From Candidatus Atabeyarchaeum deiterrae (lineage in GTDB: Archaea > Asgardarchaeota > Atabeyarchaeia > Atabeyarchaeales > Atabeyarchaeaceae), in assembly GCA_037310415.1 (NCBI GenBank), contig CP147780.1, forward strand, positions 640,001 through 704,000: a stretch of 64,000 bases of DNA, given 5' to 3'. The translations under genes and the position numbers were made by a program. Positions 1 to 64,000 of the stretch are shown here, piece after piece. Each line of letters opens with the position of its first letter. Positions within the stretch are counted from its first letter, which is position 1. The notes beneath the pieces were generated by a model. The model was given only the letters and a program-made list of their open reading frames with translations. It was not told the origin of the DNA and did no database searches.

Positions 1-318
1 ACTGTGGGTCAAGCGCTTCAGGAACTTGTACGGTGCAGGCATTTGGCTCCAACTTGGGACCCGAACAATCCAATAATCCCTTTGGACGAGGACTTGCTTG
101 TGTTGGAGAGAATACCCGATATCTTTCATACGGGACATATCCACGTAAACGCGGTGTCTCAATACAGGGGAGTACTTACTGTTAACTCGGGAACGTTTCA
201 ATCACAGACCTCATACCAAAGAGCGATGGGTGTGAAACCAACACCAGGCATAGTTGAGATTGTGAACCTTATGACATTAAAAGCCTCTCAGATTCAGTTT
301 GGTGTCGGGGCAGAATAA
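1..318 (+). CDS. polB: DNA polymerase D small subunit DP1, C-terminal part (5' truncated by window)
   Basis: RHLAPTW, PDIFHTGHIH and NSGTFQSQTSYQ...PTPG phosphoesterase motifs of DP1. Confidence 0.93.
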   Translation, partial: TVGQALQELVRCRHLAPTWDPNNPIIPLDEDLLVLERIPDIFHTGHIHVNAVSQYRGVLTVNSGTFQSQTSYQRAMGVKPTPGIVEIVNLMTLKASQIQFGVGAE

Positions 319-332
319 TATGATTTCCTGTG

Positions 333-1586
333 TCATAAGGTGTACTGGCGGGACAGTTTGGGGATGTAGCTTGAAACATTCTTTATCTTCTCATCTTCCT
401 CGAGAACTTCCTTGACCTGATTCTGCGGCACCAAGAGCTTTATCTTCTTGGTCCTCCCATACCGACCCTTGCTTTCCACTTTGGCGTTAATTATCCCTAG
501 CATATCCAGCTCATTTACCAGATCGCCAACACGCCTCTGTGTAAGCATGTCTAGTCCCAATTTTCCACAGAGCTCACTGTAAACCTCGAAGACACTTCCC
601 GTAACTACCTCTTCCTCACCCTGTTTCTCCAACAAGTACGTGGTGTAGAGGACTAACTTTGATTGCAGCGGCAGAGTCCTCAAGGTCTCCGTTACTGTGT
701 CGTACTCTATGCGTCCTTGAGCGGAGCGAACGTGTTTCTCGCTAACTTTGCGCTCGCCAGCTCGTTCACACAGGTCTCCAGCAACCCTCAGGAGATCTAA
801 CGCTCTGCGAGCATCTCCATGTTCGCGGGCCGCCAAGGCAGCACAGAGATTAATAACCGAATCATCAACAACTTGGTCACGAAAACCAATGGCGGCTCGT
901 TGCTTCAGAATATCCTGGAGTTCAGTGGCAGTATAAGGCGGAAAGACAACCTCCTCTTCACTAAGGCTGCTGACTACGCGCGGATCGAGATAGTCTTTGA
1001 ACCTCAAGTCATTAGATATTCCGACCAAACTAACCTTACCTTGTTTCAACGAGGTGTTAATCCTAGTCAGCTCATACAGCACATCGTCTCCATCCTTCTT
1101 GACAAGCATGTCGATCTCGTCGAGGACGATTATAATAAGTTGTCTCTTGTCGCTAATCTCTTCCAAGAAGCGTCGGTAGACCTCATCTGTAGGCAAACCT
1201 GTGAAGGGGACATCTAGGCCGATCTCTTTGCATAGATTAGCAAGAACCCGGTAGTTGGTATCCACAACTCTGCAATTCACATAGGCTGCACTTAAAGCCA
1301 AACCATCAGGCTCGGAGACCTTCGTCTTGGCGGATAGATGCTTCAGGACGTACTTCGCAGCTGCTGTCTTACCTGTGCCAGTCTTTCCGTAAATAAATAC
1401 ATTGGAAGGAACGGATCCTTTGAGTGCGGAACTCAAGATCATTCCCAAGCGAGCAATATGCTCCTCACGGTGAGGGAGCTCATCAGGAACATAAGTAGCC
1501 CTTAGCACATCTCTATTCTTAAAAATAGTTGGGGATCTAAGAAAATTGTCGAAGATATCATCCAATGATTCTTTATCGCTCGCCAT
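333..1586 (-). CDS. cdc6: Cdc6/Orc1 replication initiator (origin-associated)
   Basis: YVPDELPHRE, Walker A GKTGTGKT, VLDEID, HGDARRALDLL, C-terminal SKGRYGRT wHTH. Confidence 0.97.
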   Translation of the reverse strand: MASDKESLDDIFDNFLRSPTIFKNRDVLRATYVPDELPHREEHIARLGMILSSALKGSVPSNVFIYGKTGTGKTAAAKYVLKHLSAKTKVSEPDGLALSAAYVNCRVVDTNYRVLANLCKEIGLDVPFTGLPTDEVYRRFLEEISDKRQLIIIVLDEIDMLVKKDGDDVLYELTRINTSLKQGKVSLVGISNDLRFKDYLDPRVVSSLSEEEVVFPPYTATELQDILKQRAAIGFRDQVVDDSVINLCAALAAREHGDARRALDLLRVAGDLCERAGERKVSEKHVRSAQGRIEYDTVTETLRTLPLQSKLVLYTTYLLEKQGEEEVVTGSVFEVYSELCGKLGLDMLTQRRVGDLVNELDMLGIINAKVESKGRYGRTKKIKLLVPQNQVKEVLEEDEKIKNVSSYIPKLSRQYTL

Positions 1587-1782
1587 CGATACTAACCCTC
1601 TCTATAACAACCTTCTGAAGCGCAACAAAAAAGGAAGGTTCAGCTAATTATAGTTTTGGGAGACGAATATAAGAATCCAGTAGTGCGGCAAAACGTCCAA
1701 GGATGGCAACTAGAAGCTTGTTAACGGGAAGGTAATACCTGACTGGAACCTACGTTCCAAACCTTCAGTGCGTTTACTGAGA

Positions 1783-2265
1783 CTAGCTTCTCGGCGCAAG
1801 CATCTTCTCAGCCTCAATAACCTCATTCTTTACCTTTTCGGTCCGCACGCGATACTCGTACCCGCCCGTGACATGATGCCGCTCCACAATGCCGTTGGAA
1901 GGATCGGATAGACGGTGGAGATAAGTCGAGACGGTACTGCTCCTCAGCTTTTGACTGAAGATTCTCTCGAACTCATCCTGAAGATCACGGGAGCTGAAGG
2001 AACCGTAGCGGAAATGCTTCAACAACAAGAACTTGACCTTGTCAATAGTACTGGACAAGCCAAGCTCCCCACCTTCAAGGTCAGTGGCCTCCTTACTTAG
2101 CCTCGAATCCTTTGAATCAGAGACGCTGGATGCCAAAACGCTTGAGATATATTCACCTATCGATTCAGAGAGCATTTTGGGTATCGCCCCTTCGAAGGTC
2201 ACGGTAACCTTTCCCCTCGTCTCAGGGTCAAAGACCTCTATCTTGATCAAGTTACTCTTAACCAA
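1783..2265 (-). CDS. Winged-helix DNA-binding protein between oriC and cdc6
   Basis: FSSRDLQDEFE...STVSTYLHRL wHTH-like segment; GGTGA SD before TTG start. Confidence 0.7.
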   Translation of the reverse strand: MVKSNLIKIEVFDPETRGKVTVTFEGAIPKMLSESIGEYISSVLASSVSDSKDSRLSKEATDLEGGELGLSSTIDKVKFLLLKHFRYGSFSSRDLQDEFERIFSQKLRSSTVSTYLHRLSDPSNGIVERHHVTGGYEYRVRTEKVKNEVIEAEKMLAPRS

Positions 2266-2299
2266 AAGAAACTCACCGGGAGCACCAGAACCTCAGTAA

Positions 2300-2900
2300 T
2301 CATTCACAGTTAGTGAATTCACAGGTATTAAAGGCTAACTACAATACTCACAAACTAAGCACTCAAGAACATAACTGAAAAAGTATATCCAAAAATCAAC
2401 CGCAACAAGCGGATCTTGGGCAAGGGGGAAAAAGTCGAACACTATAAGTGGTGCGCAGAGGGATCCACTCACAACTGTGAAAAAATGGAATTGGAATGTG
2501 AAAGGATAATGAGGAGTCGACTTCTCCAGTGGAAATAGGGGGGTTAAGGAAAGCCATTTCCCGCCAAAAAGACTGAAAACAGCCCAGAATAAACAAACAG
2601 GACGACTCTTAAAGGGAGCCCAGTATTGATTTCACAAAAAGAAATTCACAGATTCACAATGGCAGCTGACACATCGCTTACTAGGTGGCACCCCATCATT
2701 TCCAATAGAACTGACCAGTTTAACTAGTTCTTGACTGACTATATGTTCAAAAGATTAGTTAAAATTATAGCGCAATCTTGATAAGAATAGATATATGCTA
2801 AACAAATCACTTTAAACTGGGCTCTCTTGCGCACTGGATATCAAACCTAACTCACCCGACACCCTTGCGAGGTTCCAGTGGAAACGACAGGGTAGGGGTC
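2300..2900. promoter_or_regulatory. Replication origin (oriC) with three ORB elements
   Basis: TCTCCAGTGGAAATAGGGGGG (2523-2543 +), GTTCTATTGGAAATGATGGGG (2691-2711 -), GTTCCAGTGGAAACGACAGGG (from 2872 +); AT-rich tract ~2715-2820; near cdc6. Confidence 0.88.
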
Positions 2901-3043
2901 CCCATACTACCCGGATTGTTCTGACCTTATATGGACAAGTTCATCACTCAATACAGGAGACCACAATTCTTCTCCTAGATGCGACAGTCCCGGATCGCCG
3001 ACTACTGTCCTACTACACACTCGCTACCTGCCGTTTATTGTCT

Positions 3044-3190
3044 TCTTATGTAACATTGATACTAGACGTTACCTAAGACAATAGGACTGCTTCTCGACCA
3101 TTTGATCTGGCAGTACGCGAGTCTTCCGAGACGAAAAGCAGATAAGCCTTATCATCTGTTACATAAGAGGAGATGAGATGTTACCTAAGA
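3044..3190. repeat. Four copies of GTTAC(A/C)TAAGA
   Basis: 3044-3054 (-), 3068-3078, 3158-3168, 3180-3190 (+). Confidence 0.85.
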
Positions 3191-3205
3191 GAAGGGAATG
3201 TTCAC

Positions 3206-3571
3206 ATGATGGGGTTGACTGAGAGGGTTGAGTTGCTGTTTGGCAGGAAGAAGCGGATCGCCAATGAGATGGCCGGTCTTGCGTCCGCATTTGGTATAGA
3301 CCAGGGCAAGCTAGAGACTGGTGGTTGTCTGCGACTGGAAGATGTATACTGTGTTAAGCGCGGCAAGAGATACGGTCCTTACGGCCCGTACTACTACCTT
3401 TACTTTCACCGGACAGAAAAGATGGAGAAGCGGTATGTTGGGAAGAGGGCGGACCGATTGAAAGTAAGACAGGAGGTTAATGGGAAGTTAAGGGAGCTCG
3501 AGGCAGAGTACAAGAAGATCTTATCAGTTGAGCGGAGGTTGGCGAAGGCGCTGGGAATGCCTGCGGTCTGA
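3206..3571 (+). CDS. Small basic hypothetical protein with GPYYYLY motif
   Basis: Open frame; YGPYGPYYYLY...KRYVGK motif and C-terminal coiled coil. Confidence 0.6.
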   Translation: MMGLTERVELLFGRKKRIANEMAGLASAFGIDQGKLETGGCLRLEDVYCVKRGKRYGPYGPYYYLYFHRTEKMEKRYVGKRADRLKVRQEVNGKLRELEAEYKKILSVERRLAKALGMPAV

Positions 3572-3665
3572 TGTCAACCATGAGACGTTTTGAGAAAGCT
3601 TTTCTATCTGTTCTGTTATCCACTTAAATGAATCTGGATTTGCTCAAGAATTGTGGTGTCTCTAC

Positions 3666-4436
3666 ATGAGCATTATGAAGATTGTCGCCCTGTGTAACCA
3701 GAAGGGTGGTGTCGGTAAGACGACTAGCGCTGTTAATCTCAGCGTTGCACTCGGCATGCTTGGGAAAAAGGTCTTGTTGCTTGATCTGGATCCTCAGGCG
3801 AACTCCTCTGTTTCATTTTTCGGTTTTGATGTGTTCAACGCTTCACTCTCAATGTACAATGTCTTAGTTGACGAGAAAGTTGGCGTCCGCGACGTCATCA
3901 GGCGGACGGAGGAGGGGATTGATCTTTTGCCATCAAACCTGAATCTTGCTGGGGCTGAGCTTGAGTTGACTGGTTCCATAGCGGGTGAGACGGCTCTTAA
4001 GGACAAGCTTGCTGCGGTGCAAAATGATTACGACTATACATTTATTGATTGTCCACCTGCTTTGAATATCTTTACCATTAACGCTTTGGTTGCGGCCACT
4101 GATGTTTTTGTCTGTATTCAACCATCGTTTCTGCCAATGGTGGGAACTGAGCAGCTAACTAGAACCATCAAGATTGTCAAAGACAGACTCAACAAGCAGC
4201 TTAGGATATCTGGTGTCATTCTGACCATGTGCGATGAGCGAAAGATTATCTCTCGAGAGTCTATCAACGAAATCAATCGCTACTTCAGTGACGTTGTATT
4301 TGAGGCACGGATACGAATTGACGTGAAACTTGAAGAGGCCCCCTCATACACAAAATCCATATTCAAATATGCGCCAGATTCACGTGGCGCTGAGGACTAC
4401 ATGAATCTGGCCAAGGAAGTGATTAGACGTGTCTAA
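3666..4436 (+). CDS. parA: ParA/Soj family ATPase
   Basis: Deviant Walker A NQKGGVGKTT, DLDPQAN, IDCPP, EAPS. Confidence 0.95.
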   Translation: MSIMKIVALCNQKGGVGKTTSAVNLSVALGMLGKKVLLLDLDPQANSSVSFFGFDVFNASLSMYNVLVDEKVGVRDVIRRTEEGIDLLPSNLNLAGAELELTGSIAGETALKDKLAAVQNDYDYTFIDCPPALNIFTINALVAATDVFVCIQPSFLPMVGTEQLTRTIKIVKDRLNKQLRISGVILTMCDERKIISRESINEINRYFSDVVFEARIRIDVKLEEAPSYTKSIFKYAPDSRGAEDYMNLAKEVIRRV

Positions 4437-5250
4437 TGAGAGTAAGCGAAGGCGGCTCGGCGCTACAGTTCTCGGCGAATTAGGTAAGCTGGCGAAGAGT
4501 TATGGAGTTCAAAAGATACCTCTCAACGAGATCGACTTGGAGGATCCGAAGTTTAGAACGCGGTACGACCTAGGCGAGAAACAGATTGTTGAGTTGGCAG
4601 ATTCCATTAGAAGTGAGGGTTTGATCAACCCTATTGTTGTGCGACGCAGGGCTGATTCAAAGTATCAACTGATATCTGGGTTCAGAAGGGTCGAAGCTGT
4701 CCGAAAACTTGGGGAGGACGCGGTTGATGCTATTGTGGTCAATGTTGATGATGATAGAGCCCTTAGAATTGCTGTCTCTGAGAACTTGAAGAGAAAGAGT
4801 CTCACACCTCTTGAGATTGGGTTGATGTGCGATAGATTGGTTAAAGAAGGTAGGTCCTATGATGAAGTCGGGCGGATGATGGGTCTTTCAGCCAAGCAAA
4901 TCCAACGTTATCTTCGTACATTGAAGTTGAATGAGGAAGTCAGGAAATCATTGAACGATGGAGCAATCAACTTTTTCACGGCTCTCGAAATAGGAAAAGT
5001 GGACGGCGCCGTCCAGTCTGCTTTATTAAAGAGGGTCTTGAAGGAGAAGCTGTCCACAAGGGACGTCTCCCAACTGGTGCAAGAAATGAGGAGAAGCGAG
5101 AAGAGAAAGAATATCATCGAGGATCTGCCTAACGTGAAGTTCAAGAAAGGTCAGATCATAATCGACTTGACTGGTGTTGAGTTGGTCAAGACTCTCAAAG
5201 CCCTTCTGAGGGAAGCTGAGAAGGGCACGATCCAGAATGCCATTAATTAG
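4429..5250 (+). CDS. parB: ParB/Spo0J family partition protein
   Basis: ELADSIRSEGLINPIVVR, SGFRR (GxRR), ENLKRKSLTPLE, HTH; overlaps parA end. Confidence 0.92.
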   Translation: MSNESKRRRLGATVLGELGKLAKSYGVQKIPLNEIDLEDPKFRTRYDLGEKQIVELADSIRSEGLINPIVVRRRADSKYQLISGFRRVEAVRKLGEDAVDAIVVNVDDDRALRIAVSENLKRKSLTPLEIGLMCDRLVKEGRSYDEVGRMMGLSAKQIQRYLRTLKLNEEVRKSLNDGAINFFTALEIGKVDGAVQSALLKRVLKEKLSTRDVSQLVQEMRRSEKRKNIIEDLPNVKFKKGQIIIDLTGVELVKTLKALLREAEKGTIQNAIN

Positions 5251-5320
5251 CCCTCATACCGGTCGATGGTTTGACAAGGTTTATCAATCCGTATACTTTT
5301 TTGTATACGGGTGAAGTTCA

Positions 5321-5872
5321 TTGTTTGACAGGGCTTCTGAGCCTGAAGGTACAGCAGAATCCTTCAGAAAGCTCTTCAGTGACCCTATTGTGAAGAGGCT
5401 CTTGAAAGACTCTAACCTGACTAAGATACAATTTGAGACTCTTCTAATCAACTCGGTCTTTGATGAAATGGTTGGTAAAGACGGTGGAATGTATGACAAG
5501 AAGGCCAGCAGCAGGGTATACAAGGAATCCTTTAGAGCTTGGCACGCCAAGTCGTATCCCAAGGGTGTCTCCCGAGGTGCTTTCCGCCGTGTTCTCTTTC
5601 AAGCAAGTCGGAACGTGATCCGCTCCATCTACACGCTCTTCCTGCTTGGATACATAGGTATCTTGGAGACGCCAGGATTGCAGGGTTATATGGAACTATC
5701 TGAGATGGTGACTGAGTACAAACGCAAAATGGAGCAAAGACAACAAAAGAATCTGGTCAGAGAGCCACTTGGTGGAGAGGCCTTGAAACTGTTGGAGAAG
5801 AGTCTACTGAAGATAATCGACCAGTATGCATATCCGTTCACCGTTTTGGGTAAAGGAAACAATCGTGATTAG
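5321..5872 (+). CDS. Conserved archaeal hypothetical protein (HTH-like)
   Basis: 183-aa ORF; GVSRGAFRRVL...SIYTLFLLGYIG segment. Confidence 0.65.
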   Translation: MFDRASEPEGTAESFRKLFSDPIVKRLLKDSNLTKIQFETLLINSVFDEMVGKDGGMYDKKASSRVYKESFRAWHAKSYPKGVSRGAFRRVLFQASRNVIRSIYTLFLLGYIGILETPGLQGYMELSEMVTEYKRKMEQRQQKNLVREPLGGEALKLLEKSLLKIIDQYAYPFTVLGKGNNRD

Positions 5873-5969
5873 TATTCCGTCCCGGATCCATTTCTGTAGT
5901 CTTGAACCGTTGAAGATGAAGGGTTGCTGACCTGTAAGATTACTCGGATTACCAAGTGGTGAGATCTGA

Positions 5970-6545
5970 TTGTACCAACTGCCAAGACCAGAGGATATTA
6001 AGCGGCTAAGAAAGGATGTGAGCCTCACTCAGATCGAACTGGCCAAACGAGCCAGGGTCAGTCAATCACTCATAGCCAGGATAGAGTCCGGAACGGTTGA
6101 CCCGCGTATGTCTACGCTGAGAAGAATTCTTGAAGTCATGAATGACTGCTATCTCAGTAAGAGCCCTCGGGTGACTGTCTCTCAGGTTATGTGTTCTCCC
6201 GTGTTCTTTGTCAAAGCTACAGACTTTGTGCATACTGCCATTGAGTTGATGGAGAAGCATGGTGTCTCACAATTGCCAGTAATGAAAGATGAATCTCTCG
6301 TCGGCACTATCAGTGAAGCCACAGTAATCCGGCATATATCCTCTGGAAAGAATGTCTTCAACTCTACGGTGAATGACATTATGGACGAGAGTCTGCCCTC
6401 AGTTCCGCCTTCCACAGGTATGGACGAAGCTTCTGAACTCATGTCCAGAGGACATCCTGCAGTACTTGTCGTAGATAGGGGAAGAATCGTAGGTATCGTG
6501 ACAAAGATCGATCTTATAAGTCACCGTTCCCGATACAAAAAGTAA
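5970..6545 (+). CDS. HTH + CBS-pair transcriptional regulator
   Basis: LTQIELAKRARVSQSLIARIESGTVDPR, then two CBS domains. Confidence 0.9.
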   Translation: MYQLPRPEDIKRLRKDVSLTQIELAKRARVSQSLIARIESGTVDPRMSTLRRILEVMNDCYLSKSPRVTVSQVMCSPVFFVKATDFVHTAIELMEKHGVSQLPVMKDESLVGTISEATVIRHISSGKNVFNSTVNDIMDESLPSVPPSTGMDEASELMSRGHPAVLVVDRGRIVGIVTKIDLISHRSRYKK

Positions 6546-6564
6546 GCTTGGCAAAGGCAGGTTC

Positions 6565-7446
6565 TTACCGTAGTCTAAGGTACTTGTCCCATTGATGGCT
6601 AACCCATTTCTTTATCACGTCAACATCTTCTTTGGTTAAACCATCGTACCTTCCTTGTATCTTGAGGTACTCCTCTATAGGGGTTCTCTTTGCCGGATCC
6701 ACGAGATTCTTGCTTGGGCCAGTTAGTTCCAGTTTTTCGTTACTGATCTCGAAGAGGATCCACATCCCCGAGGTTATAGCTCTTCGTCCTACCTCCACAG
6801 TCAGGCTACCGTCACACAGCCATCCCGATGGACACGGAGCTAGTATATGAAGATACCTAGTCCCCTTTAGATCCTTTGCTTTTTTCACTTTGTCGTACAA
6901 GTCCCTAGGATAGGATGGACATGCTGTTGCAACATATTCGATCTCGTGAGAGGCCATAATCATAGGAAGATCCTTTTTTTTCTCCCGCTTCCCCGTCGGC
7001 GTAGTCGTAGTTTTCATGCCGTAAGGTGTCGCTCCAGAACGCTGGATTCCTGTGTTCATGTATGCCTCGTTATCATAGCATATGTAAAGGAAATTCGTTC
7101 CACGTTCTGCTGCACCCGACAATGCCTGTATCCCTATATCGGCCGTTCCTCCATCTCCAGCCCATGACAGAACTGTAATATCATCCTCTCTTCTCGCCTC
7201 CAGTGCAGCCACTATTCCTGAGGCTGCCGCTGCGGCTGCAGCGAATGCGATGTTGAGAGTAGGAATGTCAAGGGCAGATCTTGGGTATAGCCCTTGGATC
7301 ACGCTTGTGCAACAAGCAGGCACGACCATAATCGTCCTATTTCCAAGGGCCTTCAAGGTATATCTAAGTGCAAGAGTTGCGCCACAGCCGGCGCATGAAC
7401 TGTTTCCTGGTAAAAGTAATTCCTCTTCTGGAAATCCGAGTATCAT
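6565..7446 (-). CDS. porB: 2-oxoacid (pyruvate):ferredoxin oxidoreductase beta subunit
   Basis: CAGCG, TPP motif GDGG...YDNEAYMNTGIQ. Confidence 0.93.
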   Translation of the reverse strand: MILGFPEEELLLPGNSSCAGCGATLALRYTLKALGNRTIMVVPACCTSVIQGLYPRSALDIPTLNIAFAAAAAAASGIVAALEARREDDITVLSWAGDGGTADIGIQALSGAAERGTNFLYICYDNEAYMNTGIQRSGATPYGMKTTTTPTGKREKKKDLPMIMASHEIEYVATACPSYPRDLYDKVKKAKDLKGTRYLHILAPCPSGWLCDGSLTVEVGRRAITSGMWILFEISNEKLELTGPSKNLVDPAKRTPIEEYLKIQGRYDGLTKEDVDVIKKWVSHQWDKYLRLR

Positions 7447-7453
7447 CTTCCTG

Positions 7454-8653
7454 TCACGCTCCCTTTTTTAGGTCAAACCATTTCTCTTCCTCTTTCGTTC
7501 CACCTTTCTCGAGCAACTTTATCGTCTCCTGGAAGATGGTTACCTGGTGGCTTGGGGTAATGTCTCGGCCTCCTAGACCAAGTACGAAACCAAATACCAA
7601 TGGTTGCTCTTTCAATCCGTAGAGCGCCCCCTTTGTCTCGGTAAACGCTGCGCCTCCAGATCCATAGGATATATCTCTATCTAGGACTGCGAACGCTTTC
7701 ACATGCTCTGCGAGGCTTCTTAGCTCATCGCGTGGAAAAGGTCTGAACATTCTGAGTTTTGCCGCTCCCACTTTGTTCCCCGCGTCTCTTAGCTCGTCAA
7801 CAGCTGCTCTTGCCTGAGCTGCCAGGGTACCCATGCTTATCATTACGACTTCTGCATCTTCGCAGCGATACTCCTGGATCAATCCGTCGTAGGTCCTTCC
7901 GAATTTGCTTTTGAACTCTCGATCGACTTCCCTTAGCGTCTTTCTGACATTTTCCATCGCTTCGTGAGCGAAGTATCTGTGCTCCATATACGAGGGGACA
8001 TTCTCCCCTTCTGTTCCATCCATATTGAGACTCCCTATCGTCATCGGGTTATCAACATCGAGCAATAGATGTTTCTTGGGATCGTGAGGTATGAATTCAT
8101 CAACATCTTCTTGGTTTGGGAGTTCCAATGGCTGTGAGGTATGCGAAAGTATGAAACCGTCCAAGCATATCATTGAAGGTAGAAGTGTCTGTTCAGAGAT
8201 TCTATAGGCTTGGATTACTGTGTCGAATATCTCTTGATTGCTTTCGACGTAGAACTGTATCCAGCCTGTATCTCTCTGCGAGATCGAATCGTTATGATCT
8301 ACATGGATGTTCCATGGCCCAACTGCCCTGTTTACTACACACATGACAACTGGCAGTCGCATCATGCTGGTCCAGTGAAGCATTTCATGCATGTAGAGTA
8401 ACCCATGTGAGGACGTTGCTGTGAATACTCGCGCCCCGGCTGCCGAGGCACCTACACACGCTGCCATGGCGGAGTGTTCCGATTCCACTCTCACGTATTT
8501 TGCTTTCATTTCACCCTTCTCAATTATCTTAGCAAGCCCCTCAACTATTGTGGTCTGAGGAGTAATCGGGTAAGCTGCAACAACCTCAACTCTTGCAAAC
8601 CTTGCCGCTTCAGCAGCAGTATAGTTACCTGTAGTGACTATTATTCGGCCCAT
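7454..8653 (-). CDS. porA: 2-oxoacid:ferredoxin oxidoreductase alpha subunit
   Basis: AAYPITPQT, VESEHSAM, GLGGRD. Confidence 0.93.
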   Translation of the reverse strand: MGRIIVTTGNYTAAEAARFARVEVVAAYPITPQTTIVEGLAKIIEKGEMKAKYVRVESEHSAMAACVGASAAGARVFTATSSHGLLYMHEMLHWTSMMRLPVVMCVVNRAVGPWNIHVDHNDSISQRDTGWIQFYVESNQEIFDTVIQAYRISEQTLLPSMICLDGFILSHTSQPLELPNQEDVDEFIPHDPKKHLLLDVDNPMTIGSLNMDGTEGENVPSYMEHRYFAHEAMENVRKTLREVDREFKSKFGRTYDGLIQEYRCEDAEVVMISMGTLAAQARAAVDELRDAGNKVGAAKLRMFRPFPRDELRSLAEHVKAFAVLDRDISYGSGGAAFTETKGALYGLKEQPLVFGFVLGLGGRDITPSHQVTIFQETIKLLEKGGTKEEEKWFDLKKGA

Positions 8654-8656
8654 TAC

Positions 8657-8938
8657 CTATTCACTCTCCCTCTTCATCTCTATTGCCTTGGACTTGCACT
8701 CTCTGGCGCAAATCCCACATCCCTTGCAGTAGCTAAAGTCAATCTCGGGTAGGTCACCCTTACCTTTTGATATTGCGGCTTCTGGGCAATATTGCCAGCA
8801 TAACATGCACTTTTTGCATTTCTCGTTGGTTATTACGGGTTTGAAGGTTCTCCAGAGACCTGTTTTTCCGCCTGCTCCCTTCGTGGGCTCTGCGTACTCT
8901 GTTATTTGACTGTTTTTTCTCTCTGTTCCTTTTCGCAT
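8657..8938 (-). CDS. porD: 2-oxoacid:ferredoxin oxidoreductase delta subunit
   Basis: TGLWRTFKP; two CxxCxxCxxxC motifs. Confidence 0.92.
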   Translation of the reverse strand: MRKGTERKNSQITEYAEPTKGAGGKTGLWRTFKPVITNEKCKKCMLCWQYCPEAAISKGKGDLPEIDFSYCKGCGICARECKSKAIEMKRESE

Positions 8939-8957
8939 TCGCCTTCACCTTCTATGA

Positions 8958-9560
8958 CTACTCCCTGACGGCAATCTGCTGACGCGGCAAAGACAGTCTC
9001 TTATAAGCCTCTTCTGTTGCTCTGGAGTTCTTTTCTCCGACTTCGCCTTTCCACTCCTCAAGAACGGCTCTGCGTATGCTTTCCAAGGATACCAGTTTTG
9101 TTGCTTTCGAGAATGCTCCAAGCATTGGGGTACTTACTACAGGCTGTCCAGCGAGAATCAGACCGAGTTCGAGTGATATTCCGGTCGCGTCGACAACGAA
9201 CAGATTAGTATCACTTAGGTCAAGATCACTTGAATGCTTGGTTGTGTTCACAATCAAAAACGTATCGGACTTTGCTCCCTCCAGTACGTTTGTGATCTTC
9301 ATTATGGTGGAATCGAGCACGATCACAACGTCAGGATTGTATATCTGACTGTGAACCAGGATTGAGTCTTTTGATATCCTAGTAAATGCCTTTATTGGAG
9401 CTCCTCTTCTCTCTGCTCCGAAAAATGGGAAGGCTTGCGAATCCTTGAAGTTGTTGTATATTGCTGCTTTGGCTAATAGATTGGCCGCTGTAACAGCTCC
9501 TTGCCCGCCACGTCCATGCCATCTTATTTCCCAAATCTTTTCCGCCATGATATCTGGCAT
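8958..9560 (-). CDS. porG: 2-oxoacid:ferredoxin oxidoreductase gamma subunit
   Basis: EIRWHGRGGQGAVTA, FGAERRGAP. Confidence 0.93.
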   Translation of the reverse strand: MPDIMAEKIWEIRWHGRGGQGAVTAANLLAKAAIYNNFKDSQAFPFFGAERRGAPIKAFTRISKDSILVHSQIYNPDVVIVLDSTIMKITNVLEGAKSDTFLIVNTTKHSSDLDLSDTNLFVVDATGISLELGLILAGQPVVSTPMLGAFSKATKLVSLESIRRAVLEEWKGEVGEKNSRATEEAYKRLSLPRQQIAVRE

Positions 9561-9905
9561 CTCCGTACCTATTCCACAAAAAACACGTGAGGCGCTGACT
9601 TCTTGCTCGGTCTGGAGAAAGTGTTTGATCTTCTATCCAAGTAACATTCCCGTGCTTGAGTCGGAGGTTAATCCCTCTTTCTCTCTCCAACATCCATTAG
9701 AAGCTATTGTTATAAATCAATTATTAGTTTATGTTTGTTCATTCCTCATGTATGCACAAAGAACTTTCGAAAGACAAATATTCGAGAATAAATTGCATAT
9801 TTCCATAAGTGCATCAGTCTTTTGTCACCGATTTTGTGAGCGTGCTCCGCTGATAGCTATGCTAAACCACGATTTGCATGAATTGGCAACTTCGTCGGAG
9901 AGTGA

Positions 9906-11741
9906 TTGCTTTTGGGAGAAGAAACCGTTTCGAGTATGTACAGCAGACTTTTCAAGCTGCCTCGCCTATCTAGAATCGTAGTTATTGGGATTCTAATGTG
10001 CGCTGCCATGGATCTTCTTTTTGTTCTCAGCTTTCTTCATCCATTAAGTGCGCCTTCCTCATTGCTGGATATCCTTGAGAGTTCCCTGTTCGGTTTTGTT
10101 CTCCTAATTGGAGCGTTTCTGATTTCATCTGTTCTGACCCTTGGCGTGTCTAGGAGGATCTCAAAAGTGATGAACTTCAGGAGAGCCCTCGGTGTCTCAC
10201 TTTTCTCGCTGACTTTCACTACCACTGTTTTTCTGATCGGTTGGGTTCTCTATTATGTAGGATTCTCCAGTCTTTTGCCTGATTTCTTCATTTTTGGGTT
10301 AGCAGCTGGCTTTACTATCAGGTTGTTGGTCGCTCTCGTCACGGTCAGTGGCAACTACCTTGGCGCTATAGCTGATTCTCTCGTTCAACCGCTGCTCGAG
10401 TTTTTCCTGCTTCTTCCCGTCGCTAGTACTGATCGGCTCCTAATCTTCCTGTCAACTCTCCTTATCATACTTGCCATCTTCGCTGTCCTCACATCCGCAT
10501 ACGTCAGAGCAATCGGTTCTCAACTAAGGCGACTTACTGGTGTCGATGGTCGCGTCTTTTTCAGATCCTTCCTCAGCGAATGGAGTGCTGGCACAGGGGA
10601 CCAACTGGAAGAAATCATTGGAAGGAATTCGGTGAGAAAGGACTTGAGATTTGCCTGTTTTTCCTTTAGGAACAAACGAGGAAGAATGAAAGCTATAATG
10701 ATTGTTCCGACTGTGCACCCAGGGCCATTCAAGGGAGTAGGTTCGAGTAATCTTCCGGCTTATCTGATGCGCAAATTGGAAGAGGATTTCGATTGCCCCG
10801 TAGTATGCGCACATGGTCCAAGCACGCATGGAGAGAACTTGGTGAAGTCAAGCCAGTGCAAAGAAGTCTACAAGGAGATACTTGCGGTTCTGAGACAAAA
10901 GTCTACTCCATCCAAGTATTCAAGCCAACTCGCGAGGGCGACAGAGGATGGGGTATCAGTCGCGTGCCAGATCTTCGGGGGTCTTGCTCTTCTGATAGGT
11001 AGTTCGTCATCCTCTCTTCCCATCGATGACATAAGCCTTGCAGTAGGGGACAATGCAACTTCAGCGGCAAGGAGGTCTGATATAGAGGCTTTTTTCGTTG
11101 ATTCCCATAGTTGTGTTAATCCTGAGAGCGATGATATTTGGCCGAGTTCAAAAGTCAGCGAGATGATTGTCAAAGCTTCCCAGAAAGCTGCCCATGAGGT
11201 CTCCAAGTTCGGTAGGGAACCTTTCAGGATCGGAGCTGCAAAGATAAGGTCGACCGGCATATCGAGAGTCGATGGAATGGGAGAAGAGGGAGTATCGGCA
11301 ATCGTGATCCAAGTAAACGAGAAGAGTATTGCATATGTTCTCTTCGATTCAAATAACATGGTGCCTAGCCTAAGGGATCTGCTCAGAAGCGAACTGGTCA
11401 AAACAGGTTTCGACTCTGTTGAGGTTCTCACCAGCGACACTCATTCGACAAGTGCTTTGACCCCGGGTAAAATAGGATATAACCCGCTGGGATTCTCCAC
11501 TTCCCACGACCAGATCCTTCAGCTCTCGATTTCAGTGGCCAACAAGGCCAAGGAAGACGCAGAGACTGCAGTCGTGAATGCGCGCATCGGGGTCCTAAAA
11601 GGTGTCAACGTTGCCGGCGAAGAAAACATGCAGAACATTCTGAGAGGAATAAGGAACTCGATTAGAGTTGCGAAGAAACTCGCTCCAATCTCGTTTGGTG
11701 TTGCGGTATTGCTGAGCATCATTGTAGTTGTATTGACTTGA
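9906..11741 (+). CDS. DUF2070 family membrane protein
   Basis: N-terminal TM helices; HPGPFKGVGSSNLP, HGPSTH, DSNN, TSDTH. Confidence 0.85.
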   Translation: MLLGEETVSSMYSRLFKLPRLSRIVVIGILMCAAMDLLFVLSFLHPLSAPSSLLDILESSLFGFVLLIGAFLISSVLTLGVSRRISKVMNFRRALGVSLFSLTFTTTVFLIGWVLYYVGFSSLLPDFFIFGLAAGFTIRLLVALVTVSGNYLGAIADSLVQPLLEFFLLLPVASTDRLLIFLSTLLIILAIFAVLTSAYVRAIGSQLRRLTGVDGRVFFRSFLSEWSAGTGDQLEEIIGRNSVRKDLRFACFSFRNKRGRMKAIMIVPTVHPGPFKGVGSSNLPAYLMRKLEEDFDCPVVCAHGPSTHGENLVKSSQCKEVYKEILAVLRQKSTPSKYSSQLARATEDGVSVACQIFGGLALLIGSSSSSLPIDDISLAVGDNATSAARRSDIEAFFVDSHSCVNPESDDIWPSSKVSEMIVKASQKAAHEVSKFGREPFRIGAAKIRSTGISRVDGMGEEGVSAIVIQVNEKSIAYVLFDSNNMVPSLRDLLRSELVKTGFDSVEVLTSDTHSTSALTPGKIGYNPLGFSTSHDQILQLSISVANKAKEDAETAVVNARIGVLKGVNVAGEENMQNILRGIRNSIRVAKKLAPISFGVAVLLSIIVVVLT

Positions 11742-11869
11742 CCTCTATCTCAACAGCAAAGCTCAGCGGGAGTAATCTCTTAGGAATCTCTTGGGACTCC
11801 TAGCCCCTGTATTTTGAGGATAGATTTATTTCTTTGAGCTGGCTTATTTGACTTCGCGTGGTTCTGAAG

Positions 11870-12142
11870 ATGGAGGAGTCAAAACCCAGATTATCTGCGA
11901 TAGGGTTGCTGAGCGAGTGTGTGGGCAAAAGAATTAGAGTAATTGTTAAAGATAATTTTGGGTATGAGGGCACACTCTCCGCACTCTCTGATTCTCCTCC
12001 GTCCTTGTTTCTCGCTGACGCCGAGGCTTTCGTTATCAGGACTACAATCGCAGATCCCGTTCCGAGAATAGTCAGCAAGGAGCGGAGAAGCTCGATATTC
12101 GTGAACTTGGATTCCGTCCTGAGAATCGAGATACCCGACTGA
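11870..12142 (+). CDS. Divergent Sm/Lsm-fold protein
   Basis: VGKRIRVIVK...YEGTL...LFLADAE...IFVN..SVLRI follows the Sm1/Sm2 pattern. Confidence 0.65.
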   Translation: MEESKPRLSAIGLLSECVGKRIRVIVKDNFGYEGTLSALSDSPPSLFLADAEAFVIRTTIADPVPRIVSKERRSSIFVNLDSVLRIEIPD

Positions 12143-12168
12143 AAGACTATACCGGGTCACGATTCTCA

Positions 12169-12357
12169 TCAGAATGGGAGTATCCCGTAGAACCTTAGCC
12201 ATGCCAGTATCACAACTACTATTAGCCCGACTGAAATGGCAACTACTACGGTAGGGCTGAACTTCACGCCTTTCATTTCGTCTTGGAAAAACCTAATCAG
12301 CCCAGCGCCGGTCGCTGGCATGACTCCTTCTTCTCTTCGTCTTCTTCTGCTGGACAT
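12169..12357 (-). CDS. secG: Preprotein translocase Sec61beta/SecG
   Basis: PATGAGLIRFF...KFSP followed by a single TM helix. Confidence 0.9.
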   Translation of the reverse strand: MSSRRRRREEGVMPATGAGLIRFFQDEMKGVKFSPTVVVAISVGLIVVVILAWLRFYGILPF

Positions 12358-12524
12358 TTCAGTACTCCTCCAGATCGATTCTGGCTACGTCCTTGGAGTA
12401 TGGGATCCATTATTAAGGTTACTGTTGCAGCCGTTCTACCGTTTGCGGGAGAAGAAAGGTTAAATTATGTATTCTGAAGAATGTGTCATATATAACCCCA
12501 ACACGAGTTTCTTTGGAGGATGTA

Positions 12525-13900
12525 ATGAACTTGGAGACAGATTCGTTGCGGCAGACCTATTCTAGAGTCAAAGACTTGCTGCGCGAACATCACAAATGGT
12601 TTGACAATAGCATTCCATTGATAGCAAGTGAGAATGTTCCAAGTCCTGCTATCCGTGCAGCTATCGTTTCAGACTTTGGCAACCGGTATGCTGAAGGCTG
12701 GCCTGGAGAGTGAATGCTCGTTCGGTCATGGTATGAGCATTCCCCAGAAAGCGCGTCTACGCCGGTACCAAATATATCGACCAGGTTGAACTGATCTGTG
12801 GTGAGTTAGCTAGAAGGCTCTTCAAGGCTGAGTTTGCAGATGTTAGGCCGATCTCGGGCGTCGTAGCCAACTTAGCGCTTTATACTGCCTTCACTGAACC
12901 AGGGGACAGAATGCTGGCCTTGCCAATCCCCTCTGGTGGCCATATTAGCCATGCAAAGAAGGATCTTGGCGGAACTGCGGGAGCCGTACATGGACTGAAA
13001 GTCCGATACTTTGAATACGATGAGAAAGAGTTCAATATTGATGTTGACGAAAGCGTCAAGCGTATCAGAAAGATGATCAAGAAAGGAAAGGTCATTAACC
13101 TTCTCATGTTCGGTGCGAGCGTCTTTCTCTTTCCTCACCCCGTCAGAGAGTTCAGAGACATCGCGGATGAAATGGGCGCCTTCATAGCGTACGATGGTGC
13201 CCATGTCGCTGGACTGATTGCTGGAGAGCGCTTTCAAGATCCTCTAAGGGAAGGTGCCGATGTCTTTTCTATGAGTACCCACAAGACATTACCAGGACCA
13301 CAAGGCGGTGCTCTACTCTCTTGGCAGAAGTACGGCGAACGCATAAAAAAGGCAGTTTTCCCGGGATTAACAAGCAACCATCATCTGAACACGGTCGCTG
13401 GGAAGACCATAGCTTTTCTTGAAATGCTGGCATTCGGCAAGGAGTACGCTGGGCAGATTATCGCAAACGCGAAGGCACTCGGACAAGCTCTCCATGAGGA
13501 AGGTTTCAATGTTCTTGCCGGACATAAGGGATTCACTGAGTCACACACTCTCTTGGTCGATGTAACAAACACTCCTCTCAAGAATGGTCATGCTTGCGAG
13601 AAGGCATTGGAAGCTGCGAACATCATCATAAACAGGAATCTCTTACCTTGGGACATAAGGGAGGGTCGTAACTATCTAGCTCCTGGAGGAATAAGGCTAG
13701 GCACCAGTGAGGTCACAAGGATCGGTATGAAAGCATCAGATATGAAACAAATAGCGACTTTCATGAAACGGGTTATCTTTGATCACAAAGATCCATCTGC
13801 CGTGGGTCAAGAAGTGGAAGGCTTCAGGCGATCTTTCAAGAAAGTCAAGTATTGCTTTGAGTCCCAGACGGGTGCTTACGAGTATTTCGACATAAAGTGA
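12525..13900 (+). CDS. glyA: Serine hydroxymethyltransferase, two exons (12525-12708 + 12750-13900), 444 aa when spliced
   Basis: Exon 1 LIASEN...NRYAEGWPG; exon 2 RVYAGTKYID...GGHISH, DGAH, STHKT, GIRLGTSE; GGAGG SD before ATG 12525. Confidence 0.95.
12709..12749 (+). other. 41-nt BHB intron in glyA
   Basis: Central helix CTGG/CCAG, bulges AGA and AAA, inner stem GAATGCTC/GAGCATTC; removal restores the frame. Confidence 0.9.
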
Positions 13901-14042
13901 TGTGAGGATCGACATCCACTATAGTTCTTAAATACTATTAGACCTTCTTTATCTATTGTAGAGGGAGACTAGAGATACTTTTTCATTTGTGAGAACAGAA
14001 CTATGAAGTTCAGTATGCCAACTTGTTACTGGAGGTTTTCAT

Positions 14043-14882
14043 ATGACTAAGGCTCAAGAAGTAATGTCGGCCAGTCCTATTACAATAGAAGTGCCCGGCA
14101 GCAGAAAGGAAGCAATGGACATTATGGTCAAGAATGACTTAACGTGGTTGCCTGTCGTGAAGAAAGGCACCAGGCTGCTGGTGGGAGCGGTATCCCGTTC
14201 TGATCTCATGAGCAAACCCGAAGAGGATCAATTAGCTCTTCTCATGAAAAGAGACCCAGTCGCCATTTCACCGGATGCTGATATCAAAGAAGCCGTCAGA
14301 CTGATATTAAGCGACAATCTTACTCGGCTACTGGTCTGCTCGTCGAAGAAGGAGCTTATCGGGGCACTCACGGTTACTGACATAGTTCACAAGGTTGTCA
14401 TCGAGACCGACAAGACAAAGATCATTAAGCCCTATGTTGAGCGAACCCTAACCTGCGTATGGTCAGGGACGCCCCTTCCTGTAGCTTATCGCATAATGAA
14501 ACTTTCGCATTATCGAGCTCTTCCCGTCCTAGACGACAAGGGCGAGTTAGCAGGAATAGTAGGTGAGTCAGACTTCTTGTCGGTTAGCGAAGAAGTCCAT
14601 GAAGAGAAGATCTCAAAAACTACTGCTGACAGCGAGGGAACCGATTGGGATTGGGACACTTCAGACAGAATAATAATCGCTAAACGGAAATTGAAAATAC
14701 CCGACAAACCAGTAGAGACTATTATGATCAAGAATGTCGAGACAAGTGTCGAACAAGCTAGTGTTGCAGAATGCGCTCTGAAGATGAAGCGGCTCGGAAT
14801 AGACCAATTGCCAGTTCTCGACGCCAAGGGCTCACTGAGTGGCATGATAAAAGATGTCGATCTCTTGAAGGCCTTAGTATGA
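14043..14882 (+). CDS. Four-CBS-domain protein
   Basis: Repeated LPVV/LPVL...G CBS signatures. Confidence 0.88.
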   Translation: MTKAQEVMSASPITIEVPGSRKEAMDIMVKNDLTWLPVVKKGTRLLVGAVSRSDLMSKPEEDQLALLMKRDPVAISPDADIKEAVRLILSDNLTRLLVCSSKKELIGALTVTDIVHKVVIETDKTKIIKPYVERTLTCVWSGTPLPVAYRIMKLSHYRALPVLDDKGELAGIVGESDFLSVSEEVHEEKISKTTADSEGTDWDWDTSDRIIIAKRKLKIPDKPVETIMIKNVETSVEQASVAECALKMKRLGIDQLPVLDAKGSLSGMIKDVDLLKALV

Positions 14883-14902
14883 CAGTTTGGCTATTTATTA
14901 AG

Positions 14903-17900
14903 CTACTTCGCTATGCTAAAATCCGTCAGTCTCTTCTGAACTGGGGTCTTGCCTTCAAACACGGATGTCAAGTTCTGCTCAATCATTTCAATTCTTTGTG
15001 CAAACATTGCGCCCACATCGTAGTCTTTCACTATTCCTGAGGCTAGATCGAAGTACTTTATTACAGTATTTCTCGACACCGTTGTTAGGATCTTTCCGCC
15101 GCAACGCAGACAATGACCAATCAGCGGTACTCTCCGATACTTGGCGTTACATTTCATGCATCTGAACTTCTGTGAGGTAAACGCTCTCAGACATCCAAGT
15201 AAATCTGGGATTAGATGTGTCTCGAGAACCTTTCGTGCGACATCTGAAGAGTCAACAGCCCTTATCCTAGTTGCGATTGCCAATTGAGCTTTCAGCTTCA
15301 TCTGGGTCGATTTCTGCAAAGTGTAAGAGCTCCTTCTGGGTCCGCCAGCTATATCATTAGTAGGGTGAGAGAAACTGAAGCCTACATATTGCTCGGGCTT
15401 TCCAAGCCTCTTGGATACGATTTCCATAATATCTTCTATGCTTTTCGGATCTGCATGTTCGAGGGTCTTTTGATAAAACTCTAGGGGATAATCTGACATC
15501 AAATCAAAGCTATGTGCTTCATCATCCACTTCCTCAGGGTCTACGGCTGTCGACACTATCAAAGGTGCATCCATCATTCCTCCTCTGCTGCTGGGGAGAT
15601 ACGACTTTGAGAAATTCAGTAACGCGTCCAGAGCTAGTATTACAGAATCCTCATCGCCATCGCAATTCCTTCTTTTCGCCGCATGCCAGTATGGATGCGC
15701 GAAGCAGACAGAAGTTTTGGTGAATCCTACTATTCTGCCAACTATTCCGACTGAAGTGTGAGGCGCTAATCCGATTGCCAGATGACCCACCAAGTCTTCT
15801 GCAGTATTGGCTCTGTAGAATGGCTCAAGCCCATAGACTCTTTTCAACAGATCATCTACGAATTTGGATACTCTTAGAAGATATTCAGCACATTCACTCG
15901 GTAGTATTATATCCTGTACCTTCAACTCCAGTATCTGATCCTCGCTCACAAGCCTATTGCCAAGATTGTCCGCTTCATACCCTAGTTCAGTTAATACTTC
16001 GACACTGACATTTGCTTCCCGGGCGGTGAAGTGAGTAAGCGGCGCATCAGTTGCATCGTATCTCGTGGTTCCATCTTTGAAAACGTAGAGAGAGTATTTA
16101 GCTCTCAATATCGCCTTTTCCAGCAACTCAGGTTCTTTGCCTCTGCTTGTGAGGCCCTGTACGCCTTTTACATCCCTCGGCGAACTACCTGTCTTCATTG
16201 TTGCGTCAGCGAATAGCTTGTGAATGTCTATTTCCCTTTTGCGATATGGACTAGTTGTCCCCCCACACTTGGGACATATGTCATCCTCGCTTGTCATCAT
16301 CTGACAACGCGTACATGTCCTCACAATAATCGTGCTGTTCCCACAGTTTTGGCATTTGCAGTAGAGTGTCTCCTCTCCACAGTGAAGGCATTTTCTTCTG
16401 GCCAATTCGACTTTAATTACTCTCTTTTCTGCTGCCTTGTTTATGCTTCTGCTGATTCCTCCTTCCAGACCCACAGGGAATAAACCGTGGACTGGAGGTT
16501 TCATCTTCCTTTCCATAGCTTTCTCGGGTCTTCCCATCCTAGCTCCTATGTAGACGGGGGCCTTTTTTCTGAGAATAAGTCCAGAGAGTTCTCTAATCAG
16601 TTCATACACATCATCGGTCTGCTTACATCCTATGGTTTTCGTGAATATCGCCATTATTTCGAACAGGATCAAATGGTGTTCGGAGAGTTCGATTCTTTCG
16701 GGGAAGCTGTCAAATGGAATTCCCAGTTTTTCGAGAACGTTGAGCGTATTCTTGTCTTTTGACAGCTGCAAAACTTGTCTGTGTCCCTTCAAAGCAAGGG
16801 TCCCATTTTTCAGTGCCTCTCTTAGAAGCAATAGCTCACTGACTACTATGTCGTGCCAGAAATAGGTGAACCTTGGGTGCAGAGGAATCCCTAGTTGCCT
16901 AGCGAGTCTTAGGGTTTCATGAGCCGTGGGTCTTGCCGAGAAGGGCTCGGAAGATAGTTCTCGAAGTCTCTCCTGAGATATGCCTATCGATTGGCTGGCC
17001 AATAACAAGTTCTCGGCAAACCGCGTTTTGATTGCCCCAGTTGCTTCCTTCTGCCACCATTCCTCGCAATATCCTGATTCAACGAGCGGGTGATTGTTCT
17101 CTAGAAACTCTCCGTAAGCAACCAACATGTCGCCCAAGAAGAGTATCTCAGCAATCTTCCCGAGGCATTCTAAGGCTTCGCTTTGGCTGTCTACTGCTTT
17201 TACACTTCCGTCTGTTAGTTTCACGATGGGCCCTTCAATGCTACTGACAGGGAGGGCGATTGCCCCTTTTCCAGGTCGTTCGACCGCAAGTTGTGTTCCT
17301 GGCGCAATGAACCCATCCAATAGAACCATAGTTGCTGGGTTCAGCCCGATGGCTGCCAACCCAGTGTTCCGTGACCTACCGTACCTTAGTCTGAATCCTC
17401 CGACGCGGGAAGGATACGAAAAGACAGGTCTCCCTGCGATAACTTCAGATAAGTACTTGGGGTTTGGTTTTATATTCTTTCTGTCATCGCTCTTGTCGCG
17501 TTTCTCGTTTGTTCTTAGCTCATCAAGCCACTCCCAGCCTTCCCCGCCGATCTTGTCGATTATCTTCTTCAGTTTGGGTGCCTTCGAGATCACTCCATCA
17601 TTGAGTACGAGTATGGCTCCACCGCGCAACTTGTTTGTTCCTATTCGAGGTAGGTCGCGGTGGCCTGAGACTTCAAGTTGCTCGGTCGGCTCACCTGTTA
17701 CTTCAATTGGCAGATTCTTGGCAGTCTTCCGGATTTCGTCAGCACTGGACGGATACTGAAGATGGGTCACCTGTCTTCTGTATAATTCGATTTCTTCTAC
17801 AAATCGCTCAACCTCGTCCTCTGTCGGATCGTATTTGTCAAGGTGAAGCAGTTTTCTAATGAAATCCCCCACTAGTACTGTCTGTGCAGCCTCTGTTCCT

Positions 17901-18343
17901 CCTGATGCACGAATAGGACTTGCGAAGTATATTGCTAAGTAGTTGCCACCATCTGATCTCCTTTTTATCCTAACACTGGCAATTCCTTCAAGTGGGCTAG
18001 TTGTGACTCCCTCGTTCAAGATTGCAAGTGATGTCCTTATAGCTTGTTCAGCAGCTTTCTCGTCGTCATCAAACCTGCCAAACTTGCCGTAGATTATCTC
18101 TTCTGAGATTTTAAAGGCTATTTCCTCACGGGAGAGTTTCTTGTTGAGTTCCCTTATTCTTTGGGCTACGTTGTCTGGTCCAACGAGACTCTCTACACGC
18201 GCAGCCAAGTCATGGGCCCTAGCTATTTCGGGTTTCTCGCTTGGATCTAGTCCCTTGGCGCGAGCTGTCTCAGCTATGCCGTACAGTTTCCTCATTTCAT
18301 ATTCGAGAGCGTCGAAGTATGCCTTCGTATCGGTGTAAGTCAT
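14903..18343 (-). CDS. polC: DNA polymerase D large subunit DP2
   Basis: PIRASGGT, GGFRLRYGRSRNTG, catalytic RRNCDGDED, Zn fingers, C-terminal QKRLTDF PIP box. Confidence 0.97.
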   Translation of the reverse strand: MTYTDTKAYFDALEYEMRKLYGIAETARAKGLDPSEKPEIARAHDLAARVESLVGPDNVAQRIRELNKKLSREEIAFKISEEIIYGKFGRFDDDEKAAEQAIRTSLAILNEGVTTSPLEGIASVRIKRRSDGGNYLAIYFASPIRASGGTEAAQTVLVGDFIRKLLHLDKYDPTEDEVERFVEEIELYRRQVTHLQYPSSADEIRKTAKNLPIEVTGEPTEQLEVSGHRDLPRIGTNKLRGGAILVLNDGVISKAPKLKKIIDKIGGEGWEWLDELRTNEKRDKSDDRKNIKPNPKYLSEVIAGRPVFSYPSRVGGFRLRYGRSRNTGLAAIGLNPATMVLLDGFIAPGTQLAVERPGKGAIALPVSSIEGPIVKLTDGSVKAVDSQSEALECLGKIAEILFLGDMLVAYGEFLENNHPLVESGYCEEWWQKEATGAIKTRFAENLLLASQSIGISQERLRELSSEPFSARPTAHETLRLARQLGIPLHPRFTYFWHDIVVSELLLLREALKNGTLALKGHRQVLQLSKDKNTLNVLEKLGIPFDSFPERIELSEHHLILFEIMAIFTKTIGCKQTDDVYELIRELSGLILRKKAPVYIGARMGRPEKAMERKMKPPVHGLFPVGLEGGISRSINKAAEKRVIKVELARRKCLHCGEETLYCKCQNCGNSTIIVRTCTRCQMMTSEDDICPKCGGTTSPYRKREIDIHKLFADATMKTGSSPRDVKGVQGLTSRGKEPELLEKAILRAKYSLYVFKDGTTRYDATDAPLTHFTAREANVSVEVLTELGYEADNLGNRLVSEDQILELKVQDIILPSECAEYLLRVSKFVDDLLKRVYGLEPFYRANTAEDLVGHLAIGLAPHTSVGIVGRIVGFTKTSVCFAHPYWHAAKRRNCDGDEDSVILALDALLNFSKSYLPSSRGGMMDAPLIVSTAVDPEEVDDEAHSFDLMSDYPLEFYQKTLEHADPKSIEDIMEIVSKRLGKPEQYVGFSFSHPTNDIAGGPRRSSYTLQKSTQMKLKAQLAIATRIRAVDSSDVARKVLETHLIPDLLGCLRAFTSQKFRCMKCNAKYRRVPLIGHCLRCGGKILTTVSRNTVIKYFDLASGIVKDYDVGAMFAQRIEMIEQNLTSVFEGKTPVQKRLTDFSIAK

Positions 18344-18574
18344 ATCACACACCGTCGGGTCCTGAAACCAGATGTTCAGAGCATGTTTTTATTGTGAGAA
18401 AATGGCTAGCATGTTTTCTTTTTACTAGACTTTCATATCTTAAGTGTGATTGTGATCAACGATGTGCCGATCCAGCGAGTGAGCATGTAACAGCCAATCT
18501 TCGCGTCCCTCTTCCTGAACGAGTACCTGCACACTCTACATGCACTCCAAGAACTAATGAATTAGATCCTGCCT

Positions 18575-20857
18575 CTATAAACTGTTCGATTGGCTTCTCA
18601 ATCCGTGCTGAGGCGATACTAAGCTGTCACGTCTCTCGTTCCTCAGAGTGACATTATCTTTGTAGATCTCGTCGAAAATCTTGGTAGTCAAATCGATGTC
18701 AATCTCGCTTCTGTTTGCTAATGTCTCAAATAGTGATCTGTATCTGCTAATCTCATTCTCAAATGCCGATTTAGAAAGAACTTCGAATTCCTTTATTGCG
18801 TTCAATGACGGTGTCTCAAATAAGTCGGTTCTGCTCCCCAATTCATCAGACGATGGATCCCACCTAAAGATGTCCAGCAACTGGACAGAATTAGATGAAA
18901 AGTCGATCATTCCAGTGGTTTGTTCATCCTTTTTTACTTCACATATTCTGACAACTTTGCGCCTCTCGATTGATTCGAGACCGATGCCAACTTTCTTCAT
19001 GTGGATTATTATGCCTATCTGATTAAGACATATAGGGGGTATTTTGTGGTGAATGACCCATCTCAGAATCGCTTGCTCAACTGAGCCGGCATGGCACGTT
19101 TGTAGACCCGTTAACCCCGCAGAGAGAGCGTGAAACATGGCTCTACTATGTGATGCCGTCTGGATTTCGCCCAAATATATTACGTCAGGCGTTCTGTGCA
19201 GAAGAGAGATGATCTCTCTACCTTTGCTTCTAAGCCCCTTTGCCTCCTCAAAGGGCTCGACTCTGAGTCGCACTTGGTGTTTTCCGAGGTCTCTTTGAGG
19301 AATACTCTCAATTGCATCTTCTATCGTTATTTTCCTCCAGTTTGGAGGAGTGAGTAGGTCAAGTGCATTCGCAATCGTTGTCTTTCCTGATCCAGGCTCT
19401 CCCACTGCGACTATGTTTGTTTTTCTCAGGATACAGAAGTAAAGGTATGCAGCTGCCTCTGACGACAATGTCCCGTTTCTTATCAAAGAGATCAAGGATA
19501 GACGTTTCATATCCAACTTTCTTATGTCAAGATGAAACCCGTCTGCGGCTAGAGGTGAAATGTCTATGGATGCTCTTACTGTGAACTTCTTAGTCGCTAT
19601 CTCAGTTTTAATAGACGGGTTCAGGCGATCGAGTCGGAAACCACTTTCTGCTCTCACCCTCGTTTCGATTCTTTTGAGCTCCGAAGCCGATAGTGTTATG
19701 CTAGTTCTGCATCGTCCTCTAACTCTATGATCCAAGTACACGGAGCTGCCTGGTTGGTCGATGAAGAACTCCTCGACTTGTTCATCAATTAGGAAAGGCG
19801 CGATTGACTCAATTCCAATTGACATGTAACAACACAGTTCTGCTATTGAGGACGAGACATCCCCTGCAAGTTCTGGATATCTCTCTCGTATGAGTTTCAG
19901 GGCTTCCCGTTCCCTTGTTCGCATTAGCTCACTTAGACTTAGAAATGTGTGGCTTGAGGTAATGTTGGGGGTATCCCTTATCTCTGCCGTGATCTCTCCA
20001 ACGATTGTGCGCAGACTGTCGTCCTTGTCGATCAAGGAGCATACTGTATACAGATTCTCGCATCGATTCTGATCGACCGATATAGTTACAGTGAACGGAC
20101 CGACTTCATATTCTTCGGCTGGTGTGAATCCCTTAACTGATTGCGCTTTTTCCGAAGAACGTATTCTAGGCACAATGATTGGCTGAAAGAAGTGACCATA
20201 CACTGTCTCCCTTTCATTTTCACTGTAACCTGATTTCTGTTCCAGGAACTTGGATATCAAGGTTGATTTGAGAAGATGTCGCTTTGCTGACTCTAGGAAA
20301 TTGAAGTATGTTTTCCAGCATGGAAGTCGCAATCGTTTCATTCTCTCCCATGACCGCTTCTCACCTAGGATACCTATGTAACTTCCAATAGGATCGCCAC
20401 TCAGATCTTCTTCCCCGAATGTTTCATTGGCAATTACCCTTCGCTTCTTTGGGCACGCTTTGTGACTTTGGCATCTACAACTGGAGATGCTTCTGCTCAA
20501 TTCATCGAGTTCCAGACCGATCTTGTTCACAATTTCAGAAATTTCGTTTATCATCTGTGTCTGATTATGAGTGTACAGTCTTGTTTTAGAAGATGAGATT
20601 ATCGCGATCTCGTCCACTGCTCCTCCCGCAACTCTGGTTCTGAGATGGTTCACTATGCGGGTGAGGCAGGCACGATTGGCTGACGGATCAGGGATCGCCG
20701 AATAACCTGCGCAGATGCTGTCCTCGGGTTTTCTACATAAGACTAGGAGTCTTTTGTCTCTGGGCTGAACTCGGTTCCCTTCACTAGTCTTGTCTTTTAC
20801 TGTTATTCTACAATAGTGTTGTCTACTCACCAATTTGATCATGCTCTGCAAGATCAT
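18575..20857 (-). CDS. Type II/IV secretion or pilus assembly ATPase (CpaF/FlaI-like); start uncertain
   Basis: GEPGSGKTT, ITIEDAIE, LHRTPDVIYLGEI, TCHA. Confidence 0.85.
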   Translation of the reverse strand: MILQSMIKLVSRQHYCRITVKDKTSEGNRVQPRDKRLLVLCRKPEDSICAGYSAIPDPSANRACLTRIVNHLRTRVAGGAVDEIAIISSSKTRLYTHNQTQMINEISEIVNKIGLELDELSRSISSCRCQSHKACPKKRRVIANETFGEEDLSGDPIGSYIGILGEKRSWERMKRLRLPCWKTYFNFLESAKRHLLKSTLISKFLEQKSGYSENERETVYGHFFQPIIVPRIRSSEKAQSVKGFTPAEEYEVGPFTVTISVDQNRCENLYTVCSLIDKDDSLRTIVGEITAEIRDTPNITSSHTFLSLSELMRTREREALKLIRERYPELAGDVSSSIAELCCYMSIGIESIAPFLIDEQVEEFFIDQPGSSVYLDHRVRGRCRTSITLSASELKRIETRVRAESGFRLDRLNPSIKTEIATKKFTVRASIDISPLAADGFHLDIRKLDMKRLSLISLIRNGTLSSEAAAYLYFCILRKTNIVAVGEPGSGKTTIANALDLLTPPNWRKITIEDAIESIPQRDLGKHQVRLRVEPFEEAKGLRSKGREIISLLHRTPDVIYLGEIQTASHSRAMFHALSAGLTGLQTCHAGSVEQAILRWVIHHKIPPICLNQIGIIIHMKKVGIGLESIERRKVVRICEVKKDEQTTGMIDFSSNSVQLLDIFRWDPSSDELGSRTDLFETPSLNAIKEFEVLSKSAFENEISRYRSLFETLANRSEIDIDLTTKIFDEIYKDNVTLRNERRDSLVSPQHGLRSQSNSL

Positions 20858-21908
20858 TTGAGAAGACGGAAGGTTGGCTTTGCTGCTTCCCGTCAGAAAG
20901 GATGCAATGCTTCTTGAGGAGGGAGCAGAAGTGGTCTCTCAGACTATACTCAGCCGTACCCGTTGCATTTGCAAGCGTTCGTTGCGTCAGAACAGGTTTC
21001 GTACCCCTCTCTTGCGATAGCCTCCTGTCTGCGGCGTATACGGTTGAAGCGGCTAAGATGAATGGATTGCGGCCTCCCCTTGCTGCCATACTCATAACCC
21101 TGAAAATCGACAGGGCAATAGACAGGATGGTCGATTGATATTCTCCCACGTTCAACTTCGCATCATCCAACTTACGTCGTATTTCTGGTTGAACGACGAC
21201 GCTGGAAAGGATTCTGTTGAGATATTCCTCGCTTCTTCTGACGTGCAATCCAGTTCCCAGTCTGCTCTGAAGTGTGGGTAGTTCTCTTACCACGCTTCTC
21301 ACATTCACTCTGTGACCCAAACCTCTGAACACTTGAGTTAGTTCTTGGATGGTGATGGGTGCGCATTCCTTGAACTCTCTTACAGCTATGAAAAGGCATG
21401 TTGCTACGGTTATTAGCCTGTTACTTATTTCTTGGCGCAGTTTGGAAGAGGTGATCTTTCTGTAGTAATAGGCTGCCCTGTTTCTGACATTGTCGGACAG
21501 CCGTAATAGAACGGAGGCTCGATTGAGGATACGTAGTGCATTGTAGTCCGTTTCCCTCTTATCTGTGCGAGACTTCAGGTCATAATTGTATTTTAATCTT
21601 CGGAACAATGCTTGGTTCTTTGATGAAAGCGGTTGGCCCTGAGAATCGCAGAAATAGCTCTTATTGTGATAGTCAATGTAGCTGCCGAGACTGTCGACTA
21701 TGTGTAACCTGTTCCCAAGCGAAGAATGGGATCTCTCGCCATTACCAAGGGTGTCAATCAGATATGAACAAGTGCTGTACTCTGGTTGCATCAATTCATC
21801 TGAAACCACGAGTCCGCATTTGCTGCAGACATACTCTCCGTTTTCCAAGAGTATTTTACCTTGGCATTCAACGCACCTGTCTCTTTGTTCAGGAAACTCA
21901 GCTGTCAA
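20823..21908 (-). CDS. TFB/TFIIB family paralog
   Basis: Zn ribbon CVEC...CSKCGLV; cyclin repeats GRNPFILAASTVY, LTQRTLA. Confidence 0.85.
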   Translation of the reverse strand: MTAEFPEQRDRCVECQGKILLENGEYVCSKCGLVVSDELMQPEYSTCSYLIDTLGNGERSHSSLGNRLHIVDSLGSYIDYHNKSYFCDSQGQPLSSKNQALFRRLKYNYDLKSRTDKRETDYNALRILNRASVLLRLSDNVRNRAAYYYRKITSSKLRQEISNRLITVATCLFIAVREFKECAPITIQELTQVFRGLGHRVNVRSVVRELPTLQSRLGTGLHVRRSEEYLNRILSSVVVQPEIRRKLDDAKLNVGEYQSTILSIALSIFRVMSMAARGGRNPFILAASTVYAADRRLSQERGTKPVLTQRTLANATGTAEYSLRDHFCSLLKKHCILSDGKQQSQPSVFSNDLAEHDQIGE

Positions 21909-22331
21909 TCTGTTTCTTCACCAACAGAGTGATCGGAGTTGTTCCTGCTAATCCTTATTGGGGAAAACGAGTAAGATGTAAGTTACAGTTGGTCACTTCA
22001 AAAGGTAATAGAATAGCAATAGGACGACGCTGAGAACTTTGATTGGCTCTGCCTTTCTCGTGCAATAGCGCCTTTCTGATGAGTGCGATTCTCCAGACTA
22101 TAACGATTGAGGTTCCGTACCTTTCAGCTGGGATCATGATAAGAGGACAGTTACCCTCTGATCATGCGATTGAGTGCCATAGCTTCCTGCATGAATGCAT
22201 GAGCATGATTCTGGGAGCAAGCCGAGGAACTAGGCGCAATCTGTTATAGGTGCTGAAGGGTTGAAGTGATAGGGTTCTCGCAGATAGCTTTATAGATTAG
22301 GATGATCTTTCATGTCGAAGGAGGAATCACA

Positions 22332-22763
22332 ATGCCAGAAGATGCGGCCGTGAGAGGTTTCTTCAAAGAACTGGCTTCTCTTATAGGATCTGCAGTTGTG
22401 GCTACTACAACCGGTGGAAAAACTTACTCCGGCGAATTGAAAGGTTACGATCCTAACTCTTTGAGCGTATGCTTGGCGGGTGCCAAGGACAACGAGGGAA
22501 AGAATTTTCACAGACTGATAATTAACGGCTCAATTATTAGAGAAATAATCAAGGCTGAGGAGCCATTCGATTTAAGGACTCTCGCAAACGAGATTCAAAG
22601 AATATTCCCTCCGGGGGAGGTCAAATACTTGGAAGAGGCCCGCGTGATCCAAGTTCTTGACAAAATCAAAGTCACCGAGTCAGGGGTTGAGGGTTCAGGT
22701 CCTCTTACAGAAAGAGTAAAGATGATCTATGATAAGTTCATTCAAGAGAGAAGCAGGAAGTAA
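22332..22763 (+). CDS. SmAP3-type Lsm protein with C-terminal extension
   Basis: Sm fold (GKTYSGELKGYD...INGSII) plus PFDLRTLA...VTESGVEGSGP domain. Confidence 0.85.
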   Translation: MPEDAAVRGFFKELASLIGSAVVATTTGGKTYSGELKGYDPNSLSVCLAGAKDNEGKNFHRLIINGSIIREIIKAEEPFDLRTLANEIQRIFPPGEVKYLEEARVIQVLDKIKVTESGVEGSGPLTERVKMIYDKFIQERSRK

Positions 22764-22813
22764 TGCAAGAGGGTTCCATCTATTCACGGGCAAGACAGGA
22801 TTGTGCTTGTGTT

Positions 22814-23572
22814 TCAGGTTGCCTTATCTGCTCTTGAATGTTTGCCTGTCCCTGTACGCCTAGCTGCAATAAGCCCTACTTTGGCCCCTGGAGGGGCGTT
22901 TCTGGAAACTGTGGTTGGTGCTCCTTCATGTTGGTGTTGCCCTCCACCATGCGGGTGGGCTACTGGATTCATGGCAACTCCTCTTACTATGGGCCACTTC
23001 CAAGCTTTGGAAAGGGAAAGATGGTACTTCTTACCAGCCTTAACAAAAGGTTTTTCTATTCTGCCTCCGCCAGCTACGATGCCGATAGTTGCTCTGCACG
23101 ACGGGTTGAAAGTCTTCATCGCGCCTGACGGGAGTTGTACAAGGGTCCCAGCATTAGTGTGGGTGATTACGGATCCATAGGTTCCAGAGGATCTTATGTA
23201 CTTGCCTCCGTCACCCGGCTCTCCTTCGATATTGAAAACGGGGGTCCCCTCTGGCACGATTGAGAGAGGTAGAACATCTCCTTGCGAGAGGGTTTTCCGC
23301 GCTGAGGAGGAGCTTCCAACAGTTATAGGTTGATTCAACCGAAGACCTTCACATGCTGGAAGAAGCACTTGAGTCCCATCATCGAATCTCACCATCGCGA
23401 GGGGTGCACCCCTACCTGGATCGTGAAGAATATCCTTCACATGTCCCCTAAGGTAGGACGCTTCGCCTCCATGAAGAGGTGGGTATTTCGCTTCGCCGAG
23501 ACGTCTATGGGTAGGCGATCGGAATGTTGAAGTTCCTCTACCCTTCCGTTGCACAAGGATTTTCTTGCCCGT
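22814..23572 (-). CDS. rpl2: 50S ribosomal protein uL2; probable ACG start
   Basis: GKKILVQRKGRG, HDPGRGAP, VRGVAMNPVAHPHGGG. Confidence 0.96.
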   Translation of the reverse strand, partial: TGKKILVQRKGRGTSTFRSPTHRRLGEAKYPPLHGGEASYLRGHVKDILHDPGRGAPLAMVRFDDGTQVLLPACEGLRLNQPITVGSSSSARKTLSQGDVLPLSIVPEGTPVFNIEGEPGDGGKYIRSSGTYGSVITHTNAGTLVQLPSGAMKTFNPSCRATIGIVAGGGRIEKPFVKAGKKYHLSLSKAWKWPIVRGVAMNPVAHPHGGGQHQHEGAPTTVSRNAPPGAKVGLIAARRTGTGKHSRADKAT

Positions 23573-23606
23573 GTTGGAACACCCTCATTCTGCTACTTTC
23601 TCAGAT

Positions 23607-23867
23607 CTAGAATACGCCAAGCTTCGTAGCGATATCGCTGGCCTTGAATTCAGGTCTTAGAGTGATGTATGCTTTCTTTTCCCCTGTAGGAAGGATCGTC
23701 GTGTTAACTTTCATTACCTTGATTGCGTAGAGTCTTTCTATTGCCCTACGGATCATGTGCTTATTGGCCTTTCGGGCCACTATGAAAACTAATTTGTTTT
23801 CCCGCTCGATAGTTTCAAGGGCCGCTTCCGTGATTACAAGTCTCATGATCAAGTCTTCGCTGGTCAT
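23607..23867 (-). CDS. rpl23: 50S ribosomal protein uL23
   Basis: ENKLVFIV...KVNT...GEKKAYITL. Confidence 0.95.
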   Translation of the reverse strand: MTSEDLIMRLVITEAALETIERENKLVFIVARKANKHMIRRAIERLYAIKVMKVNTTILPTGEKKAYITLRPEFKASDIATKLGVF

Positions 23868-24670
23868 TGATTACCACCGCTACTTAGCCAATCAAGCGTC
23901 TTCAATCTGCTTAATGCTGACTCTGACCAGATAGTGAGTCGCCCTGGATGTGTACCTGGTGCCAGGTCTTCCACGCCCAGGTTTGAAACTGAGACGACGT
24001 GGATACCTAGATTCCTCATACCTTTGATTTTTGAGCCTGGTTTCGATACTACCATCAAAGGACCACACGGTACCTTGTACTTTCTTCCTCTTCTTTTGCC
24101 CAGACCGCTTCTGACTTTCTTGCCATCCAGAACCCGCATTACGTCGGTCCATACGCCGAATTTCATTAAAGCTGCTTTTGCTTCTTGTGTCGAATTAACA
24201 CTCTCAATTTCGTCTACGCAGATTATAGGTAAGATCTTCACCTTATCATCAATCAGATGCCCGCGTCTCTTCACAGATTCCATTTCGCTTGTTAGAGCTA
24301 TTGCTGATCTTAATGCCAGCCGTCGCTCTTTCTTATTGATGAATTCTTTGACGCGCTTTTCCACCCGAGGCGGATGAGTCAGTCTGCCCCCTACTGTCAT
24401 GGGAGCGAAAGCTCCAGCCATCGCTTCTGGGTGAGAGGTTCCTCTTTTTCTAGGTACCCTTGCTAGATGCATGCCAGGTCCGCGAGAGTATGCAGTTGTT
24501 CTTTTGCCCGCCATTGGATCGACTCCATGGTGATGGAATCGAGCGGAGGCTGAGGATAAGACTGCTCTTTGGATCAAGTCTGGCCTTGGGGGTGTTTCAA
24601 AGACTTCTGGGAGCGTTATTCTTCTCACTGGGTTGCCTTCCAAATCTAGAACACTCACCGTCTTTGCCAT
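23864..24670 (-). CDS. rpl4: 50S ribosomal protein uL4
   Basis: RPDLIQRAV, INKKERRLA, LAPGTHPGRLTIW. Confidence 0.96.
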   Translation of the reverse strand: MAKTVSVLDLEGNPVRRITLPEVFETPPRPDLIQRAVLSSASARFHHHGVDPMAGKRTTAYSRGPGMHLARVPRKRGTSHPEAMAGAFAPMTVGGRLTHPPRVEKRVKEFINKKERRLALRSAIALTSEMESVKRRGHLIDDKVKILPIICVDEIESVNSTQEAKAALMKFGVWTDVMRVLDGKKVRSGLGKRRGRKYKVPCGPLMVVSKPGSKIKGMRNLGIHVVSVSNLGVEDLAPGTHPGRLTIWSESALSRLKTLDWLSSGGNQ

Positions 24671-24692
24671 CTATAACTCCTCCTAGAGTTTG

Positions 24693-25697
24693 CTATTCTG
24701 TTGCTGTGTTGTGGATGTGTAAGATGTGTGGTGCTGCTTCAGCGCCTTTTGGGCTGCCTCTTATCGGGAATCGCAGCTTAATGAGTCGCCTGGTTTCGCC
24801 TGGAACAGAGCCTTGGAAGAGCACATAGTCTCCCTTTACTACTCCGTACCTATTAATTCCCCCTCTAGCTGTAATCTCTTCCCCTCGGTCGCCCAGCTTC
24901 AAAATGCGCTTGTTGAATTCGACCCGATGATGATATCCGGTCTGCCCGGCTCTCGGAACAGTGTACATAACACTATGCGGACTGATAGGTCCAAGTGTTC
25001 CCACACCTCGGACAGTTTTCCTAGACTTCTTTTGGAGAACCTTCACGTTCCATCTTTTTACGGGTCCTTGGAATCCCTTACCCTTCGAGACTGCGATTAC
25101 GTCGACAAGGCCACCCTCTTTGAAAATGTCACGGATTCTAATTTCCTTGCCAAGAAGGGTTTTTGCATACTTGATTTGCTCCGAGATTGAGCCTCCACCG
25201 ACTTCGACCTCCATTACTACTGGTTTCTTTGAAGAAACTCCTGCCAGCCTTGGTTGGGTATGTGCCACTACTCTGATAGTATCCACATTGGTCAAGTCTG
25301 CGCTCAATTTTGCCAGCTTTTCTTCGGTCTTGGTATCTGAAGGCATCGGGAAATTACGTGAGAGATCCTCCTTCAAGTTCTTCGACCAGATCTCGTGTTT
25401 GCATCTTAGTCCATATGGAGTATGAATGTAGGCTCTCACTCCGCAAACAACTATTGGAGGACAATCTATGATAGTGGCTGCAACTTCCACTTCCCGTCCT
25501 CGCAATGGACTATGCGGGGCATCCTCCATTAGAATCACATGCGTCATACCAGCTTTGTAGCCAGCGAATCCTAATACTAAGGGCTCACCTGTGCGCGTCG
25601 GCCAGGTTCTGATACGTCCCCAAGGTTTAGATGCCCTTTTTCTAGGGAGATAGGCGAGCGAACCATGTTTGGGGGCGTGTTGTTTTCTATGTCCCAT
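24693..25697 (-). CDS. rpl3: 50S ribosomal protein uL3
   Basis: HGSLAYLPRKR, GYKAGMTH, KGKGFQGPVKRW. Confidence 0.97.
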   Translation of the reverse strand: MGHRKQHAPKHGSLAYLPRKRASKPWGRIRTWPTRTGEPLVLGFAGYKAGMTHVILMEDAPHSPLRGREVEVAATIIDCPPIVVCGVRAYIHTPYGLRCKHEIWSKNLKEDLSRNFPMPSDTKTEEKLAKLSADLTNVDTIRVVAHTQPRLAGVSSKKPVVMEVEVGGGSISEQIKYAKTLLGKEIRIRDIFKEGGLVDVIAVSKGKGFQGPVKRWNVKVLQKKSRKTVRGVGTLGPISPHSVMYTVPRAGQTGYHHRVEFNKRILKLGDRGEEITARGGINRYGVVKGDYVLFQGSVPGETRRLIKLRFPIRGSPKGAEAAPHILHIHNTATE

Positions 25698-25861
25698 CGA
25701 GGGAGCCTCCTGTAGAAATATTACCTACGAAGAAGAAATCCAAGTGATAGTGCGGCAATTACTATTTGGCTTATAAACATAAGAGCAAGTACGCTTAATT
25801 TCCTTCCTGGGTTTGGATATACTCTTAAGTTATACGTCTTATGAATCTTCCGTATGTTTTT

Positions 25862-26722
25862 TCACATAATCAAATTGATGATGGCAAGTGTTGCGTGAAT
25901 TGCTTCTTCTGTTCTTACAGTCTGCGTCCCTTGATTGGGGATCATGTTCAAGCTGTAGTCTCCGGTGGTCTCGTCTAGACTTTCTCTAGCCAGTATCTCT
26001 TCCAGTCCCTCTTTTGGAGAGCCGAAAGCAACCAGGATCTTGCTCGAGTTCTTAAGCTCTTCCTGCAGCCTCTTTAGGACATCTTTTATTGGTGAGCCAG
26101 ACCTAGACGTTAGGATGTACAGATCGAATGTTCTTCTTTTCATGAAAGTTCCTAATGTCTCCTGTAACTCAGTTACTCTGAACCCCCAGTACCCGGGAAT
26201 CTCAGAGCGACTCACCAAATCTAGCTGGACATCATCTTCGCCTTTTCTTCTGACTCGGAAGCTTTGTCTCTTCCCTTTAGGGACCTTTTCTGAGCTTCTC
26301 AATGGCCTTCCCAGCCCTGCATCTATGAGGGATCCAGTCCTATCTTGAGCAATAGCAACCCCCTCACGGAATTCGCCATCGCGTAGAGCCGCTACAAGGC
26401 TGTTGGTTGGGTGATGAAGTGTGTTCAGAGGCGGGAGAACCCCGGCGTATTTCAGTACCGGTGACAATGGAAAAAGCCTTTTCCTTAGATATTGTGGCGT
26501 CTCTACATAGCGAAGGATCTGAGAAATCATACCCATTTCGTTTTTCTGTTCTCCATGAATGAGATCTGGATAAATGAATATCTCTTCGACGCGATAGATC
26601 GCGGAAGCGCGCGCGACTTGGCCTATCTTGAAGGTTTTCAATTGGAGTCCTGGAACATCCGCAATTATGGATGCAGGTATCGCTATGCTAACATGCGGTG
26701 TCGCCAAATCAAATCCTCCCAT
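25862..26722 (-). CDS. SPOUT RNA methyltransferase (MTH1/SPOUT1-like)
   Basis: ETPQYLRKRLFP...GVLPPL, FGSPKEGL, PNQGTQTVRTEEA. Confidence 0.9.
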   Translation of the reverse strand: MGGFDLATPHVSIAIPASIIADVPGLQLKTFKIGQVARASAIYRVEEIFIYPDLIHGEQKNEMGMISQILRYVETPQYLRKRLFPLSPVLKYAGVLPPLNTLHHPTNSLVAALRDGEFREGVAIAQDRTGSLIDAGLGRPLRSSEKVPKGKRQSFRVRRKGEDDVQLDLVSRSEIPGYWGFRVTELQETLGTFMKRRTFDLYILTSRSGSPIKDVLKRLQEELKNSSKILVAFGSPKEGLEEILARESLDETTGDYSLNMIPNQGTQTVRTEEAIHATLAIINLIM

Positions 26723-26890
26723 TCTATAGACTTCTCGGGGGTATGCTTTTGAATTTGTTGTGCAAGACATTATTTCGAATAAAGTAAATGCACGTAATTT
26801 GTCTGTGACTGGTAAGAGTAGACCTCAGCAAAATCCCCAAGAGAGACGATATTCCGGGTTCAGATACTGATTTCAAATGAAAGCGTTTCC

Positions 26891-27508
26891 TTATTCTATG
26901 GTTGCATGACGAGCCTTCAGATCTTCCTCTTTCTTACCGAGTCGATGCATTAGTTCAGCGATGATACCATCGAGAAAAATCATGGCAGCCACTTCAAATT
27001 GAGTTCCGAGAGGTGCAAGTGGCTCATGCTCTCCCACTATCTGTCTCGAAATGTATGAGTTCTCTTGTCTGGTCATTTTCGTTCTACCAACCACGACTAC
27101 GATTTGGTCTGCTAAGTGCCCAAGAGGAGAATCAGGGTATGAGGTGACAGCTACGACCTTAGCTTGTCTCCTTTCCTTCGCGATTTTGGAAGACATTACA
27201 ACCAGACGCGTTGTGCCCGAGCCCGATATGGCGATTACGACGTCGCCTGAGCTGAGTATTGGAACTATGGTTTCGCCAGTCACATAGACCTGATAGCCCA
27301 GATGCATTAGGCGAATAGCAAAAGCCTTGCCAACAAGACCCGAGCGACCAGCGCCTACAACTAGTATCTTCTTGTCTCTTGCCCCCATGAGAATCTCGAC
27401 AATAGCTTCAACCTGTTGTGGATTAAGCTGATCAGCAGCTCTCTTGACAGACTCTACTATCTCATCCATTCCCCTCTTTACGAAGCTTGTCCCACTATCT
27501 CCTGTCAT
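26891..27508 (-). CDS. hxlB: 6-phospho-3-hexuloisomerase
   Basis: GAGRSGLV, RLMHLG, ISGSGTT, APLGTQFE, RHATIE. Confidence 0.92.
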   Translation of the reverse strand: MTGDSGTSFVKRGMDEIVESVKRAADQLNPQQVEAIVEILMGARDKKILVVGAGRSGLVGKAFAIRLMHLGYQVYVTGETIVPILSSGDVVIAISGSGTTRLVVMSSKIAKERRQAKVVAVTSYPDSPLGHLADQIVVVVGRTKMTRQENSYISRQIVGEHEPLAPLGTQFEVAAMIFLDGIIAELMHRLGKKEEDLKARHATIE

Positions 27509-27512
27509 GATG

Positions 27513-27803
27513 CTATCCCCCATGAGCCACAGGCATTAGAGTGACTTCGTCTCCTTCCGACAGTCTTGTACTGATTCCATCCAGTACTTCTATATCTACA
27601 TCGTTAATAAGTATTAAAATGTCGCTTCTCATCGTTTTTCTGTCCTGCTGGAACAAGTGAGCTGCCATTGTCTCTCCATACATGGTAGCAATCGATCCAA
27701 GCAAATCCCCGACTGTTGCCTCAGCTTGAACCTCAATGATAGTCTCGTTCGGAGCGACTATGTTTCTCATCGTTGACAGAAACCTTATTCTTATCTTCCT
27801 CAG
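27513..27803 (-). CDS. MoaD/ThiS/SAMP ubiquitin-like protein; probable CTG start
   Basis: ILINDVD...LSEGDEVTLMPVAHGG with di-Gly C terminus. Confidence 0.88.
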   Translation of the reverse strand: MRKIRIRFLSTMRNIVAPNETIIEVQAEATVGDLLGSIATMYGETMAAHLFQQDRKTMRSDILILINDVDIEVLDGISTRLSEGDEVTLMPVAHGG

Positions 27804-28037
27804 TTGCGCTTCACCCAAAATCCCCAATTCCTTGAAAATCGCTATCACAAAATATCGCATGGGGTTGATTGAAATCTCCGGAATGAAGAGCTGGTTTCTT
27901 GGTGGGCAACAATTCTATTCACTAATTTGATCGGAGTGATTTCCTTGCACTGGATCTGGGATCGTGGAAGACCTGCAAAAAATCGATCGAACCGATACGA
28001 CTTCTGTGAACAAGTTTCGGTCTAACTGATAACCGCC

Positions 28038-28280
28038 CTACTCCATTTCTTCTTCGGAGTCCACATTTCCTTCCTCTTCGTTGTGGCTCTCCCTCGTCTT
28101 GATCCGTGCTAGGCGCGTTAGGTAACCAGCAACCCCATTTCGGACTTTCTTGGAAGGAGTTAGCAGGACATTCTTCAGTTTTTCCTTGTTGCCAGGAAAG
28201 TCCGTGTTGAAGTAGTCTGGGTACCGCGTGTAGAGATTACGTGCTGTTCGCTTGACAGTGTCTGTTTTGACTTTGCCCAT
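28038..28280 (-). CDS. rps17e: 30S ribosomal protein eS17
   Basis: MGKVKT...DFPGNK...SKKVRNGVAGYLT. Confidence 0.95.
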   Translation of the reverse strand: MGKVKTDTVKRTARNLYTRYPDYFNTDFPGNKEKLKNVLLTPSKKVRNGVAGYLTRLARIKTRESHNEEEGNVDSEEEME

Positions 28281-28489
28281 TGGAGAGCACCTATCGTGTC
28301 TTTAAGATACTTCTAGGTAATCGCTTACGAGAGAACTATCTAATATGCTTCTGCTTTTATAATTCTATCGGTCACATGGTTCATAGGAGTCTCGCCACTA
28401 TACTCGTCTGATCTTGTTTTGATCGCATTCCAAGCGCGCATAGATTGACCGAAAAGATTTTGAACTAGATATGCTATCTTTGGATTCAT

Positions 28490-28604
28490 GCTCCGGTAGT
28501 ATAGTCCGGTCAAGTATAGCGGCCTCTCGAGCCCAGATAGGGAAAGCCGCGGACCCGGGTTCGAATCTTTCTATCTTGAGGTGAAAATCCCGGCCGGAGC
28601 ACCA
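28490..28604 (+). tRNA. tRNA-Glu(CTC) with two introns: 28530-28544 (37/38) and 28566-28587 (59/60)
   Basis: Acceptor GCTCCGG/CCGGAGC-ACCA; anticodon stem GCGGC/GCCGC; BHB-like pairing at both junctions. Confidence 0.92.
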
Positions 28605-28629
28605 ACGCACTAGAAGTTGGCAGGAGTTC

Positions 28630-28866
28630 TCACAGGTTGCCTCCGCCAAACATCCTTAGAAGATCGTTTTTTATTCGGTCGAGTTGCTGATATACCGAAC
28701 TGAGTGCGTCGCCAGACCAGCCAAGCACTTGGAGGACGAGTCCGATTATTATCCCTATAACAACGAGAGAGAGTCCTATTAGCATTCCTTCTTCTACAAG
28801 CGGAGAACCCCTCTTGTCCTTCAGTAGTCTCAGAATTAAACTCTTTTCTGCTTTGTTCGGCTTCAT
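28630..28866 (-). CDS. Flp/type IV pilin-like protein
   Basis: Basic leader ending DKRG, then SPLVE and a hydrophobic helix (class III signal peptide pattern). Confidence 0.65.
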   Translation of the reverse strand: MKPNKAEKSLILRLLKDKRGSPLVEEGMLIGLSLVVIGIIIGLVLQVLGWSGDALSSVYQQLDRIKNDLLRMFGGGNL

Positions 28867-28985
28867 TCTGGCTTCGCCGCAGACTAGTGTCTGCAGTGAT
28901 ATTTAAAGCCCAAGTTCACGGCGAGCCAGATCTTGTTTGACACCGTAAAACATTTATCTGCTCCGTCTTTGTTATCTAAAGACCT

Positions 28986-29142
28986 GCGGCCGTGGTCTAG
29001 ACAGTGCCTTCCAAAAACGAATAACCTAGAATGGTCTAGGACAGAGGAAACGAGACAGTTTCCATCCAAAGGCCTCCCAAGTCTCTAACCCAGATTCTCT
29101 ATTCTTGGGGAGGAAACCCGGGTTCAAATCCCGGCGGCCGCA
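28986..29142 (+). tRNA. tRNA-Gly(CCC) with three introns: 29003-29031, 29045-29069, 29088-29115
   Basis: Spliced GCGGCCGTGGTCTAGACTGGTCTAGGACAGAGGCCTCCCAAGTCTCTAACCCGGGTTCAAATCCCGGCGGCCGCA folds as a cloverleaf. Confidence 0.9.
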
Positions 29143-29211
29143 CTCACATTCGGCATTGTTTCCTATCCTTTCAGTGCAAAAGGTTATTAAGCCATCAGCA
29201 ATTAGTGGAAA

Positions 29212-29275
29212 TCAACGATGATGACTCTGACCCCGCTGAAATTCGGATGAATGAAGATCTTGAGTTCTGAGTCTC
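29212..29275 (+). ncRNA. Candidate C/D box sRNA
   Basis: C ATGATGA 29218-24, D' CTGA 29236-39, C' ATGAAGA 29251-57, D CTGA 29267-70; TATA-like TTATTAA ~30 nt upstream. Confidence 0.7.
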
Positions 29276-29489
29276 AGTTCAGTCTTAACGGATAAGTACG
29301 TCTGTTGGAGAATAACTTTTACTTCTCCCTCCCCTATTCTATATTAGTGCTTTCTCATTTCTATAGACTGGGAAACCCGTCGACTGGATACCATCAGTTA
29401 TGCTGATTCATGGGTCTGTACATTCACCAGACAGCGGAGGGATCAGTATCATGTTTGTCGGGTCAGAGAGAATCTTGGACAATAGGAAC

Positions 29490-29777
29490 ATGACTATACC
29501 TGTTGAAGAGATACTCTCTTCAAGGGGCCGTATCAGAATCATAAAGATGTTGCTCAAGAACGACGAGCTTTGTATTTCTGAGATTGTCAGGTTAACCAGG
29601 TTAAACCATAACTCAGTTGTTCAGCATTTGGATTTACTGAAGCATGCTGGGTTTGTCTACGAGAAGAAATTCGGACGGATACGGATTTATAGCATACGAA
29701 ATGAGAGTCTCATCGTCAAAGCAATGAAGAGTTTCATCTCTCTGTGGGGTTTTTCCAAGATGGAAATTCATAAATAG
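29490..29777 (+). CDS. ArsR-like wHTH transcriptional regulator
   Basis: LSSRGRIRII...ISEIVR...HLDLLK...EKKFGRIRIY. Confidence 0.85.
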   Translation: MTIPVEEILSSRGRIRIIKMLLKNDELCISEIVRLTRLNHNSVVQHLDLLKHAGFVYEKKFGRIRIYSIRNESLIVKAMKSFISLWGFSKMEIHK

Positions 29778-29827
29778 CCTTCTATGTTCTTTCTCTCACT
29801 ATCTAATCCAGCTAGGAGGAAATCAAT

Positions 29828-29986
29828 GTGCCATCGCATGGCTCGGTTGCAAAGGCGGGCAAAGTTAGGAAGCAAACCCCGAAAGTTGAAGGTGCGGACA
29901 GAATCAAGGCTTCACCGCGCGTGAGAGGCAGGCTAAACTACGTCAAGCGAATTCTTCACAATAGACCTATAGGCCAAACTACCTAA
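29828..29986 (+). CDS. rps30e: 30S ribosomal protein eS30 (52 aa, absent from ORF track)
   Basis: Manual translation MPSHGSVAKAGKVRKQTPKV...RLNYVKRI; AGGAGG SD, GTG start. Confidence 0.93.
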   Translation: MPSHGSVAKAGKVRKQTPKVEGADRIKASPRVRGRLNYVKRILHNRPIGQTT

Positions 29987-30057
29987 GCGCGTTGAAGAAT
30001 AAAGTAATGATGATGGGAGTTTTAGCTGTTATTTTGTAGCGCATAGGTTGATTAAGA

Positions 30058-31266
30058 TTGGAAGATAATGCTGTTGAAGAAATACTATTTGGGAAATCCG
30101 TCTTCAAGAACGAAGCTACGTTGCTTTCAGAGTACGTTCCTCCGAAACTTCCGAGAAGAGAACGGGAAGTCATGCGTTTGGTGCAGGATTTCAGACCTCT
30201 TCTCATAAGAGATGGCTCATTTGGTGTCAACATTGCGATAGTAGGCGAAGCTGGGGCAGGCAAATCGGCCCTTGCGAAATCTGTCATGGAGAAGATAGTG
30301 CCAGCTGCAAGTAAGAAGAACATCAGGATACTTTTCGAATATTTCAACTGCTATACTTTTCGTACAAAGAGTGCAATTCTAAGGAACATGCTAACTGAGC
30401 GCTTTCACGTGTTGAGTCGTGGGTTCTCAGACGAAGAACTCCTTAGCATGCTTATTAAGAGACTTGTTAGTGAGAACGCGAAACTTGTAATCGTAATAGA
30501 CGAGGCACCGATTCTTGGCGGCGAAGAAATCCTGAGTGTGTTGCATGCATCAGAGGTATATGGGTTTGGTCAGTCCCGTATTTCAACAGTTGTAATAAGT
30601 CGGCCATCCGAATGGAGATTGATGTTGAGCGCGCCTTTGTCAGGGCACATTCACGACCAGATAAATATGACTAGTTACAGCAAAGAGGATCTCGTTGAAA
30701 TTCTGCGTTACAGGGCGGATACAGCTTTTGTCCCTGGTACCGTATCTGAGGAGATCTTGGATATGGTAGCGCAGATAGCGGCAAGTACAAGGAACGCGAG
30801 ACACGGCATCGAAATGCTCTACCAAGCTGGCAAAAGGGCGGATTCAGAAGGTGGAACGGAACTGACAGCTGAAATGATAAGGCAGGCAAAGGAAAATGTC
30901 TATCCTGAACTAAGGTATGACATGTTCTATACTCTAAAGCCTCATGAGGTTCTGACTGCGCTAAGCATTGCTAGGATGCTAAAAACCAAAGGATCAACAT
31001 CCACAACGGTGGACGAATCCTTCGACTACTACCGTGTAGTCTGCGAGGAAGAAGGATTCTCGCCGCAGTTGAAGCCGACTTTCAGAAAGAATGTTAGTCT
31101 TCTGATCAATCTCGGATTCATGGGTCTGATCGTGGGCCCAGTGGAAAGAGGTAAACGAGGCAGACAAGGGAGAATAACACTATATGACATTCCGGCAAGC
31201 ATTCTTGAAGAGAGACTCCGTGATATTCTCGACCGATTCAAGAGAAACCCAAGTGGCACAGACTAG
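30058..31266 (+). CDS. cdc6: Second Cdc6/Orc1 paralog
   Basis: YVPPKLPRRE, GEAGAGKS, VIDEA, NARHGIEML, GKRGR wing. Confidence 0.9.
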   Translation: MEDNAVEEILFGKSVFKNEATLLSEYVPPKLPRREREVMRLVQDFRPLLIRDGSFGVNIAIVGEAGAGKSALAKSVMEKIVPAASKKNIRILFEYFNCYTFRTKSAILRNMLTERFHVLSRGFSDEELLSMLIKRLVSENAKLVIVIDEAPILGGEEILSVLHASEVYGFGQSRISTVVISRPSEWRLMLSAPLSGHIHDQINMTSYSKEDLVEILRYRADTAFVPGTVSEEILDMVAQIAASTRNARHGIEMLYQAGKRADSEGGTELTAEMIRQAKENVYPELRYDMFYTLKPHEVLTALSIARMLKTKGSTSTTVDESFDYYRVVCEEEGFSPQLKPTFRKNVSLLINLGFMGLIVGPVERGKRGRQGRITLYDIPASILEERLRDILDRFKRNPSGTD

Positions 31267-31268
31267 AA

Positions 31269-32633
31269 TCATGGAATAGGTTTCAACTGTTTTTGCCTCG
31301 AGTTCCTTAGAGTCTGATGATATGAGCCAGTCGCCTTTGCCACGAATATATTGTGTTTGGTGCGAATCATACGCACCTGTCTTCTTGAATGGGTGTCCGT
31401 GTCGCCTGTCAGAACATGTAGAGATCGGTCCCTACCGACGCCAAGCATCTCCCCCATCATTCGACCAGATTCTAGGATCTCGATTTCGCAGATCTCGCCT
31501 CTTCTGAAAGGTTTTGGATAGCTTTCCATCGGTCTTATTCCAAAGTCGGTGGGGGTCAGAATGAGAGGGTGAACATCATAGAATTTGCCAATAGCCTCTA
31601 TTTCACTCTGGAACTGTTTCATAGAGCAAGGCTTGAGACCTTTTACCTTCTTGCCATGTTTATGGATCAAGTAATTCTGAATGCCAAGCAAAGGCCACTC
31701 TGACCTATTCGCAATCTTCTTAACAAATCGCACTATCTTGGGAATCTCATCGTCGTTGAGACCAGGAACCCACAGCGGGGCTATAAGTAGTGAAACGTCT
31801 GACTCACATATCTTCTCCACGATATTGAGAATATGTCCAAGAGAATAACCTACTTCACCTGAAAGCTGTAATGCTTTCCCTGAATCCAATGCATTTACTG
31901 AGAGATTTATCCGAGAAAGTCCGGCCCGCTCCAGTTTATCGACTAGACTATCCGTCAATGGAACTCCATTAGTCTGGAGTGATATTGTCTCAACGCCAGA
32001 AATCATTGAAAGCTTCTCAACTAACTCAGGCAGATAAGGATAGAGTGTCGGTTCTCCTTGTCCATCAATATGCAACTCGATGGATTGCGATCCCTTGAAT
32101 TCGCATAATTTCCTTATCTCATCGACCATGTATCCAGGTTCGACAATGAAATCAGTCAAGCGGGTCTTCGAGTGTAATCCACTGTCGACGGAGCAGAAAG
32201 GACAGTCGAGGACACACCCGGTTATTGGTCTAACCTGAATTAGGTTTGTTCCTCTATCGATTATCCCAAAATCAATCCGTCCTATCAAGGGGATCCCAGA
32301 AGAGTCTGTCACATAGATGAGTCTGTTTCCAGTGATCCGATTCCTGAGCGTGCCGGGCAAATGTGCTGAGATGAAGTTGCTCGCAATGTCAACTAGTTTC
32401 TGATCATCTACCCTATCACCGGAGGATGTATCAAGAATGAGCATCAATTCTCCGTCTTTAACTATAATATCAGCTCTTGATGTGTCACTTGTTAAACCCC
32501 TTCTCATAAGGTTCCTCAGCCGAGCTAACGGTAACTCGCCAGCAATGATTCTGTGAAGATAGATAGTGATTATTCCACCATTGATTTCTGCTTCAATCGG
32601 AAAGAGTTGAGACAAGTTGATTTCTCTTCTCAT
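31269..32633 (-). CDS. Radical SAM protein with C-terminal TRAM-like domain
   Basis: FGIIDRGTN, CVLDCPFC (CxxxCxxC), DGQGEP. Confidence 0.88.
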   Translation of the reverse strand: MRREINLSQLFPIEAEINGGIITIYLHRIIAGELPLARLRNLMRRGLTSDTSRADIIVKDGELMLILDTSSGDRVDDQKLVDIASNFISAHLPGTLRNRITGNRLIYVTDSSGIPLIGRIDFGIIDRGTNLIQVRPITGCVLDCPFCSVDSGLHSKTRLTDFIVEPGYMVDEIRKLCEFKGSQSIELHIDGQGEPTLYPYLPELVEKLSMISGVETISLQTNGVPLTDSLVDKLERAGLSRINLSVNALDSGKALQLSGEVGYSLGHILNIVEKICESDVSLLIAPLWVPGLNDDEIPKIVRFVKKIANRSEWPLLGIQNYLIHKHGKKVKGLKPCSMKQFQSEIEAIGKFYDVHPLILTPTDFGIRPMESYPKPFRRGEICEIEILESGRMMGEMLGVGRDRSLHVLTGDTDTHSRRQVRMIRTKHNIFVAKATGSYHQTLRNSRQKQLKPIP

Positions 32634-32808
32634 TGAACTTCATCTTTCTCTGTCCAACAGATTTATAACAGGTCTTGAGATCCGATTCCATTGAAGAACC
32701 ATACGGACTTGTCACATGAACACTAGTTCTACTGCGTGTTACTAACTTTTTGCTGTACGGGCGCAGCTGATAAACATGGTTATGTGCTGACTACCATTTA
32801 ACCCTACA

Positions 32809-33786
32809 GTGAAGACCAAAATCAATGAGATTAGTTGTGCAGGCGGTCCGAAATTGAATAAATGCTCAAAGTGCGGTAGGAACGCTGTCACATTCAGGCC
32901 CTACTCTGGTGAGTACTTATGTAAAGTATGCTTCACTGGATCAGTTGAAGATAAGGTTAGGAGAGCGATTACAGTCAACAGAATGCTGAAGGAAGATGAC
33001 AGAATAGCAGTAGGGCTCTCAGGTGGCAAGGACAGTGTGGTCTTACTACACATCATGAAGCAGATCGAAGAGAAATTTCCTAATTCACGACTCATGGCTC
33101 TTACGGTTGACGAGGGAATATCAGGTTATCGTGAAGAGAGTATAGCTGTAGCAAAGAGAAATGCATTGTTGCACGATATACCCCATTCTATATTCTCTTT
33201 TAAGGATCTTTTCGGCTACACAATCGATGAGATTATGCAAAATGGACGAGTGAAAAACTCGGGCGCTAGCGCATGTTCTTTTTGTGGGTCACTCAGGAGA
33301 AGGGCATTGAACCAGATGGCCAGAGAGCTCGGAGCCACAAAGCTAGCCGTTGGGCATAATTTGGATGATGAGTCTCAAAGCATACTCCTGAACGTGCTAC
33401 GGCCAGACATTCATCGCTTGGCTAAGTTGGTTCCGGCTACAAGTTCCGAATGTAAGAACTTCGTACCTCGAATTAAACCACTTCGGGCGATTCCTGAGCG
33501 GGAAACTGTTCTATATGCATATTACAAAGGAATAGAGTTCCACTCACAAGAATGCCCATACTCGTTTAATGTGCTCAGAGGCGACATTGAATCGATTTTG
33601 AACACTCTTGAAGCCAGGAACCCAGGAGTAAAATACGGTATACTCAGATTCTTGGAGGACTTAGCCCCCCTTCTCGAAAACTATAGACGAGATATCGATT
33701 TTACTCAATGTGAGTATTGTGGTGAGCCTTCTTCGGACACTCTCTGCAATGTGTGCAAACTCTTATCACACTTAGCTCAGAAATGA
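32809..33786 (+). CDS. tRNA 2-thiolation protein (TtuA/Ncs6 family)
   Basis: PP-loop SGGKDS, CSFC, GHNLDD, terminal Zn fingers. Confidence 0.92.
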   Translation: MKTKINEISCAGGPKLNKCSKCGRNAVTFRPYSGEYLCKVCFTGSVEDKVRRAITVNRMLKEDDRIAVGLSGGKDSVVLLHIMKQIEEKFPNSRLMALTVDEGISGYREESIAVAKRNALLHDIPHSIFSFKDLFGYTIDEIMQNGRVKNSGASACSFCGSLRRRALNQMARELGATKLAVGHNLDDESQSILLNVLRPDIHRLAKLVPATSSECKNFVPRIKPLRAIPERETVLYAYYKGIEFHSQECPYSFNVLRGDIESILNTLEARNPGVKYGILRFLEDLAPLLENYRRDIDFTQCEYCGEPSSDTLCNVCKLLSHLAQK

Positions 33787-33802
33787 GTAGTGAACATGGA
33801 AA

Positions 33803-34151
33803 GGGTTATGAACCCCGACTCTCGACATCCTTTACGCTCACCAGTACCCTTCTCTAGGGAATCCACCCCGTGAATCCGAAAGCGCACCCGGTCAAACTTA
33901 CGACTGCTGCCTCCCGGCTCTCGTCGGATTTGTCTACAACGGTCTTCTCCATCTCCCCTACAGGAGATGTTCGACCACCAGATGCCCTCCGGGGCGAGGC
34001 TTCATGTCCCTCGGAAAAGGCTGTATGAACGCTTGGAATGCCTCAAGCCGGCATTCGGCCCGCCGTATAGGGCGTTTGCGGTACAGGGGAGTTCTAGCCT
34101 ATGGCTGGGGATCAGTCTAGGTCCCTAGCCCCCCGCCTAGGCTCATAACCC
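33803..34151 (-). ncRNA. ffs: SRP (7S) RNA with a 31-nt intron; ~318 nt mature
   Basis: Terminal helix GGGTTATGAGC/GTTCATAACCC; Alu TGTA motif; helix 6 GTAG loop; helix 8 GCC-GGGA-GGC-AGCAG; upstream TATA. Confidence 0.93.
34092..34122 (-). other. 31-nt BHB intron in SRP RNA helix 3 loop
   Basis: GGGGG/TCCCC outer stem, CTAG/CTAG central helix, bulges GGA and AAC, CCTA/TAGG inner stem. Confidence 0.85.
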
Positions 34152-34254
34152 CAATGTGGATACCGAAAAATTAAATATAAAGATTTCCTGATGTGGAGAT
34201 TAGGTGGTTTTTGGGCACCAACTGTGTTTGATGTCCTGATCCATGCGTATGCGT

Positions 34255-34396
34255 GCCGGGGTGTCCTAGAGAGACGAATTCGACCAGTCTCAGGGAACCT
34301 GGTAGGGAGCAGACAAAACCACTCTTGGTAATGGCTCATGCCTGCTAAGTCTGTGCCCGAAAGGGCGCGTGGGTTCAAATCCCACCCCCGGCGCCA
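34255..34396 (+). tRNA. tRNA-Ser(GCT) with two introns: 34270-34297 (15/16) and 34313-34339 (29/30)
   Basis: Acceptor GCCGGGG/CCCCGGC-GCCA; long variable arm GCCC-GAAA-GGGC; BHB helices TCCT/AGGG and GAGC/GCTC. Confidence 0.92.
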
Positions 34397-34539
34397 AACT
34401 ATTAATGAGATTCTGGGGGATGAGTAGTACCTGTTGGGTGGGCTGAAAGCGGCGAGTAGTCAGATAGAGGTTCGGTGTCTGGCAAATTCCTCTTCCAAAT
34501 GCCATCTAGCTGGGAATCTGATCTCACATTCGAAACACC

Positions 34540-34980
34540 GTGTCGGGGGCAATCATTGTGGGGTACGAATTCCTTGAACACACTGCTGACGTTATGGTTG
34601 AAGCGCACGGGGGATCCCTTGAGGAAGCATTCTGCTTTGCTGCCAAAGCCATGTTCGATACGATGGTTGACTTGTCGAAAGTTGTGCCGAAATCAAGTGT
34701 GAATGTTGAGGTTTCGGCAAGTGACGTCGAAGGTTTGTTGTACTTGTGGCTCGAGGAACTGCTTTTCAGGTTTGATGTCGAGAGGATGGTTTTCTCAGAA
34801 TTCAGATTCCAATTCATCGAGAAAGAAGATGCCCTGATCGGTAGGGGAATTGCAGAGGGTGAGCCTTACGACCCTAAGAAGCATTTGGGGAAAACCGAGG
34901 TAAAAGCAGTAACATACGAAGAAATGCTGATAGTTAAGAGCGATAGGGGTTTCAAGGTTAGGTTCATTCTCGATATATGA
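34540..34980 (+). CDS. Archease (RtcB RNA ligase cofactor)
   Basis: YEFLEHTAD...EVKAVTY...FILDI. Confidence 0.93.
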   Translation: MSGAIIVGYEFLEHTADVMVEAHGGSLEEAFCFAAKAMFDTMVDLSKVVPKSSVNVEVSASDVEGLLYLWLEELLFRFDVERMVFSEFRFQFIEKEDALIGRGIAEGEPYDPKKHLGKTEVKAVTYEEMLIVKSDRGFKVRFILDI

Positions 34981-35192
34981 TAGATCGATCGGTTCCTTTA
35001 TCAATTGTCGATTAATCGCCAACTGTTAGGGATTTGCCGAAGTATGATCCCTTCAAGACATAACACTTTTATTTGATCAGCAATAGGAGTAGTAGTTCAA
35101 ATCCCGGCATCATTGATGACTGTTCTTAGAATGATATGCATTGTCCATGACAACAGGTCTTTATGAGTTAGGTCCATTGAGGACGATCAAAG

Positions 35193-36083
35193 ATGACTTC
35201 GTTTAACTTCGACCCCGTCAGCATTCTAATTGGTTTACTAGTTGTTGGTGGTTTCGGTGTTTTTTCAATGAAAGTAAAAGCGGTCAACTTCTCTGGTTTA
35301 ATAGCAGGTCTAGTAGTAGGGCTTTCAGTCTGGGTCTTCGGGGGCTGGTATTGGTTTGTTTTGATCCTGACATTTCACTTGGTCACCGCTCAGTTCACAC
35401 ATTTCAAGTATGAATTCAAGAGGAAACTCGGTGTCGCGGAAGGGAAGCATGGAGCAAGGGCGTGGGGAAATGTTTTTGCTAACGGAGGAATCCCAGCAGT
35501 CTTCGCCATTTTCGAGAGAATATACCCGATTTACTTGACTGGAAGCGCAGACATATTCTTCGCCGCTTTCATAGGAGCGATATCTACCACAACCGCAGAC
35601 ACACTTGCCACCGAAATCGGGTTGCTTTATCCAAGAGAGCCCAGACTCATCACCAATCTCAAGACAAAAGTTGTACCCGGAACATCTGGAGGCATATCAC
35701 CTCTTGGTGAAGCAGCTATAATCGGAGGCGGCCTTTTGATAGGGTCCGTGGCTTGGCTTCTCGCTATTACGACGAGACTGATACCAAGTGAAGGCATTCT
35801 CGGTTTTGGTCCAAACCTGCTTATCATATGTGTCGTGTCGGCCTTCTTTGGAAGCACCATTGACAGTTTTCTTGGCGCAACTCTGCAGGGATCGTACAAG
35901 TGTAAGGCATGCCACAAGATAACAGAGCATAGAGTTCACTGCGACGAGCCAGCAGAGCTTATGAGAGGTAGCAGATTACTCGGAAACAACTGGGTTAACT
36001 TCATTTCATCCCTTTCAGGTGCCGTTGTAGCAATCCTCATGTTTTACTTCAGCATACAGTTCCCTCTAGTTCGAACGATTTAG
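35193..36083 (+). CDS. DUF92/TMEM19 membrane protein
   Basis: NVFANGG, ADTLATEIG, PGTSGGISPLG, DSFLGATLQ. Confidence 0.9.
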   Translation: MTSFNFDPVSILIGLLVVGGFGVFSMKVKAVNFSGLIAGLVVGLSVWVFGGWYWFVLILTFHLVTAQFTHFKYEFKRKLGVAEGKHGARAWGNVFANGGIPAVFAIFERIYPIYLTGSADIFFAAFIGAISTTTADTLATEIGLLYPREPRLITNLKTKVVPGTSGGISPLGEAAIIGGGLLIGSVAWLLAITTRLIPSEGILGFGPNLLIICVVSAFFGSTIDSFLGATLQGSYKCKACHKITEHRVHCDEPAELMRGSRLLGNNWVNFISSLSGAVVAILMFYFSIQFPLVRTI

Positions 36084-36101
36084 GAATCGTTGGCGAGGGT
36101 C

Positions 36102-36338
36102 TTACTTCTTCGAAGCATAGTAGCTGTCAATAAACTCTCCATAGACATCTACCTGCTCGGTGAGTTTGCCGACAGCAAGCTTGCTGTTTATTCCACAGTT
36201 ACCACATCTGACTGAAGCTTCATGGTGACTCTTGTCTATCATTATCTTGACTGATTTGTTTCCGCATGAGGGACACGTAAAAAGCACCGGCACTCTTCTT
36301 GGAATTCTTTTGATAACCTTCCTGCGTCTTCTGCCCAT
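36102..36338 (-). CDS. elf1: Transcription elongation factor Elf1
   Basis: MGRRRR...FTCPSC...CGNC...VDVYGEFID. Confidence 0.92.
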   Translation of the reverse strand: MGRRRRKVIKRIPRRVPVLFTCPSCGNKSVKIMIDKSHHEASVRCGNCGINSKLAVGKLTEQVDVYGEFIDSYYASKK

Positions 36339-36423
36339 CTCAAACACAACCATATCTTCGTACGCCGTTCTAAAAGTAACTCATGGTCGGCTTAGCTCAG
36401 TTTTCGTCATAACAATGTCCCTT

Positions 36424-38193
36424 CTAGATAATAAACTCGTTTCTGATGTGTTCAAGCAGTGACCTTGCTTCAATTCTGGGGTCGGGTTTAACTATTCTGA
36501 TAACTCTGAGTTCACTCCTGTTCAACTTCTGATTCAGAGAGCACCTCCCTACCAGGATCACGTCTGTGCCGAGAACATTTGAGAGCATTGATGCATTTTC
36601 TTTTGTGTTGCCTTCTATGCCAGAAAGCAGCTCATCAGCTCTCATGTCCAGCAGTTCTTCGCCAATCTTTCCTGACAACGTGCATTTTACTATAGCGGTT
36701 CCATCATCAAGGGTTAGGCTGTATAGAACTCTTGGCATGGGGGTATCGATGCTGCCATGTTCTATGCAGAGCCATTTTTCTTCTTTCTTGTCAACTTTTC
36801 TGAAGCATTTCGGACATGCCATATAGACTAGAGGTCTATCTTGGACTTTCGTGATCAACCCTCTGATTTCAGCGACCTCCCCATCCTTCAGTTCGACTAT
36901 CTTCTTCCTATGGACTCTGTTATCTCTGTCTTCTACCCGTGCGAGATCATATCTTAATCCACGATCTGCCAACGCGATCCTTTCTATGCCGTTCTTGACA
37001 GTGACCAAATTCGAATCTCTGATATGTACTTCTACCTCAGCGTTTATTCCACGTCTTATGTTTCCTTCTCTGATTGCGATGCTGTCACCTTTTCTCAGCT
37101 CTCTAAGATTCTCAGCATCTTCGTCCCATGCCACAACTCTAATCGATGAAGTGTTGTCAGCCAGAATGAATGAGAGTATCTTACCTTTCACACCATTACT
37201 GCGGGTGAACTCTCTAAGAAGAGGCTCATCAGCTATCAAACCCTCTAGGGCAACACCTCGTGTTCTCCGCTCACTTTCAATAATTCCCTTGGCTTTCTCG
37301 ATTCCAGTCGTACCGACCACAGCAGTTACTGAAGGGACCATTTTGACAGCTGATGATGCGTTGATATGGATTTCGATTCCACCATTTCTATTTAAGCGTG
37401 CTTGTCCCGAGCGAATCTCCATAATGTCCCCTATTCTAGCATTTTCCACAAGAGATGTTTTGTCATCCCAGAAGACCACCCGCGCACTGGCTCCAGTCTC
37501 ATCTCCTATGATCAGGCTTGACAGCCGGACTTCCCTTCCTTCCTTGGTTCGCACGGATCTCGTACCGAAAACTCTCTGAACAAGCCCTTTAACATTAACT
37601 TCTCTCATTTCAGGTCTCAGTTCGTTGACTTTCATACTCCTCGCCAAGTCTGGAGGAAAGTCACTTTCCCTAGTATCATGAGGGTTGATTTCTATTCGTC
37701 CTCTTCTACCAACATGCAGTTCAATCTTTTCCCCTAAGTCCTCTTTTACATAGCCATCATGGATTCTGACGATACTGCCCTCGTTGACATTGTTAGTTTG
37801 AACGAAACTGGTCGCTTCGCCCCATAATACGGTCTTCGCTTCTCCACTCTTGTCGGCGATGACTAGGTCTGTTACAAATCCCTTGTTGCCGTTTCTGTCA
37901 GTGTACTCCCTTACAGGATTGACTCTCATGACCCTGCCAGTGATTGTGACATTACTCATTCCCGTAACAAGATCGCCAATCGTGAGACTGAGATCCTCAT
38001 CATCAAGATCTGGATAGATCTCTACGCCGAGCTCCTTTGCAACTAGATCGGCGGCTCCTTCATCACTTATCATCCAACTGAGTGTGCTTTTCTTCTTGTC
38101 AATCAGCTCGAAGACTTGTTTTCTGGATAACCCTTTTTCCTCAACTATTCTACTCACTATTTCGTCAAGCGCCACTCTTGGTAGTCTATTCAT
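36424..38193 (-). CDS. rpa: Replication protein A large subunit (multi-OB, Zn finger)
   Basis: Repeated DxSG/DETG...W OB folds; YMACPKCFRKV...CIEHG; LDDGT. Confidence 0.9.
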   Translation of the reverse strand: MNRLPRVALDEIVSRIVEEKGLSRKQVFELIDKKKSTLSWMISDEGAADLVAKELGVEIYPDLDDEDLSLTIGDLVTGMSNVTITGRVMRVNPVREYTDRNGNKGFVTDLVIADKSGEAKTVLWGEATSFVQTNNVNEGSIVRIHDGYVKEDLGEKIELHVGRRGRIEINPHDTRESDFPPDLARSMKVNELRPEMREVNVKGLVQRVFGTRSVRTKEGREVRLSSLIIGDETGASARVVFWDDKTSLVENARIGDIMEIRSGQARLNRNGGIEIHINASSAVKMVPSVTAVVGTTGIEKAKGIIESERRTRGVALEGLIADEPLLREFTRSNGVKGKILSFILADNTSSIRVVAWDEDAENLRELRKGDSIAIREGNIRRGINAEVEVHIRDSNLVTVKNGIERIALADRGLRYDLARVEDRDNRVHRKKIVELKDGEVAEIRGLITKVQDRPLVYMACPKCFRKVDKKEEKWLCIEHGSIDTPMPRVLYSLTLDDGTAIVKCTLSGKIGEELLDMRADELLSGIEGNTKENASMLSNVLGTDVILVGRCSLNQKLNRSELRVIRIVKPDPRIEARSLLEHIRNEFII

Positions 38194-38640
38194 TCTTCGT
38201 TAGCCTCGTGAACTCACTAATATTGATATTACAGATGCAGAGTCTTAAAGCTCTCTAATTGCTTCTGAAACTGGGCGGAGTCCGAAGCAAAAAAGGAAAT
38301 AGCCCCCTGCTTCAGTGAACGCATTCACTCATTCTATTGCTTTCCTTCCCAGAACTTCGGTATATATTCCTAGATCTGTTCTAAGAAATGGATTGACTGT
38401 CTTGTCGTGTTCCTGCTTCATATCCCTTATAAACTAAGCAATCTGGCTACGGGATTCCGTCGCCTTGGCCATGAGGTCTTCAATCAATTGCGGCCAGCGA
38501 CGTAGGCTTTGACTTCGAGGAATGCTTCTATTACTAAGCTTTTCTAACTATCCTTCAAGACCATATGACGGAGCACCCAATGTATGTTCTCATCGGGTGA
38601 TAGAGTGCACGCGGAGAGGTGAAAGGGTTTCTCAGAAGAA

Positions 38641-38754
38641 TTAGACAACTGATTTTTCCTCTTCTCCGAATATCTGATACGCGAGAATGAACACGACAGC
38701 CACACCGATCAAAACCCACAGGATCGTGAGGAGCGTGTCAAAGGCTGCTGCCAC
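38641..38754 (-). CDS. 37-aa single-TM microprotein
   Basis: MAAAFDTLLTILWVLIGVAVVFILAYQIFGEEEKSVV; AGGAG SD-like, GTG start, AT-rich promoter upstream. Confidence 0.6.
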   Translation of the reverse strand: MAAAFDTLLTILWVLIGVAVVFILAYQIFGEEEKSVV

Positions 38755-38840
38755 TATTCATCATCTCCTGTTTGGCTCTCGACCTACGTGAAGTAAGAAT
38801 GGGTATTTATTATTTCTCTCTTTTGTAGGGCTCTCCTGTT

Positions 38841-39242
38841 CTAGGGGTCCTGTCTCGCGACTCTTCGCAATCCCCTCATGAAGGTCAGATATCGGCTGTC
38901 ATCCAAGGGTTCCAACTCATATGTGTGCAACGCCTCAGCTATCGTCTTGGCTAAGAGATGGTAACAGCAAAGGAACTTTCTTCTTATAATCACGTTGAGG
39001 TAGAAGTCATCACAAGTGCAGTAAAAGTCATCTATTACAAAGTAATTCATTTTCTTACCTTTTACAGTCCAAGCTTCGCGCCCGCTTGGACCAAAAACAT
39101 GCTTGATGACACTTCCTTCTATGGCAGCCCTGATTCCTTTCCAGAATCGTTCTCCGTATCTCGCGGACATACCTCTTAGCTCACTGCCTGAAACCTGTCC
39201 ACTCTTCTTAATCTTGGCTAGACTTTGGTCGTCTCTAAGCAG
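38841..39242 (-). CDS. SWIM zinc-finger protein; probable CTG start
   Basis: YCTCDDF...CYHLLA (CxC...CxH). Confidence 0.82.
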   Translation of the reverse strand: MLRDDQSLAKIKKSGQVSGSELRGMSARYGERFWKGIRAAIEGSVIKHVFGPSGREAWTVKGKKMNYFVIDDFYCTCDDFYLNVIIRRKFLCCYHLLAKTIAEALHTYELEPLDDSRYLTFMRGLRRVARQDP

Positions 39243-39292
39243 ACTGAATCCCCTCGCTTGCTAAAGATCGATGTCTCAAATATGATAGTATG

Positions 39293-39457
39293 TGGGCGAG
39301 GCCGGATTTGAACCGGCGACCTCAGGTTGCTATCGATCCATTGCGAGCAATCTCCTGCTCCCACTCTGCGGCAACATCCCATATGATGCATGTTGCTTAG
39401 GCAGGAATCATGGCCAGCCTAGGGATTCTCTTGAACTCCTATCTAGACTACCCGCCC
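39293..39457 (-). tRNA. tRNA-Pro(TGG) with three introns: 39417-39440, 39364-39398, 39321-39351
   Basis: Acceptor GGGCGGG/CTCGCCC-A; anticodon stem CCTGC/GCAGG; BHB helices CTAG/CTAG, CTGC/GCAG, CAGG/CCTG. Confidence 0.88.
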
Positions 39458-39620
39458 ATTCCTCTTTTGCCTTGGACAAGCACCTTCATTCTCAATCATT
39501 AACCCTGTTTCTTCTTAATTCTCTTTTTATGCAGACATGGCACCTGAGAGACTGGCAGAGGCTGAATATAGGGTCTTTAAATATATATGTAACTCTTTTA
39601 TCCCAAGAGAAGGAAAGATT

Positions 39621-39713
39621 GCCGCCGTAGCTCAGTCGGTCAGAGCGCCAGCCTTGTAATGCACCAGACATGACAGTTGGTGGTCGCGAGTTCGACTCTC
39701 GCCGGCGGCTCCA
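39621..39713 (+). tRNA. tRNA-Thr(TGT) with a 16-nt 37/38 intron (39659-39674)
   Basis: GCCGCCG/CGGCGGC-TCCA; anticodon arm CCAGC-CTTGTAA-GTTGG after excision. Confidence 0.93.
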
Positions 39714-39719
39714 AAATTA

Positions 39720-40943
39720 CTACTCCTGCTTGGTTCTCTTAACGGCTCGGTAAAGGGCTTCGAGCCCAGGTAGCTTCTGTCCAGCTAGCATTGCCATAGT
39801 AGCTCCCCCGCCGGTGCTAACGTAACCCATCGACTTATCGAGATTTTCTTCCTTGGCTAAGACAGCCAAATGTCCTCCTCCGATAACGGAGAAACCCTTT
39901 GACTGTGCTATCGCCTCTAGGATCTCTTGCGTTCCCTTAGAAAAGTTTCTATTTTCAAAGACTCCGGCCGGTCCATTTGCAAGAATTGTCTTTGCCTTCG
40001 CTATTATGTCCACGTATTCCTTAATGGTGTTTTCTCCTATGTCCATCACAGTAGCATCCTTGGGCATTCTGTCAACTCGAACTTCAACTCGTTTTTGCTC
40101 GATGGCTACGGCAACATCCTTGGGGAGCATTATTATATCCCTGTACTTCTCTAATAGGTCCTTAGCTTGTTTCTTGAGCGATTCGAAATCCTTCAGATTT
40201 CCCCTGCTGCTCTCGCCAAGGCTTACACCCGACGCTTCGAGAAAAACGATGGCCATAAGCCCTGCCAGGAGAACCTTGTCAACCTTTTTCCTCTCCAGTA
40301 TGCTGGATAGAATCTTGATCTTGTCTGACACCTTTGCTCCTCCCAGTACCACAACACTTGGTCTATCAGGTTCATAGAGCACTCTGTTGAGCGCCTTTAG
40401 TTCCCTTTCCATCGATCTACCCGCAGCAGAAGGTAGAACCTCAGGGAATCCGACCATTGAGGCTTGGGCACGGTGTGCCGCTGGATAAGCGTCATTCACA
40501 AACAAATCAAAGAGAGGTGAGAGTCTCTTGACGAGATGAGTCTTGGCGAATAGCTCTGGTGTCCCTTCCATGATTTCTTCGGAGAGAAATCTGGCGTTGT
40601 CCAGCAGAAGTACATCGCCGTTCTTGAGTTTTTGAATGGCCTCTAGGGCTGTTGGTCCTATAATATCCTCGACGAATTTCAATCGATTTCCCAAATACTT
40701 CTTTAATGCTTGTGCATGAGATTTCATTGATGTAAAATCGGCTTCTCCGGGTCTACCTTGATGTGACAGAATGGCAACTCTGGCCTTTTCTAGATCTTTC
40801 AACGTGTCGAGGATGGCTACTATCCTTGAATCGTCTAATATCTGATCCGTTCCGGGTTTCATTGGCGAATTTATGTCAACCCTTACGAGGACTTTTTTTG
40901 AATCGACTTCCACGTCATCCAAAGTCAAGAATTTCAAACTCAT
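39720..40943 (-). CDS. pgk: Phosphoglycerate kinase
   Basis: RVDINSP, SHQGRPG, LGGAKVSD, NGPAGVFE, VSTGGGA. Confidence 0.97.
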   Translation of the reverse strand: MSLKFLTLDDVEVDSKKVLVRVDINSPMKPGTDQILDDSRIVAILDTLKDLEKARVAILSHQGRPGEADFTSMKSHAQALKKYLGNRLKFVEDIIGPTALEAIQKLKNGDVLLLDNARFLSEEIMEGTPELFAKTHLVKRLSPLFDLFVNDAYPAAHRAQASMVGFPEVLPSAAGRSMERELKALNRVLYEPDRPSVVVLGGAKVSDKIKILSSILERKKVDKVLLAGLMAIVFLEASGVSLGESSRGNLKDFESLKKQAKDLLEKYRDIIMLPKDVAVAIEQKRVEVRVDRMPKDATVMDIGENTIKEYVDIIAKAKTILANGPAGVFENRNFSKGTQEILEAIAQSKGFSVIGGGHLAVLAKEENLDKSMGYVSTGGGATMAMLAGQKLPGLEALYRAVKRTKQE

Positions 40944-41046
40944 ACTGCTATCCCTCCTAGCTCTGATTTACAAATAGTCAGCTTAAAAGCTTTCTACTTT
41001 CTGTGGATTGAGGATCGTTGAGACAATTCGTGATGCGGATCCGCAT

Positions 41047-41613
41047 TCAAGAGTTTTGGTCAGCAAGTTGCCAGTTGGAAGAGAGCTGAAGTTGGTGCTT
41101 AACTTCTTCGATCGTTTTTCTCATGTTTTCCCAATGCCCACCGACCCAGTAAATCTTGCCACAGTTCTTGCAGACCCAAAACTCTTTGTTTTCTTCTATA
41201 ACCTTTGATGGAATCTTACCAACAATCTTGCTCTTGTCGGTGGCCCCTTCTATTTCTCCATTGCAGAGCGGGCACCTGGACAATGTTGGATCAAGATTCA
41301 TTTCAAGTTCGTAAACCGTGACCAAATGCGCAAGTCGTTTAACAAGGGTGTCGGGTCTAAGAAGAAGTGAGACAATGCCCTTCTTCAGAGCTTTCTTATG
41401 GAGACTCTGGTCACATGTTAGCAACACTCGATTCTCGCTCCTTGACTGCTCAATTAGGTCCTCGTCATCAAGATCTTTTGAATAGTGAGTATCATAGCCC
41501 AGAAGACGGAGCCAACGTGCCAAGTCACCCAACATTTGATCAACAAGAAAGCTGGGAGCGACCCGTTTTTCCATGTCAAAACGCCTTGTTAATAGCTTGA
41601 CTCCGTTTTTCAC
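41047..41613 (-). CDS. Mut7-C RNase (PIN + Zn ribbon) protein
   Basis: DQMLGDLARWLRLLGYD, RCPLCNG, CKNCGKIYWVGGH. Confidence 0.9.
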   Translation of the reverse strand: MKNGVKLLTRRFDMEKRVAPSFLVDQMLGDLARWLRLLGYDTHYSKDLDDEDLIEQSRSENRVLLTCDQSLHKKALKKGIVSLLLRPDTLVKRLAHLVTVYELEMNLDPTLSRCPLCNGEIEGATDKSKIVGKIPSKVIEENKEFWVCKNCGKIYWVGGHWENMRKTIEEVKHQLQLSSNWQLADQNS

Positions 41614-42959
41614 GGCGCTAAAGGTACTGCAACGTGCTTTACTATTCTCCCGCTTCCAGGTTTACCAATGATTTCGCCATCTTGCATTACTGGAATTCCA
41701 TTTACGATGGTTAAAACTGGAATTCCTTTTACCAGTCGCCCCTCGAAAGGCGTGTACTTCGCCTTAGAGTGAAATGACTGCGCGTCTATCGTTTTCTCCT
41801 TTGCCAGGTCTACCAGTGTGAGATCTGCGTTATAGCCTTCTGAGATCTTCCCTATATTCTTCAAGTTGAAGGATCTTGAGGGGTTCTCTGACATTGTCTG
41901 AACAATTCTCTTCAGAGTTATTCTTCCTTTTGTCATCTCTGTAAGGATAAGTGAAAGCATCGTTTCAAGACCAGGGATTCCAGACGGCGCATCGGCGAAT
42001 CCTTCGTCTTTTTCTACGTTTGCATGTGGGGCGTGATCGCTCGCAATTATGTCGATGGCTCCACTCGTAAGTCCTCGCATCAGACTATCGCAGTCCCTCT
42101 TTGTTCTGAGCGGTGGAACCATTTTTGCATACGACCCGAAGTGATAAAGCTCTTCATCCGATAGAAGAAGATGATGGGGTGTTACTTCAGTGGTCAATGG
42201 GACTTGTCTGCCTTTTTCACCGTTTATTATATTGAGCGCCATTTCCGTACTCAGATGACAAATGTGAATGTGAACGCTGGACTCTCTAGCCGCCTTAGCG
42301 CACATCGACACAGCGTCGACTTCAAGCTGTGGGGCATGTGATGAGACGAAATGCCGTATTTCGCCGTCGAGGTTGCTTGGTTCTCTTTTCTCTCTCTGCT
42401 CGTGTTGGAACTCGGCATGTATTGCCACTAGACAGTCGCTGGATTTCATTAATCTCAGTGATCTTGTTAGCATCGGCTCCTTTCTGAAGGAATCATACTG
42501 TGGATCATTCAGGTAGAGTTTGAACCCTACGGCTCCCTCCTCCATTATTTTACTTGCTTCATTTGGTTCCAGCGGGAACGCTCCAAAGAAGCCCACGTTG
42601 GAGTATATCATGTTGGAGGCCTTGCTAATTTTTTCCCTCAGCCTTTCCGCATTTGTTGTTGGCGGAAATGTATTAGGCATATCTAGTACCGTTGTAACGC
42701 CGCCGATCACGGCTGCCTCCGTACCAGATGAGAAATCCTCTTTGTAGGAGAGATTCATGTCTCTGAGATGAACGTGAACATCGACCACTCCTGGAAGCAT
42801 CAGCATCTTTCGGGAGTCTATTGTTGTGTCCGATGGGGGAAGGTTAGGGTCCTTGGCTATTCGCACTATCTTTCCTTTGTCGACGGCAACGCCTGCTTCG
42901 ACTATGCCATTCTCAAGGAAGATCTTTGAATTTACAATCTTCAATTCGACTCTTCTCAT
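41610..42959 (-). CDS. pyrC: Dihydroorotase (amidohydrolase family)
   Basis: DVHVHLRD, DMPNT, EVTPHHL, SDHAPH. Confidence 0.85.
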   Translation of the reverse strand: MRRVELKIVNSKIFLENGIVEAGVAVDKGKIVRIAKDPNLPPSDTTIDSRKMLMLPGVVDVHVHLRDMNLSYKEDFSSGTEAAVIGGVTTVLDMPNTFPPTTNAERLREKISKASNMIYSNVGFFGAFPLEPNEASKIMEEGAVGFKLYLNDPQYDSFRKEPMLTRSLRLMKSSDCLVAIHAEFQHEQREKREPSNLDGEIRHFVSSHAPQLEVDAVSMCAKAARESSVHIHICHLSTEMALNIINGEKGRQVPLTTEVTPHHLLLSDEELYHFGSYAKMVPPLRTKRDCDSLMRGLTSGAIDIIASDHAPHANVEKDEGFADAPSGIPGLETMLSLILTEMTKGRITLKRIVQTMSENPSRSFNLKNIGKISEGYNADLTLVDLAKEKTIDAQSFHSKAKYTPFEGRLVKGIPVLTIVNGIPVMQDGEIIGKPGSGRIVKHVAVPLAP

Positions 42960-42993
42960 GTGAGGCCTTCCGCGAAGAACGAGTTCAGTATGA

Positions 42994-43797
42994 CTAGACT
43001 TCTAATCTATTGGAGACCAACTGAGTCAGATTTGTTTTTGTGATTACGCCTACCAGTCTATTGTTATAGTCCAAGACTGGTAATCCCTTTAATCGTTCCT
43101 CAATCATCAGCTTGGCTGCGTCTTTGATCTTTGAATCGGGTTTGCAGAACGGGGGAGTTGACCTCATTGCGCTACTCACAGTACCCTGCCGGATTTGTCT
43201 GTCTACGTGTTTTCCGTCAGTCTTGTCCACTATATTGAACATGGCTAAAGCTATTAATCCATCCGTAATCAACCCGACCAACTTTCCTCCATCGATTACT
43301 GGGAGTAGGTTCAGATTCTTCTCGAGAAGAAGTCTCCCAACATTCACTAGCCGCGTATTTGGAGATGTTGTTGTTGGATTCTTTGTCATGACTTGGCCTA
43401 CATAGATGTTATCGACCTTAAGACATAGTTTCAGCATTCTCGTCTTGGTTATGATCCCCACGAACCGGTCTTCTTTTGTTATGACAGGTAAGCAGCTTAC
43501 ATTATGGGCCACCATTTCCTTGGCTGCCTCTGTAACGTCTGCTTCCTGTGATATTGTCATCGGATTGGAGGTCATTATGCTTGAGACTCGGATGCTGGAT
43601 GATGAGAGTCCAGTTGCCCTTCCGGAAGATAGTTTTGCCACTATATCTCTTTCGGTAATAATGCCAACTAAGACACCCTTGTCCAAGACTGGGAGACGAG
43701 ATATTCTGTTTTTTCTCATCAAGTCTATGGCAAATGAGACCGACTGGTCCTTATCGATCACTATAGGGTTCTGAATCATCAACTTTTTGACTAACAT
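42994..43797 (-). CDS. Four-CBS-domain protein
   Basis: Four LPV...LVGIIT repeats. Confidence 0.88.
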   Translation of the reverse strand: MLVKKLMIQNPIVIDKDQSVSFAIDLMRKNRISRLPVLDKGVLVGIITERDIVAKLSSGRATGLSSSSIRVSSIMTSNPMTISQEADVTEAAKEMVAHNVSCLPVITKEDRFVGIITKTRMLKLCLKVDNIYVGQVMTKNPTTTSPNTRLVNVGRLLLEKNLNLLPVIDGGKLVGLITDGLIALAMFNIVDKTDGKHVDRQIRQGTVSSAMRSTPPFCKPDSKIKDAAKLMIEERLKGLPVLDYNNRLVGVITKTNLTQLVSNRLEV

Positions 43798-43937
43798 CTT
43801 GTGTCTCCCTCCTCCTCATCGATGAGTTCATTATTCCCTCAAGTAGATTGATATCGGTTTTCTTATTTAAGACTGACATATGACAAGAGATTGCCCGGTC
43901 CTGTGAGTTCCGCTTGGTTGACAGATTAATGGATTGG

Positions 43938-45935
43938 TTAGTTTGTTATGCGAGATCCTCCAGAAGGCAATAATAGGAGGAACTCATCCAATGGAATTTT
44001 CTGAAGTCGTTGCCTTGCTTCTGGTTCAACTAGTCTAAGTAGTCTTTCTTTAATATCATGAGCCAGCTTCGACCTAGATTCCTCCCCCGGTGTCAATTCG
44101 ATCTTGACGTTAGCCCTCTTAGCTACGGAAGATGGAGGGCCTGCTACTACTACAGCATACCCATCTTCATCGATTACACCTATTGAAATCTTTAGCTGTA
44201 TCCCCTTCGCATAGGTTCGCTCTCCTCTGACCATGAATGAACCCTTTTCTAAGTACTCTCCTGAAGGAGGGGAGAGAGAGACTTGTTCACCCTTAACCCA
44301 ATATGCCTCGCCTGCCACAGTCCCAAGTTTCCACAGCTTGCTATATGAGACCGAGAATTGGCAGGCTTCGGCAAGGGTAGTCTCTGGAACGTCCTTTCCC
44401 TCAGATTTGACAATGACAACGGGTGCGCCATGAACATCAGCGTGCACAAATATGTCGTTAGGTTCCATCCTTTTCTTAACGATAATTTCATTGGTCTTTG
44501 CATCACGTCCTCCTATTATCAAGAAGTCGTCTGAGGACACAAACCACCTGTATCGTTCATACCAATTCTTGGCGCGTTTCTTTCTGAGAGTTTCTTCAGT
44601 GACCGATGCCTCTTGTCTCTGTTGTTGCTTTAACTTCATCTGGGCATTCTGTAGCGCTACCTCAGCACCCTTCCTCTTGGATCCCGCTTTTTTTGCGGTC
44701 TCGTAGAACCTTGAAGCGTTTTCCGTGGCGGGCAGACGTATGTCGAGGGTGATCCTCTCGCTATTGAGTTCTAATGTCAGGGTTCCTTCCTTTTCATTAA
44801 GAGAGTCAATACTGTTTAATGATCCGCTCCCTTCTTCTCTTGCTTTTCTGACCCTTTCTTTTATTTCTTGCCACGCTATTCCCTTTCTTCTATCTGTTGT
44901 TATTGTATAGAGTATTTCTTCGACGAGTCGTAAGTTTGAATAGACTAGGTCACCAAGCCTCCTGCTTTTCTTCTCGAGCTCCTCAGATTCCAAGATCTTC
45001 TTTTTCTGTTCATTAATGGTAATCTCAATTTCTCCGATTTCTTTGGTGTATTCGCTTGTGCTCAGATCTTTTCCAGCAGCGACTTCGACTGTGCTAAAGA
45101 ATTCGTCTAGCGCATCGTTGTAGGTTTCGGTTTTCTTAATTGGCAAGCCCTCAAATACCTTCAACTGGAATGGAGCCGTTGACAGAGGTCTGCCTTGCTG
45201 GTCGAACACTATTTGGTGATCATATGGACCCTTTGCAAGCTTGCTTACCATAAGCCTTATCGCTTCAAGTACTTTTGTTGTTTCTCCTCTGGTGAGCTGC
45301 CTAGATTTTAGGCCTTTTTCTATGCTTGCCAATGCGCACATCTCTTCAGCATAAATCGGATCCATGTTGAGTTTGCTTGCTAGCGTCTCAGCAAGACCAC
45401 CAGATGAGGAACTAAGTATTGATGCTATCTCATCCTCGGTTAGATTCATCAAGTCGGTTCCTCTAAGTGGTGGCGGGGCGAATTGCTCCTTCGGCTTGAT
45501 AGATCGATCTTTCATTATTCTGTAGTGCCTTGCCTGAACTATTCTATTCTCTTGGTCACAGAGAATCAGGTTGCCTTCACCAAACAATTCGACTACGAGT
45601 GTGAATTTCTCCGAGTGAAGACTGATCGTTATTATTACGATCCTGTCAAGATCATGTTGGGCAAGATTCTCGATGTGAGCGTTTCTGATATGCTTTCTGA
45701 GCGCGGCACAGAAGTTGGTTGGGGTTTTTGGCATGACCTTCTCATATTGAGTCAAATGTACTCTGCGTCCCGGTTCGACTAAGAGTGTCTTCTCCCCTGA
45801 TCTGGTATTTAGTTTAAATAGGAAAACCTCTTTAATCTGGTAGATGTTGCTGATCCATCCATCTGTAACAAATTGGTTTATTTCGTTTAGCAAAACAGCT
45901 ATATCGAAGTTAGACATAGAACGCTTTGATCTCAT
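43938..45935 (-). CDS. rqcH: Ribosome quality control factor Rqc2/NEMF (NFACT)
   Basis: LDRIV, ELFGEGNLIL, WYERYRWF...GGRDA..NE, GEYLEKGSF. Confidence 0.93.
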   Translation of the reverse strand: MRSKRSMSNFDIAVLLNEINQFVTDGWISNIYQIKEVFLFKLNTRSGEKTLLVEPGRRVHLTQYEKVMPKTPTNFCAALRKHIRNAHIENLAQHDLDRIVIITISLHSEKFTLVVELFGEGNLILCDQENRIVQARHYRIMKDRSIKPKEQFAPPPLRGTDLMNLTEDEIASILSSSSGGLAETLASKLNMDPIYAEEMCALASIEKGLKSRQLTRGETTKVLEAIRLMVSKLAKGPYDHQIVFDQQGRPLSTAPFQLKVFEGLPIKKTETYNDALDEFFSTVEVAAGKDLSTSEYTKEIGEIEITINEQKKKILESEELEKKSRRLGDLVYSNLRLVEEILYTITTDRRKGIAWQEIKERVRKAREEGSGSLNSIDSLNEKEGTLTLELNSERITLDIRLPATENASRFYETAKKAGSKRKGAEVALQNAQMKLKQQQRQEASVTEETLRKKRAKNWYERYRWFVSSDDFLIIGGRDAKTNEIIVKKRMEPNDIFVHADVHGAPVVIVKSEGKDVPETTLAEACQFSVSYSKLWKLGTVAGEAYWVKGEQVSLSPPSGEYLEKGSFMVRGERTYAKGIQLKISIGVIDEDGYAVVVAGPPSSVAKRANVKIELTPGEESRSKLAHDIKERLLRLVEPEARQRLQKIPLDEFLLLLPSGGSRITN

Positions 45936-45971
45936 ATTGTGACTATACTCCTTCAGGAGAGCATTCTTGAC

Positions 45972-46250
45972 ATGAACAATGAAGACAAGCTTTACTGGTT
46001 GAAAGCAATATTCGCGCTGATTGCAGCCCTAGTTTGCTCGTCGACCCCTATTCTTCTGGGTAAATGGGGTATTATCGCGAGTCTGTTGATATACTTAGCT
46101 ACGTACCCCGTTGGCGTCTACGTGTTGAAGGTTGAACCATCAAAAGTGGGGGGATGGAAAAGAATGCTATACTCTGGATTGATTACTTATCTCTTCATTT
46201 TCACGGCAATATGGGGCACCGTATTTACTTTGATGTACCCTTGGAGCTAA
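45972..46250 (+). CDS. Small 3-TM protein, EMC6/Rab5ip-like
   Basis: LYWLK...GLITYLFIFTAIWGTVFTL recalls the EMC6 C-terminal helix. Confidence 0.6.
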   Translation: MNNEDKLYWLKAIFALIAALVCSSTPILLGKWGIIASLLIYLATYPVGVYVLKVEPSKVGGWKRMLYSGLITYLFIFTAIWGTVFTLMYPWS

Positions 46251-46369
46251 ACGAAACGTTGTGAAACTTCGATTCCTGCAATCGATCACGAAAAACTTAA
46301 TAGTCTAAATAACAAAATGAGTTATCTGTTGTTATTTTCCCAAAACAAGAGGGCGAAGGGTGAAGAAGA

Positions 46370-46924
46370 GTGGAATTGGACGAGTTAGACAAAAAGATTA
46401 TAGCAATACTTCAAGAAGATTCCCGTGTTCCGTTCACAAAGATCTCAGATATCCTCAAGGTTCCTGATACTACAGTCCACTTTAGGGTAAGGAAGCTAAG
46501 AGAAAACAATGTTATCAAGGCCTTTACCGTTCTGATACCTTCCTCAAGTCTAGGTTACGAAACCTTTGCTCTTGTTCGGATCAGCGTTGGAGGGCACATA
46601 ATTCCCAGCATAAGCATAAAGCGAGCTGAGGAGATAACTAGTTCGCTGCGCAGCAACTCCAATATACGTATGCTGGCTTCTGGCGAGGGCGGGACGTCAA
46701 TCTATGCACTAGTTGTTGCCCGAAACAATTTTGAGCTCGATAGAATTCTCTCAAGACTTCGAAGTGACCCTGATGTACTCGATCTGAACGTGTGGAGGAT
46801 ATCAAAGCTGATCAAAGGAGAAGAGCTAGTAAGCCCTCCAACTGAGGGTTTCAAAGAGGTTCTTGATAGAAGCTCTGCAGTAGGCGAAACAAAGGCTCAA
46901 GAAGAGGTTGTTAAAGCGGTATAA
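46370..46924 (+). CDS. Lrp/AsnC family regulator
   Basis: LDELDKKIIAILQEDSRVPF...TVHFRVRKL. Confidence 0.9.
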   Translation: MELDELDKKIIAILQEDSRVPFTKISDILKVPDTTVHFRVRKLRENNVIKAFTVLIPSSSLGYETFALVRISVGGHIIPSISIKRAEEITSSLRSNSNIRMLASGEGGTSIYALVVARNNFELDRILSRLRSDPDVLDLNVWRISKLIKGEELVSPPTEGFKEVLDRSSAVGETKAQEEVVKAV

Positions 46925-46952
46925 GGAACAATAGTGACTGAGAGGAAGGAGA

Positions 46953-47684
46953 TTGTCCGCGCCACGTGTGAACACCGGAATACCTGGACTTGATAGCATA
47001 CTGCATGGAGGGTTCATAGAAGGAACAAACATACTCGTTCTCGGTGGGACAGGAACGGGGAAGACGATATTTTGCATGCAGTATCTGTATAACGGCGCAA
47101 CCCTATACAATGAGCACGGAGTCTTCGTCACGTTTGAAGAGAGACCGAAGGAGCTAAGGCTGGAAGCCAAGCAATTCAACTGGGATCTCAGGAAACTTGA
47201 AGAAGAGAATAAACTCGTCATAATCGATGCGGCGTCAAGCAAGGCGGGAATTCCATCTGACGAAGAGTATGCGATTCGTCGCGAGCTTGACATGAATATT
47301 CTTGCACAGGAGATTTACCGTGCGACGAGGAAGGTTGACGCTCAGAGGGTCGCAATTGATTCCCTTTCCGCTATAGGAATCAAGTTTGATGACGCAACGT
47401 CGGTGAGAACGGCCATTTACAAATTATCAAGCCTCCTAAGAGAACTTAACGTTACCTCCATAATGACTAGCGAGATGACGCATGAATCTGGGCAGTTGTC
47501 TAGGTTCGGAGTTGAAGAATACATCGCTCAAGGAGTTGTGGTGCTCTACCTCAGAGAAGAAGACGGGGAGTTGAGAAGATCACTCGTGGCCCAGAAGCTC
47601 AGAGCAAGTTCACACTCGCTAAGAAGGTATCCATTCGAGGTAAGTTCCAGAGGAATCACTGTGATGCCTGGAGGAGGACTCTGA
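46953..47684 (+). CDS. KaiC-like RecA-superfamily ATPase
   Basis: TGIPGLD..LHGG, GGTGTGKT, TFEE, IDSLS, QKLR. Confidence 0.9.
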   Translation: MSAPRVNTGIPGLDSILHGGFIEGTNILVLGGTGTGKTIFCMQYLYNGATLYNEHGVFVTFEERPKELRLEAKQFNWDLRKLEEENKLVIIDAASSKAGIPSDEEYAIRRELDMNILAQEIYRATRKVDAQRVAIDSLSAIGIKFDDATSVRTAIYKLSSLLRELNVTSIMTSEMTHESGQLSRFGVEEYIAQGVVVLYLREEDGELRRSLVAQKLRASSHSLRRYPFEVSSRGITVMPGGGL

Positions 47685-47692
47685 GAGTGCTT

Positions 47693-48463
47693 CTAGATCA
47701 CGGAAGTAGGTTTTCCCGTTCTAAGTAGGGTTTCCTCGTCCTTGAGTATTCCACGCCTGAGGTATTCCTTGAGTCCTGGTGTTAAGAGCGGCTTTTTCCT
47801 CACTGCGGGATAAGCGAAGGGGAGGCAATTAGCATAGCGCTTACTGATAGTTATCTCGATCCCTAGTCTTATGGGTATATCAGTGATGGGTTTGCCTGAT
47901 GCTACCCGTAAAGCAACGAATACAGCACCATCTACAGAGAATTGATGTGGTCCCAGGTTGCGGCTTAACCAGTCTGGAAGTTTTTCTGTCAAATCATGTC
48001 TCGTTCTCCCTCTGGGTGGATGATCCCCCAGAATACCTCCCACTAAGAGGCTCGTATCATTGGCGAAATCCCCTGGAGACAATGGCGTCGGAGATTGTGG
48101 ATCAAGAATAATCATACCCCCCTTCGTGCTTCTCTTCAGGTCGACTATGCTCTTGTGGGAAACCTTTCCTATTGTACTCAACTTCTTTGCCTCATTCGCT
48201 TTCTTGACATTCGTGAAAAGCAGATTTTCATAGCCAGCTATCTTTGAGATGTGACTGTACTCTAGCCAAATCCATTTTCCGAGGATCGGCTCGAGGTGCT
48301 CTATTACTATGCAAACCTTCCTAGCATGCCTCTTAACATCGTGCAGAAGGTTCATCGCCAAATCGTCCCTTCTATGTGATCTGGGGTTTTGGGTTTTCAA
48401 TTGAGAACCAGAGGTTTGCCATAATTTATAAGTCTGAGTAAGGGTTGATCTGATAAATAACAC
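47693..48463 (-). CDS. Sfm1-like SPOUT methyltransferase; start likely further downstream
   Basis: VIEHLE...W..LEY, GGILGDHPPRGRT, LGPHQFSVDGA. Confidence 0.85.
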   Translation of the reverse strand: MLFIRSTLTQTYKLWQTSGSQLKTQNPRSHRRDDLAMNLLHDVKRHARKVCIVIEHLEPILGKWIWLEYSHISKIAGYENLLFTNVKKANEAKKLSTIGKVSHKSIVDLKRSTKGGMIILDPQSPTPLSPGDFANDTSLLVGGILGDHPPRGRTRHDLTEKLPDWLSRNLGPHQFSVDGAVFVALRVASGKPITDIPIRLGIEITISKRYANCLPFAYPAVRKKPLLTPGLKEYLRRGILKDEETLLRTGKPTSVI

Positions 48464-48486
48464 TATTCTTGGAAGGGTGAACTGAA

Positions 48487-49374
48487 ATGGACTACTCGAA
48501 ATCGATCGAAGAGACAGGTCTAAAACTAATTTCTTTGGCAGTCACCGAACTTCCAAAGGATGTTCATAGCAAGTTGAAGAAAGCTTACGAAGAGGAGCAA
48601 AGCGAGATAGGGAGAACGCAGCTAAAGACTATCTTGGAGAACATTGAGTTAGCAGAGAAGTTGAAGTTGCCTATGTGTCAAGACACTGGGATCATCTCAT
48701 TCTATGTTAGAGCTGGACACGGGTTTCAGGGAATTAGCTTCGTAGAAGACGCGCTGACAAAGGCCCTTCGACGTGCGACCAATGAGATCCCTTTACGCCC
48801 CAATGTTGTTCATCCACTTAGCCGTGCGAATTCTGGAGACAATACTGGTCTAAGGGTTCCACATATCGAATGGGAAATGGACAAGAACATTGACTTCTTA
48901 GAGGTTACAGTTTTTCCAAAAGGAGCCGGGAGCGAGAACATGTGCTCCTTTAAGATGCTAAGGCCAGGAGAAGGCGTACTGGGTGTCAAGAAATTCGTCA
49001 TCGATACTGTTGTTGAAGCTGGAGGTCAGCCGTGTCCCCCGATTATCGTGGGTGTCGGAATAGGTGGAACGGCTGATGTTGTAATGAGCCTTGCAAAGAG
49101 ATCCTTGACTAGTCCGCTGGATGAGACTAATCCGGATACAGAAATCGCTTCGCTCGAGAAGGAGCTTTATGGATTGTTAAACCAGACAGGAATCGGCCCC
49201 CAAGGTCTGGGTGGGAAGTATACGACACTAGCGGTCAAGATACTTCATTCCTACTGCCATACAGCTTCCTTGCCTGTAGCCTGTGCGATCCAGTGCTGGG
49301 CAGCTAGGAAAGCATCAGCCAGACTGAGTAATGACGGTACCGTAAGTTATCTTACGCACAGTGTTTTGAGGTGA
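48487..49374 (+). CDS. Class I fumarate hydratase alpha subunit
   Basis: PMCQDTG, KGAGSEN, PCPP, GIGPQGLGG, QCWA. Confidence 0.92.
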   Translation: MDYSKSIEETGLKLISLAVTELPKDVHSKLKKAYEEEQSEIGRTQLKTILENIELAEKLKLPMCQDTGIISFYVRAGHGFQGISFVEDALTKALRRATNEIPLRPNVVHPLSRANSGDNTGLRVPHIEWEMDKNIDFLEVTVFPKGAGSENMCSFKMLRPGEGVLGVKKFVIDTVVEAGGQPCPPIIVGVGIGGTADVVMSLAKRSLTSPLDETNPDTEIASLEKELYGLLNQTGIGPQGLGGKYTTLAVKILHSYCHTASLPVACAIQCWAARKASARLSNDGTVSYLTHSVLR

Positions 49375-49378
49375 TCTC

Positions 49379-49987
49379 ATGGCGATCTTTGAGTTGAAAA
49401 CACCAATTTCAAGAGACGATGTGAAGAAACTGAATGTTGGTGATAATGTGTATTTGTCGGGAACGCTCGTGACGGCGCGAGACCAAGCCCATAGGCGTGC
49501 TCTACAATATGATAAAGAAGGAAAACAACTACCCTTGTCCCTGCAAGGATTAGCTCTTTACCACTGTGGTCCGATAGTTGCTGAGAAGAAAGGCGAGAGA
49601 GTTGTCATAGCAGCGGGCCCGACCACTAGCACCAGAATGGATCAATTTGAAGACCAGTTCATCCAGAAGTTTGGGATCAGGATCATAGTGGGCAAAGGGG
49701 GAATGGGTGAAAAAACCGTCAAAGCATGCGAAAAATTCGGAGCGGTTTACTGCTCTTTCACTGGTGGAGCAGCGCTAATCGCAAAGCAGGGGATCAAGAA
49801 GGTAAAGGGTGTAGAATGGTCAGATCTCGGCATGGCTGAGGCAATGTGGATCTTCGAGGTGGATAGGTTCGGACCAGTTGTCGTCACAATAGATGCAAAA
49901 GGTAACAGCCTACATGACCAAGTTGCCCGCGAGGTCCACAAAAATGTCCTGGCAATATATGAAAAACTCGGATTAAAGAGTTCATGA
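49379..49987 (+). CDS. Class I fumarate hydratase beta subunit
   Basis: TARDQAH, GPTTSTRM, GKGGM, DLGMAEA. Confidence 0.92.
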   Translation: MAIFELKTPISRDDVKKLNVGDNVYLSGTLVTARDQAHRRALQYDKEGKQLPLSLQGLALYHCGPIVAEKKGERVVIAAGPTTSTRMDQFEDQFIQKFGIRIIVGKGGMGEKTVKACEKFGAVYCSFTGGAALIAKQGIKKVKGVEWSDLGMAEAMWIFEVDRFGPVVVTIDAKGNSLHDQVAREVHKNVLAIYEKLGLKSS

Positions 49988-50046
49988 CTGCATTAAGTGG
50001 AGGAAAAGTCCTTTTCTAACTCGGCAAGTGACTGAGAATACGGTAT

Positions 50047-51765
50047 TTGCTGGGAAGGCGGTTAGTTTTGGCAGAGGGTTATGAGGTTATCGACACAGAT
50101 GTTTTGGTCGTTGGCGCAGGAGGCGCAGGATGCAGAGCCGCTATTGAGGCTACGAACTATAATGTTTCGGTGACTCTGCTTAGCAAGGAACTTTTTGGTA
50201 AAGCTCATACTATCATGGCAGAAGGCGGCTACAATGCAGCTCTTGGCAATGTTGACAGAGAGGATAACTGCGACGTTCATTTCAAAGATACCGTGGAAGG
50301 CGGTGCCTATCTGAACAATCAGAACCTCGTGGAAATACTGGTTAAGGATTCCATTGAGCGCGTGTTTGACTTAGAGAATTTCGGAGGTTTGTTTGATAGA
50401 ACTGCTGAAGGCAAGATTGCTCAAAGACTCTTCGGGAAACAGACCTACCGACGGACATGCTATGCGAGTGACAGAACCGGTCATGAAATGATGGTAACTT
50501 TGGCAGAGGAGGTTAGAAGAAGAGACATCAGAATTATGGACGAGATTTTCGTTTCTCGTTTGCTGATGAGCGACGGAGAGGTCGCGGGCGCTTCGGCCAT
50601 CAATATTAAAGATGGGCGATTCATCGTCTTTAGATCGAAAGCATTAATCTTGGCGACAGGAGGCACTGGGAGGATCTACTCTATAACCACCAATGCAATG
50701 CAGGACACCGGTGATGGGTACGCAATCAGCTTCGACTGCGGAGCTCAACTAGTTGATATGGAGCAATTCCAGTTCCATCCAACAGGCGTGGTATTCCCTG
50801 AGTCTGCTCGAGGAATCTTGGTTACTGAAGCGGTCAGAGGCGAGGGCGGGGTTTTGTATAATTCGATTGAAGATCGTTTCATGAGAAATTACAATCCGAA
50901 ACTCATGGAGGTTGCCGGAAGAGATGAAGTAGCAAGAAGCATTGCAAGTGAGATTCTTGGGGGAAGAGGAACCACTCATAATGGTGTGTATCTTGACGTA
51001 TCCCACCTTCCCTCGATTTTGATAGAAGAGAAGCTCTCGTCAATGCTGGAACTGTTTCTCAGAATCGGCGTTGACATACGAAATGAACCTATGGAAGTGA
51101 GTCCAACAGCACACCACTTGATGGGGGGGCTAAAAATCAACGAAAGGGCTGAGACCACTGTCAAGAGACTTTTCGCCGCCGGAGAGGTTACTGGAGGCGT
51201 TCATGGAGGGAACAGACTCGGCGGAAATGCCCTCGCGGACACCCAAGTGTTTGGAAAGATAGCAGGAGAGAACGCTGCATTGCTTGCCAAGTCTCTATCA
51301 CAGAGTCCCATTCCAAGCCGATCGCAAATCGACCAAGCATACAAGGAGGTCCATTCTCCTATAGATAGAAGAGAGGGTGGAAGTTCAATAGAGCTTAGAA
51401 AGAGGCTACAGAAACTTATGTGGGACAAAGTAGGTATATATCGGACAGGAGATGCGCTCAAGGCAGCTCTCAACGAAATCATGAAGATGAGAAACGAAGC
51501 AATGAACACGGCCACTCGGGACAAGAAGCTCTCGTACAATAAAGAGTGGATGGAATCGCTCGAGGTGGCAAACATGTTGCTAACGTCGGAAATGGTGACT
51601 AGAGCAGCGCTAATGCGGGAGGAAAGTCGCGGAGCGCACTACAGAAGAGACTTCAACAGAACGGATAACAAGTGGCTGGCTAACATCCATATTGCCAAAG
51701 AAGGGAATGGAATGAAGCTCTGGGTTGAGCCAATAGTAGTCACGAAACTGAAGCCTCCAGTATGA
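50047..51765 (+). CDS. tfrA: Fumarate reductase flavoprotein (TfrA-type)
   Basis: GAGGAG, AHTIMAEGG, QFHPT, TEAVRGEGG, HGGNRLGGN. Confidence 0.85.
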   Translation: MLGRRLVLAEGYEVIDTDVLVVGAGGAGCRAAIEATNYNVSVTLLSKELFGKAHTIMAEGGYNAALGNVDREDNCDVHFKDTVEGGAYLNNQNLVEILVKDSIERVFDLENFGGLFDRTAEGKIAQRLFGKQTYRRTCYASDRTGHEMMVTLAEEVRRRDIRIMDEIFVSRLLMSDGEVAGASAINIKDGRFIVFRSKALILATGGTGRIYSITTNAMQDTGDGYAISFDCGAQLVDMEQFQFHPTGVVFPESARGILVTEAVRGEGGVLYNSIEDRFMRNYNPKLMEVAGRDEVARSIASEILGGRGTTHNGVYLDVSHLPSILIEEKLSSMLELFLRIGVDIRNEPMEVSPTAHHLMGGLKINERAETTVKRLFAAGEVTGGVHGGNRLGGNALADTQVFGKIAGENAALLAKSLSQSPIPSRSQIDQAYKEVHSPIDRREGGSSIELRKRLQKLMWDKVGIYRTGDALKAALNEIMKMRNEAMNTATRDKKLSYNKEWMESLEVANMLLTSEMVTRAALMREESRGAHYRRDFNRTDNKWLANIHIAKEGNGMKLWVEPIVVTKLKPPV

Positions 51766-51973
51766 GATCTTCAGATCCAACTCAGAATTCATCATACAGA
51801 ACCTGCAGAGTCTGCCATCTTATATTGAGCGATATATCATAAAGAAATAGTAAAAGTTGATTTACCGATTTGCAGTATTTCCTGGATCGAGTCAGTTCAG
51901 CCTGATCGAAGAGAAAGCTTGATGACACAATGACTGTGAAGCCAGTTCCTACTAATCCTATTTGGTGGTCAAA

Positions 51974-53530
51974 ATGAGCACTGAGTCGTTTGAATTGAAG
52001 TTATTCCGTTATGATCACGCTAAAGACGACGCTGCAAGATATCAGACCTATAGAGTTCCGTACTCTGATGGGATGACTGTGTTAGATGCCTTGGATTACG
52101 TATATGATAACCTTGATCCAACACTAGCGTACAGAAAGTCATGCAGGCAGGGATCATGTGGATCGTGTGCAGTGCTAGTCGATACAAAACCATGCGCAGC
52201 TTGTCGTACTCTTGTGAAAAGGGGCAGGAGTATAACTGTTTCGCCGCTGTTGCATTTCGATGTAATAAAGGATCTCGTAACAGACATTAGTCGAGGAACC
52301 AGGAAACTGATGAGAGTCAGACCTTTTGTGGAGAGAACATCCTCGCCCGGAAGACCTGAAGTGATCAAGAGGAGCGACATTGAGCCGATAAAAGATCTGA
52401 GGAAGTGCATTGAGTGCTGGTCATGTATAAGCGCATGCCCTGCCATTTCGGAAGCTTGGCAGGAATTCGCTGGTCCTCTACCAATGAGACAATTGGCGAG
52501 GCTCAAGCTTGATCCTCGAGATATGGAAGATCGCGTCAAGATGGCCATCGCTGATGGGTTATACGATTGTACTACATGCAAGGCTTGTGTGGAGGCTTGC
52601 CCAAAGGAGATAGATATCCCGGCAAAAGCTATTGAGAAGTTGAGGTCATTCGCTGTAGAGCAGGGACTTGGTCCACTTCCAGGTCACATGGACTTTGTCC
52701 GATTGGTCGACGAAACGGGAAGATCAGTTGCAAAGAAGGGCATTTCTTTGCTTGAACAGGTTCCCGAGGTCATAAAAGTGCGCGACCCCGTCGACAGAGT
52801 CGCATTTTTCACAGGGTGTTTGATTGACTTCAGAATGCAGGACACTGGCAAAGCTTTGATCAACACTCTCGTCACAAATAACGTTGAAGTATGTGTGCCA
52901 AAGAACCAAGTATGCTGTGGATCTCCCGCATTGAGGACAGGCTCCGTTGGAGTTGCAAGAAAACGAATCATTCAAAACACGGAGTTATTTGAGAAACTAG
53001 GTGTAGAGAAGGTTGTCGTTGGATGCTCCGGCTGCGGTCTAACTCTCAAGACCAACTTCAACGAGATTCTCGAGGATGAAATAGGCAGAAAAGCAGGATT
53101 CAGAGCGTATGACATCAATGAATACTTGGTGAAGGAAATAGGATTGGAGAACATGGTCAGACCAAGCAAGAAACTGAATCTGCGCTTGACATACCATGAC
53201 CCATGCCACTTGTGCCGAGGTCAAGGAATCAGGCAAGAGCCGAGATCATTACTCAAGATGATCCCTGGCGTTGAGTTTGTCGAGATGAAAGATGCGGATA
53301 GGTGCTGTGGTAGTGGCGGAGGAGTTAGGGCTGGCAAGAGACAACTTTCAATGGCCATAGCCAGGAGAAAGGCGGAATTGGTTAGTCAAGCAAACGCAGA
53401 TTATTGTGTGACCTCTTGTCCATTCTGTACTATCCAGATTCAAGAGATCCTCCAAGCCTTGGGCATTGGAACAAAAGTCGCTAATGTTGTAGACATACTT
53501 GAAAGATCATACGGAAAGAAGGTAGTGTGA
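51974..53530 (+). CDS. tfrB: Thiol:fumarate reductase Fe-S subunit (SdhB-like + two CCG domains)
   Basis: CRQGSCGSC, two ferredoxin motifs, QVCCGSP, YHDPCHL, RCCGSGGG. Confidence 0.85.
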   Translation: MSTESFELKLFRYDHAKDDAARYQTYRVPYSDGMTVLDALDYVYDNLDPTLAYRKSCRQGSCGSCAVLVDTKPCAACRTLVKRGRSITVSPLLHFDVIKDLVTDISRGTRKLMRVRPFVERTSSPGRPEVIKRSDIEPIKDLRKCIECWSCISACPAISEAWQEFAGPLPMRQLARLKLDPRDMEDRVKMAIADGLYDCTTCKACVEACPKEIDIPAKAIEKLRSFAVEQGLGPLPGHMDFVRLVDETGRSVAKKGISLLEQVPEVIKVRDPVDRVAFFTGCLIDFRMQDTGKALINTLVTNNVEVCVPKNQVCCGSPALRTGSVGVARKRIIQNTELFEKLGVEKVVVGCSGCGLTLKTNFNEILEDEIGRKAGFRAYDINEYLVKEIGLENMVRPSKKLNLRLTYHDPCHLCRGQGIRQEPRSLLKMIPGVEFVEMKDADRCCGSGGGVRAGKRQLSMAIARRKAELVSQANADYCVTSCPFCTIQIQEILQALGIGTKVANVVDILERSYGKKVV

Positions 53531-53691
53531 AGTTCTCTTAGGGCTAAGGTTGTTACCAACGGGACGTTCGTTTTGTGAAATGAAGCGTCTGGTCGCTCGA
53601 TTTTTACTCGGTCTGGGGTCATTTAAATATGGTGAACAGTGACTTTCAGTTGTAAAAGAATGTTCTTCGATTTTCCCGTCGGGGTAAGATC

Positions 53692-54750
53692 TTGTATCAT
53701 GTCAGGCGAATGATAGGCAACCCAGCATTATCCAAGTATTCGATTCGAGCTGCAATCGTTTTTCTTCTATTATGTCTCGCAAGTCTAGTCTGTTTCAGCA
53801 ATCTGCATCTGGCTATTCTGGTTCTAGTATGTACATTGTCTGCGGTGCGCTTACTGTACGGTGAGCAACCCAATATCAAGGCTTACACGTTGCGGAGCAA
53901 TGGTAGGAGTCTAACCTTTTCCGATGATAAAAGGCAAAGGTTCATAGCGCTTTCAATTGTTGAAGCGAAATCGAGCAGAGTCATGGAAACAGGGGTCAAC
54001 AATTCAGAAGAAGCTCCCTCCAAGATTGTCAGAGCGACTAAGATATTCGCAGAACATGTTGGAGCTTTCAGCATCGAGGTCAAAGTCAGAGCTGGATCTA
54101 TTAGATACCTAGCAGTTGCTGATGCAAAAACCGTGGCAGAAGCATGTCAAAAATCAGAAACTTCTGCTGAAAGACTATTAAGAGTAGTTAGAGAGATGCA
54201 TGGAGTGAACTCTCGGGCAGGAATCTTGGAAGGAGAATATCTCAGAGACACCTTCATGAGCATCGTTGGGGGGGATTTTGGAACCCTTAAAGGTGTGGGT
54301 AACGTCGTTCTCCGAGAAGGCGAATCCAGGAATGGAGCCTCTGGATTTGCCCTACTTACTGCCATCGACGGATCGATTGGGACAATAGGGCTGGATAGAC
54401 TGTCTTCGATAGTACAGGATTTACAGGGGGAGGTGACCTATGTAATCAACATGAAAGTGCATAAGACCTATGATGAGAATGTCTTGATTGAAGGAGCCGA
54501 GCATGGTCAAATCTGGGTGATTTCATCATATTTCATGGTTGACGGAAGAAGTGTTGATAAAATCAACCAGGATGCCTTCAAACTTAGGAGCAGCGTAGAA
54601 AGTTTAACACGCGGAGGCACGCTAAGAGTTGAACGAGGTGCATTTGCTATCCAGAAGATTGGGAGTATTCTTGTCAGATCATCAGTTGGCAAGAAACTGC
54701 GTCTGTCAAACAACCAGTTGATTGCCCACATTCAGACAATGTTAAGTTGA
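53692..54750 (+). CDS. Hypothetical protein with N-terminal TM helices
   Basis: 352-aa ORF; no motif recognised. Confidence 0.55.
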   Translation: MYHVRRMIGNPALSKYSIRAAIVFLLLCLASLVCFSNLHLAILVLVCTLSAVRLLYGEQPNIKAYTLRSNGRSLTFSDDKRQRFIALSIVEAKSSRVMETGVNNSEEAPSKIVRATKIFAEHVGAFSIEVKVRAGSIRYLAVADAKTVAEACQKSETSAERLLRVVREMHGVNSRAGILEGEYLRDTFMSIVGGDFGTLKGVGNVVLREGESRNGASGFALLTAIDGSIGTIGLDRLSSIVQDLQGEVTYVINMKVHKTYDENVLIEGAEHGQIWVISSYFMVDGRSVDKINQDAFKLRSSVESLTRGGTLRVERGAFAIQKIGSILVRSSVGKKLRLSNNQLIAHIQTMLS

Positions 54751-54867
54751 TTGGAAGAAGTTATGTAACGTCCATGATTGTGTTCTCCAAGTCGACGAGA
54801 ATGATAAATCCAAGACATTTGCAGATGAAAAGTATGTTCACATTAGGATCTAATTGGTCTGATAGTC

Positions 54868-55701
54868 TTGGTATTCGGAAGGAACTTGAATCCATGTAAC
54901 GAGGTTCAATACGACTTGCGATCAATCGAACCTGTTGAGATGGTCAGTAACCCCTCTACGGGTGCAGCAAAACGAATTATTATAGAAGCCCTAGAGAAAG
55001 GCAAAGCAATAGTAGCGGTAGGATCGTGTGAGATAGTCTATAAAGGCCGAGCTTCATCGACTCTTGGTCCTGGAGAACGAATAGTCATAGTAACCGAAGA
55101 CAAAGCTTTGATCATTCATCGGTCTTATGGTTATCGCCCGGTCAACTGGCAGCCTACGGGTTGCAAGTTCAGAGTTGAGGAATCCGCTGATGGCAAACTG
55201 GTCGTCACCGCAATAAGGATGAACCCTCTCGAGTCGATTAAGATGTCTTTCGACAAGTTCTACGCAATAAGCACACTCGTTCTTCTCGATAATAGCGAGC
55301 TATGTCTTTACGCTTCAGAGTTGGACATGAAGAAGGCAATTCTTTACAGACCGAGCTTGATCGAGGATGGTTTCACACCGATAACCTCCGAAAAGGTGAC
55401 CGCAACGGGATTTGTGGACATATTCGGCAAGGACAAGGAAGGAAATTATGTAATCGTGGAAATCAAGAGGGGTCGAGCAACAAAGAAAGCTGTACTTCAA
55501 CTGGCAAGATACATTGAGACGCCCAGAAAGGGAAATCCTAGTATTAGAGGCATACTCGTGGCAGACGGCATTACCAAAGATGCTCAGAGAAGCATTGTTT
55601 CGCTGAATCTGGAATTCAAGAGACTCAATCCGAAGAAATGCTCGGAAATCTTGCAGGAACTGGAAAGAACCAAAGATAAAGAGATCACGAGCTATTTCTG
55701 A
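54868..55701 (+). CDS. nucS: Mismatch endonuclease NucS/EndoMS
   Basis: YKGRASS, PVNWQP, GFVDI...VEIKR, QLARY, C-terminal PIP-like motif. Confidence 0.93.
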   Translation: MVFGRNLNPCNEVQYDLRSIEPVEMVSNPSTGAAKRIIIEALEKGKAIVAVGSCEIVYKGRASSTLGPGERIVIVTEDKALIIHRSYGYRPVNWQPTGCKFRVEESADGKLVVTAIRMNPLESIKMSFDKFYAISTLVLLDNSELCLYASELDMKKAILYRPSLIEDGFTPITSEKVTATGFVDIFGKDKEGNYVIVEIKRGRATKKAVLQLARYIETPRKGNPSIRGILVADGITKDAQRSIVSLNLEFKRLNPKKCSEILQELERTKDKEITSYF

Positions 55702-55737
55702 TCAGACCCATCATGATCGACAGGTGAGAGGAGACTC

Positions 55738-56307
55738 ATGAACGAAGAAGAATCACTAAACAAGAAGCGCCAGATCATGAAACTCTATGACTCGTCGGCA
55801 AGAATATACAACAGAAGATACAACATGATTCAATCCAGAAAATACAAGTTCGTAGAGAAGCTTCTCGAAGGAAAAGAAATCATACTTGATGTGGGATGTG
55901 GAACGGGCTTGCTCTCTTCGTTCTTGGATGAAAAAGCCAGTCTGCTCATTGGAGTTGATATTTCGGTAAATATGCTAAAAGTAGCGCAAGGTAACCCAAA
56001 AAGAAGGCTTATCAGAGAAGATCTGATAAGAGCTGATGCTGACTGGCTACCATTTCGCGACAACGTTTTTGAGAAGGTGATCTCTGTGACGGTCCTTCAG
56101 AATATGCCTGAGCCAAGGGTAACGATCAAAGACATTGCTCGCGTCACGGTGGCAGGAGGCGAAATCGCCGTAACTTCTCTCAGGAAGAAGCATGACCTAG
56201 CCAACCTTCTAGCAATCATTCTGATAAGTGCTCCTGAGTTGAAGGTGACAACGGAATGGGATGATGATGATGAGGATGCTGGTGCTATCCTAACTAAACT
56301 TATTTAA
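55738..56307 (+). CDS. Class I SAM-dependent methyltransferase
   Basis: ILDVGCGTG, GVDIS..ML, LPFRD. Confidence 0.88.
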   Translation: MNEEESLNKKRQIMKLYDSSARIYNRRYNMIQSRKYKFVEKLLEGKEIILDVGCGTGLLSSFLDEKASLLIGVDISVNMLKVAQGNPKRRLIREDLIRADADWLPFRDNVFEKVISVTVLQNMPEPRVTIKDIARVTVAGGEIAVTSLRKKHDLANLLAIILISAPELKVTTEWDDDDEDAGAILTKLI

Positions 56308-56394
56308 AGGAATCCACGTATTTTACTACAAGTAATGTTCTAAAGAGGTTTGCAAGTAGCGAAAAGAAGAAGCGATTCTCTGGAGATGGAATCT

Positions 56395-56652
56395 ATGACC
56401 GAAAGACAGCCTTTGAAACTTCTCCTTCGCTCGATAAACAACACTGTACTTGTAAAATTGAAGGATGGTCGAGAATACAAGGGAAGACTGATCGAGATGG
56501 ATAATTATATGAACTTGGTTCTAAGTGGAGCGGAGGAAATCGAGAATAATGAGCATGTCGCTAGATTTGGTGAAGTCTTCATAAGAGGCAACAACATTCT
56601 CTTCATAAAACCAGACGTAACGGCCTCGGCAAGCGAAGCTGAAGAGAAGTAG
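56395..56652 (+). CDS. Sm-like archaeal protein (SmAP1/2)
   Basis: VLVKLKDGREYKG...DNYMNLVL...IRGNNI. Confidence 0.92.
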   Translation: MTERQPLKLLLRSINNTVLVKLKDGREYKGRLIEMDNYMNLVLSGAEEIENNEHVARFGEVFIRGNNILFIKPDVTASASEAEEK

Positions 56653-56854
56653 AACTGTGGAATCTTCGAAGGACAGAATGGAGATATTGAGAAGGTTAAT
56701 GTGAGAATCTGCCAGACATGGATACCTGCGCTATCTGTTTGATGGCAGTAGTACATGTTCACCGTTTTCTCCCTTAGAGTTCTAAGGACAACTCAAACAT
56801 GTATTCTGCTCATGTTTCGGCCTTGATTTCTCTGATTAGACAGGGGCTTGTCAC

Positions 56855-57295
56855 ATGAGGAAAGTGCGCCTTTCTGAAAGCGACAAAATTGAGAAGATGT
56901 CAAACATCTTCATGGAGCTTTTCAGTTTTTCTTCAGAAGGCGTTCCCATTTTGGTCGAAGGACGGAAAGACGAGGATGCCCTCAAAGAGCTGGGAGTTAA
57001 GGGAAGAATCATCAGAATAAGAAGACAGAGAAAGAAGTTGTTCGAACTCGCTGAGGAGCTATCACCATATAAGAAAGTAGTGGTTCTTGCCGATTTTGAC
57101 AAGGAGGGAGAGGCACTGGCAAGAGAGATCTCCCGTTACCTTCAATTGTGGGGCGTCCAGACAATCATGAGGGATAAAATTAGAAACGCCATAAGTTGGG
57201 CTACGAGAGAAATCGAAGGGGTAAAAAAGATTGGAGGACTTCAAGAAAAGTTAAATAACAAGCAATTCATAGTAGACGTGAAGCAGGTGAAGTAA
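56855..57295 (+). CDS. Small Toprim-domain protein
   Basis: ILVEGRKD..AL, LADFDKEG, EIEG. Confidence 0.88.
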   Translation: MRKVRLSESDKIEKMSNIFMELFSFSSEGVPILVEGRKDEDALKELGVKGRIIRIRRQRKKLFELAEELSPYKKVVVLADFDKEGEALAREISRYLQLWGVQTIMRDKIRNAISWATREIEGVKKIGGLQEKLNNKQFIVDVKQVK

Positions 57296-57399
57296 GGTTT
57301 TCCTGTCTCTCGAGAATTCACTTGAATAGGGGAGACAAGAGCACAATGTGCTTAACCTTAATTTCCGTGCATCATATTTACAAGGAGTTGAAATAACCA

Positions 57400-58590
57400 A
57401 TGACGGAGGATCATGAGGAATATACCACAACAAAATACGTTATCAGAGCAAAGTTTGAAGTAGACGGGGTAGTTGAGAAACCCGACGTTGTAGGTGCAGT
57501 CTTTGGACAGACTGAGGGATTGCTCGGAGATGAGCTTGACCTTCGGGAACTGCAGAAGACTGGTCGCATTGGAAGAATAGTCGTCAATGTTAGTGCACAG
57601 GGTGGGAAGTCAAGCGGAGTGATAATAATACCTTCAAGCATTGACAAGGTTGAGACAGCAATTCTAGCTTCTTCGCTTGAGACAATTGATAGGGTGGGGC
57701 CTTGCAGTGCAAGATTCTGGGTTGACCGGGTAGAAGATGTGAGAGAACTCAAAAGGAGAAGGATAACGAAGAGAGCCTCTGAAATCCTACGCGAATGGGA
57801 AGACAAGACAGCCCCCGAAAGCAAAGAAATAACTGAATTGGTAATGGATTCTATCAGAAGTGGTGATATAACCAAGTACGGCTCAGAAGAGCTACCTGCC
57901 GGTCCCTCAATAGATGACTCGGACACAATAATAGTACTCGAGGGAAGGGCGGATGTCCAGAATCTTCTGAGATATGGCTTCAAGAATGTCATCGCTGTTG
58001 AAGGAACGAAGGTTCCGCAAACGATCATCGACTTAAGTCGAAAGAAAACTGTAATTGCGTTTCTCGACGGTGATCGCGGCGGGGATCTGATACTGAAGGA
58101 ACTGATGCAGGTTGCAGACATAGACTACGTTACTCGCGCCCCGGTAGGAAAAGACACTGAAGAGCTGACAAGAAAGGAGATAGTGAAAGCATTAAGAAAC
58201 AAGGTTCCGGCTGAGCAGGCAACTGCAGTTGTTGAGAAGACCCAAGAGAAAAACAAGGATACCCGTTCCACTGAGGTAAGAGAGAAAAAAGAGAAGGGCT
58301 CCAACCACCCAGGTCAGCTCTCAAAATACGTACAGTCGATCGACGGAACTCTGAAAGCCATAACCCTCAACGACAAACTTGAGCTGGTTCAGGAGACATC
58401 AGTGGGAGAGCTGACAGATGTCATACCGACACTTGAAGGGATTCGCGCAATAGTATTTGACGGAGTCATTACCCAGCGTCTGGTTGACTTGGCAAGCGAA
58501 AAGGGCATTGAATACCTCATCGGGGCGAGAAGGGGTAACATTACAAAACAACCAGTGAACATGCTGATTAAGACCTTCAAGGAAGTCTGA
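57400..58590 (+). CDS. dnaG: Archaeal DnaG (exosome-associated)
   Basis: GVVEKPDVVGAVFGQTEGLLG, LEGRADV, DGDRGG. Confidence 0.96.
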   Translation: MTEDHEEYTTTKYVIRAKFEVDGVVEKPDVVGAVFGQTEGLLGDELDLRELQKTGRIGRIVVNVSAQGGKSSGVIIIPSSIDKVETAILASSLETIDRVGPCSARFWVDRVEDVRELKRRRITKRASEILREWEDKTAPESKEITELVMDSIRSGDITKYGSEELPAGPSIDDSDTIIVLEGRADVQNLLRYGFKNVIAVEGTKVPQTIIDLSRKKTVIAFLDGDRGGDLILKELMQVADIDYVTRAPVGKDTEELTRKEIVKALRNKVPAEQATAVVEKTQEKNKDTRSTEVREKKEKGSNHPGQLSKYVQSIDGTLKAITLNDKLELVQETSVGELTDVIPTLEGIRAIVFDGVITQRLVDLASEKGIEYLIGARRGNITKQPVNMLIKTFKEV

Positions 58591-58769
58591 TCATCCCGGA
58601 TTTCAGTCCATCACACAGACAGTTGCCGCTACGGCGCGCCATTGGTCGATCGCTGCATTAAGTGATGTATTTGCTCTCGGTGTGGGTATCATAGCGAACT
58701 CCACTCTCAGACCCTCTGCAATCTTATCAACCTCATGTCAATAAGATCCCAGACGTCGTACTAATCAGT

Positions 58770-58991
58770 TCACTTTTTCTTTTCTTTGGAAACCCACCAA
58801 TCTAAGTACTCTTTTTGCCTTTTGTTTTTCTCTTCCTTCTCCTCGTCGAAGCCGCCGTAAATCTGATTCATGAGTTTCTCACGGGCTTCATCAATCTCCT
58901 CACGCATCCAAGTGGCACCGCATCTAGTGCAAACATATGAGCGACGATTTCTATCATACTTCAATTCGCCAGCACATTCGGGACAATTCAT
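58770..58991 (-). CDS. Small Zn-ribbon protein
   Basis: CPEC...CTRC, EYLDWW. Confidence 0.75.
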   Translation of the reverse strand: MNCPECAGELKYDRNRRSYVCTRCGATWMREEIDEAREKLMNQIYGGFDEEKEEKNKRQKEYLDWWVSKEKKK

Positions 58992-59242
58992 TGCGAGTTA
59001 CTCCTCAAATATCGATTAGCGCAAGACTTTCTAGACTCTTTTACAAGAGGCTGACACAATTTCACTACTACCTGATAACTATTAATGGACAGAGTTGATT
59101 ATTAAACTTGATTGAATGAATTCACAAACAGCACGTGCGAATATATGCGAGATCGGTTTCTTGTTAGGCGATTAAGAATTTCAAGGAGTACTCAGCGTGC
59201 AGACAGCATACCATGTCTTGTGGTTACACCAGATGTTTTTGG

Positions 59243-60355
59243 CTAGCTAACTGGCTTCCATAGTAATCCTGATTCATCTGCACACTTGTAAGCTTCTTCC
59301 AGTTCTTCTCGTGCAGGTCGCCTGTTTATCTCAGCATAATTCCTGTCGCTAAGAACAAGGTATTCTGGTCTATATTGCCCCATGATATTGACGAGAGCTT
59401 TTGGTATGTTTCTGGAGATCCACGTTAAGATGGGCTTGGTGCAGCACTCGACGTGCCCAGGCATCACTAAGTGACGAACGATCATTTCTCCACCGCCACG
59501 ATCGTAAACGGTCCTGTGGTTTCTCGACACAACCCGCCAATAGTTGGAGACTTGCGAGTATTTCAGAGCGCAGCTGTCTTTGTACCATTTGAGGTCGGGT
59601 AACCAAAAATCGATTGCGTCTAAGAGTAGTTCAGTGGACTCATTTGACATGTAGAAATTCGAGTTCCACAGTTGACATATGTCAACTTCAAGATACTTCA
59701 TTGATTCCAAGATGTTATGAATATTTGGCGTTGGCGAACCGCCGACCCAGTTAACGTTGTAAGCTCCTTCGCCTCTGAGAGTGGATACCATTCTTGACAA
59801 CTGAACTGGAGTAACCACGCGACCATTTTCTGAATTGCCTGAAATGTCTGAGTTCTGACAGAAAACGCATGGACCGAAGTTGCAGCCGGCGAAGAATATC
59901 GTGCCAGAAGGAACTAGGACACTCTCTTCACCCATATGAAGGAAGAAGGTCGACACGGCAGACTCACTACCGAGTCTGCAGTGCCCTTTCTCCCCTTTCA
60001 GTCTGTTTGCTCCACATCTCCGCTCGCACAAATGGCAATTCTGCAGTATTCTTCTGGAGAGCTCAATCTTCAAATCTAGATAAGTTGAAGAAGAAGGAGT
60101 CTCTAGATCCTTAAGACTCGTTTTGCCATTATCAAGGTCCATTAAGGTTTTGTTAAAAAGAGAAGATGCCTTGCCATGTTCGTCCCACAACTCTTCGTCA
60201 GAAGAGTGGAATGAAACAGCTACAGGTATCAACTTGGCTACCTTGGATTTTGGCAGGAGAATTCCTTTAAGGATTCCATAGTACCTTGAAAGTCTAGATC
60301 TGATCACTCTGTTATTCCACACTTCCACGGAATCGGGGCGAACTATCTTCCACAT
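59243..60355 (-). CDS. PflX-like radical SAM protein
   Basis: CHLCERRC, SGTIFFAGCNFGPCVFCQN, VRHLVMPGH. Confidence 0.88.
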   Translation of the reverse strand: MWKIVRPDSVEVWNNRVIRSRLSRYYGILKGILLPKSKVAKLIPVAVSFHSSDEELWDEHGKASSLFNKTLMDLDNGKTSLKDLETPSSSTYLDLKIELSRRILQNCHLCERRCGANRLKGEKGHCRLGSESAVSTFFLHMGEESVLVPSGTIFFAGCNFGPCVFCQNSDISGNSENGRVVTPVQLSRMVSTLRGEGAYNVNWVGGSPTPNIHNILESMKYLEVDICQLWNSNFYMSNESTELLLDAIDFWLPDLKWYKDSCALKYSQVSNYWRVVSRNHRTVYDRGGGEMIVRHLVMPGHVECCTKPILTWISRNIPKALVNIMGQYRPEYLVLSDRNYAEINRRPAREELEEAYKCADESGLLWKPVS

Positions 60356-60472
60356 ATTTACGATACACCGCGACGCCGTATTGGGAGATGAGCGTATGCC
60401 GCCGGCTGTATTGCTCGTGAATAGATCTCGAGATAATATGGTACTATGTAGGAGCACAGTTTAAGAGCTTGT

Positions 60473-61564
60473 TTGTTTGGGTCAGTTCATTTGATGCGAT
60501 CAGGATTGATGCCGAAGATGGATGGTCAACAGAGTAAACTTGTATTCTTGTTGCTAGGGAATTACTCCACATTGCCCTATTCAGAGTGTATAAGCGTACT
60601 GGAGAGTAACAAGATCGGCTTCAAGGAAATCAAGAGACTTGACCAAGTTCTGATCCTTTCTGCGCCGGCGCAGGCTTCTCAAGTTGTTGTCAGACAGGCG
60701 GGAATGGTCAGACGAAGTTGCATCTTGTTAGCCGAGTCCCCCAGCCTTCCGCACAGCTTATTCCAGGCTGTGGACAGTGTGGATTTGAACCAGATTCTGA
60801 GACCAGAAACTTCTTTCGCCGTGAGAGTCAAAGGCGTGAAGGATTCATCAAAAGGTCTTAACATAAGTGAGCTAGAGAGGGAAATCGGAGGCAGGATAAA
60901 ACGGAGAAACAAGTGGACTCATGTTGACCTAGATAATCCGGATGTCCTTTTCTACGTCCTGATGACGGATAATAGAGCGCTTTTCTGCTTGAACATGTGT
61001 GAAGCTGAAGAGAAGGGGTTTACCCAGCGCAGACCATCATTTAGGCCATTTTTCCATCCTAGCTCAATGCATCCACGCCTAGCTAGGGCTATGGTGAATT
61101 TGTCTGGAGCAAAGTTCGGTAGCAGATTTGCCGACCCGTTATGCGGCTCAGGCGGGATTTTGATGGAAGCTGGAGTGATAGGATGCCATATAGTTGGAAT
61201 AGACATAGATCTCCGAATGGCAAAAGGTTCGAAGAAAAACTTGGATGCATTTGGGTTGCCTTTGACTAACATCTGTGTTGGCGACGCTCGACATATGCCG
61301 ATCATGGAAATTGACGCAGTGGCGACAGATCCGCCTTACGGGAGATCCTCTTCGACTAAAGGTGATCAAACTTCCAAATTGGTAGAAGAGTTTCTAAGAG
61401 AGATCACTTGGTTGCTCAGAGCAGGTAGCAAAGTGTGTCTTGCAACTCCCTCCTCCGTCGATATTGATGCACTCGTCCCACGTGAGCTCACACTAACCGA
61501 AAAGTACTCATTGAGAGTTCACAGGAGTCTTACCAGAATCATGGCTCTATTTGTAAGAAAGTGA
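60473..61564 (+). CDS. trm11: tRNA m2G10 methyltransferase Trm11 (THUMP + MTase)
   Basis: RPFFHP, LARAMVNL, DPLCGSGG, TDPPYG. Confidence 0.9.
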   Translation: MFGSVHLMRSGLMPKMDGQQSKLVFLLLGNYSTLPYSECISVLESNKIGFKEIKRLDQVLILSAPAQASQVVVRQAGMVRRSCILLAESPSLPHSLFQAVDSVDLNQILRPETSFAVRVKGVKDSSKGLNISELEREIGGRIKRRNKWTHVDLDNPDVLFYVLMTDNRALFCLNMCEAEEKGFTQRRPSFRPFFHPSSMHPRLARAMVNLSGAKFGSRFADPLCGSGGILMEAGVIGCHIVGIDIDLRMAKGSKKNLDAFGLPLTNICVGDARHMPIMEIDAVATDPPYGRSSSTKGDQTSKLVEEFLREITWLLRAGSKVCLATPSSVDIDALVPRELTLTEKYSLRVHRSLTRIMALFVRK

Positions 61565-61575
61565 TTTCTCGAGAG

Positions 61576-62535
61576 CTATGGCGCCCTGCCAGGGAGAACT
61601 TGGATTTCGGTCAGGTCTGCTGCAATGATTGTGTTCATGAAGATCCTCTGAGCTTGTTCCAGCAGAATTCTAGTGTCCTTGTACCTGTTTGAAATATGTG
61701 TTAAGACAAGAAGTCTAGCGTTTGCCTCCCTAGCCGTCTGTGCCGCTTGGCTAGCTGTGGAATGTCCATACTCCATGGCCTTTTCTGATAGACTGTCGTC
61801 ATATGTTGAGTCATGTATCAGGACGTCGGCGTCTGAACTGAGAGATACTAGATCCTTGCTCGGTCTTGTGTCTCCCGAGTATACTATTTTTCTTCCTCTG
61901 CGTCTGGGTCCGAGAACCATTTCAGAGGAAATGATAATTCCATTTTTCTGCTTTACGGACCCGCCGAGTTGAAGCCTCTTCCATAGAGGTCCCTCTGGAA
62001 CTCCAAGTCGTTTCGCTTTTTCGGGAAAAAACTCTCCAGGTCTGGATTTCTCCTGGAATGAGTAGCCAAACGAAGGGATATTATCGTGGTCTGTCTTGCA
62101 GACTTGAACCATGTATTGTTCGTTCTCAAGTATCTTCCCTTGTTCAAGAATCTCGTAGATAGTAACCTCAAAGCTAAGTCCGAATTGAAGTGTTTCTCTA
62201 AGAGCCTCGATGAATCTCTTGATTCCGGGAGGACCAAATATCTGCATTGGCTTGCTCCTTCTGGAGAGGGAGAGGGTTTGAAGTAACCCACCTAGACCCA
62301 AGACATGATCCCCATGAAGATGTGTGATGAATATCTTCGACAGCTTTCCATATCTTGTTTTGGAGAAGGCAAGTTGTCGTTGTGTTCCTTCCCCACAGTC
62401 AAAGAATAGTAACTCACCACCAAGCTTCAAGACTATTGAAGGAGATCCTCTTTCCACGGTAGGCACACTTCCGCCAGTTCCAAGAAAGAGAATTCTCAAG
62501 GCAATTCCTCCCCAGTTGCAGGAGTCCTTCCGCAA
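61576..62535 (-). CDS. rnz: Ribonuclease Z
   Basis: FLGTGG, DCGEGTQ, THLHGDH, SGDTRP, HIS.RY. Confidence 0.95.
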   Translation of the reverse strand: MRKDSCNWGGIALRILFLGTGGSVPTVERGSPSIVLKLGGELLFFDCGEGTQRQLAFSKTRYGKLSKIFITHLHGDHVLGLGGLLQTLSLSRRSKPMQIFGPPGIKRFIEALRETLQFGLSFEVTIYEILEQGKILENEQYMVQVCKTDHDNIPSFGYSFQEKSRPGEFFPEKAKRLGVPEGPLWKRLQLGGSVKQKNGIIISSEMVLGPRRRGRKIVYSGDTRPSKDLVSLSSDADVLIHDSTYDDSLSEKAMEYGHSTASQAAQTAREANARLLVLTHISNRYKDTRILLEQAQRIFMNTIIAADLTEIQVLPGRAP

Positions 62536-62549
62536 AGAGATTGTCTCGT

Positions 62550-62939
62550 TTACAATGAGATATAGTCAATCACTGATTTCACGTCATCCGACTCTATTTC
62601 GACTGTTATTGGCCCCAGAGGAGATTCGTTTTTTGTTTCACAGAAGTGAGCAACTCCCATAAAGGCAGCTTGTTTATTGAGATAGAACCTCATTCTATTC
62701 TCTTCAACCACGGACTTAGATAATGCCTGTCTGACGAAACTGGAAATACCCTGATCTTTTAGATGTCTCTTTATCTGCGACAAAGAATCCAGACCTTCGG
62801 AGACTCCCACGAAGTACTTCACTCCCTCCTCGATTTTCTCGCTGAAATTCAGTCCGAAAATTATGTTAGACAGTGCTCTTCTAACTTTCTCGGGATTTTC
62901 AGTCGGATAGACTGGAACCTCAACCTGTACTCTAATCAT
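62550..62939 (-). CDS. DUF54 / UPF0201 RNA-binding protein
   Basis: VYPTENPEKV, LNKQAAF.G, SPLGPI. Confidence 0.85.
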   Translation of the reverse strand: MIRVQVEVPVYPTENPEKVRRALSNIIFGLNFSEKIEEGVKYFVGVSEGLDSLSQIKRHLKDQGISSFVRQALSKSVVEENRMRFYLNKQAAFMGVAHFCETKNESPLGPITVEIESDDVKSVIDYISL

Positions 62940-63495
62940 CTGCAGCCACCTTTAGTAGTGTTCTTCTCATGTTCTCTCTGAATTCTGACTGGGACCCTTC
63001 ATTGGATACAACGACGTCGGCAAGCGCGATTACTTCCCCAATGCCGATATCAAGCTCGAGTCTGTCTCGATTGTAAGAATCCTTCCAAGTGTCTGGATCA
63101 TCTGTCCTTCGCCGTTCCTTCAGTCTATCATAGCGGGTCTTCGGAGATGAATGAACTGCAATGACATTCATATTAGGAAACTCTCTGCGGAAAACCTTGA
63201 CTTCATCTAAGCTCCTGAGGCCGTCGACAACTACGATCTTTCTCGAGCGAAATGAGCGGATCAGAGGGATACATCTCTCGGCCACAACATTTTTCCCATG
63301 TTTTTCCCTCAGGCAAACCATCATTGACCTGAGAGTCTCAGGCCCAATAGCTTGGCCTGAACCAGCTACCTCCTGTCTAATGATGTCACCCATGACAACC
63401 ACTGGTATGCCCATGGATCTTGCGACATCAGCCGCATCCGATTTTCCGGAACCAGGCATGCCAACAATTCCGATGACTTTCATTAATCCCATCAT
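62932..63495 (-). CDS. Archaeal dephospho-CoA kinase-like P-loop kinase (UPF0200)
   Basis: GMPGSGKS, MGDIIR, DGLRS..E, RDRLEL..G. Confidence 0.8.
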   Translation of the reverse strand: MMGLMKVIGIVGMPGSGKSDAADVARSMGIPVVVMGDIIRQEVAGSGQAIGPETLRSMMVCLREKHGKNVVAERCIPLIRSFRSRKIVVVDGLRSLDEVKVFRREFPNMNVIAVHSSPKTRYDRLKERRRTDDPDTWKDSYNRDRLELDIGIGEVIALADVVVSNEGSQSEFRENMRRTLLKVAADD

Positions 63496-63567
63496 TCTCC
63501 GGAGAACGAAGTTAAGTTTACGTTTAGCCTGCTGATCGTGGGAAGGTGTCAGCGGTCATCTTCCCAA

Positions 63568-64000
63568 TTAGGTGAACAAATGCGAGGGTGCCGCACGATT
63601 TGGAGTCTTCCTCATCTTGTCAAGGGATTCACTGAGAAGATCATTATCTATGACCTTTGCATCTCGAAGCATAGCAAGGTGGAGGGCGCTCTTGATCAGT
63701 TTCTCTTTAATATCGCGCCCAGACATGCCATCTAGTTCGAAAGCGAACTTCTGGAGGTCTGCTTTCATCGGAAGAGGTAACCTGCTGGCATACTGATTAA
63801 GCATTCTTATTCGTTCCTCTAGTGTAGGTAACTTGAATTCTATTTCCTCCTCAAATCTGCTCCGAACTGCAACGTCAAGAAACATCGGGGCGTTGGTCGC
63901 GCCTATTGTCACTACACCGGTGTTTGGTCTCAGTCCATCCATTTCGGCGAGGAATGCATTCACAACTTCCGAGACGTCTCCCCTTATCGACTGATACTTC
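63568..64000 (-). CDS. AAA+ ATPase, C-terminal part (5' truncated by window)
   Basis: IRGDVSEVVNAFLAEMDG, ATN...LD.AVRSRFEEEIEF, SGRDIKE. Confidence 0.88.
   Translation of the reverse strand, partial: KYQSIRGDVSEVVNAFLAEMDGLRPNTGVVTIGATNAPMFLDVAVRSRFEEEIEFKLPTLEERIRMLNQYASRLPLPMKADLQKFAFELDGMSGRDIKEKLIKSALHLAMLRDAKVIDNDLLSESLDKMRKTPNRAAPSHLFT

What the first reader, a model, noticed from the sequence alone, without database searches (positions are those of the whole stretch)
12696..12758. Obligate BHB intron inside a housekeeping protein-coding gene (glyA/SHMT)
Seen: the glyA frame runs ...NRYAEGWPGE, stops at TGA (12711-13), and resumes in another frame as RVYAGTKYIDQVE. The insert folds as a canonical BHB: outer pairs GC/GC (12701-02 with 12751-52), 4-bp central helix CTGG (12703-06)/CCAG (12744-47), 3-nt bulges AGA (12707-09) and AAA (12748-50), and an 8-bp inner stem GAATGCTC/GAGCATTC. 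Known: the archaeal splicing endonuclease EndA cuts after the second nt of each bulge. That rule removes 12709-12749 (41 nt) and gives CCT GGA GAG CGC GTC TAC, i.e. YAEGWPGERVYAG, the conserved SHMT active-site loop with no gap, in a 444-aa protein. The established archaeal mRNA intron is in cbf5; I do not know of one in glyA. Inference: one-carbon metabolism here depends on tRNA-type mRNA splicing, which could act as a control point.
Basis: partly seen in the sequence, partly recalled or inferred. Interest (0 to 1): 0.96.

Follow-up and report, generated by a model that had tools for sequence, protein, structure and literature searches.

The report
tRNA-type mini-intron splitting Asgard glyA
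The serine hydroxymethyltransferase gene of this Asgard (Atabeyarchaeia) archaeon is broken by a 41-base hairpin shaped like a tRNA intron, so the enzyme can very probably be made only after the mRNA is cut and re-joined, which the papers I could search report for only one other archaeal coding sequence (cbf5).

Summary
Observation confirmed. glyA runs 12525-12708, is interrupted by 41 nt (12709-12749) and resumes at 12750-13900. Removing those 41 nt gives a 444-aa SHMT, and Pfam lacks only the profile position of the split codon.

The insert forms a canonical bulge-helix-bulge (BHB): a 4-bp central helix, two 3-nt bulges, an exon-exon outer helix and a 10-bp inner stem. Shuffled inserts match this in the frame-restoring register 1.2e-4 of the time.

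Fourteen independent assemblies (three Atabeyarchaeia genomes, eleven metagenome contigs) carry an insert at the same site, 38-41 nt long, covering all three classes mod 3. Helices are 97% paired with three compensatory pairs, and loops are scrambled. Twenty-two other Asgard glyA genes read WPGE|RVYAG unbroken. A Njordarchaeum-like lineage nested among intron-bearers lacks the intron and matches the predicted splice product, suggesting precise loss (AU p=0.018). Both exons are under strong purifying selection. EndA alpha and beta and RtcB are present.

I verified four more protein genes in this genome (pcm, rio2, valS, mtaP) with BHB-type inserts, and three different mini-introns in glyA of another Asgard family. 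This scan has noted the same class before on other DNA.

No RNA read crossed the junction, so splicing is inferred. The 'control point' idea has no support.

The parts
12525..12708 (+). glyA (SHMT) exon 1: ATG at 12525, 61 full codons plus the first base (G12708) of the split Glu codon
   Evidence: ORF and translation. Pfam SHMT profile positions 4-54. dN/dS 0.03-0.09 against relatives.
12709..12749 (+). 41-nt BHB intron. If left in, translation stops at TGA 12711-12713.
   Evidence: Its excision restores a 444-aa ORF. An insert sits at the same site in 14 assemblies, 38-41 nt long. It is absent from 22 other Asgard glyA genes.
12750..13900 (+). glyA exon 2: AG completing the Glu codon, 382 codons, and the stop at 13898-13900. 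Contains the PLP-lysine motif STHKT.
   Evidence: Pfam SHMT profile positions 56-399, E = 6.6e-62. dN about 0.11 with synonymous sites saturated.
12701..12702 (+). Outer helix h, 5' strand (GC, exon 1). Pairs with 12751-12752.
   Evidence: Invariant in 12 of 12 sequences. Predicted independently by RNAalifold.
12703..12706 (+). Central 4-bp helix H, 5' strand (CUGG, exon 1). Pairs with 12744-12747. Includes the synonymous third base of the Pro codon.
   Evidence: All four pairs are invariant in 12 of 12 sequences. The Pro third base varies in intron-less relatives.
12707..12709 (+). Bulge 1 (AG|A). Predicted 5' cut after 12708.
   Evidence: Geometry read from the sequence. The cut rule follows from the review's BHB description. 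The cut gives the Glu codon seen in relatives.
12710..12743 (+). Inner helix h' and loop: G12710-C12743, bulged U12711, a 10-bp stem 12712-21 with 12733-42, and an 11-nt loop 12722-32
   Evidence: MFE fold. Three pairs show compensatory double changes, and the loop is not conserved.
12744..12747 (+). Central helix H, 3' strand (CCAG, intron)
   Evidence: Invariant in 12 of 12 sequences.
12748..12750 (+). Bulge 2 (AA|A). Predicted 3' cut after 12749.
   Evidence: Exactly 3 unpaired columns in the RNAalifold consensus. The middle base varies (A, U or G) and the outer two are always A.
12751..12752 (+). Outer helix h, 3' strand (GC, exon 2: last base of GAG and first base of CGC)
   Evidence: All 14 intron-bearing genes have GAG CGN here. 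Intron-less relatives mostly use GAA, and some use AGA.

Best explanation
This is a real archaeal bulge-helix-bulge (tRNA-type) intron inside the coding sequence of glyA.

Proposed mechanism:
1. The pre-mRNA folds so that exon bases CUGG (12703-06) pair with intron bases CCAG (12744-47). Two 3-nt bulges flank this helix. An exon-exon outer helix and a long intron hairpin brace it.
2. The genome's two-subunit (alpha-beta)2 splicing endonuclease EndA cuts after the second base of each bulge, that is after 12708 and after 12749.
3. RtcB ligase joins the exons to give ...CCU GGA GAG CGC GUC..., and probably circularises the 41-nt intron.
4. Only the spliced mRNA encodes the 444-aa SHMT. Unspliced mRNA ends at UGA one codon past the junction.

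The intron was inherited vertically within the Atabeyarchaeia/Njordarchaeum-like group. It appears to have been lost precisely in one lineage. It is one of several such introns in protein genes of an organism whose tRNA genes are almost all interrupted.

Shown: the anatomy, conservation, covariation, frame restoration, selection on both exons, and presence of the enzymes. Inferred: the cutting and ligation in vivo.
For: (1) Canonical BHB geometry at the stated coordinates, recovered independently by RNAalifold.

(2) The canonical cut rule gives a 444-aa ORF. Pfam SHMT continues 4-54 then 56-399. The junction residue is Glu, as in intron-less Asgard relatives.

(3) Chance of such a BHB in the frame-restoring register is 1.2e-4.

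(4) Fourteen independent assemblies carry an insert at the same site. Lengths of 38, 39, 40 and 41 nt cover all three classes mod 3.

(5) Across 12 distinct sequences, 97.2% of cells are paired against 22-45% for slid partners. Three pairs have compensatory double changes; 0-1 of 500 shuffles reach the observed pairing and covariation. The loop is scrambled.

(6) Exon bases inside the BHB are frozen only in intron-bearing genes: Pro CCU and Glu GAG in 14 of 14. The Arg third base just outside varies. Intron-less genes use CCC, CCA or CCG, and GAA.

(7) Both exons are under strong purifying selection: exon 1 omega 0.03-0.09, exon 2 dN about 0.11 with dS saturated.

(8) EndA alpha and beta paralogs and RtcB are encoded in the genome.

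(9) Four other protein genes of this genome show the same pattern. A BHB cut rule restores each conserved motif, and Pfam profiles are continuous across each junction.

(10) glyA of another Asgard family has three different BHB-like mini-introns.

Against: There is no RNA-level evidence. The one RNA-library contig that matches lies wholly in exon 2 (13419-13620), and nothing crosses the junction. No database protein joins an Atabeyarchaeia-type exon 1 to exon 2.

The fold energy of the region is unremarkable (z = -0.62).

The inner helix does not start flush: one pair, then a bulged U. Three contigs lack that first pair.

A genome-wide BHB plus frame-fusion scan showed no excess over shifted-cut controls, so BHB-like motifs alone are common.
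Confidence: 0.88

Rival explanations
1. The gene is broken. It is either a pseudogene or a gene split into a 62-aa and a roughly 330-aa polypeptide. The insert is never removed, and the SHMT-like paralog covers the function.
For: Gene callers in public metagenomes annotate it as two ORFs of 67-87 aa and 328-364 aa. A 392-aa SHMT-like paralog with 44% identity exists at G000 C1:82.7-83.9 kb. No spliced RNA was seen.
Against: Both exons are under strong purifying selection in all intron-bearing lineages. The insert's helices are conserved with compensatory changes while its loop is randomised, which a dead insert would not show. The first start codon in the exon-2 frame is 53 codons inside the conserved core. 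The paralog lacks the YAEG.PG.R loop.
Confidence: 0.04
2. The ribosome, not an RNA enzyme, skips the insert. This would be translational bypassing of the T4 gene 60 kind, or programmed frameshifting, helped by the hairpin and by the stop codon just after the junction.
For: In G000, G001, G002, L047 and L056 a stop codon (TGA or TAA) follows the split codon directly and lies at the base of a stable hairpin. This resembles the gene 60 take-off site (my own knowledge).
Against: There is no matching landing codon. Resuming at CGC 12752 would need landing on AAG, whereas the take-off codon is GAG or GGA. The immediate stop is missing in L054 and L059-61. Insert lengths cover all three classes mod 3, so no fixed frameshift works. 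The four other interrupted genes and the three f14 introns share only the BHB, not the bypass features.
Confidence: 0.02
3. The intron is spliced as described, and splicing efficiency additionally serves as a regulatory control point for SHMT and one-carbon flux.
For: Unspliced mRNA would terminate one codon past the junction, so output depends on splicing. In Haloferax, removal of a BHB intron from a 5' UTR seemed important for efficient expression of the gene (PMC7714728).
Against: No condition-dependent data exist. Similar introns sit in unrelated housekeeping genes (valS, rio2, pcm, mtaP) and at other positions in glyA of another family. One lineage lost the intron without other visible change. 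All of this fits neutral or selfish insertions better than a dedicated regulator.
Confidence: 0.1
4. The insert is an assembly or sequencing artefact of this genome.
For: None found.
Against: The insert is present in two closed genomes, one MAG and eleven contigs from separate JGI, ENA and SRA assemblies, with sequence divergence between them.
Confidence: 0.01

Closest known systems
cbf5 pre-mRNA intron of Crenarchaeota (Watanabe 2002; Yoshinari 2006; Yokobori 2009, PMC2738675)
   Same: A short BHB-type intron inside a protein-coding sequence. The host has a two-subunit EndA, the type linked to cleavage of relaxed motifs outside tRNA. It occurs in a lineage rich in tRNA introns. There is evidence of both gain and loss among relatives.
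   Different: A different gene (glyA, a metabolic enzyme rather than an RNA-modification enzyme) and a different phylum (Asgard, not Crenarchaeota). The BHB here is fully canonical rather than often relaxed. It is one of several interrupted protein genes in the same genome, and cbf5 itself shows no break in its TruB_N region here. Splicing of cbf5 was shown experimentally; here it is inferred.
BHB intron in the 5' UTR of Haloferax volcanii HVO_1309 mRNA (Schwarz 2020, PMC7714728)
   Same: An mRNA substrate of the archaeal splicing endonuclease, recognised through a BHB motif.
   Different: That intron lies in an untranslated leader, so it does not interrupt a reading frame. It was confirmed in vivo and in vitro.
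Non-canonical tRNA introns of Atabeyarchaeia and Freyarchaeia (PMC11291895; preprint 10.64898/2026.10.13.758758)
   Same: Same organism group, same motif, same enzymes, similar sizes, and repeated gain and loss.
   Different: Those papers describe introns in tRNA genes only. Neither mentions protein-coding genes or glyA.
HAC1/XBP1 unconventional mRNA splicing in eukaryotes
   Same: A protein-only cut-and-ligate removal of a short intron that changes the reading frame, with the exons joined by a tRNA ligase (RtcB in animals) (and my own knowledge).
   Different: There the cleavage is by IRE1 at paired stem-loops, not by the tRNA endonuclease at a BHB. It is stress-regulated, and no regulation is shown here.

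Membership tests
Archaeal BHB intron (substrate of splicing endonuclease EndA) | [quoted passage not shown] | tested here: met
   CUGG/CCAG helix with bulges AGA and AAA. All four pairs are invariant in 12 of 12 sequences. RNAalifold gives the same helix and a 3-nt 3' bulge.
Archaeal BHB intron (substrate of splicing endonuclease EndA) | Flanking helices h (exon side) and h' (intron side) | tested here: met
   h is 2 bp plus a 4-bp extension. h' is 1 pair, a bulged U, then a 10-bp stem with three covarying pairs.
Archaeal BHB intron (substrate of splicing endonuclease EndA) | Cuts after the second bulge base yield a functional product | tested here: met
   In silico only: a 444-aa ORF, Pfam profile continuity, and a junction codon identical to that of intron-less relatives.
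Archaeal BHB intron (substrate of splicing endonuclease EndA) | Host encodes EndA and an RNA ligase (RtcB) | tested here: met
   Two PF01974 genes at 103.9 and 70.4 bits: a 238-aa alpha-like and a 198-aa beta-like ORF. RtcB at 582 bits.
Archaeal BHB intron (substrate of splicing endonuclease EndA) | Intron is actually excised from RNA (spliced junction or circular intron) | tested here: inconclusive
   The only RNA-library contig covers 13419-13620, and no junction is covered.
Serine hydroxymethyltransferase (Pfam PF00464) | Full-length match to the SHMT profile, including the PLP-lysine motif | tested here: met
   The two exons together cover profile positions 4-399. STHKT is present in exon 2. 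The nearest full-length relative is named SHMT.
Translational bypass element (T4 gene 60 type) | Matching take-off and landing codons flanking the gap | tested here: not met
   The landing codon needed for the correct frame is AAG, whereas the take-off codon is GAG or GGA. The immediate stop is not conserved.
Programmed ribosomal frameshift | A fixed shift of +1 or -1 restores the frame | tested here: not met
   Inserts of 38, 39, 40 and 41 nt fall in all three classes mod 3, and the 39-nt one carries an in-frame stop.
Group I or group II self-splicing intron | Ribozyme core of hundreds of nucleotides | tested here: not met
   The insert is 41 nt. The Rfam scan of the window finds only SRP RNA and one tRNA.

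The most novel reading that the evidence does not exclude
In Atabeyarchaeia, and in at least one other Asgard family, the tRNA-splicing enzymes EndA and RtcB act as a general mRNA-splicing system. Short BHB introns have spread from tRNA genes into many housekeeping protein genes, often within conserved motifs. They are inherited vertically, gained independently at different sites of the same gene, and can be lost precisely. That would be intron dynamics of a eukaryote-like kind in the closest prokaryotic relatives of eukaryotes.
Probability: 0.6. Interest if true: 0.85.

Novelty: new member of a known kind. Interest (0 to 1): 0.72.

Why it matters
The papers I could search report only one archaeal coding-region BHB intron, cbf5 in Crenarchaeota, plus one 5'-UTR case. 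Here a core metabolic enzyme gene of an Asgard archaeon is interrupted in the same way. The comparative support is unusually clean: 14 copies, covariation, frozen exon bases, and an intron-less descendant that equals the predicted product. At least four more protein genes in the same genome follow the pattern.

There are practical consequences. Public gene calls for this gene are truncated to 328-364 aa or split in two. Metabolic reconstructions and pseudogene counts for these lineages can therefore be wrong.

There is also a conceptual point. It shows that protein-only, tRNA-type splicing can serve protein-coding genes in the group closest to eukaryotes. It also offers a tractable case for studying intron gain, maintenance and precise loss.

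Tried and rejected
(1) RNA evidence. One search for sequencing runs found a single wetland metatranscriptome holding 10% of the sampled words. Laying four runs gave one 202-nt contig inside exon 2 and nothing at the junction. This neither supports nor refutes splicing.

(2) Genome-wide de novo census. I scanned for BHB motifs whose canonical cuts fuse two coding-like frames. The first script timed out. Two later versions gave the same counts as shifted-cut controls at every stringency: 957 against about 950, and 77 against about 73. Ordinary gene boundaries swamp the signal, so I could make no count of mRNA introns in the genome.

(3) Intron origin. blastn-short of the intron against the whole genome found only chance matches of 13 nt or less. 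There is no sign of an intron family or a donor tRNA intron.

(4) Database search for a protein joining an Atabeyarchaeia-type exon 1 to exon 2, which would be a spliced transcript or an intron-less strain. Only the Njordarchaeum-like proteins at 78-80% appeared.

(5) The named-genome scan returned only the LC30 MAG as a close relative.

(6) Gain versus loss with five sequences was unresolved (AU p = 0.09). It became informative only with the denser set.

(7) An alternative excision 1-3 nt upstream would give Lys (PGK|RVY), as in bacterial SHMT. I rejected it because relatives have Glu at that position and because the BHB register gives Glu.

Full report
**The observation**

glyA starts at ATG 12525, a few bases downstream of a GGAGG (read). 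It reads ...NRYAEGWPGE, then hits TGA at 12711-13, and the SHMT frame resumes in another frame as RVYAGTKYIDQVE. Removing 12709-12749 gives a 444-aa ORF. Because AG is repeated at both ends, three neighbouring cut pairs give the same mRNA.

Pfam's SHMT profile matches exon 1 at positions 4-54 and exon 2 at positions 56-399. Exactly the split codon is missing.

The minimum-energy fold of 12690-12765 recovers the proposed helices. Its energy is ordinary (z = -0.62), so energy alone is not evidence. What is rare is the geometry in the one register that restores the frame. Only 49 of 400,000 shuffled inserts (1.2e-4) reach 4/4 central pairs with an inner stem of 8 bp or more. The real insert has 4/4 and 10 bp.

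**The cut rule**

In pre-tRNA the first two anticodon bases lie in the 4-bp central helix, and the adjacent bulges hold the splice sites (PMC4090602). The canonical 37/38 cut therefore falls after the second bulge base.

**The organism**

The window lies in a closed genome of 2,756,679 bp. That is exactly the length given for one of the two complete Atabeyarchaeia genomes from wetland soil (PMC11291895). A sister MAG is titled 'Promethearchaeati archaeon LC30'.

That paper reports introns in 92-95% of tRNA genes. ARAGORN finds only 24 tRNAs here, nearly all with introns.

The genome encodes two EndA-family proteins. One is a 238-aa ORF with the catalytic-type motif region, and the other is a 198-aa ORF without it. 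This fits the (alpha-beta)2 enzyme that a 2026 preprint reports for most Asgard genomes, and the two-subunit type has been linked to cleavage of relaxed motifs outside tRNA. RtcB is also present.

**Comparative evidence**

Among 40 relatives, only the two other genomes of the same family have a frame that opens at the exon-2 boundary. Twenty-two glyA genes from other Asgard families are continuous. They read ...YAEGWPGE|RVYAG... with GAA or GAG at the split codon. So the BHB cuts give the residue that relatives have. An excision 1-3 nt upstream would give Lys instead.

Metagenome and protein-database searches added eleven contigs from separate assemblies with an insert at the same site. Gene callers had split or truncated the gene in these contigs.

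Insert lengths are 38, 39, 40 and 41 nt, which covers all three classes mod 3. The 39-nt insert contains an in-frame stop. Only precise excision rescues all of them.

In a 12-sequence alignment, 97.2% of the cells of the proposed structure are paired (0 of 500 shuffles reach this). With partners slid by 1-3 columns the figure is 22-45%. Three stem pairs show compensatory double changes, and two sequences carry a C.A mismatch at one of those pairs. The covariation score is reached by 1 of 500 shuffles. The loop is unalignable. RNAalifold, given only the alignment, returns the same central helix, a 3-nt 3' bulge, the inner stem and a longer outer helix.

Exon bases that belong to the BHB are frozen only where the intron is present. 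Pro is CCU and Glu is GAG in all 14 copies, while the Arg third base just outside varies freely. Intron-less genes use CCC, CCA or CCG, GAA, and sometimes AGA.

Both exons are under strong purifying selection. Exon 1 has omega 0.03-0.09 with dS above 1. Exon 2 has dN about 0.11 with synonymous sites saturated. This excludes a pseudogene, and it makes the conserved intron helices stand out against a saturated neutral background.

**Gain and loss**

Two metagenome contigs, L040 and L041, are 81% identical to the window's exon 2. L041's product is 96% identical to the nr protein named for Candidatus Njordarchaeum guaymaensis. They lack the intron and read CCC GGA GAG/GAA CGA/AGA, which is the predicted spliced product with the formerly constrained bases now drifting.

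With five sequences their position was unresolved (AU p = 0.09). With 13 intron-bearing sequences they nest in a 100/99 clade with the intron-bearing L055 and L063. The AU test then rejects a single clade of intron-bearers (p = 0.018, delta lnL 14.3).

The most economical reading is one gain followed by a precise loss, as was described for cbf5. The loss could have gone through a spliced-RNA copy, or through deletion between the 2-nt AG repeats. I cannot tell which.

**Context in this genome and beyond**

Following leads from earlier notes of this scan, I checked four other genes myself. In each, one and only one BHB-type cut pair restores a split conserved motif, and Pfam profiles are continuous across the junction.

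| Gene | Insert | Pfam continuity |
|---|---|---|
| pcm | 29 nt | PCMT 3-59, then 61-208 |
| valS | 31 nt | tRNA-synt_1 2-73, then 75-414 |
| mtaP | 38 nt | PNP_UDP_1 2-173, then 176-232 |
| rio2 | 52 nt | Rio2_N to its end, then RIO1 from position 1 |

glyA has the most canonical motif of the five.

In another Asgard family (f14), glyA carries three different BHB-like mini-introns of 28, 26 and 29 nt at other conserved sites. Each is present in two genomes with varied loops. So glyA acquired such introns independently in two lineages.

Earlier notes of this scan also describe this class in other Asgard genomes, some with RNA-derived contigs lacking the intron. I did not test those.

**Rivals**

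- A broken or split gene is contradicted by selection on both exons and on the intron helices.
- Ribosomal bypassing has some appeal because a stop follows the junction in several copies. It fails for three reasons: there is no matching landing codon, the stop is not conserved, and the other introns lack such features.
- A fixed frameshift is excluded by the length classes.
- An assembly artefact is excluded by 14 independent assemblies.
The spread of similar introns over unrelated genes, and the loss in one lineage, favour neutral or selfish insertions.

**What is known**

A 2020 study states that cbf5 is the only reported additional BHB intron in an archaeal mRNA, besides its own 5'-UTR case (PMC7714728). 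A 2025 structural paper still cites only the cbf5 papers. The two papers on Atabeyarchaeia and Asgard introns deal with tRNA genes only. Four further searches found no report for glyA or for Asgard protein genes.

The kind, a BHB intron in an mRNA, is therefore known. The host gene, the phylum and the multi-gene context are new to the papers I could search.

**What is missing**

There is no RNA evidence. The single RNA-library contig lies in exon 2, and no database protein joins the exons. My motif-based genome census was uninformative. The intron has no sequence relatives in the genome.

**Verdict**

My confidence that this is a spliced BHB intron is 0.88. It is a new member of a known kind, and I score its interest at 0.72.

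Noticed in passing
L030:1369-1396, L030:1460-1485, L030:2154-2182 (same sites in L029, minus strand): glyA of another Asgard family (f14, genomes G019 and G029) is cut by three BHB-like mini-introns of 28, 26 and 29 nt. They sit at LIASE|N, YAE|GWPG and VAGK|A, all different from the site in the window. Stems are conserved and loops vary between the two genomes.
   Followed up: partly
G000 C1:321676-321704, 771193-771244, 457151-457181, 938160-938197 (outside the window; loci L050-L053): Four other protein genes of this genome (pcm, rio2, valS, mtaP) are interrupted by 29-52-nt BHB-type inserts within conserved motifs. The canonical cuts restore the motif, and Pfam profiles are continuous across each junction.
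   Followed up: yes
L040 and L041, around 390-410: A Njordarchaeum-like lineage nested among the intron-bearing glyA genes lacks the intron precisely. The exon bases that were frozen by the BHB have since changed (CCU to CCC; in L041 also GAG CGA to GAA AGA).
   Followed up: yes
window 33806-34148 (-): The archaeal SRP RNA match spans 343 nt for a 317-position model, which is consistent with an insertion. A first-stage note places a 31-nt BHB intron at 34092-34122. I did not examine it.
   Followed up: no
window 28986-29143 and 39621-39713 (+): ARAGORN run on the whole genome with intron search reports tRNA-Lys(CTT) and tRNA-Thr(TGT) here, both with introns. The default tRNA tool found none in the window. 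Only 24 tRNAs are detected genome-wide, so many must be too interrupted to be recognised.
   Followed up: no
L002:1351-2529 (G000 C1:82.7-83.9 kb): An uninterrupted 392-aa SHMT-like paralog (44% identity) lacks the YAEG.PG.R active-site loop (it reads HRYTAPDKFYMG). G001 and G002 also hold a copy. Its function is unclear.
   Followed up: partly
L054-L062 (metagenome contigs): Public gene calls for this gene are wrong in a consistent way: a 67-87-aa SHMT N-terminal ORF plus a main ORF truncated to 328-364 aa. The neighbours are conserved (Sec61-beta upstream, a CBS-domain protein downstream).
   Followed up: partly
L034:1797-2945 (-): The EndA beta-subunit gene lies next to a convergently oriented gene whose product reads like glycine-cleavage T protein (aminomethyltransferase), another one-carbon enzyme. 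I named it from the sequence alone. This is probably coincidence.
   Followed up: no

What the first reader, a model, noticed from the sequence alone, without database searches (positions are those of the whole stretch)
12709..39674. One BHB intron system spanning tRNA, SRP RNA and mRNA: 13 introns in about 27 kb
Seen: 13 introns of 15-41 nt (glyA 1, tRNA-Glu 2, Gly 3, SRP 1, Ser 2, Pro 3, Thr 1). Every tRNA in the window is interrupted. Internal sequences look unrelated but the ends are alike: 12 of 13 start with A, 8 of 13 end in AA, and 3 use a CTAG/CTAG central helix (SRP and the D-loop introns of Gly and Pro). Archease, the cofactor of the RtcB ligase, lies beside the SRP and tRNA-Ser genes. 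Inference: ongoing intron gain that has spread beyond tRNAs. Many apparently split genes or pseudogenes in this lineage may be spliced, and in-frame introns would be invisible to annotation.
Basis: partly seen in the sequence, partly recalled or inferred. Interest (0 to 1): 0.85.

Follow-up and report, generated by a model that had tools for sequence, protein, structure and literature searches.

The report
tRNA-type introns in SRP RNA, glyA
In this Asgard archaeon (Atabeyarchaeia), the short tRNA-type introns that riddle its tRNA genes (already published) also interrupt the SRP RNA gene and the protein-coding gene glyA, so the tRNA-splicing enzymes very probably splice mRNA and other RNAs here, something documented so far for almost no archaeal protein gene.

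Summary
Removing them gives five clean cloverleafs, a consensus SRP helix 3 and an intact SHMT motif. Eleven of 13 have the strict bulge-helix-bulge geometry (background 2.4%). All 13 sit at the same sites in the two other genomes of the family. There the exons are conserved and the intron interiors are scrambled but still pair. Both glyA exons are under strong purifying selection.

The genome has a two-subunit EndA, one RtcB, and an archease beside the SRP and tRNA-Ser genes.

A motif-free screen found eight more interrupted protein genes (cbf5 at the crenarchaeal site, valS, gatE, PCMT, MTAP, radical SAM, RuBisCO III, a TIGR00375-family gene). It also found an intron in the 23S sarcin-ricin loop.

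The tRNA introns are published. I did not find the SRP and glyA introns in print. Earlier follow-ups of this scan had already noted mRNA, rRNA and SRP introns in this genome from other windows.

Splicing is not shown at RNA level, because the only transcript contig stops short of the SRP junction. "Ongoing gain" is not supported here.

The parts
12525..12708 (+). glyA (serine hydroxymethyltransferase) exon 1, from ATG 12525 to the first base of the Glu codon in ...NRYAEGWPG-E
   Evidence: Translation. Unspliced reading hits TGA at 12711. dN 0.13-0.14 against dS 1.2-1.7 versus the sister genomes.
12709..12749 (+). glyA intron, 41 nt, phase 1. Central helix CUGG/CCAG, bulges AGA and AAA, then a G:C pair, a 1-nt bulge and an 8-bp inner helix. 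The outer helix is only 2 bp.
   Evidence: All 15 pairs are kept in 3 genomes, with 1 compensatory and 2 one-sided changes. The insert is absent from the 23 other relatives' glyA loci in which the motif could be read.
12750..13900 (+). glyA exon 2 (...RVYAGTKYIDQVE... to the stop)
   Evidence: The spliced product is a full-length SHMT. dN is 0.10-0.11 with saturated dS. There is no start codon between the in-frame TGA inside the intron and the junction (read).
28490..28607 (+). tRNA-Glu(CUC) gene with introns 28530-28544 (canonical 37/38, 15 nt) and 28566-28587 (T-loop, 22 nt). CCA is encoded.
   Evidence: Both introns are at the same sites in G001 and G002.
28986..29143 (+). tRNA-Gly(CCC) gene with introns 29003-29031 (D-loop, CUAG/CUAG), 29045-29069 (5' strand of the anticodon stem) and 29088-29115 (variable loop)
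   Evidence: Same sites in G001 and G002.
33806..34148 (-). SRP RNA gene (Rfam RF01857, 131 bits, collinear with model positions 1-317)
   Evidence: Transcribed: an RNA contig lies on 33889-34069 at depth 365.
34092..34122 (-). SRP RNA intron, 31 nt, in the helix-3 loop. Outer helix 8 bp, central CUAG/CUAG, bulges GGA and AAC, inner helix 4 bp.
   Evidence: Same site in G001 and G002, where the inner helix has a different sequence and is 7 bp.
34255..34397 (+). tRNA-Ser(GCU) gene with introns 34270-34297 (D-loop) and 34313-34339 (anticodon stem). CCA is encoded.
34540..34980 (+). Archease gene (cofactor of the RtcB ligase)
   Evidence: Pfam PF01951, E 2e-44.
39293..39457 (-). tRNA-Pro(UGG) gene with introns 39417-39440 (D-loop, CUAG/CUAG), 39364-39398 (33/34, in the anticodon loop) and 39321-39351 (variable loop)
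39621..39713 (+). tRNA-Thr(UGU) gene with a canonical 37/38 intron at 39659-39674 (16 nt). CCA is encoded.

Best explanation
The 13 inserts are archaeal bulge-helix-bulge (BHB) introns.

Proposed mechanism, step by step:
1. In each primary transcript the insert folds with its flanks into two 3-nt bulges separated by a 4-bp helix.
2. The genome's two-subunit splicing endonuclease, EndA (alpha-beta)2, cuts after the second base of each bulge.
3. RtcB, helped by archease, joins the exons and probably circularises the intron.

This matures the five tRNAs. It also restores the helix-3 hairpin (7-bp stem, UAGG loop) of the SRP RNA Alu domain, and it joins the two halves of the glyA reading frame inside the conserved NRYAEGWPGE/RVYAG motif. 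Full-length serine hydroxymethyltransferase can therefore be made only from spliced mRNA.

Shown:
- The inserts, their fold and their conservation.
- Restoration of each gene product.
- Purifying selection on both glyA exons.
- Presence of the enzymes.

Inferred:
- The cleavage and ligation themselves.
- That they happen on the mRNA before or alongside translation.

The window is one sample of a genome-wide regime that includes at least nine more protein genes and the 23S sarcin-ricin loop.
For: 1. Geometry. Eleven of 13 have strict BHB geometry against a 2.4% background.
2. tRNAs. Removal yields five standard cloverleafs, whereas ARAGORN finds none in the raw DNA.
3. SRP RNA. Rfam aligns the gene collinearly with a 32-nt insert in the helix-3 loop. 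The spliced form GGGGGGC-UAGG-GCUCCCC equals the helix 3 of compact Asgard SRP RNAs. The BHB has an 8-bp outer helix. In G001 and G002 the central helix and bulges are invariant, while the inner helix has a different sequence and still pairs.
4. glyA motif. The insert splits a motif that is uninterrupted in the 23 other relatives' glyA loci where it could be read. It carries an in-frame stop straight after the junction.
5. glyA conservation. The same site is occupied in all three genomes of the family (41, 38 and 41 nt). All 15 pairs are kept (100% of cells, against 27-47% for slid registers), with one G:C to A:U compensation.
6. glyA selection. dN is about 0.1 with dS of 1.2 to saturated in both exons.
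7. Family conservation. All 11 tRNA introns are at the same sites in G001 and G002, with near-identical exons and diverged interiors.
8. Machinery. The EndA alpha subunit is most similar to the catalytic chain of the A. pernix enzyme, 3P1Z_B, and in that alignment keeps a Tyr, a His and a Lys that match it in the conserved C-terminal part; that these are the catalytic triad rests on my knowledge of the family. The second EndA-family protein has Ser where M. jannaschii EndA has His in ...dkeHsvYLV, which from memory is its catalytic His125. There is one RtcB, and archease lies next to SRP and tRNA-Ser.
9. Same phenomenon elsewhere in the genome. Interrupted genes: cbf5 (cut between bases 1 and 2 of the catalytic Asp codon, as in Crenarchaeota, PMC2738675), valS, gatE, PCMT, MTAP, radical SAM, RuBisCO III, a TIGR00375-family gene and rio2. 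There is also a strict BHB intron inside the 23S sarcin-ricin loop.
Against: - No RNA evidence for any junction. The only transcript contig on the stretch covers SRP RNA 33889-34069 and ends 23 nt before the intron.
- The glyA BHB is not ideal. Its outer helix is 2 bp and the inner helix has a 1-nt bulge.
- Two tRNA introns (Gly 29045-29069 and Thr) have only 3 of 4 central pairs.
- Covariation support for glyA rests on three related genomes. One compensatory pair is not above the shuffle control (176 of 500 shuffles).
- A second, uninterrupted SHMT-family paralog (41% identical) exists at about 82.7-83.9 kb of the genome, so glyA need not be the only source of this activity.
Confidence: 0.82

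Rival explanations
1. The SRP RNA insert is not removed. It is a lineage-specific extra hairpin that stays in the mature SRP RNA, as expansion segments do.
For: - No junction read was obtained.
- Other Asgard SRP RNAs and this genome's RNase P RNA also carry extra hairpins that I could not fit to a BHB.
Against: - The insert sits in the helix-3 loop. By established knowledge of SRP Alu domains, this loop makes the tertiary contact with the helix-4 loop.
- It has a textbook BHB (8-bp outer helix, 4-bp central helix, 3-nt bulges, 4-7 bp inner helix), with bulges and central helix invariant across three genomes while the interior is scrambled.
- Its end pattern (A...AA, CUAG/CUAG) is the one seen in the tRNA introns next door.
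Confidence: 0.12
2. glyA is a decaying pseudogene or an assembly error, and the intact SHMT paralog does the work.
For: The unspliced frame stops at 12711. A second SHMT-family gene is intact.
Against: - The same interruption occurs at the same codon in three independently assembled genomes, two of them closed.
- Both exons have dN/dS of about 0.1 or less with saturated dS and no further stops or frameshifts.
- The insert keeps a folded BHB with a compensatory change.
Confidence: 0.03
3. glyA is decoded without RNA splicing, either by ribosomal bypassing over the 41-nt hairpin (as in phage T4 gene 60) or as two separate polypeptides.
For: The architecture recalls a bypass site: a stop codon directly after the take-off point followed by a stable hairpin.
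Against: - The take-off codon GAG and the codon before the resumed frame (AAG) do not match, so the peptidyl-tRNA could not re-pair.
- Exon 2 has no start codon between the upstream in-frame TGA and the junction (read).
- The same insert type occurs in non-coding RNAs and in nine other genes of the genome.
Confidence: 0.03

Closest known systems
Multi-intron tRNA genes of Atabeyarchaeia and Freyarchaeia (Valentin-Alvarado et al. 2024, PMC11291895; preprint 10.64898/2026.10.13.758758)
   Same: Same lineage and same phenomenon for the 11 tRNA introns. The paper reports that 92-95% of tRNA genes are interrupted, mostly at non-canonical sites, with many genes holding several introns, and that tRNAscan-SE missed some of them, which the authors added from R2DT structure drawings; the preprint puts the missed share at 30%, mostly in the D-arm.
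   Different: Term searches of the main text of both papers found no mention of SRP RNA or glyA, none of mRNA in the preprint (searched there only), and none of introns in protein-coding genes.
cbf5 pre-mRNA BHB intron of Crenarchaeota (Watanabe 2002; Yokobori 2009, PMC2738675)
   Same: A short BHB intron inside a coding region that must be removed for a functional protein. This genome's own cbf5 carries a 41-nt intron cut between bases 1 and 2 of the catalytic Asp codon, the site described for Crenarchaeota.
   Different: As of 2020, cbf5 was the only coding-region example in print, plus one 5'-UTR intron in Haloferax (PMC7714728). Here glyA and at least eight further genes are affected, in an Asgard archaeon. 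The glyA intron is confined to one family.
Permuted, BHB-processed SRP RNA of Thermoproteus (Plagens et al. 2015, PMC4731332)
   Same: SRP RNA maturation that depends on the tRNA-splicing endonuclease and ligase acting at a BHB.
   Different: There the gene is circularly permuted and the RNA is circularised. Here the gene is collinear with the Rfam model (positions 1-317) and carries an ordinary internal 31-nt intron.
rRNA BHB introns of Crenarchaeota (Kjems and Garrett 1991, as cited in PMC7714728)
   Same: BHB introns in a non-tRNA structural RNA. This genome's 23S rRNA has a 34-nt one in the sarcin-ricin loop.
   Different: From my own knowledge, the classical rRNA introns are mostly long and often encode homing endonucleases. 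These are 15-53 nt with no coding capacity.

Membership tests
Archaeal BHB intron (EndA-cleaved, RtcB-ligated) | Two 3-nt bulges on opposite strands separated by a 4-bp helix at the exon-intron boundaries | tested here: met
   Strict in 11 of 13, including glyA and SRP. Gly 29045-29069 and Thr have 3 of 4 central pairs. Background is 2.4%.
Archaeal BHB intron (EndA-cleaved, RtcB-ligated) | Flanking helices (h and h') that stabilise the motif | tested here: inconclusive
   SRP has outer 8 bp and inner 4-7 bp. glyA has only a 2-bp outer helix, with a 9-pair inner helix holding a 1-nt bulge. Several tRNA introns have a 0-1 bp outer or inner helix, that is, relaxed forms.
Archaeal BHB intron (EndA-cleaved, RtcB-ligated) | Excision at the predicted sites restores a functional RNA or reading frame | tested here: met
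   Five cloverleafs, the consensus SRP helix 3, and an intact SHMT motif and frame.
Archaeal BHB intron (EndA-cleaved, RtcB-ligated) | The host encodes a splicing endonuclease able to cut non-canonical sites, plus the RtcB ligase | tested here: met
   Two EndA-family genes: an alpha subunit like the A. pernix catalytic chain, and a second protein with Ser at the position I take (from memory) to be the catalytic His. There is one RtcB and an archease in the window. I did not check the specificity loop against its published definition.
Archaeal BHB intron (EndA-cleaved, RtcB-ligated) | Spliced RNA, or excised and circular intron, observed | tested here: inconclusive
   One RNA run has a contig on SRP RNA 33889-34069 that does not reach the junction. 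Nothing lay on the tRNA genes. glyA was outside the one stretch I could lay.
Archaeal BHB intron (EndA-cleaved, RtcB-ligated) | Conservation pattern of an intron: exons and boundary structure conserved, interior free to vary | tested here: met
   Holds for all 13 across three genomes.
Permuted SRP RNA (Thermoproteus type) | 3' part of the SRP RNA encoded upstream of the 5' part | tested here: not met
   The Rfam match is collinear, model positions 1-317 in one piece.

The most novel reading that the evidence does not exclude
In Atabeyarchaeia, and judging from cbf5, PCMT and the SRP RNA inserts in several other Asgard families, the tRNA-splicing endonuclease and RtcB act as a general RNA-splicing system that is obligatory for a set of housekeeping mRNAs, SRP RNA and 23S rRNA. 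That would be a protein-only mRNA-splicing regime in the closest archaeal relatives of eukaryotes. The cbf5 intron shared with Crenarchaeota at the same nucleotide would then be either ancient or repeatedly regained at one preferred site.
Probability: 0.6. Interest if true: 0.85.

Novelty: new variant of a known kind. Interest (0 to 1): 0.75.

Why it matters
Published work knows endonuclease-spliced introns inside an archaeal coding region for one gene only (cbf5), and none inside a collinear SRP RNA.

If glyA, SRP RNA and the other genes found here are really spliced, three things follow:
- Annotation pipelines are mis-calling essential Asgard genes as split genes or pseudogenes.
- The substrate range of EndA and RtcB is much wider than assumed.
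- The coupling of transcription and translation in these archaea must tolerate or wait for mRNA splicing.

The last point bears directly on ideas about how intron-containing genes and the separation of transcription from translation arose on the eukaryotic stem. It also gives concrete junctions that can be tested in existing wetland metatranscriptomes.

Tried and rejected
- **ARAGORN and Rfam on raw DNA.** They see only tRNA-Thr and a mis-called 'tRNA-Lys' over the Gly gene.
- **Genome-wide strict-BHB scan.** It gave 363,067 candidates and 15,212 ORF-fusing ones, mostly gene boundaries and antisense frames. It missed the glyA intron itself because of the 1-nt bulge in its inner helix. I abandoned it for a homology-based screen.
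- **False positives of the homology screen.** A hydrogenase 30 kDa/49 kDa pair at about 897 kb is two genes, not a split one. Two small 'ORFs' at 463-465 kb are antisense 23S rRNA.
- **RNA evidence.** Nine RNA runs were listed. Of the four laid, only X1 had anything: seven contigs, none across a junction. The SRP contig covers 33889-34069 only.
- **RNase P RNA.** It is 400 nt against a 288-position model, with three insertions, none of which I could fit to a BHB.
- **19-nt insert in 23S rRNA.** The insert at 463151-463169 found no convincing BHB.
- **In-frame introns.** Fifteen weak BHB-like sites among 870 in-frame insertion sites is chance level. Looking for stops inside alignments was swamped by antisense ORFs.
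- **Translational bypassing and two-polypeptide readings of glyA.** Rejected on codon mismatch and lack of a start codon.
Full report
**What the window is.** The closest glyA loci in public genomes are Asgard MAGs. The nearest (82% identity) is 'Promethearchaeati archaeon isolate LC30'. The window's genome is one closed contig of 2,756,679 bases. Two other genomes share its family: G001 (closed, about 2.8 Mb) and G002, which is the LC30 MAG. This fits the two complete Atabeyarchaeia genomes of Valentin-Alvarado et al. 2024 (PMC11291895). That paper reports that 92-95% of their tRNA genes hold at least one intron, often at non-canonical sites. A 2026 preprint (10.64898/2026.10.13.758758) re-counts these tRNA introns. 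Term searches of the main text of both papers found no mention of SRP RNA or glyA, none of mRNA in the preprint, and none of introns in protein-coding genes.

**Checking the observation.** ARAGORN finds no tRNA in the raw window. Rfam finds only tRNA-Thr and the SRP RNA, the latter with a 32-nt insert in the helix-3 loop.
- I used the canonical BHB geometry: outer helix, 4-bp central helix, 3-nt bulge cut after its second base, inner helix, and the mirror image on the 3' side.
- With it I searched combinations of candidate introns and kept those whose removal gives a tRNA.
Lengths are 15-41 nt, 12 of 13 start with A and 8 of 13 end in AA. CUAG/CUAG central helices occur in the SRP, Gly D-loop and Pro D-loop introns.
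- All five spliced tRNAs fold into standard cloverleafs.
- Only two of the 11 tRNA introns are at the canonical 37/38 site. The rest lie in the D-loop, anticodon stem, anticodon loop (33/34), variable loop and T-loop.
- No other tRNA is detectable in the window.

**glyA.** The frame from ATG 12525 reads ...NRYAEGWPGE and then TGA.
- Removing 12709-12749 joins it to RVYAGTKYIDQVE... and gives a full-length SHMT.
- The motif RYAEGWPGERVYAG is uninterrupted in the 23 other Asgard and Bathyarchaeia-type glyA loci in which it could be read. In the search of 40 related Asgard genomes, the open frame around the match was short (382-387 aa) only in the three genomes of this family, against 438 aa or more in the other full-length best matches.
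- G001 and G002 carry an insert at the same codon position (38 and 41 nt). The central helix CUGG/CCAG and the first bulge are invariant and the second bulge varies at one base (AAA or AUA); the loop is unrelated. The inner helix is kept through one G:C to A:U compensation and two wobble changes. All 45 pair cells are paired, against 27-47% in slid registers.
- With only three sequences the covariation count is not significant on its own.
- Both exons are under strong purifying selection between genomes whose synonymous sites are saturated. For exon 1, dN is 0.09-0.14 and dS 1.2-1.7. For exon 2, dN is 0.10-0.11 and dS is saturated.
- There is no start codon between the in-frame stop inside the insert and the junction, so exon 2 cannot be translated on its own.
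- A ribosomal hop is unlikely, because the take-off and landing codons do not match.
- The BHB is not ideal (2-bp outer helix, 1-nt bulge in the inner helix), which is why my strict scanner missed it.
- An intact second SHMT-family paralog, 41% identical, exists elsewhere in the genome.

**SRP RNA.** The insert has the best BHB of the set: 8-bp outer helix, CUAG/CUAG, bulges GGA and AAC, and a 4-bp inner helix.
- Splicing gives GGGGGGC-UAGG-GCUCCCC, the helix 3 seen in compact Asgard SRP RNAs.
- G001 and G002 have the intron at the same site with invariant boundaries and a different 7-bp inner helix.
- Another family (G013, G023, G033) has an unrelated 31-nt insert 2 nt upstream in the same loop. 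By hand I could draw a BHB with a wobble-rich GGCU/GGCU central helix around it; the automated scan found none.
- Three further families have 18-32-nt inserts in the helix-8 loop region (CCCGGGAG^GGAGCA). I could not fit these to a strict BHB.
- The gene is collinear with the Rfam model, so it is not the permuted Thermoproteus type (PMC4731332).

**RNA evidence.** One small wetland metatranscriptome run holds a contig on SRP RNA 33889-34069 at depth 365, so the gene is transcribed. The contig ends 23 nt before the intron and says nothing about splicing. Nothing lay on the tRNA genes, and glyA was outside the single 20-kb stretch allowed.

**Machinery.**
- Archease is window 34540-34980.
- The genome has two EndA-family genes. 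One is closest to the catalytic chain of the A. pernix (alpha-beta)2 enzyme (3P1Z_B, E 2e-46). In that alignment it keeps a Tyr, a His and a Lys that match the A. pernix chain in the conserved C-terminal part; that these are the catalytic triad rests on my knowledge of the family.
- The other aligns to M. jannaschii EndA but has Ser at the His of ...dkeHsvYLV. From memory that is the catalytic His125, so this protein is probably a structural beta subunit.
- This two-subunit type is the one known to cut non-canonical sites (abstract of PMC5829648).
- There is one RtcB.

**Beyond the window.**
- I fetched a compact 1.42-Mb Asgard genome (G003), translated its ORFs and ran tblastn against the window's genome. 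I looked for collinear hit pairs in different frames separated by 10-150 extra bases.
- glyA is recovered as a positive control.
- Eight more protein genes are found: PCMT 321676-321704 (29 nt, strict BHB); a TIGR00375-family gene 338632-338672 (41 nt); cbf5 395677-395717 (41 nt); valS 457151-457181 (31 nt, relaxed); the AmmeMemoRadiSam radical SAM enzyme 919007-919059 (53 nt, strict); MTAP 938160-938197 (38 nt, relaxed); gatE 2222226-2222266 (41 nt, strict); and type III RuBisCO 2663481-2663508 (28 nt).
I confirmed it.
- The cbf5 cut lies between the first and second base of the catalytic Asp codon (GGTLD|P), the site described for Crenarchaeota (PMC2738675).
- cbf5 shows two separate hits at that point in four more Asgard families. 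PCMT is likewise split in four more, and its exact junctions outside this genome were not examined.
- The 23S rRNA carries a 34-nt strict BHB intron (UACG AG|A ... CGUA AG|A) inside the sarcin-ricin loop. Its removal restores AGUACGAGAGGAAC.

**Ongoing gain.** All 11 tRNA introns, the SRP intron and the glyA intron are present at the same sites in all three genomes of the family. dS between these genomes is saturated. So these introns are old and maintained, not recent. The glyA intron was not found outside the family among the genomes searched, so it was probably gained in the family's stem lineage. The cbf5 and PCMT introns are older or recurrent.

**In-frame introns.** Among 870 in-frame insertions relative to G003, only 15 had weak BHB-like flanks, which is chance level.

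**Novelty.**
- The tRNA part is published.
- A 2020 paper states that apart from cbf5 only one mRNA BHB intron (a Haloferax 5' UTR) is known (PMC7714728).
- My full-text searches found no report of an SRP RNA intron or of further coding-region BHB introns, in Asgard or elsewhere.
- Earlier follow-ups of this scan had already reported mRNA, rRNA and SRP introns in this same genome from other windows. My screen reached the same genes independently before I read those notes, except rio2.

**Verdict.** It is not supported in the claims of ongoing gain and hidden in-frame introns. Splicing itself still needs RNA-level proof.

Noticed in passing
genome 465342-465375 (L130:10342-10375): A 34-nt strict BHB intron lies inside the sarcin-ricin loop of 23S rRNA. 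Removing it restores AGUACGAGAGGAAC. A second 19-nt insert at 463151-463169 has no clear BHB.
   Followed up: partly
genome 465834-466233 (L130:10834-11233): The RNase P RNA is 400 nt against a 288-position model. It has three insertions (about 22 nt in an early hairpin loop, about 63 nt beside GAUGAUG...CUGA box-like motifs, and a 25-nt hairpin before the conserved GAACAAAAGG stretch near the 3' end). None fitted a BHB.
   Followed up: partly
L144, L145, L154, L157, L138, L139, L160 (SRP RNA genes of other Asgard families): Inserts of 18-32 nt sit in the conserved helix-8 loop region of SRP RNA (CCCGGGAG^GGAGCA) in three families, and a 31-nt insert occurs in G025. Most begin with A. They may be a second class of SRP RNA introns.
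   Followed up: partly
L148, L149, L151 (SRP RNA of G033, G023, G013): An unrelated 31-nt insert lies in the same helix-3 loop as here, 2 nt upstream. By hand it can be drawn with a wobble-rich GGCU/GGCU central helix (no strict BHB in the automated scan). This points to either intron sliding or independent gain at one preferred site.
   Followed up: partly
window 29214-29273 (+): A C/D-box sRNA-like sequence (weak Rfam hits sR55 and snoPyro_CD, both below the gathering score) lies about 70 nt downstream of tRNA-Gly.
   Followed up: no
genome about 82,700-83,900 (+): A second, uninterrupted SHMT-family paralog, 41% identical to glyA, lacks the RYAEGWPGERVYAG motif (it has HRYTAPDKFYMGTKYID).
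   Followed up: partly
window 28604-28606, 34395-34397, 39711-39713: The 3' CCA is encoded in the tRNA-Glu, tRNA-Ser and tRNA-Thr genes, but not in Gly or Pro.
   Followed up: no
window 30058-31266 (+) and 36424-38193 (-): An Orc1/Cdc6 gene and a multi-OB-fold RPA-like gene lie among the RNA genes.
   Followed up: no
L188-L190, L177, L179 and further places; L217, L220, L221: cbf5 is split at the catalytic Asp position, or carries a stop there, in at least four further Asgard families. PCMT is split at about residue 80 in four further families.
   Followed up: partly

Follow-up and report, generated by a model that had tools for sequence, protein, structure and literature searches.

SRP RNA, the RNA core of the particle that targets proteins, is a universal and essential non-coding RNA. 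In archaea, introns of the tRNA type are excised at the bulge-helix-bulge (BHB) motif, and the cleavage rule, which derives from the geometry of the tRNA 37/38 intron, places each cut after the second nucleotide of a bulge. Outside tRNA genes, BHB introns are also known from the cbf5 pre-mRNA and from crenarchaeal rRNA genes, where the tRNA endonuclease likewise removes them; the rRNA introns tend to be long and can encode homing endonucleases. To our knowledge, and judging from the literature we found, the sole reported link between SRP RNA and tRNA splicing is the permuted gene of Thermoproteus. Specifically, Thermoproteus tenax and T. uzoniensis produce a permuted, circularised SRP RNA (Plagens et al. 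2015, eLife, PMC4731332). The Thermoproteus SRP precursor harbors a leader-trailer BHB that is cut by the tRNA endonuclease, and the ligation is attributed to RtcB (PMC4731332). An ancestor of the permuted gene “with simple BHB introns” has been proposed (PMC4731332).

The non-canonical pre-tRNA introns of Atabeyarchaeia, Freyarchaeia, and Thermoproteales provide a second point of reference. Few reported tRNA genes are as heavily interrupted as those of Atabeyarchaeia. In these genomes, 92-95% of tRNA genes contain introns, often several and at non-canonical positions, and 228 tRNA introns are reported for Atabeyarchaeia and Freyarchaeia (PMC11291895). SRP RNA is mentioned neither in that study (PMC11291895) nor in a 2026 preprint on Asgard tRNA introns, and a full-text literature search returned no published account of an internal SRP RNA intron. 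The first-pass annotation of the DNA analysed here had called such an intron distinct from the Thermoproteus arrangement and, as far as it was aware, undescribed; our search agrees.

Here, we analyse the SRP RNA locus of Candidatus Atabeyarchaeum deiterrae within a 64,000-nucleotide stretch of contig CP147780.1 (positions 640,001 to 704,000), hereafter the window, to which all coordinates refer. We consider it highly probable that positions 34122-34092 constitute a BHB (tRNA-type) intron in the helix-3 loop of a collinear SRP RNA gene. Analogous to Thermoproteus, a BHB lies in an SRP precursor, and ligation would restore a functionally important loop. In Thermoproteus, however, the gene is permuted, the BHB joins leader and trailer, the junction falls in S-domain helix 8b, and the product is circular, whereas here the gene is collinear, the BHB is internal, the junction would lie in the Alu helix-3 loop, and the product would be linear. 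With the non-canonical pre-tRNA introns, the candidate shares its motif, its size of tens of nucleotides, and the presumed involvement of EndA, RtcB, and archease, but its host gene is not a tRNA. It differs from the rRNA and cbf5 introns in its host RNA and in being a 31-nt, non-coding element. What is new to the literature is SRP RNA as the host of a tRNA-type intron, at a functionally demanding site, a loop that has to be compact if the RNA is to fold; the mechanism is known, and the genome is saturated with such introns.

The SRP (7S) RNA gene occupies 33803..34151 on the minus strand. Rfam model RF01857 scores 131.3 bits over 34148-33806 (gathering score 96.5), and a terminal helix, GGGUUAUGA/UCAUAACCC, pushes the gene ends out to 34151 and 33803. 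The resulting lengths, 349 nt unspliced and 318 nt spliced, agree with those estimated in the first-pass annotation. Model positions 1-317 are present full-length and in sequence, and the BHB is internal; the swapped halves and leader-trailer BHB of a permuted gene do not occur here. An Rfam search of the whole genome (one contig, 2,756,679 bases) finds a single SRP RNA gene. Upstream, a TATA-like candidate, read from the sequence as an A/T-rich stretch at 34171..34181 on the minus strand, is centred about 26 nt from the RNA 5' end. The gene departs from RF01857 in only one large respect: in the helix-3 loop of the Alu domain, 32 nt are left unaligned where the model expects 1.

At this site, the minus strand reads, in order, GGGGGG CUAG GGA CCUA (16 nt) UAGG CUAG AAC UCCCCU GUA. 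Two 3-nt bulges thus lie on opposite strands with a 4-bp helix between them. The 5' strand of the outer helix, GGGGGG (34129..34134), is also that of SRP helix 3, and it pairs with UCCCCU (34085..34090). The central helix pairs CUAG (34125..34128) with CUAG (34094..34097), and the inner helix pairs CCUA (34118..34121) with UAGG (34098..34101). Bulge 1 is GGA (34122..34124) and bulge 2 is AAC (34091..34093), and both are unpaired in the MFE structure. The UGUA motif follows at 34085-34082 and shares U34085 with the 3' strand of the outer helix. All these elements are on the minus strand, and the geometry proposed in the first-pass annotation, CTAG/CTAG flanked by GGA and AAC with helix 3 as the outer stem, is exactly what the strand contains. 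The cleavage rule predicts a 5' cut between G34123 and A34122 and a 3' cut between A34092 and C34091, which reproduces the 31-nt excision that had been put forward. Together, Rfam and the cleavage rule delimit exon 1 (34123..34151, minus strand, ending ...GGGGGGCUAGGG), which supplies UAGGG of the helix-3 loop, and a predicted intron (34092..34122, minus strand) that runs from the A of bulge 1 through the AA of bulge 2. Exon 2 (33803..34091, minus strand) starts with CUCCCCUGUA, and its first C would finish the loop UAGGGC.

Folded in isolation, the 54-nt hairpin adopts the exact 3-4-3 BHB as its MFE structure, at -20.0 kcal/mol. Local MFE folding returns the strict hBHBh' form, with an outer helix of 6 bp (SRP helix 3) and an inner helix of 4-6 bp, both here and in the relatives G001 and L089. 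In the full-length transcript, the pair probability of the BHB is just ~0.2-0.4, because of a competing pairing between the 5' exon and the 3' part of the intron, which folds of the 99-nt 5' region and of the full RNA both favour. Specifically, within 34099-34136 on the minus strand, the intron 3' part (GCCAUAGGCU, with CCCC upstream) is complementary to the 5' exon (AGCCUAGGC, with GGGGG), and full-length folding therefore prefers the alternative structure over the BHB. This complementarity may simply come with the repetition of CUAGG words, or it may be a folding competitor. Folding energies are no better than those of shuffled sequences (z-score -0.2 to -1.9), and we do not use energy as evidence.

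Nor is the motif by itself rare. A strict scan of the window (outer helix of at least 6 bp, central helix of 4 bp, inner helix of at least 4 bp, intron of 12-45 nt) yields 4 BHB motifs against a shuffle mean of 4.2 (~3e-5 per position), which is no excess over chance, and a looser scan of the window, with 283 matches, is uninformative. The evidence that rises above chance is the position of the motif within the helix-3 loop, where helix 3 serves as its outer stem, the product of the excision, and the conservation of the motif in relatives. The chance frequency of BHB-like motifs is one point in favour of a very different reading, namely that a lineage-specific expansion hairpin of 31 nt is kept in the mature SRP RNA and resembles a BHB incidentally. 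Another is that Alu expansions do exist: other Asgard lineages have a further hairpin, not a BHB, between helices 3 and 4. We judge retention of the hairpin to be very unlikely, given the product of excision, the pattern of conservation, and the RNA records described below.

Canonical excision of 34122-34092, as predicted by applying the cleavage rule to the motif, joins ...GGGGGGCUAGGG to CUCCCCUGUA... and gives the GG|C junction sequence CUAGGGCUCCCC. The predicted product has a 7-nt helix-3 loop, CUAGGGC, which is the loop form of intron-free Asgard SRP RNAs. Removing the intron thus renders the host RNA like its intron-free relatives. Within this loop, all six bases of UAGGGC are complementary to its tertiary partner, GCCCUA of the helix-4 loop (L1.2; 34068..34073, minus strand). 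The pairing between the two loops covaries across Asgard archaea: UAGCGG occurs with CCGCUG, UAGGCC with GGUCUA, UAGGGG with CCCCUA, and UCGGGC with GCUCGA. Further covarying pairs are UUGGGC/GCUCAA, UUGCCG/UGGCAA, UAGCCG/CGGCUA, and UCGGCC/GGUCGA. The comparison is restricted to lineages in which helix 4 was correctly located, the finder being noisy where an extra hairpin is present or the loop is not 7 nt long. Covariation of the loop-loop pairing across the phylum indicates that the helix-3 loop is under selection.

These results bear on three statements of the first-pass annotation. Its compact helix 3 corresponds to the 7-nt loop described above, and its match between TAGGGC and GCCCTA, with the final C contributed by exon 2, is exact. 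Its third statement, that splicing restores the loop-loop pseudoknot, stands for the topology of the loop and for the sixth base pair, but not for the pairing as a whole, since five of the six bases already reside in exon 1. The topology is restored because, before splicing, the U-A-G of the loop is locked in the central helix. A hairpin kept in the mature RNA would leave U-A-G so locked, in place of the 7-nt loop that all readable intron-free lineages possess.

All three genomes of the class contain an insert of 30-31 nt in the same place, among them Atabeyarchaeia-1 (CP147779.1), whose SRP RNA gene has the same feature. A pattern scan that added four JGI metagenome contigs to the three genomes brought the set to seven distinct sequences of the Atabeyarchaeia type, and the survey of relatives that had been suggested at the outset finds the BHB geometry in every one of them. 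Alignment of the seven shows no change in the exons, in either bulge, or in the central helix, but many differences across the 16-nt interior. The ends of the intron are thus fixed and its interior varies. The proposed structure accommodates this variation: all 126 of 126 pair cells are standard pairs, the six pairs of the outer helix hold in all seven sequences, and three of the four inner-helix pairs vary yet remain paired (CG/UG/UA, CG/UG/UA, and AU/GU). When the partners are shifted by 1-3 columns, pairing falls to just 35-60%. A shuffle control for covariation in the seven sequences is not significant on its own (131/500), and, given also the small sample, we count the conservation as supportive rather than decisive. 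Invariant bulges and an invariant central helix around a drifting interior speak against a hairpin retained in the mature RNA. Finally, BLAST of the intron against this genome returns no second copy, so no donor tRNA intron is evident.

RNA-derived records provide the most direct view of the junction. Three metatranscriptome runs contain part of the SRP RNA gene. A contig from sediment RNA-Seq (X2; 98% identical, depth 2.7) aligns over 33930-34099 and then continues with 15 letters that equal 34131-34145. Similarly, a soil contig (X6) aligns up to 34099 and continues with 10 letters that equal 34131-34140. Each contig jumps from 34099 to 34131, and each is therefore without the 31 nt. The skip is read from the loose ends of the contigs, with no formal joint called, and the contigs are environmental assemblies that come from different studies and other strains. 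In all runs, 34100-34148 is covered by loose ends alone. That exactly these 31 nt are missing from two RNA-library contigs, while JGI metagenome contigs and GTDB genomes hold no DNA record without them, again argues against their retention in the mature RNA.

Could the joined contigs instead stem from strains whose DNA lacks the 31 nt? Two points favour such an indel polymorphism: a 4-bp direct repeat, CTAG, flanks the segment, and run X6, although its library source is metatranscriptomic, is flagged “probably DNA.” Several observations nonetheless make this extremely improbable. The insert is present in every one of the seven Atabeyarchaeia-type DNA sequences found. Neither JGI metagenome contigs nor GTDB species genomes contain an exact copy of the joined 22-mer, whether with GG or with AA at the junction; the intron-bearing pattern is represented there by the four contigs and three genomes. 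X2 is RNA-Seq, and its contig ends 3 nt short of the Rfam-defined 5' end of the RNA rather than running into the flank. The joined contigs (185 and 290 nt) are no longer than the SRP RNA itself. Regarding X6, 21-23 of the 27 listed diagnostic differences are common to the relatives G002 and L075, which assigns X6 to another Atabeyarchaeia lineage, one whose known DNA is all intron-bearing.

Since CUAGCC stands at both borders of the segment, the point where the exons are joined can be read in two ways, 2 nt apart. The contigs fit the GG|C junction if two mismatches at 34092-34093 are absorbed into the alignment, and they also fit a CUAG|AAC junction. The search for a CTAGGG| junction in RNA that the first-pass annotation had proposed thus delivered the loss of 31 nt, in both X2 and X6, but did not separate these two forms. 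The second form would arise if the RNA were spliced with both cuts 2 nt upstream, around a central helix GGCU/GGCU, to yield GGGGGGCUAG|AACUCCCC. The contig alignments taken at face value, which are unbroken through 34099, have this form, and Hermodarchaeia, discussed below, apparently use the GGCU/GGCU register. With such cuts, however, the Atabeyarchaeia sequence would have no inner helix and a weak outer helix. Moreover, the loop would become UAGAAC, which pairs with GCCCUA at four of six positions, with two central mismatches, and would break the loop-loop pairing that covaries phylum-wide. The mismatches of X2 are also informative. None of its three mismatches appears in the alignment's table of differences, and our reading of the table's listing rule would place them near an aligned end. 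Together with the invariance of exon 2 in relatives, this placement favours GG|C, read through with two mismatches; the mismatch tally of X6 is compatible with both junctions. We therefore hold cuts 2 nt upstream to be very unlikely, and in what follows we use the canonical GG|C junction.

Two further contigs, X1 (depth 365) and X3, come from different studies and are 100% identical to the gene. Both stop at 34069, in the helix-4 loop (GCCC|UA), with no loose end, and their coverage ends there. The stop at 34069/34070 could mean that the strains differ here, that reverse transcriptase halts at a modified base, or that the loop-loop structure interferes.

The genome encodes all the components expected of the splicing pathway: endonuclease, RtcB, and archease. 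Two proteins match tRNA_int_endo (PF01974), at 103.9 and 70.4 bits; their genes lie at about 215.5 kb and 625.3 kb of the genome. One paralogue displays the catalytic pattern KFGADFGVY...H...K (Y...H...K), and the other has no His at that position. The loss of this His suggests a heteromeric endonuclease with one catalytic and one structural subunit. A heteromeric endonuclease is reported to be one of two types able to cut non-canonical introns (PMC5829648). A single RtcB is present, at 582 bits. The archease gene, specifying the RtcB cofactor, lies in the window at 34540..34980 on the plus strand (PF01951, 151.6 bits), divergent from the SRP RNA gene and ~390 nt away. This neighbourhood recurs in five of the five Atabeyarchaeia-type loci with enough flank (the window, L016, L024, L089, and L091), and no archease was found within 1.5 kb of the SRP gene in the Hermodarchaeia loci searched. 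On the other side of the locus, a gene for a TtuA-like tRNA 2-thiouridine synthetase (PP-loop with an N-terminal LIM domain; 32809-33786, plus strand) converges on the SRP gene 3' end. RNA-maturation genes thus occupy both flanks.

A tRNA gene in the window also carries an insert. Specifically, a tRNA-Thr (anticodon UGU) at 39621-39710 on the plus strand, which Rfam scores at 60.3 bits, has 16-18 extra nucleotides in or near its anticodon loop. ARAGORN reports no tRNA in the window and so misses this one. The insert does not parse as a strict BHB; its motif is relaxed, with no unique register.

The following pathway is consistent with these observations. In the primary transcript, helix 3 would run into the 4-bp CUAG/CUAG helix, flanked by the GGA and AAC bulges and capped by the inner hairpin. 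The heteromeric splicing endonuclease would cut after the second base of each bulge, and RtcB with archease would join ...CUAGGG to CUCCCC.... The intron would be released, probably as a 31-nt circle with the predicted junction ...GGCUAGAA|ACCUAGAC.... In the product loop, CUAGGGC, the segment UAGGGC would pair with GCCCUA of the helix-4 loop and close the Alu fold.

Unspliced SRP RNA is presumably non-functional. Given environmental RNA assemblies without the 31 bases, SRP assembly in this Atabeyarchaeia archaeon very probably depends on tRNA-splicing enzymes. A bolder notion is that splicing gates SRP function. Because unspliced RNA would be unable to close the Alu fold, the tRNA-splicing machinery would set the amount of SRP competent for elongation arrest, and the neighbouring archease would be part of the coupling. 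We consider such a gate unlikely.

If the intron is genuine, protein targeting in these Asgard archaea would be dependent on EndA, RtcB, and archease, and tRNA-type introns reach beyond tRNA genes in the closest prokaryotic relatives of eukaryotes. Plagens et al. had postulated a “simple intron” intermediate (PMC4731332), to which an internal BHB intron in a collinear SRP gene would correspond. There is a practical consequence as well: these SRP RNAs score lower when annotated with covariance models, and they will be misdescribed by tools built on the assumption that non-coding RNA genes have no introns.

Inserts in SRP RNA extend to other Asgard lineages. Hermodarchaeia harbor an insert in the same helix-3 loop, as seen in 16 SRP RNA matches from 15 genomes and in ~9 metagenome contigs. 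It reads GGGGGGCUAG AAG ... GGCU(U/C)AA GGCUCCCC, and the spacing of the flanking exon blocks equals that of Atabeyarchaeia. We weighed three registers for its central helix, which remove 27, 29, or 31 nt. The 31-nt register (GGCU/GGCU, with cuts CUAG|A and AA|G) was kept because it is the only one that gives the conserved loop and explains two covariations; the 27- and 29-nt registers do not produce that loop. The variants in question are UAGAGC, which pairs perfectly with GCUCUA, and UAGGGU, which occurs alongside ACUCUA. In this register, exon 2 contributes three of the six loop bases. The Hermodarchaeia motif takes a relaxed form, in which a pair is mismatched or the second bulge has 4 nt, and no clean BHB comes out of MFE folding. 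As a whole, the Hermodarchaeia BHB lies 2 nt upstream relative to that of Atabeyarchaeia. The two introns could be one ancient intron that slid by 2 nt, or they could be two independent gains.

A second site of insertion is the tetraloop of helix 8, where Rfam alignments place insertions of 22-35 nt in four other Asgard families (G029, G008, G043, and G037). In G029, G047, and G043, the helix-8 insert, CGGG AGA ... CCCG AAG, forms a BHB, the removal of which leaves CGGGAG|GGAGCA, like the intact helix 8 of the window. G008 has the 5' half, CGGG AGA; no full BHB was parsed there. In Asgard archaea, SRP RNA introns thus seem to favour two hot spots, and the occurrence of inserts in several families, at the tip of helix 8 as well as in the loop of helix 3, suggests a phylum-wide pattern.

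Finally, Alu helices 3 and 4 are separated in many Asgard lineages by an additional hairpin, perfectly paired and 14-25 nt long, at the usual UGUAA site (for example, UGA-GAGAGGUUCUCCUCUC-GAC). Unlike the BHB intron, this hairpin is bulge-free, and it looks like a retained expansion of the Alu domain.
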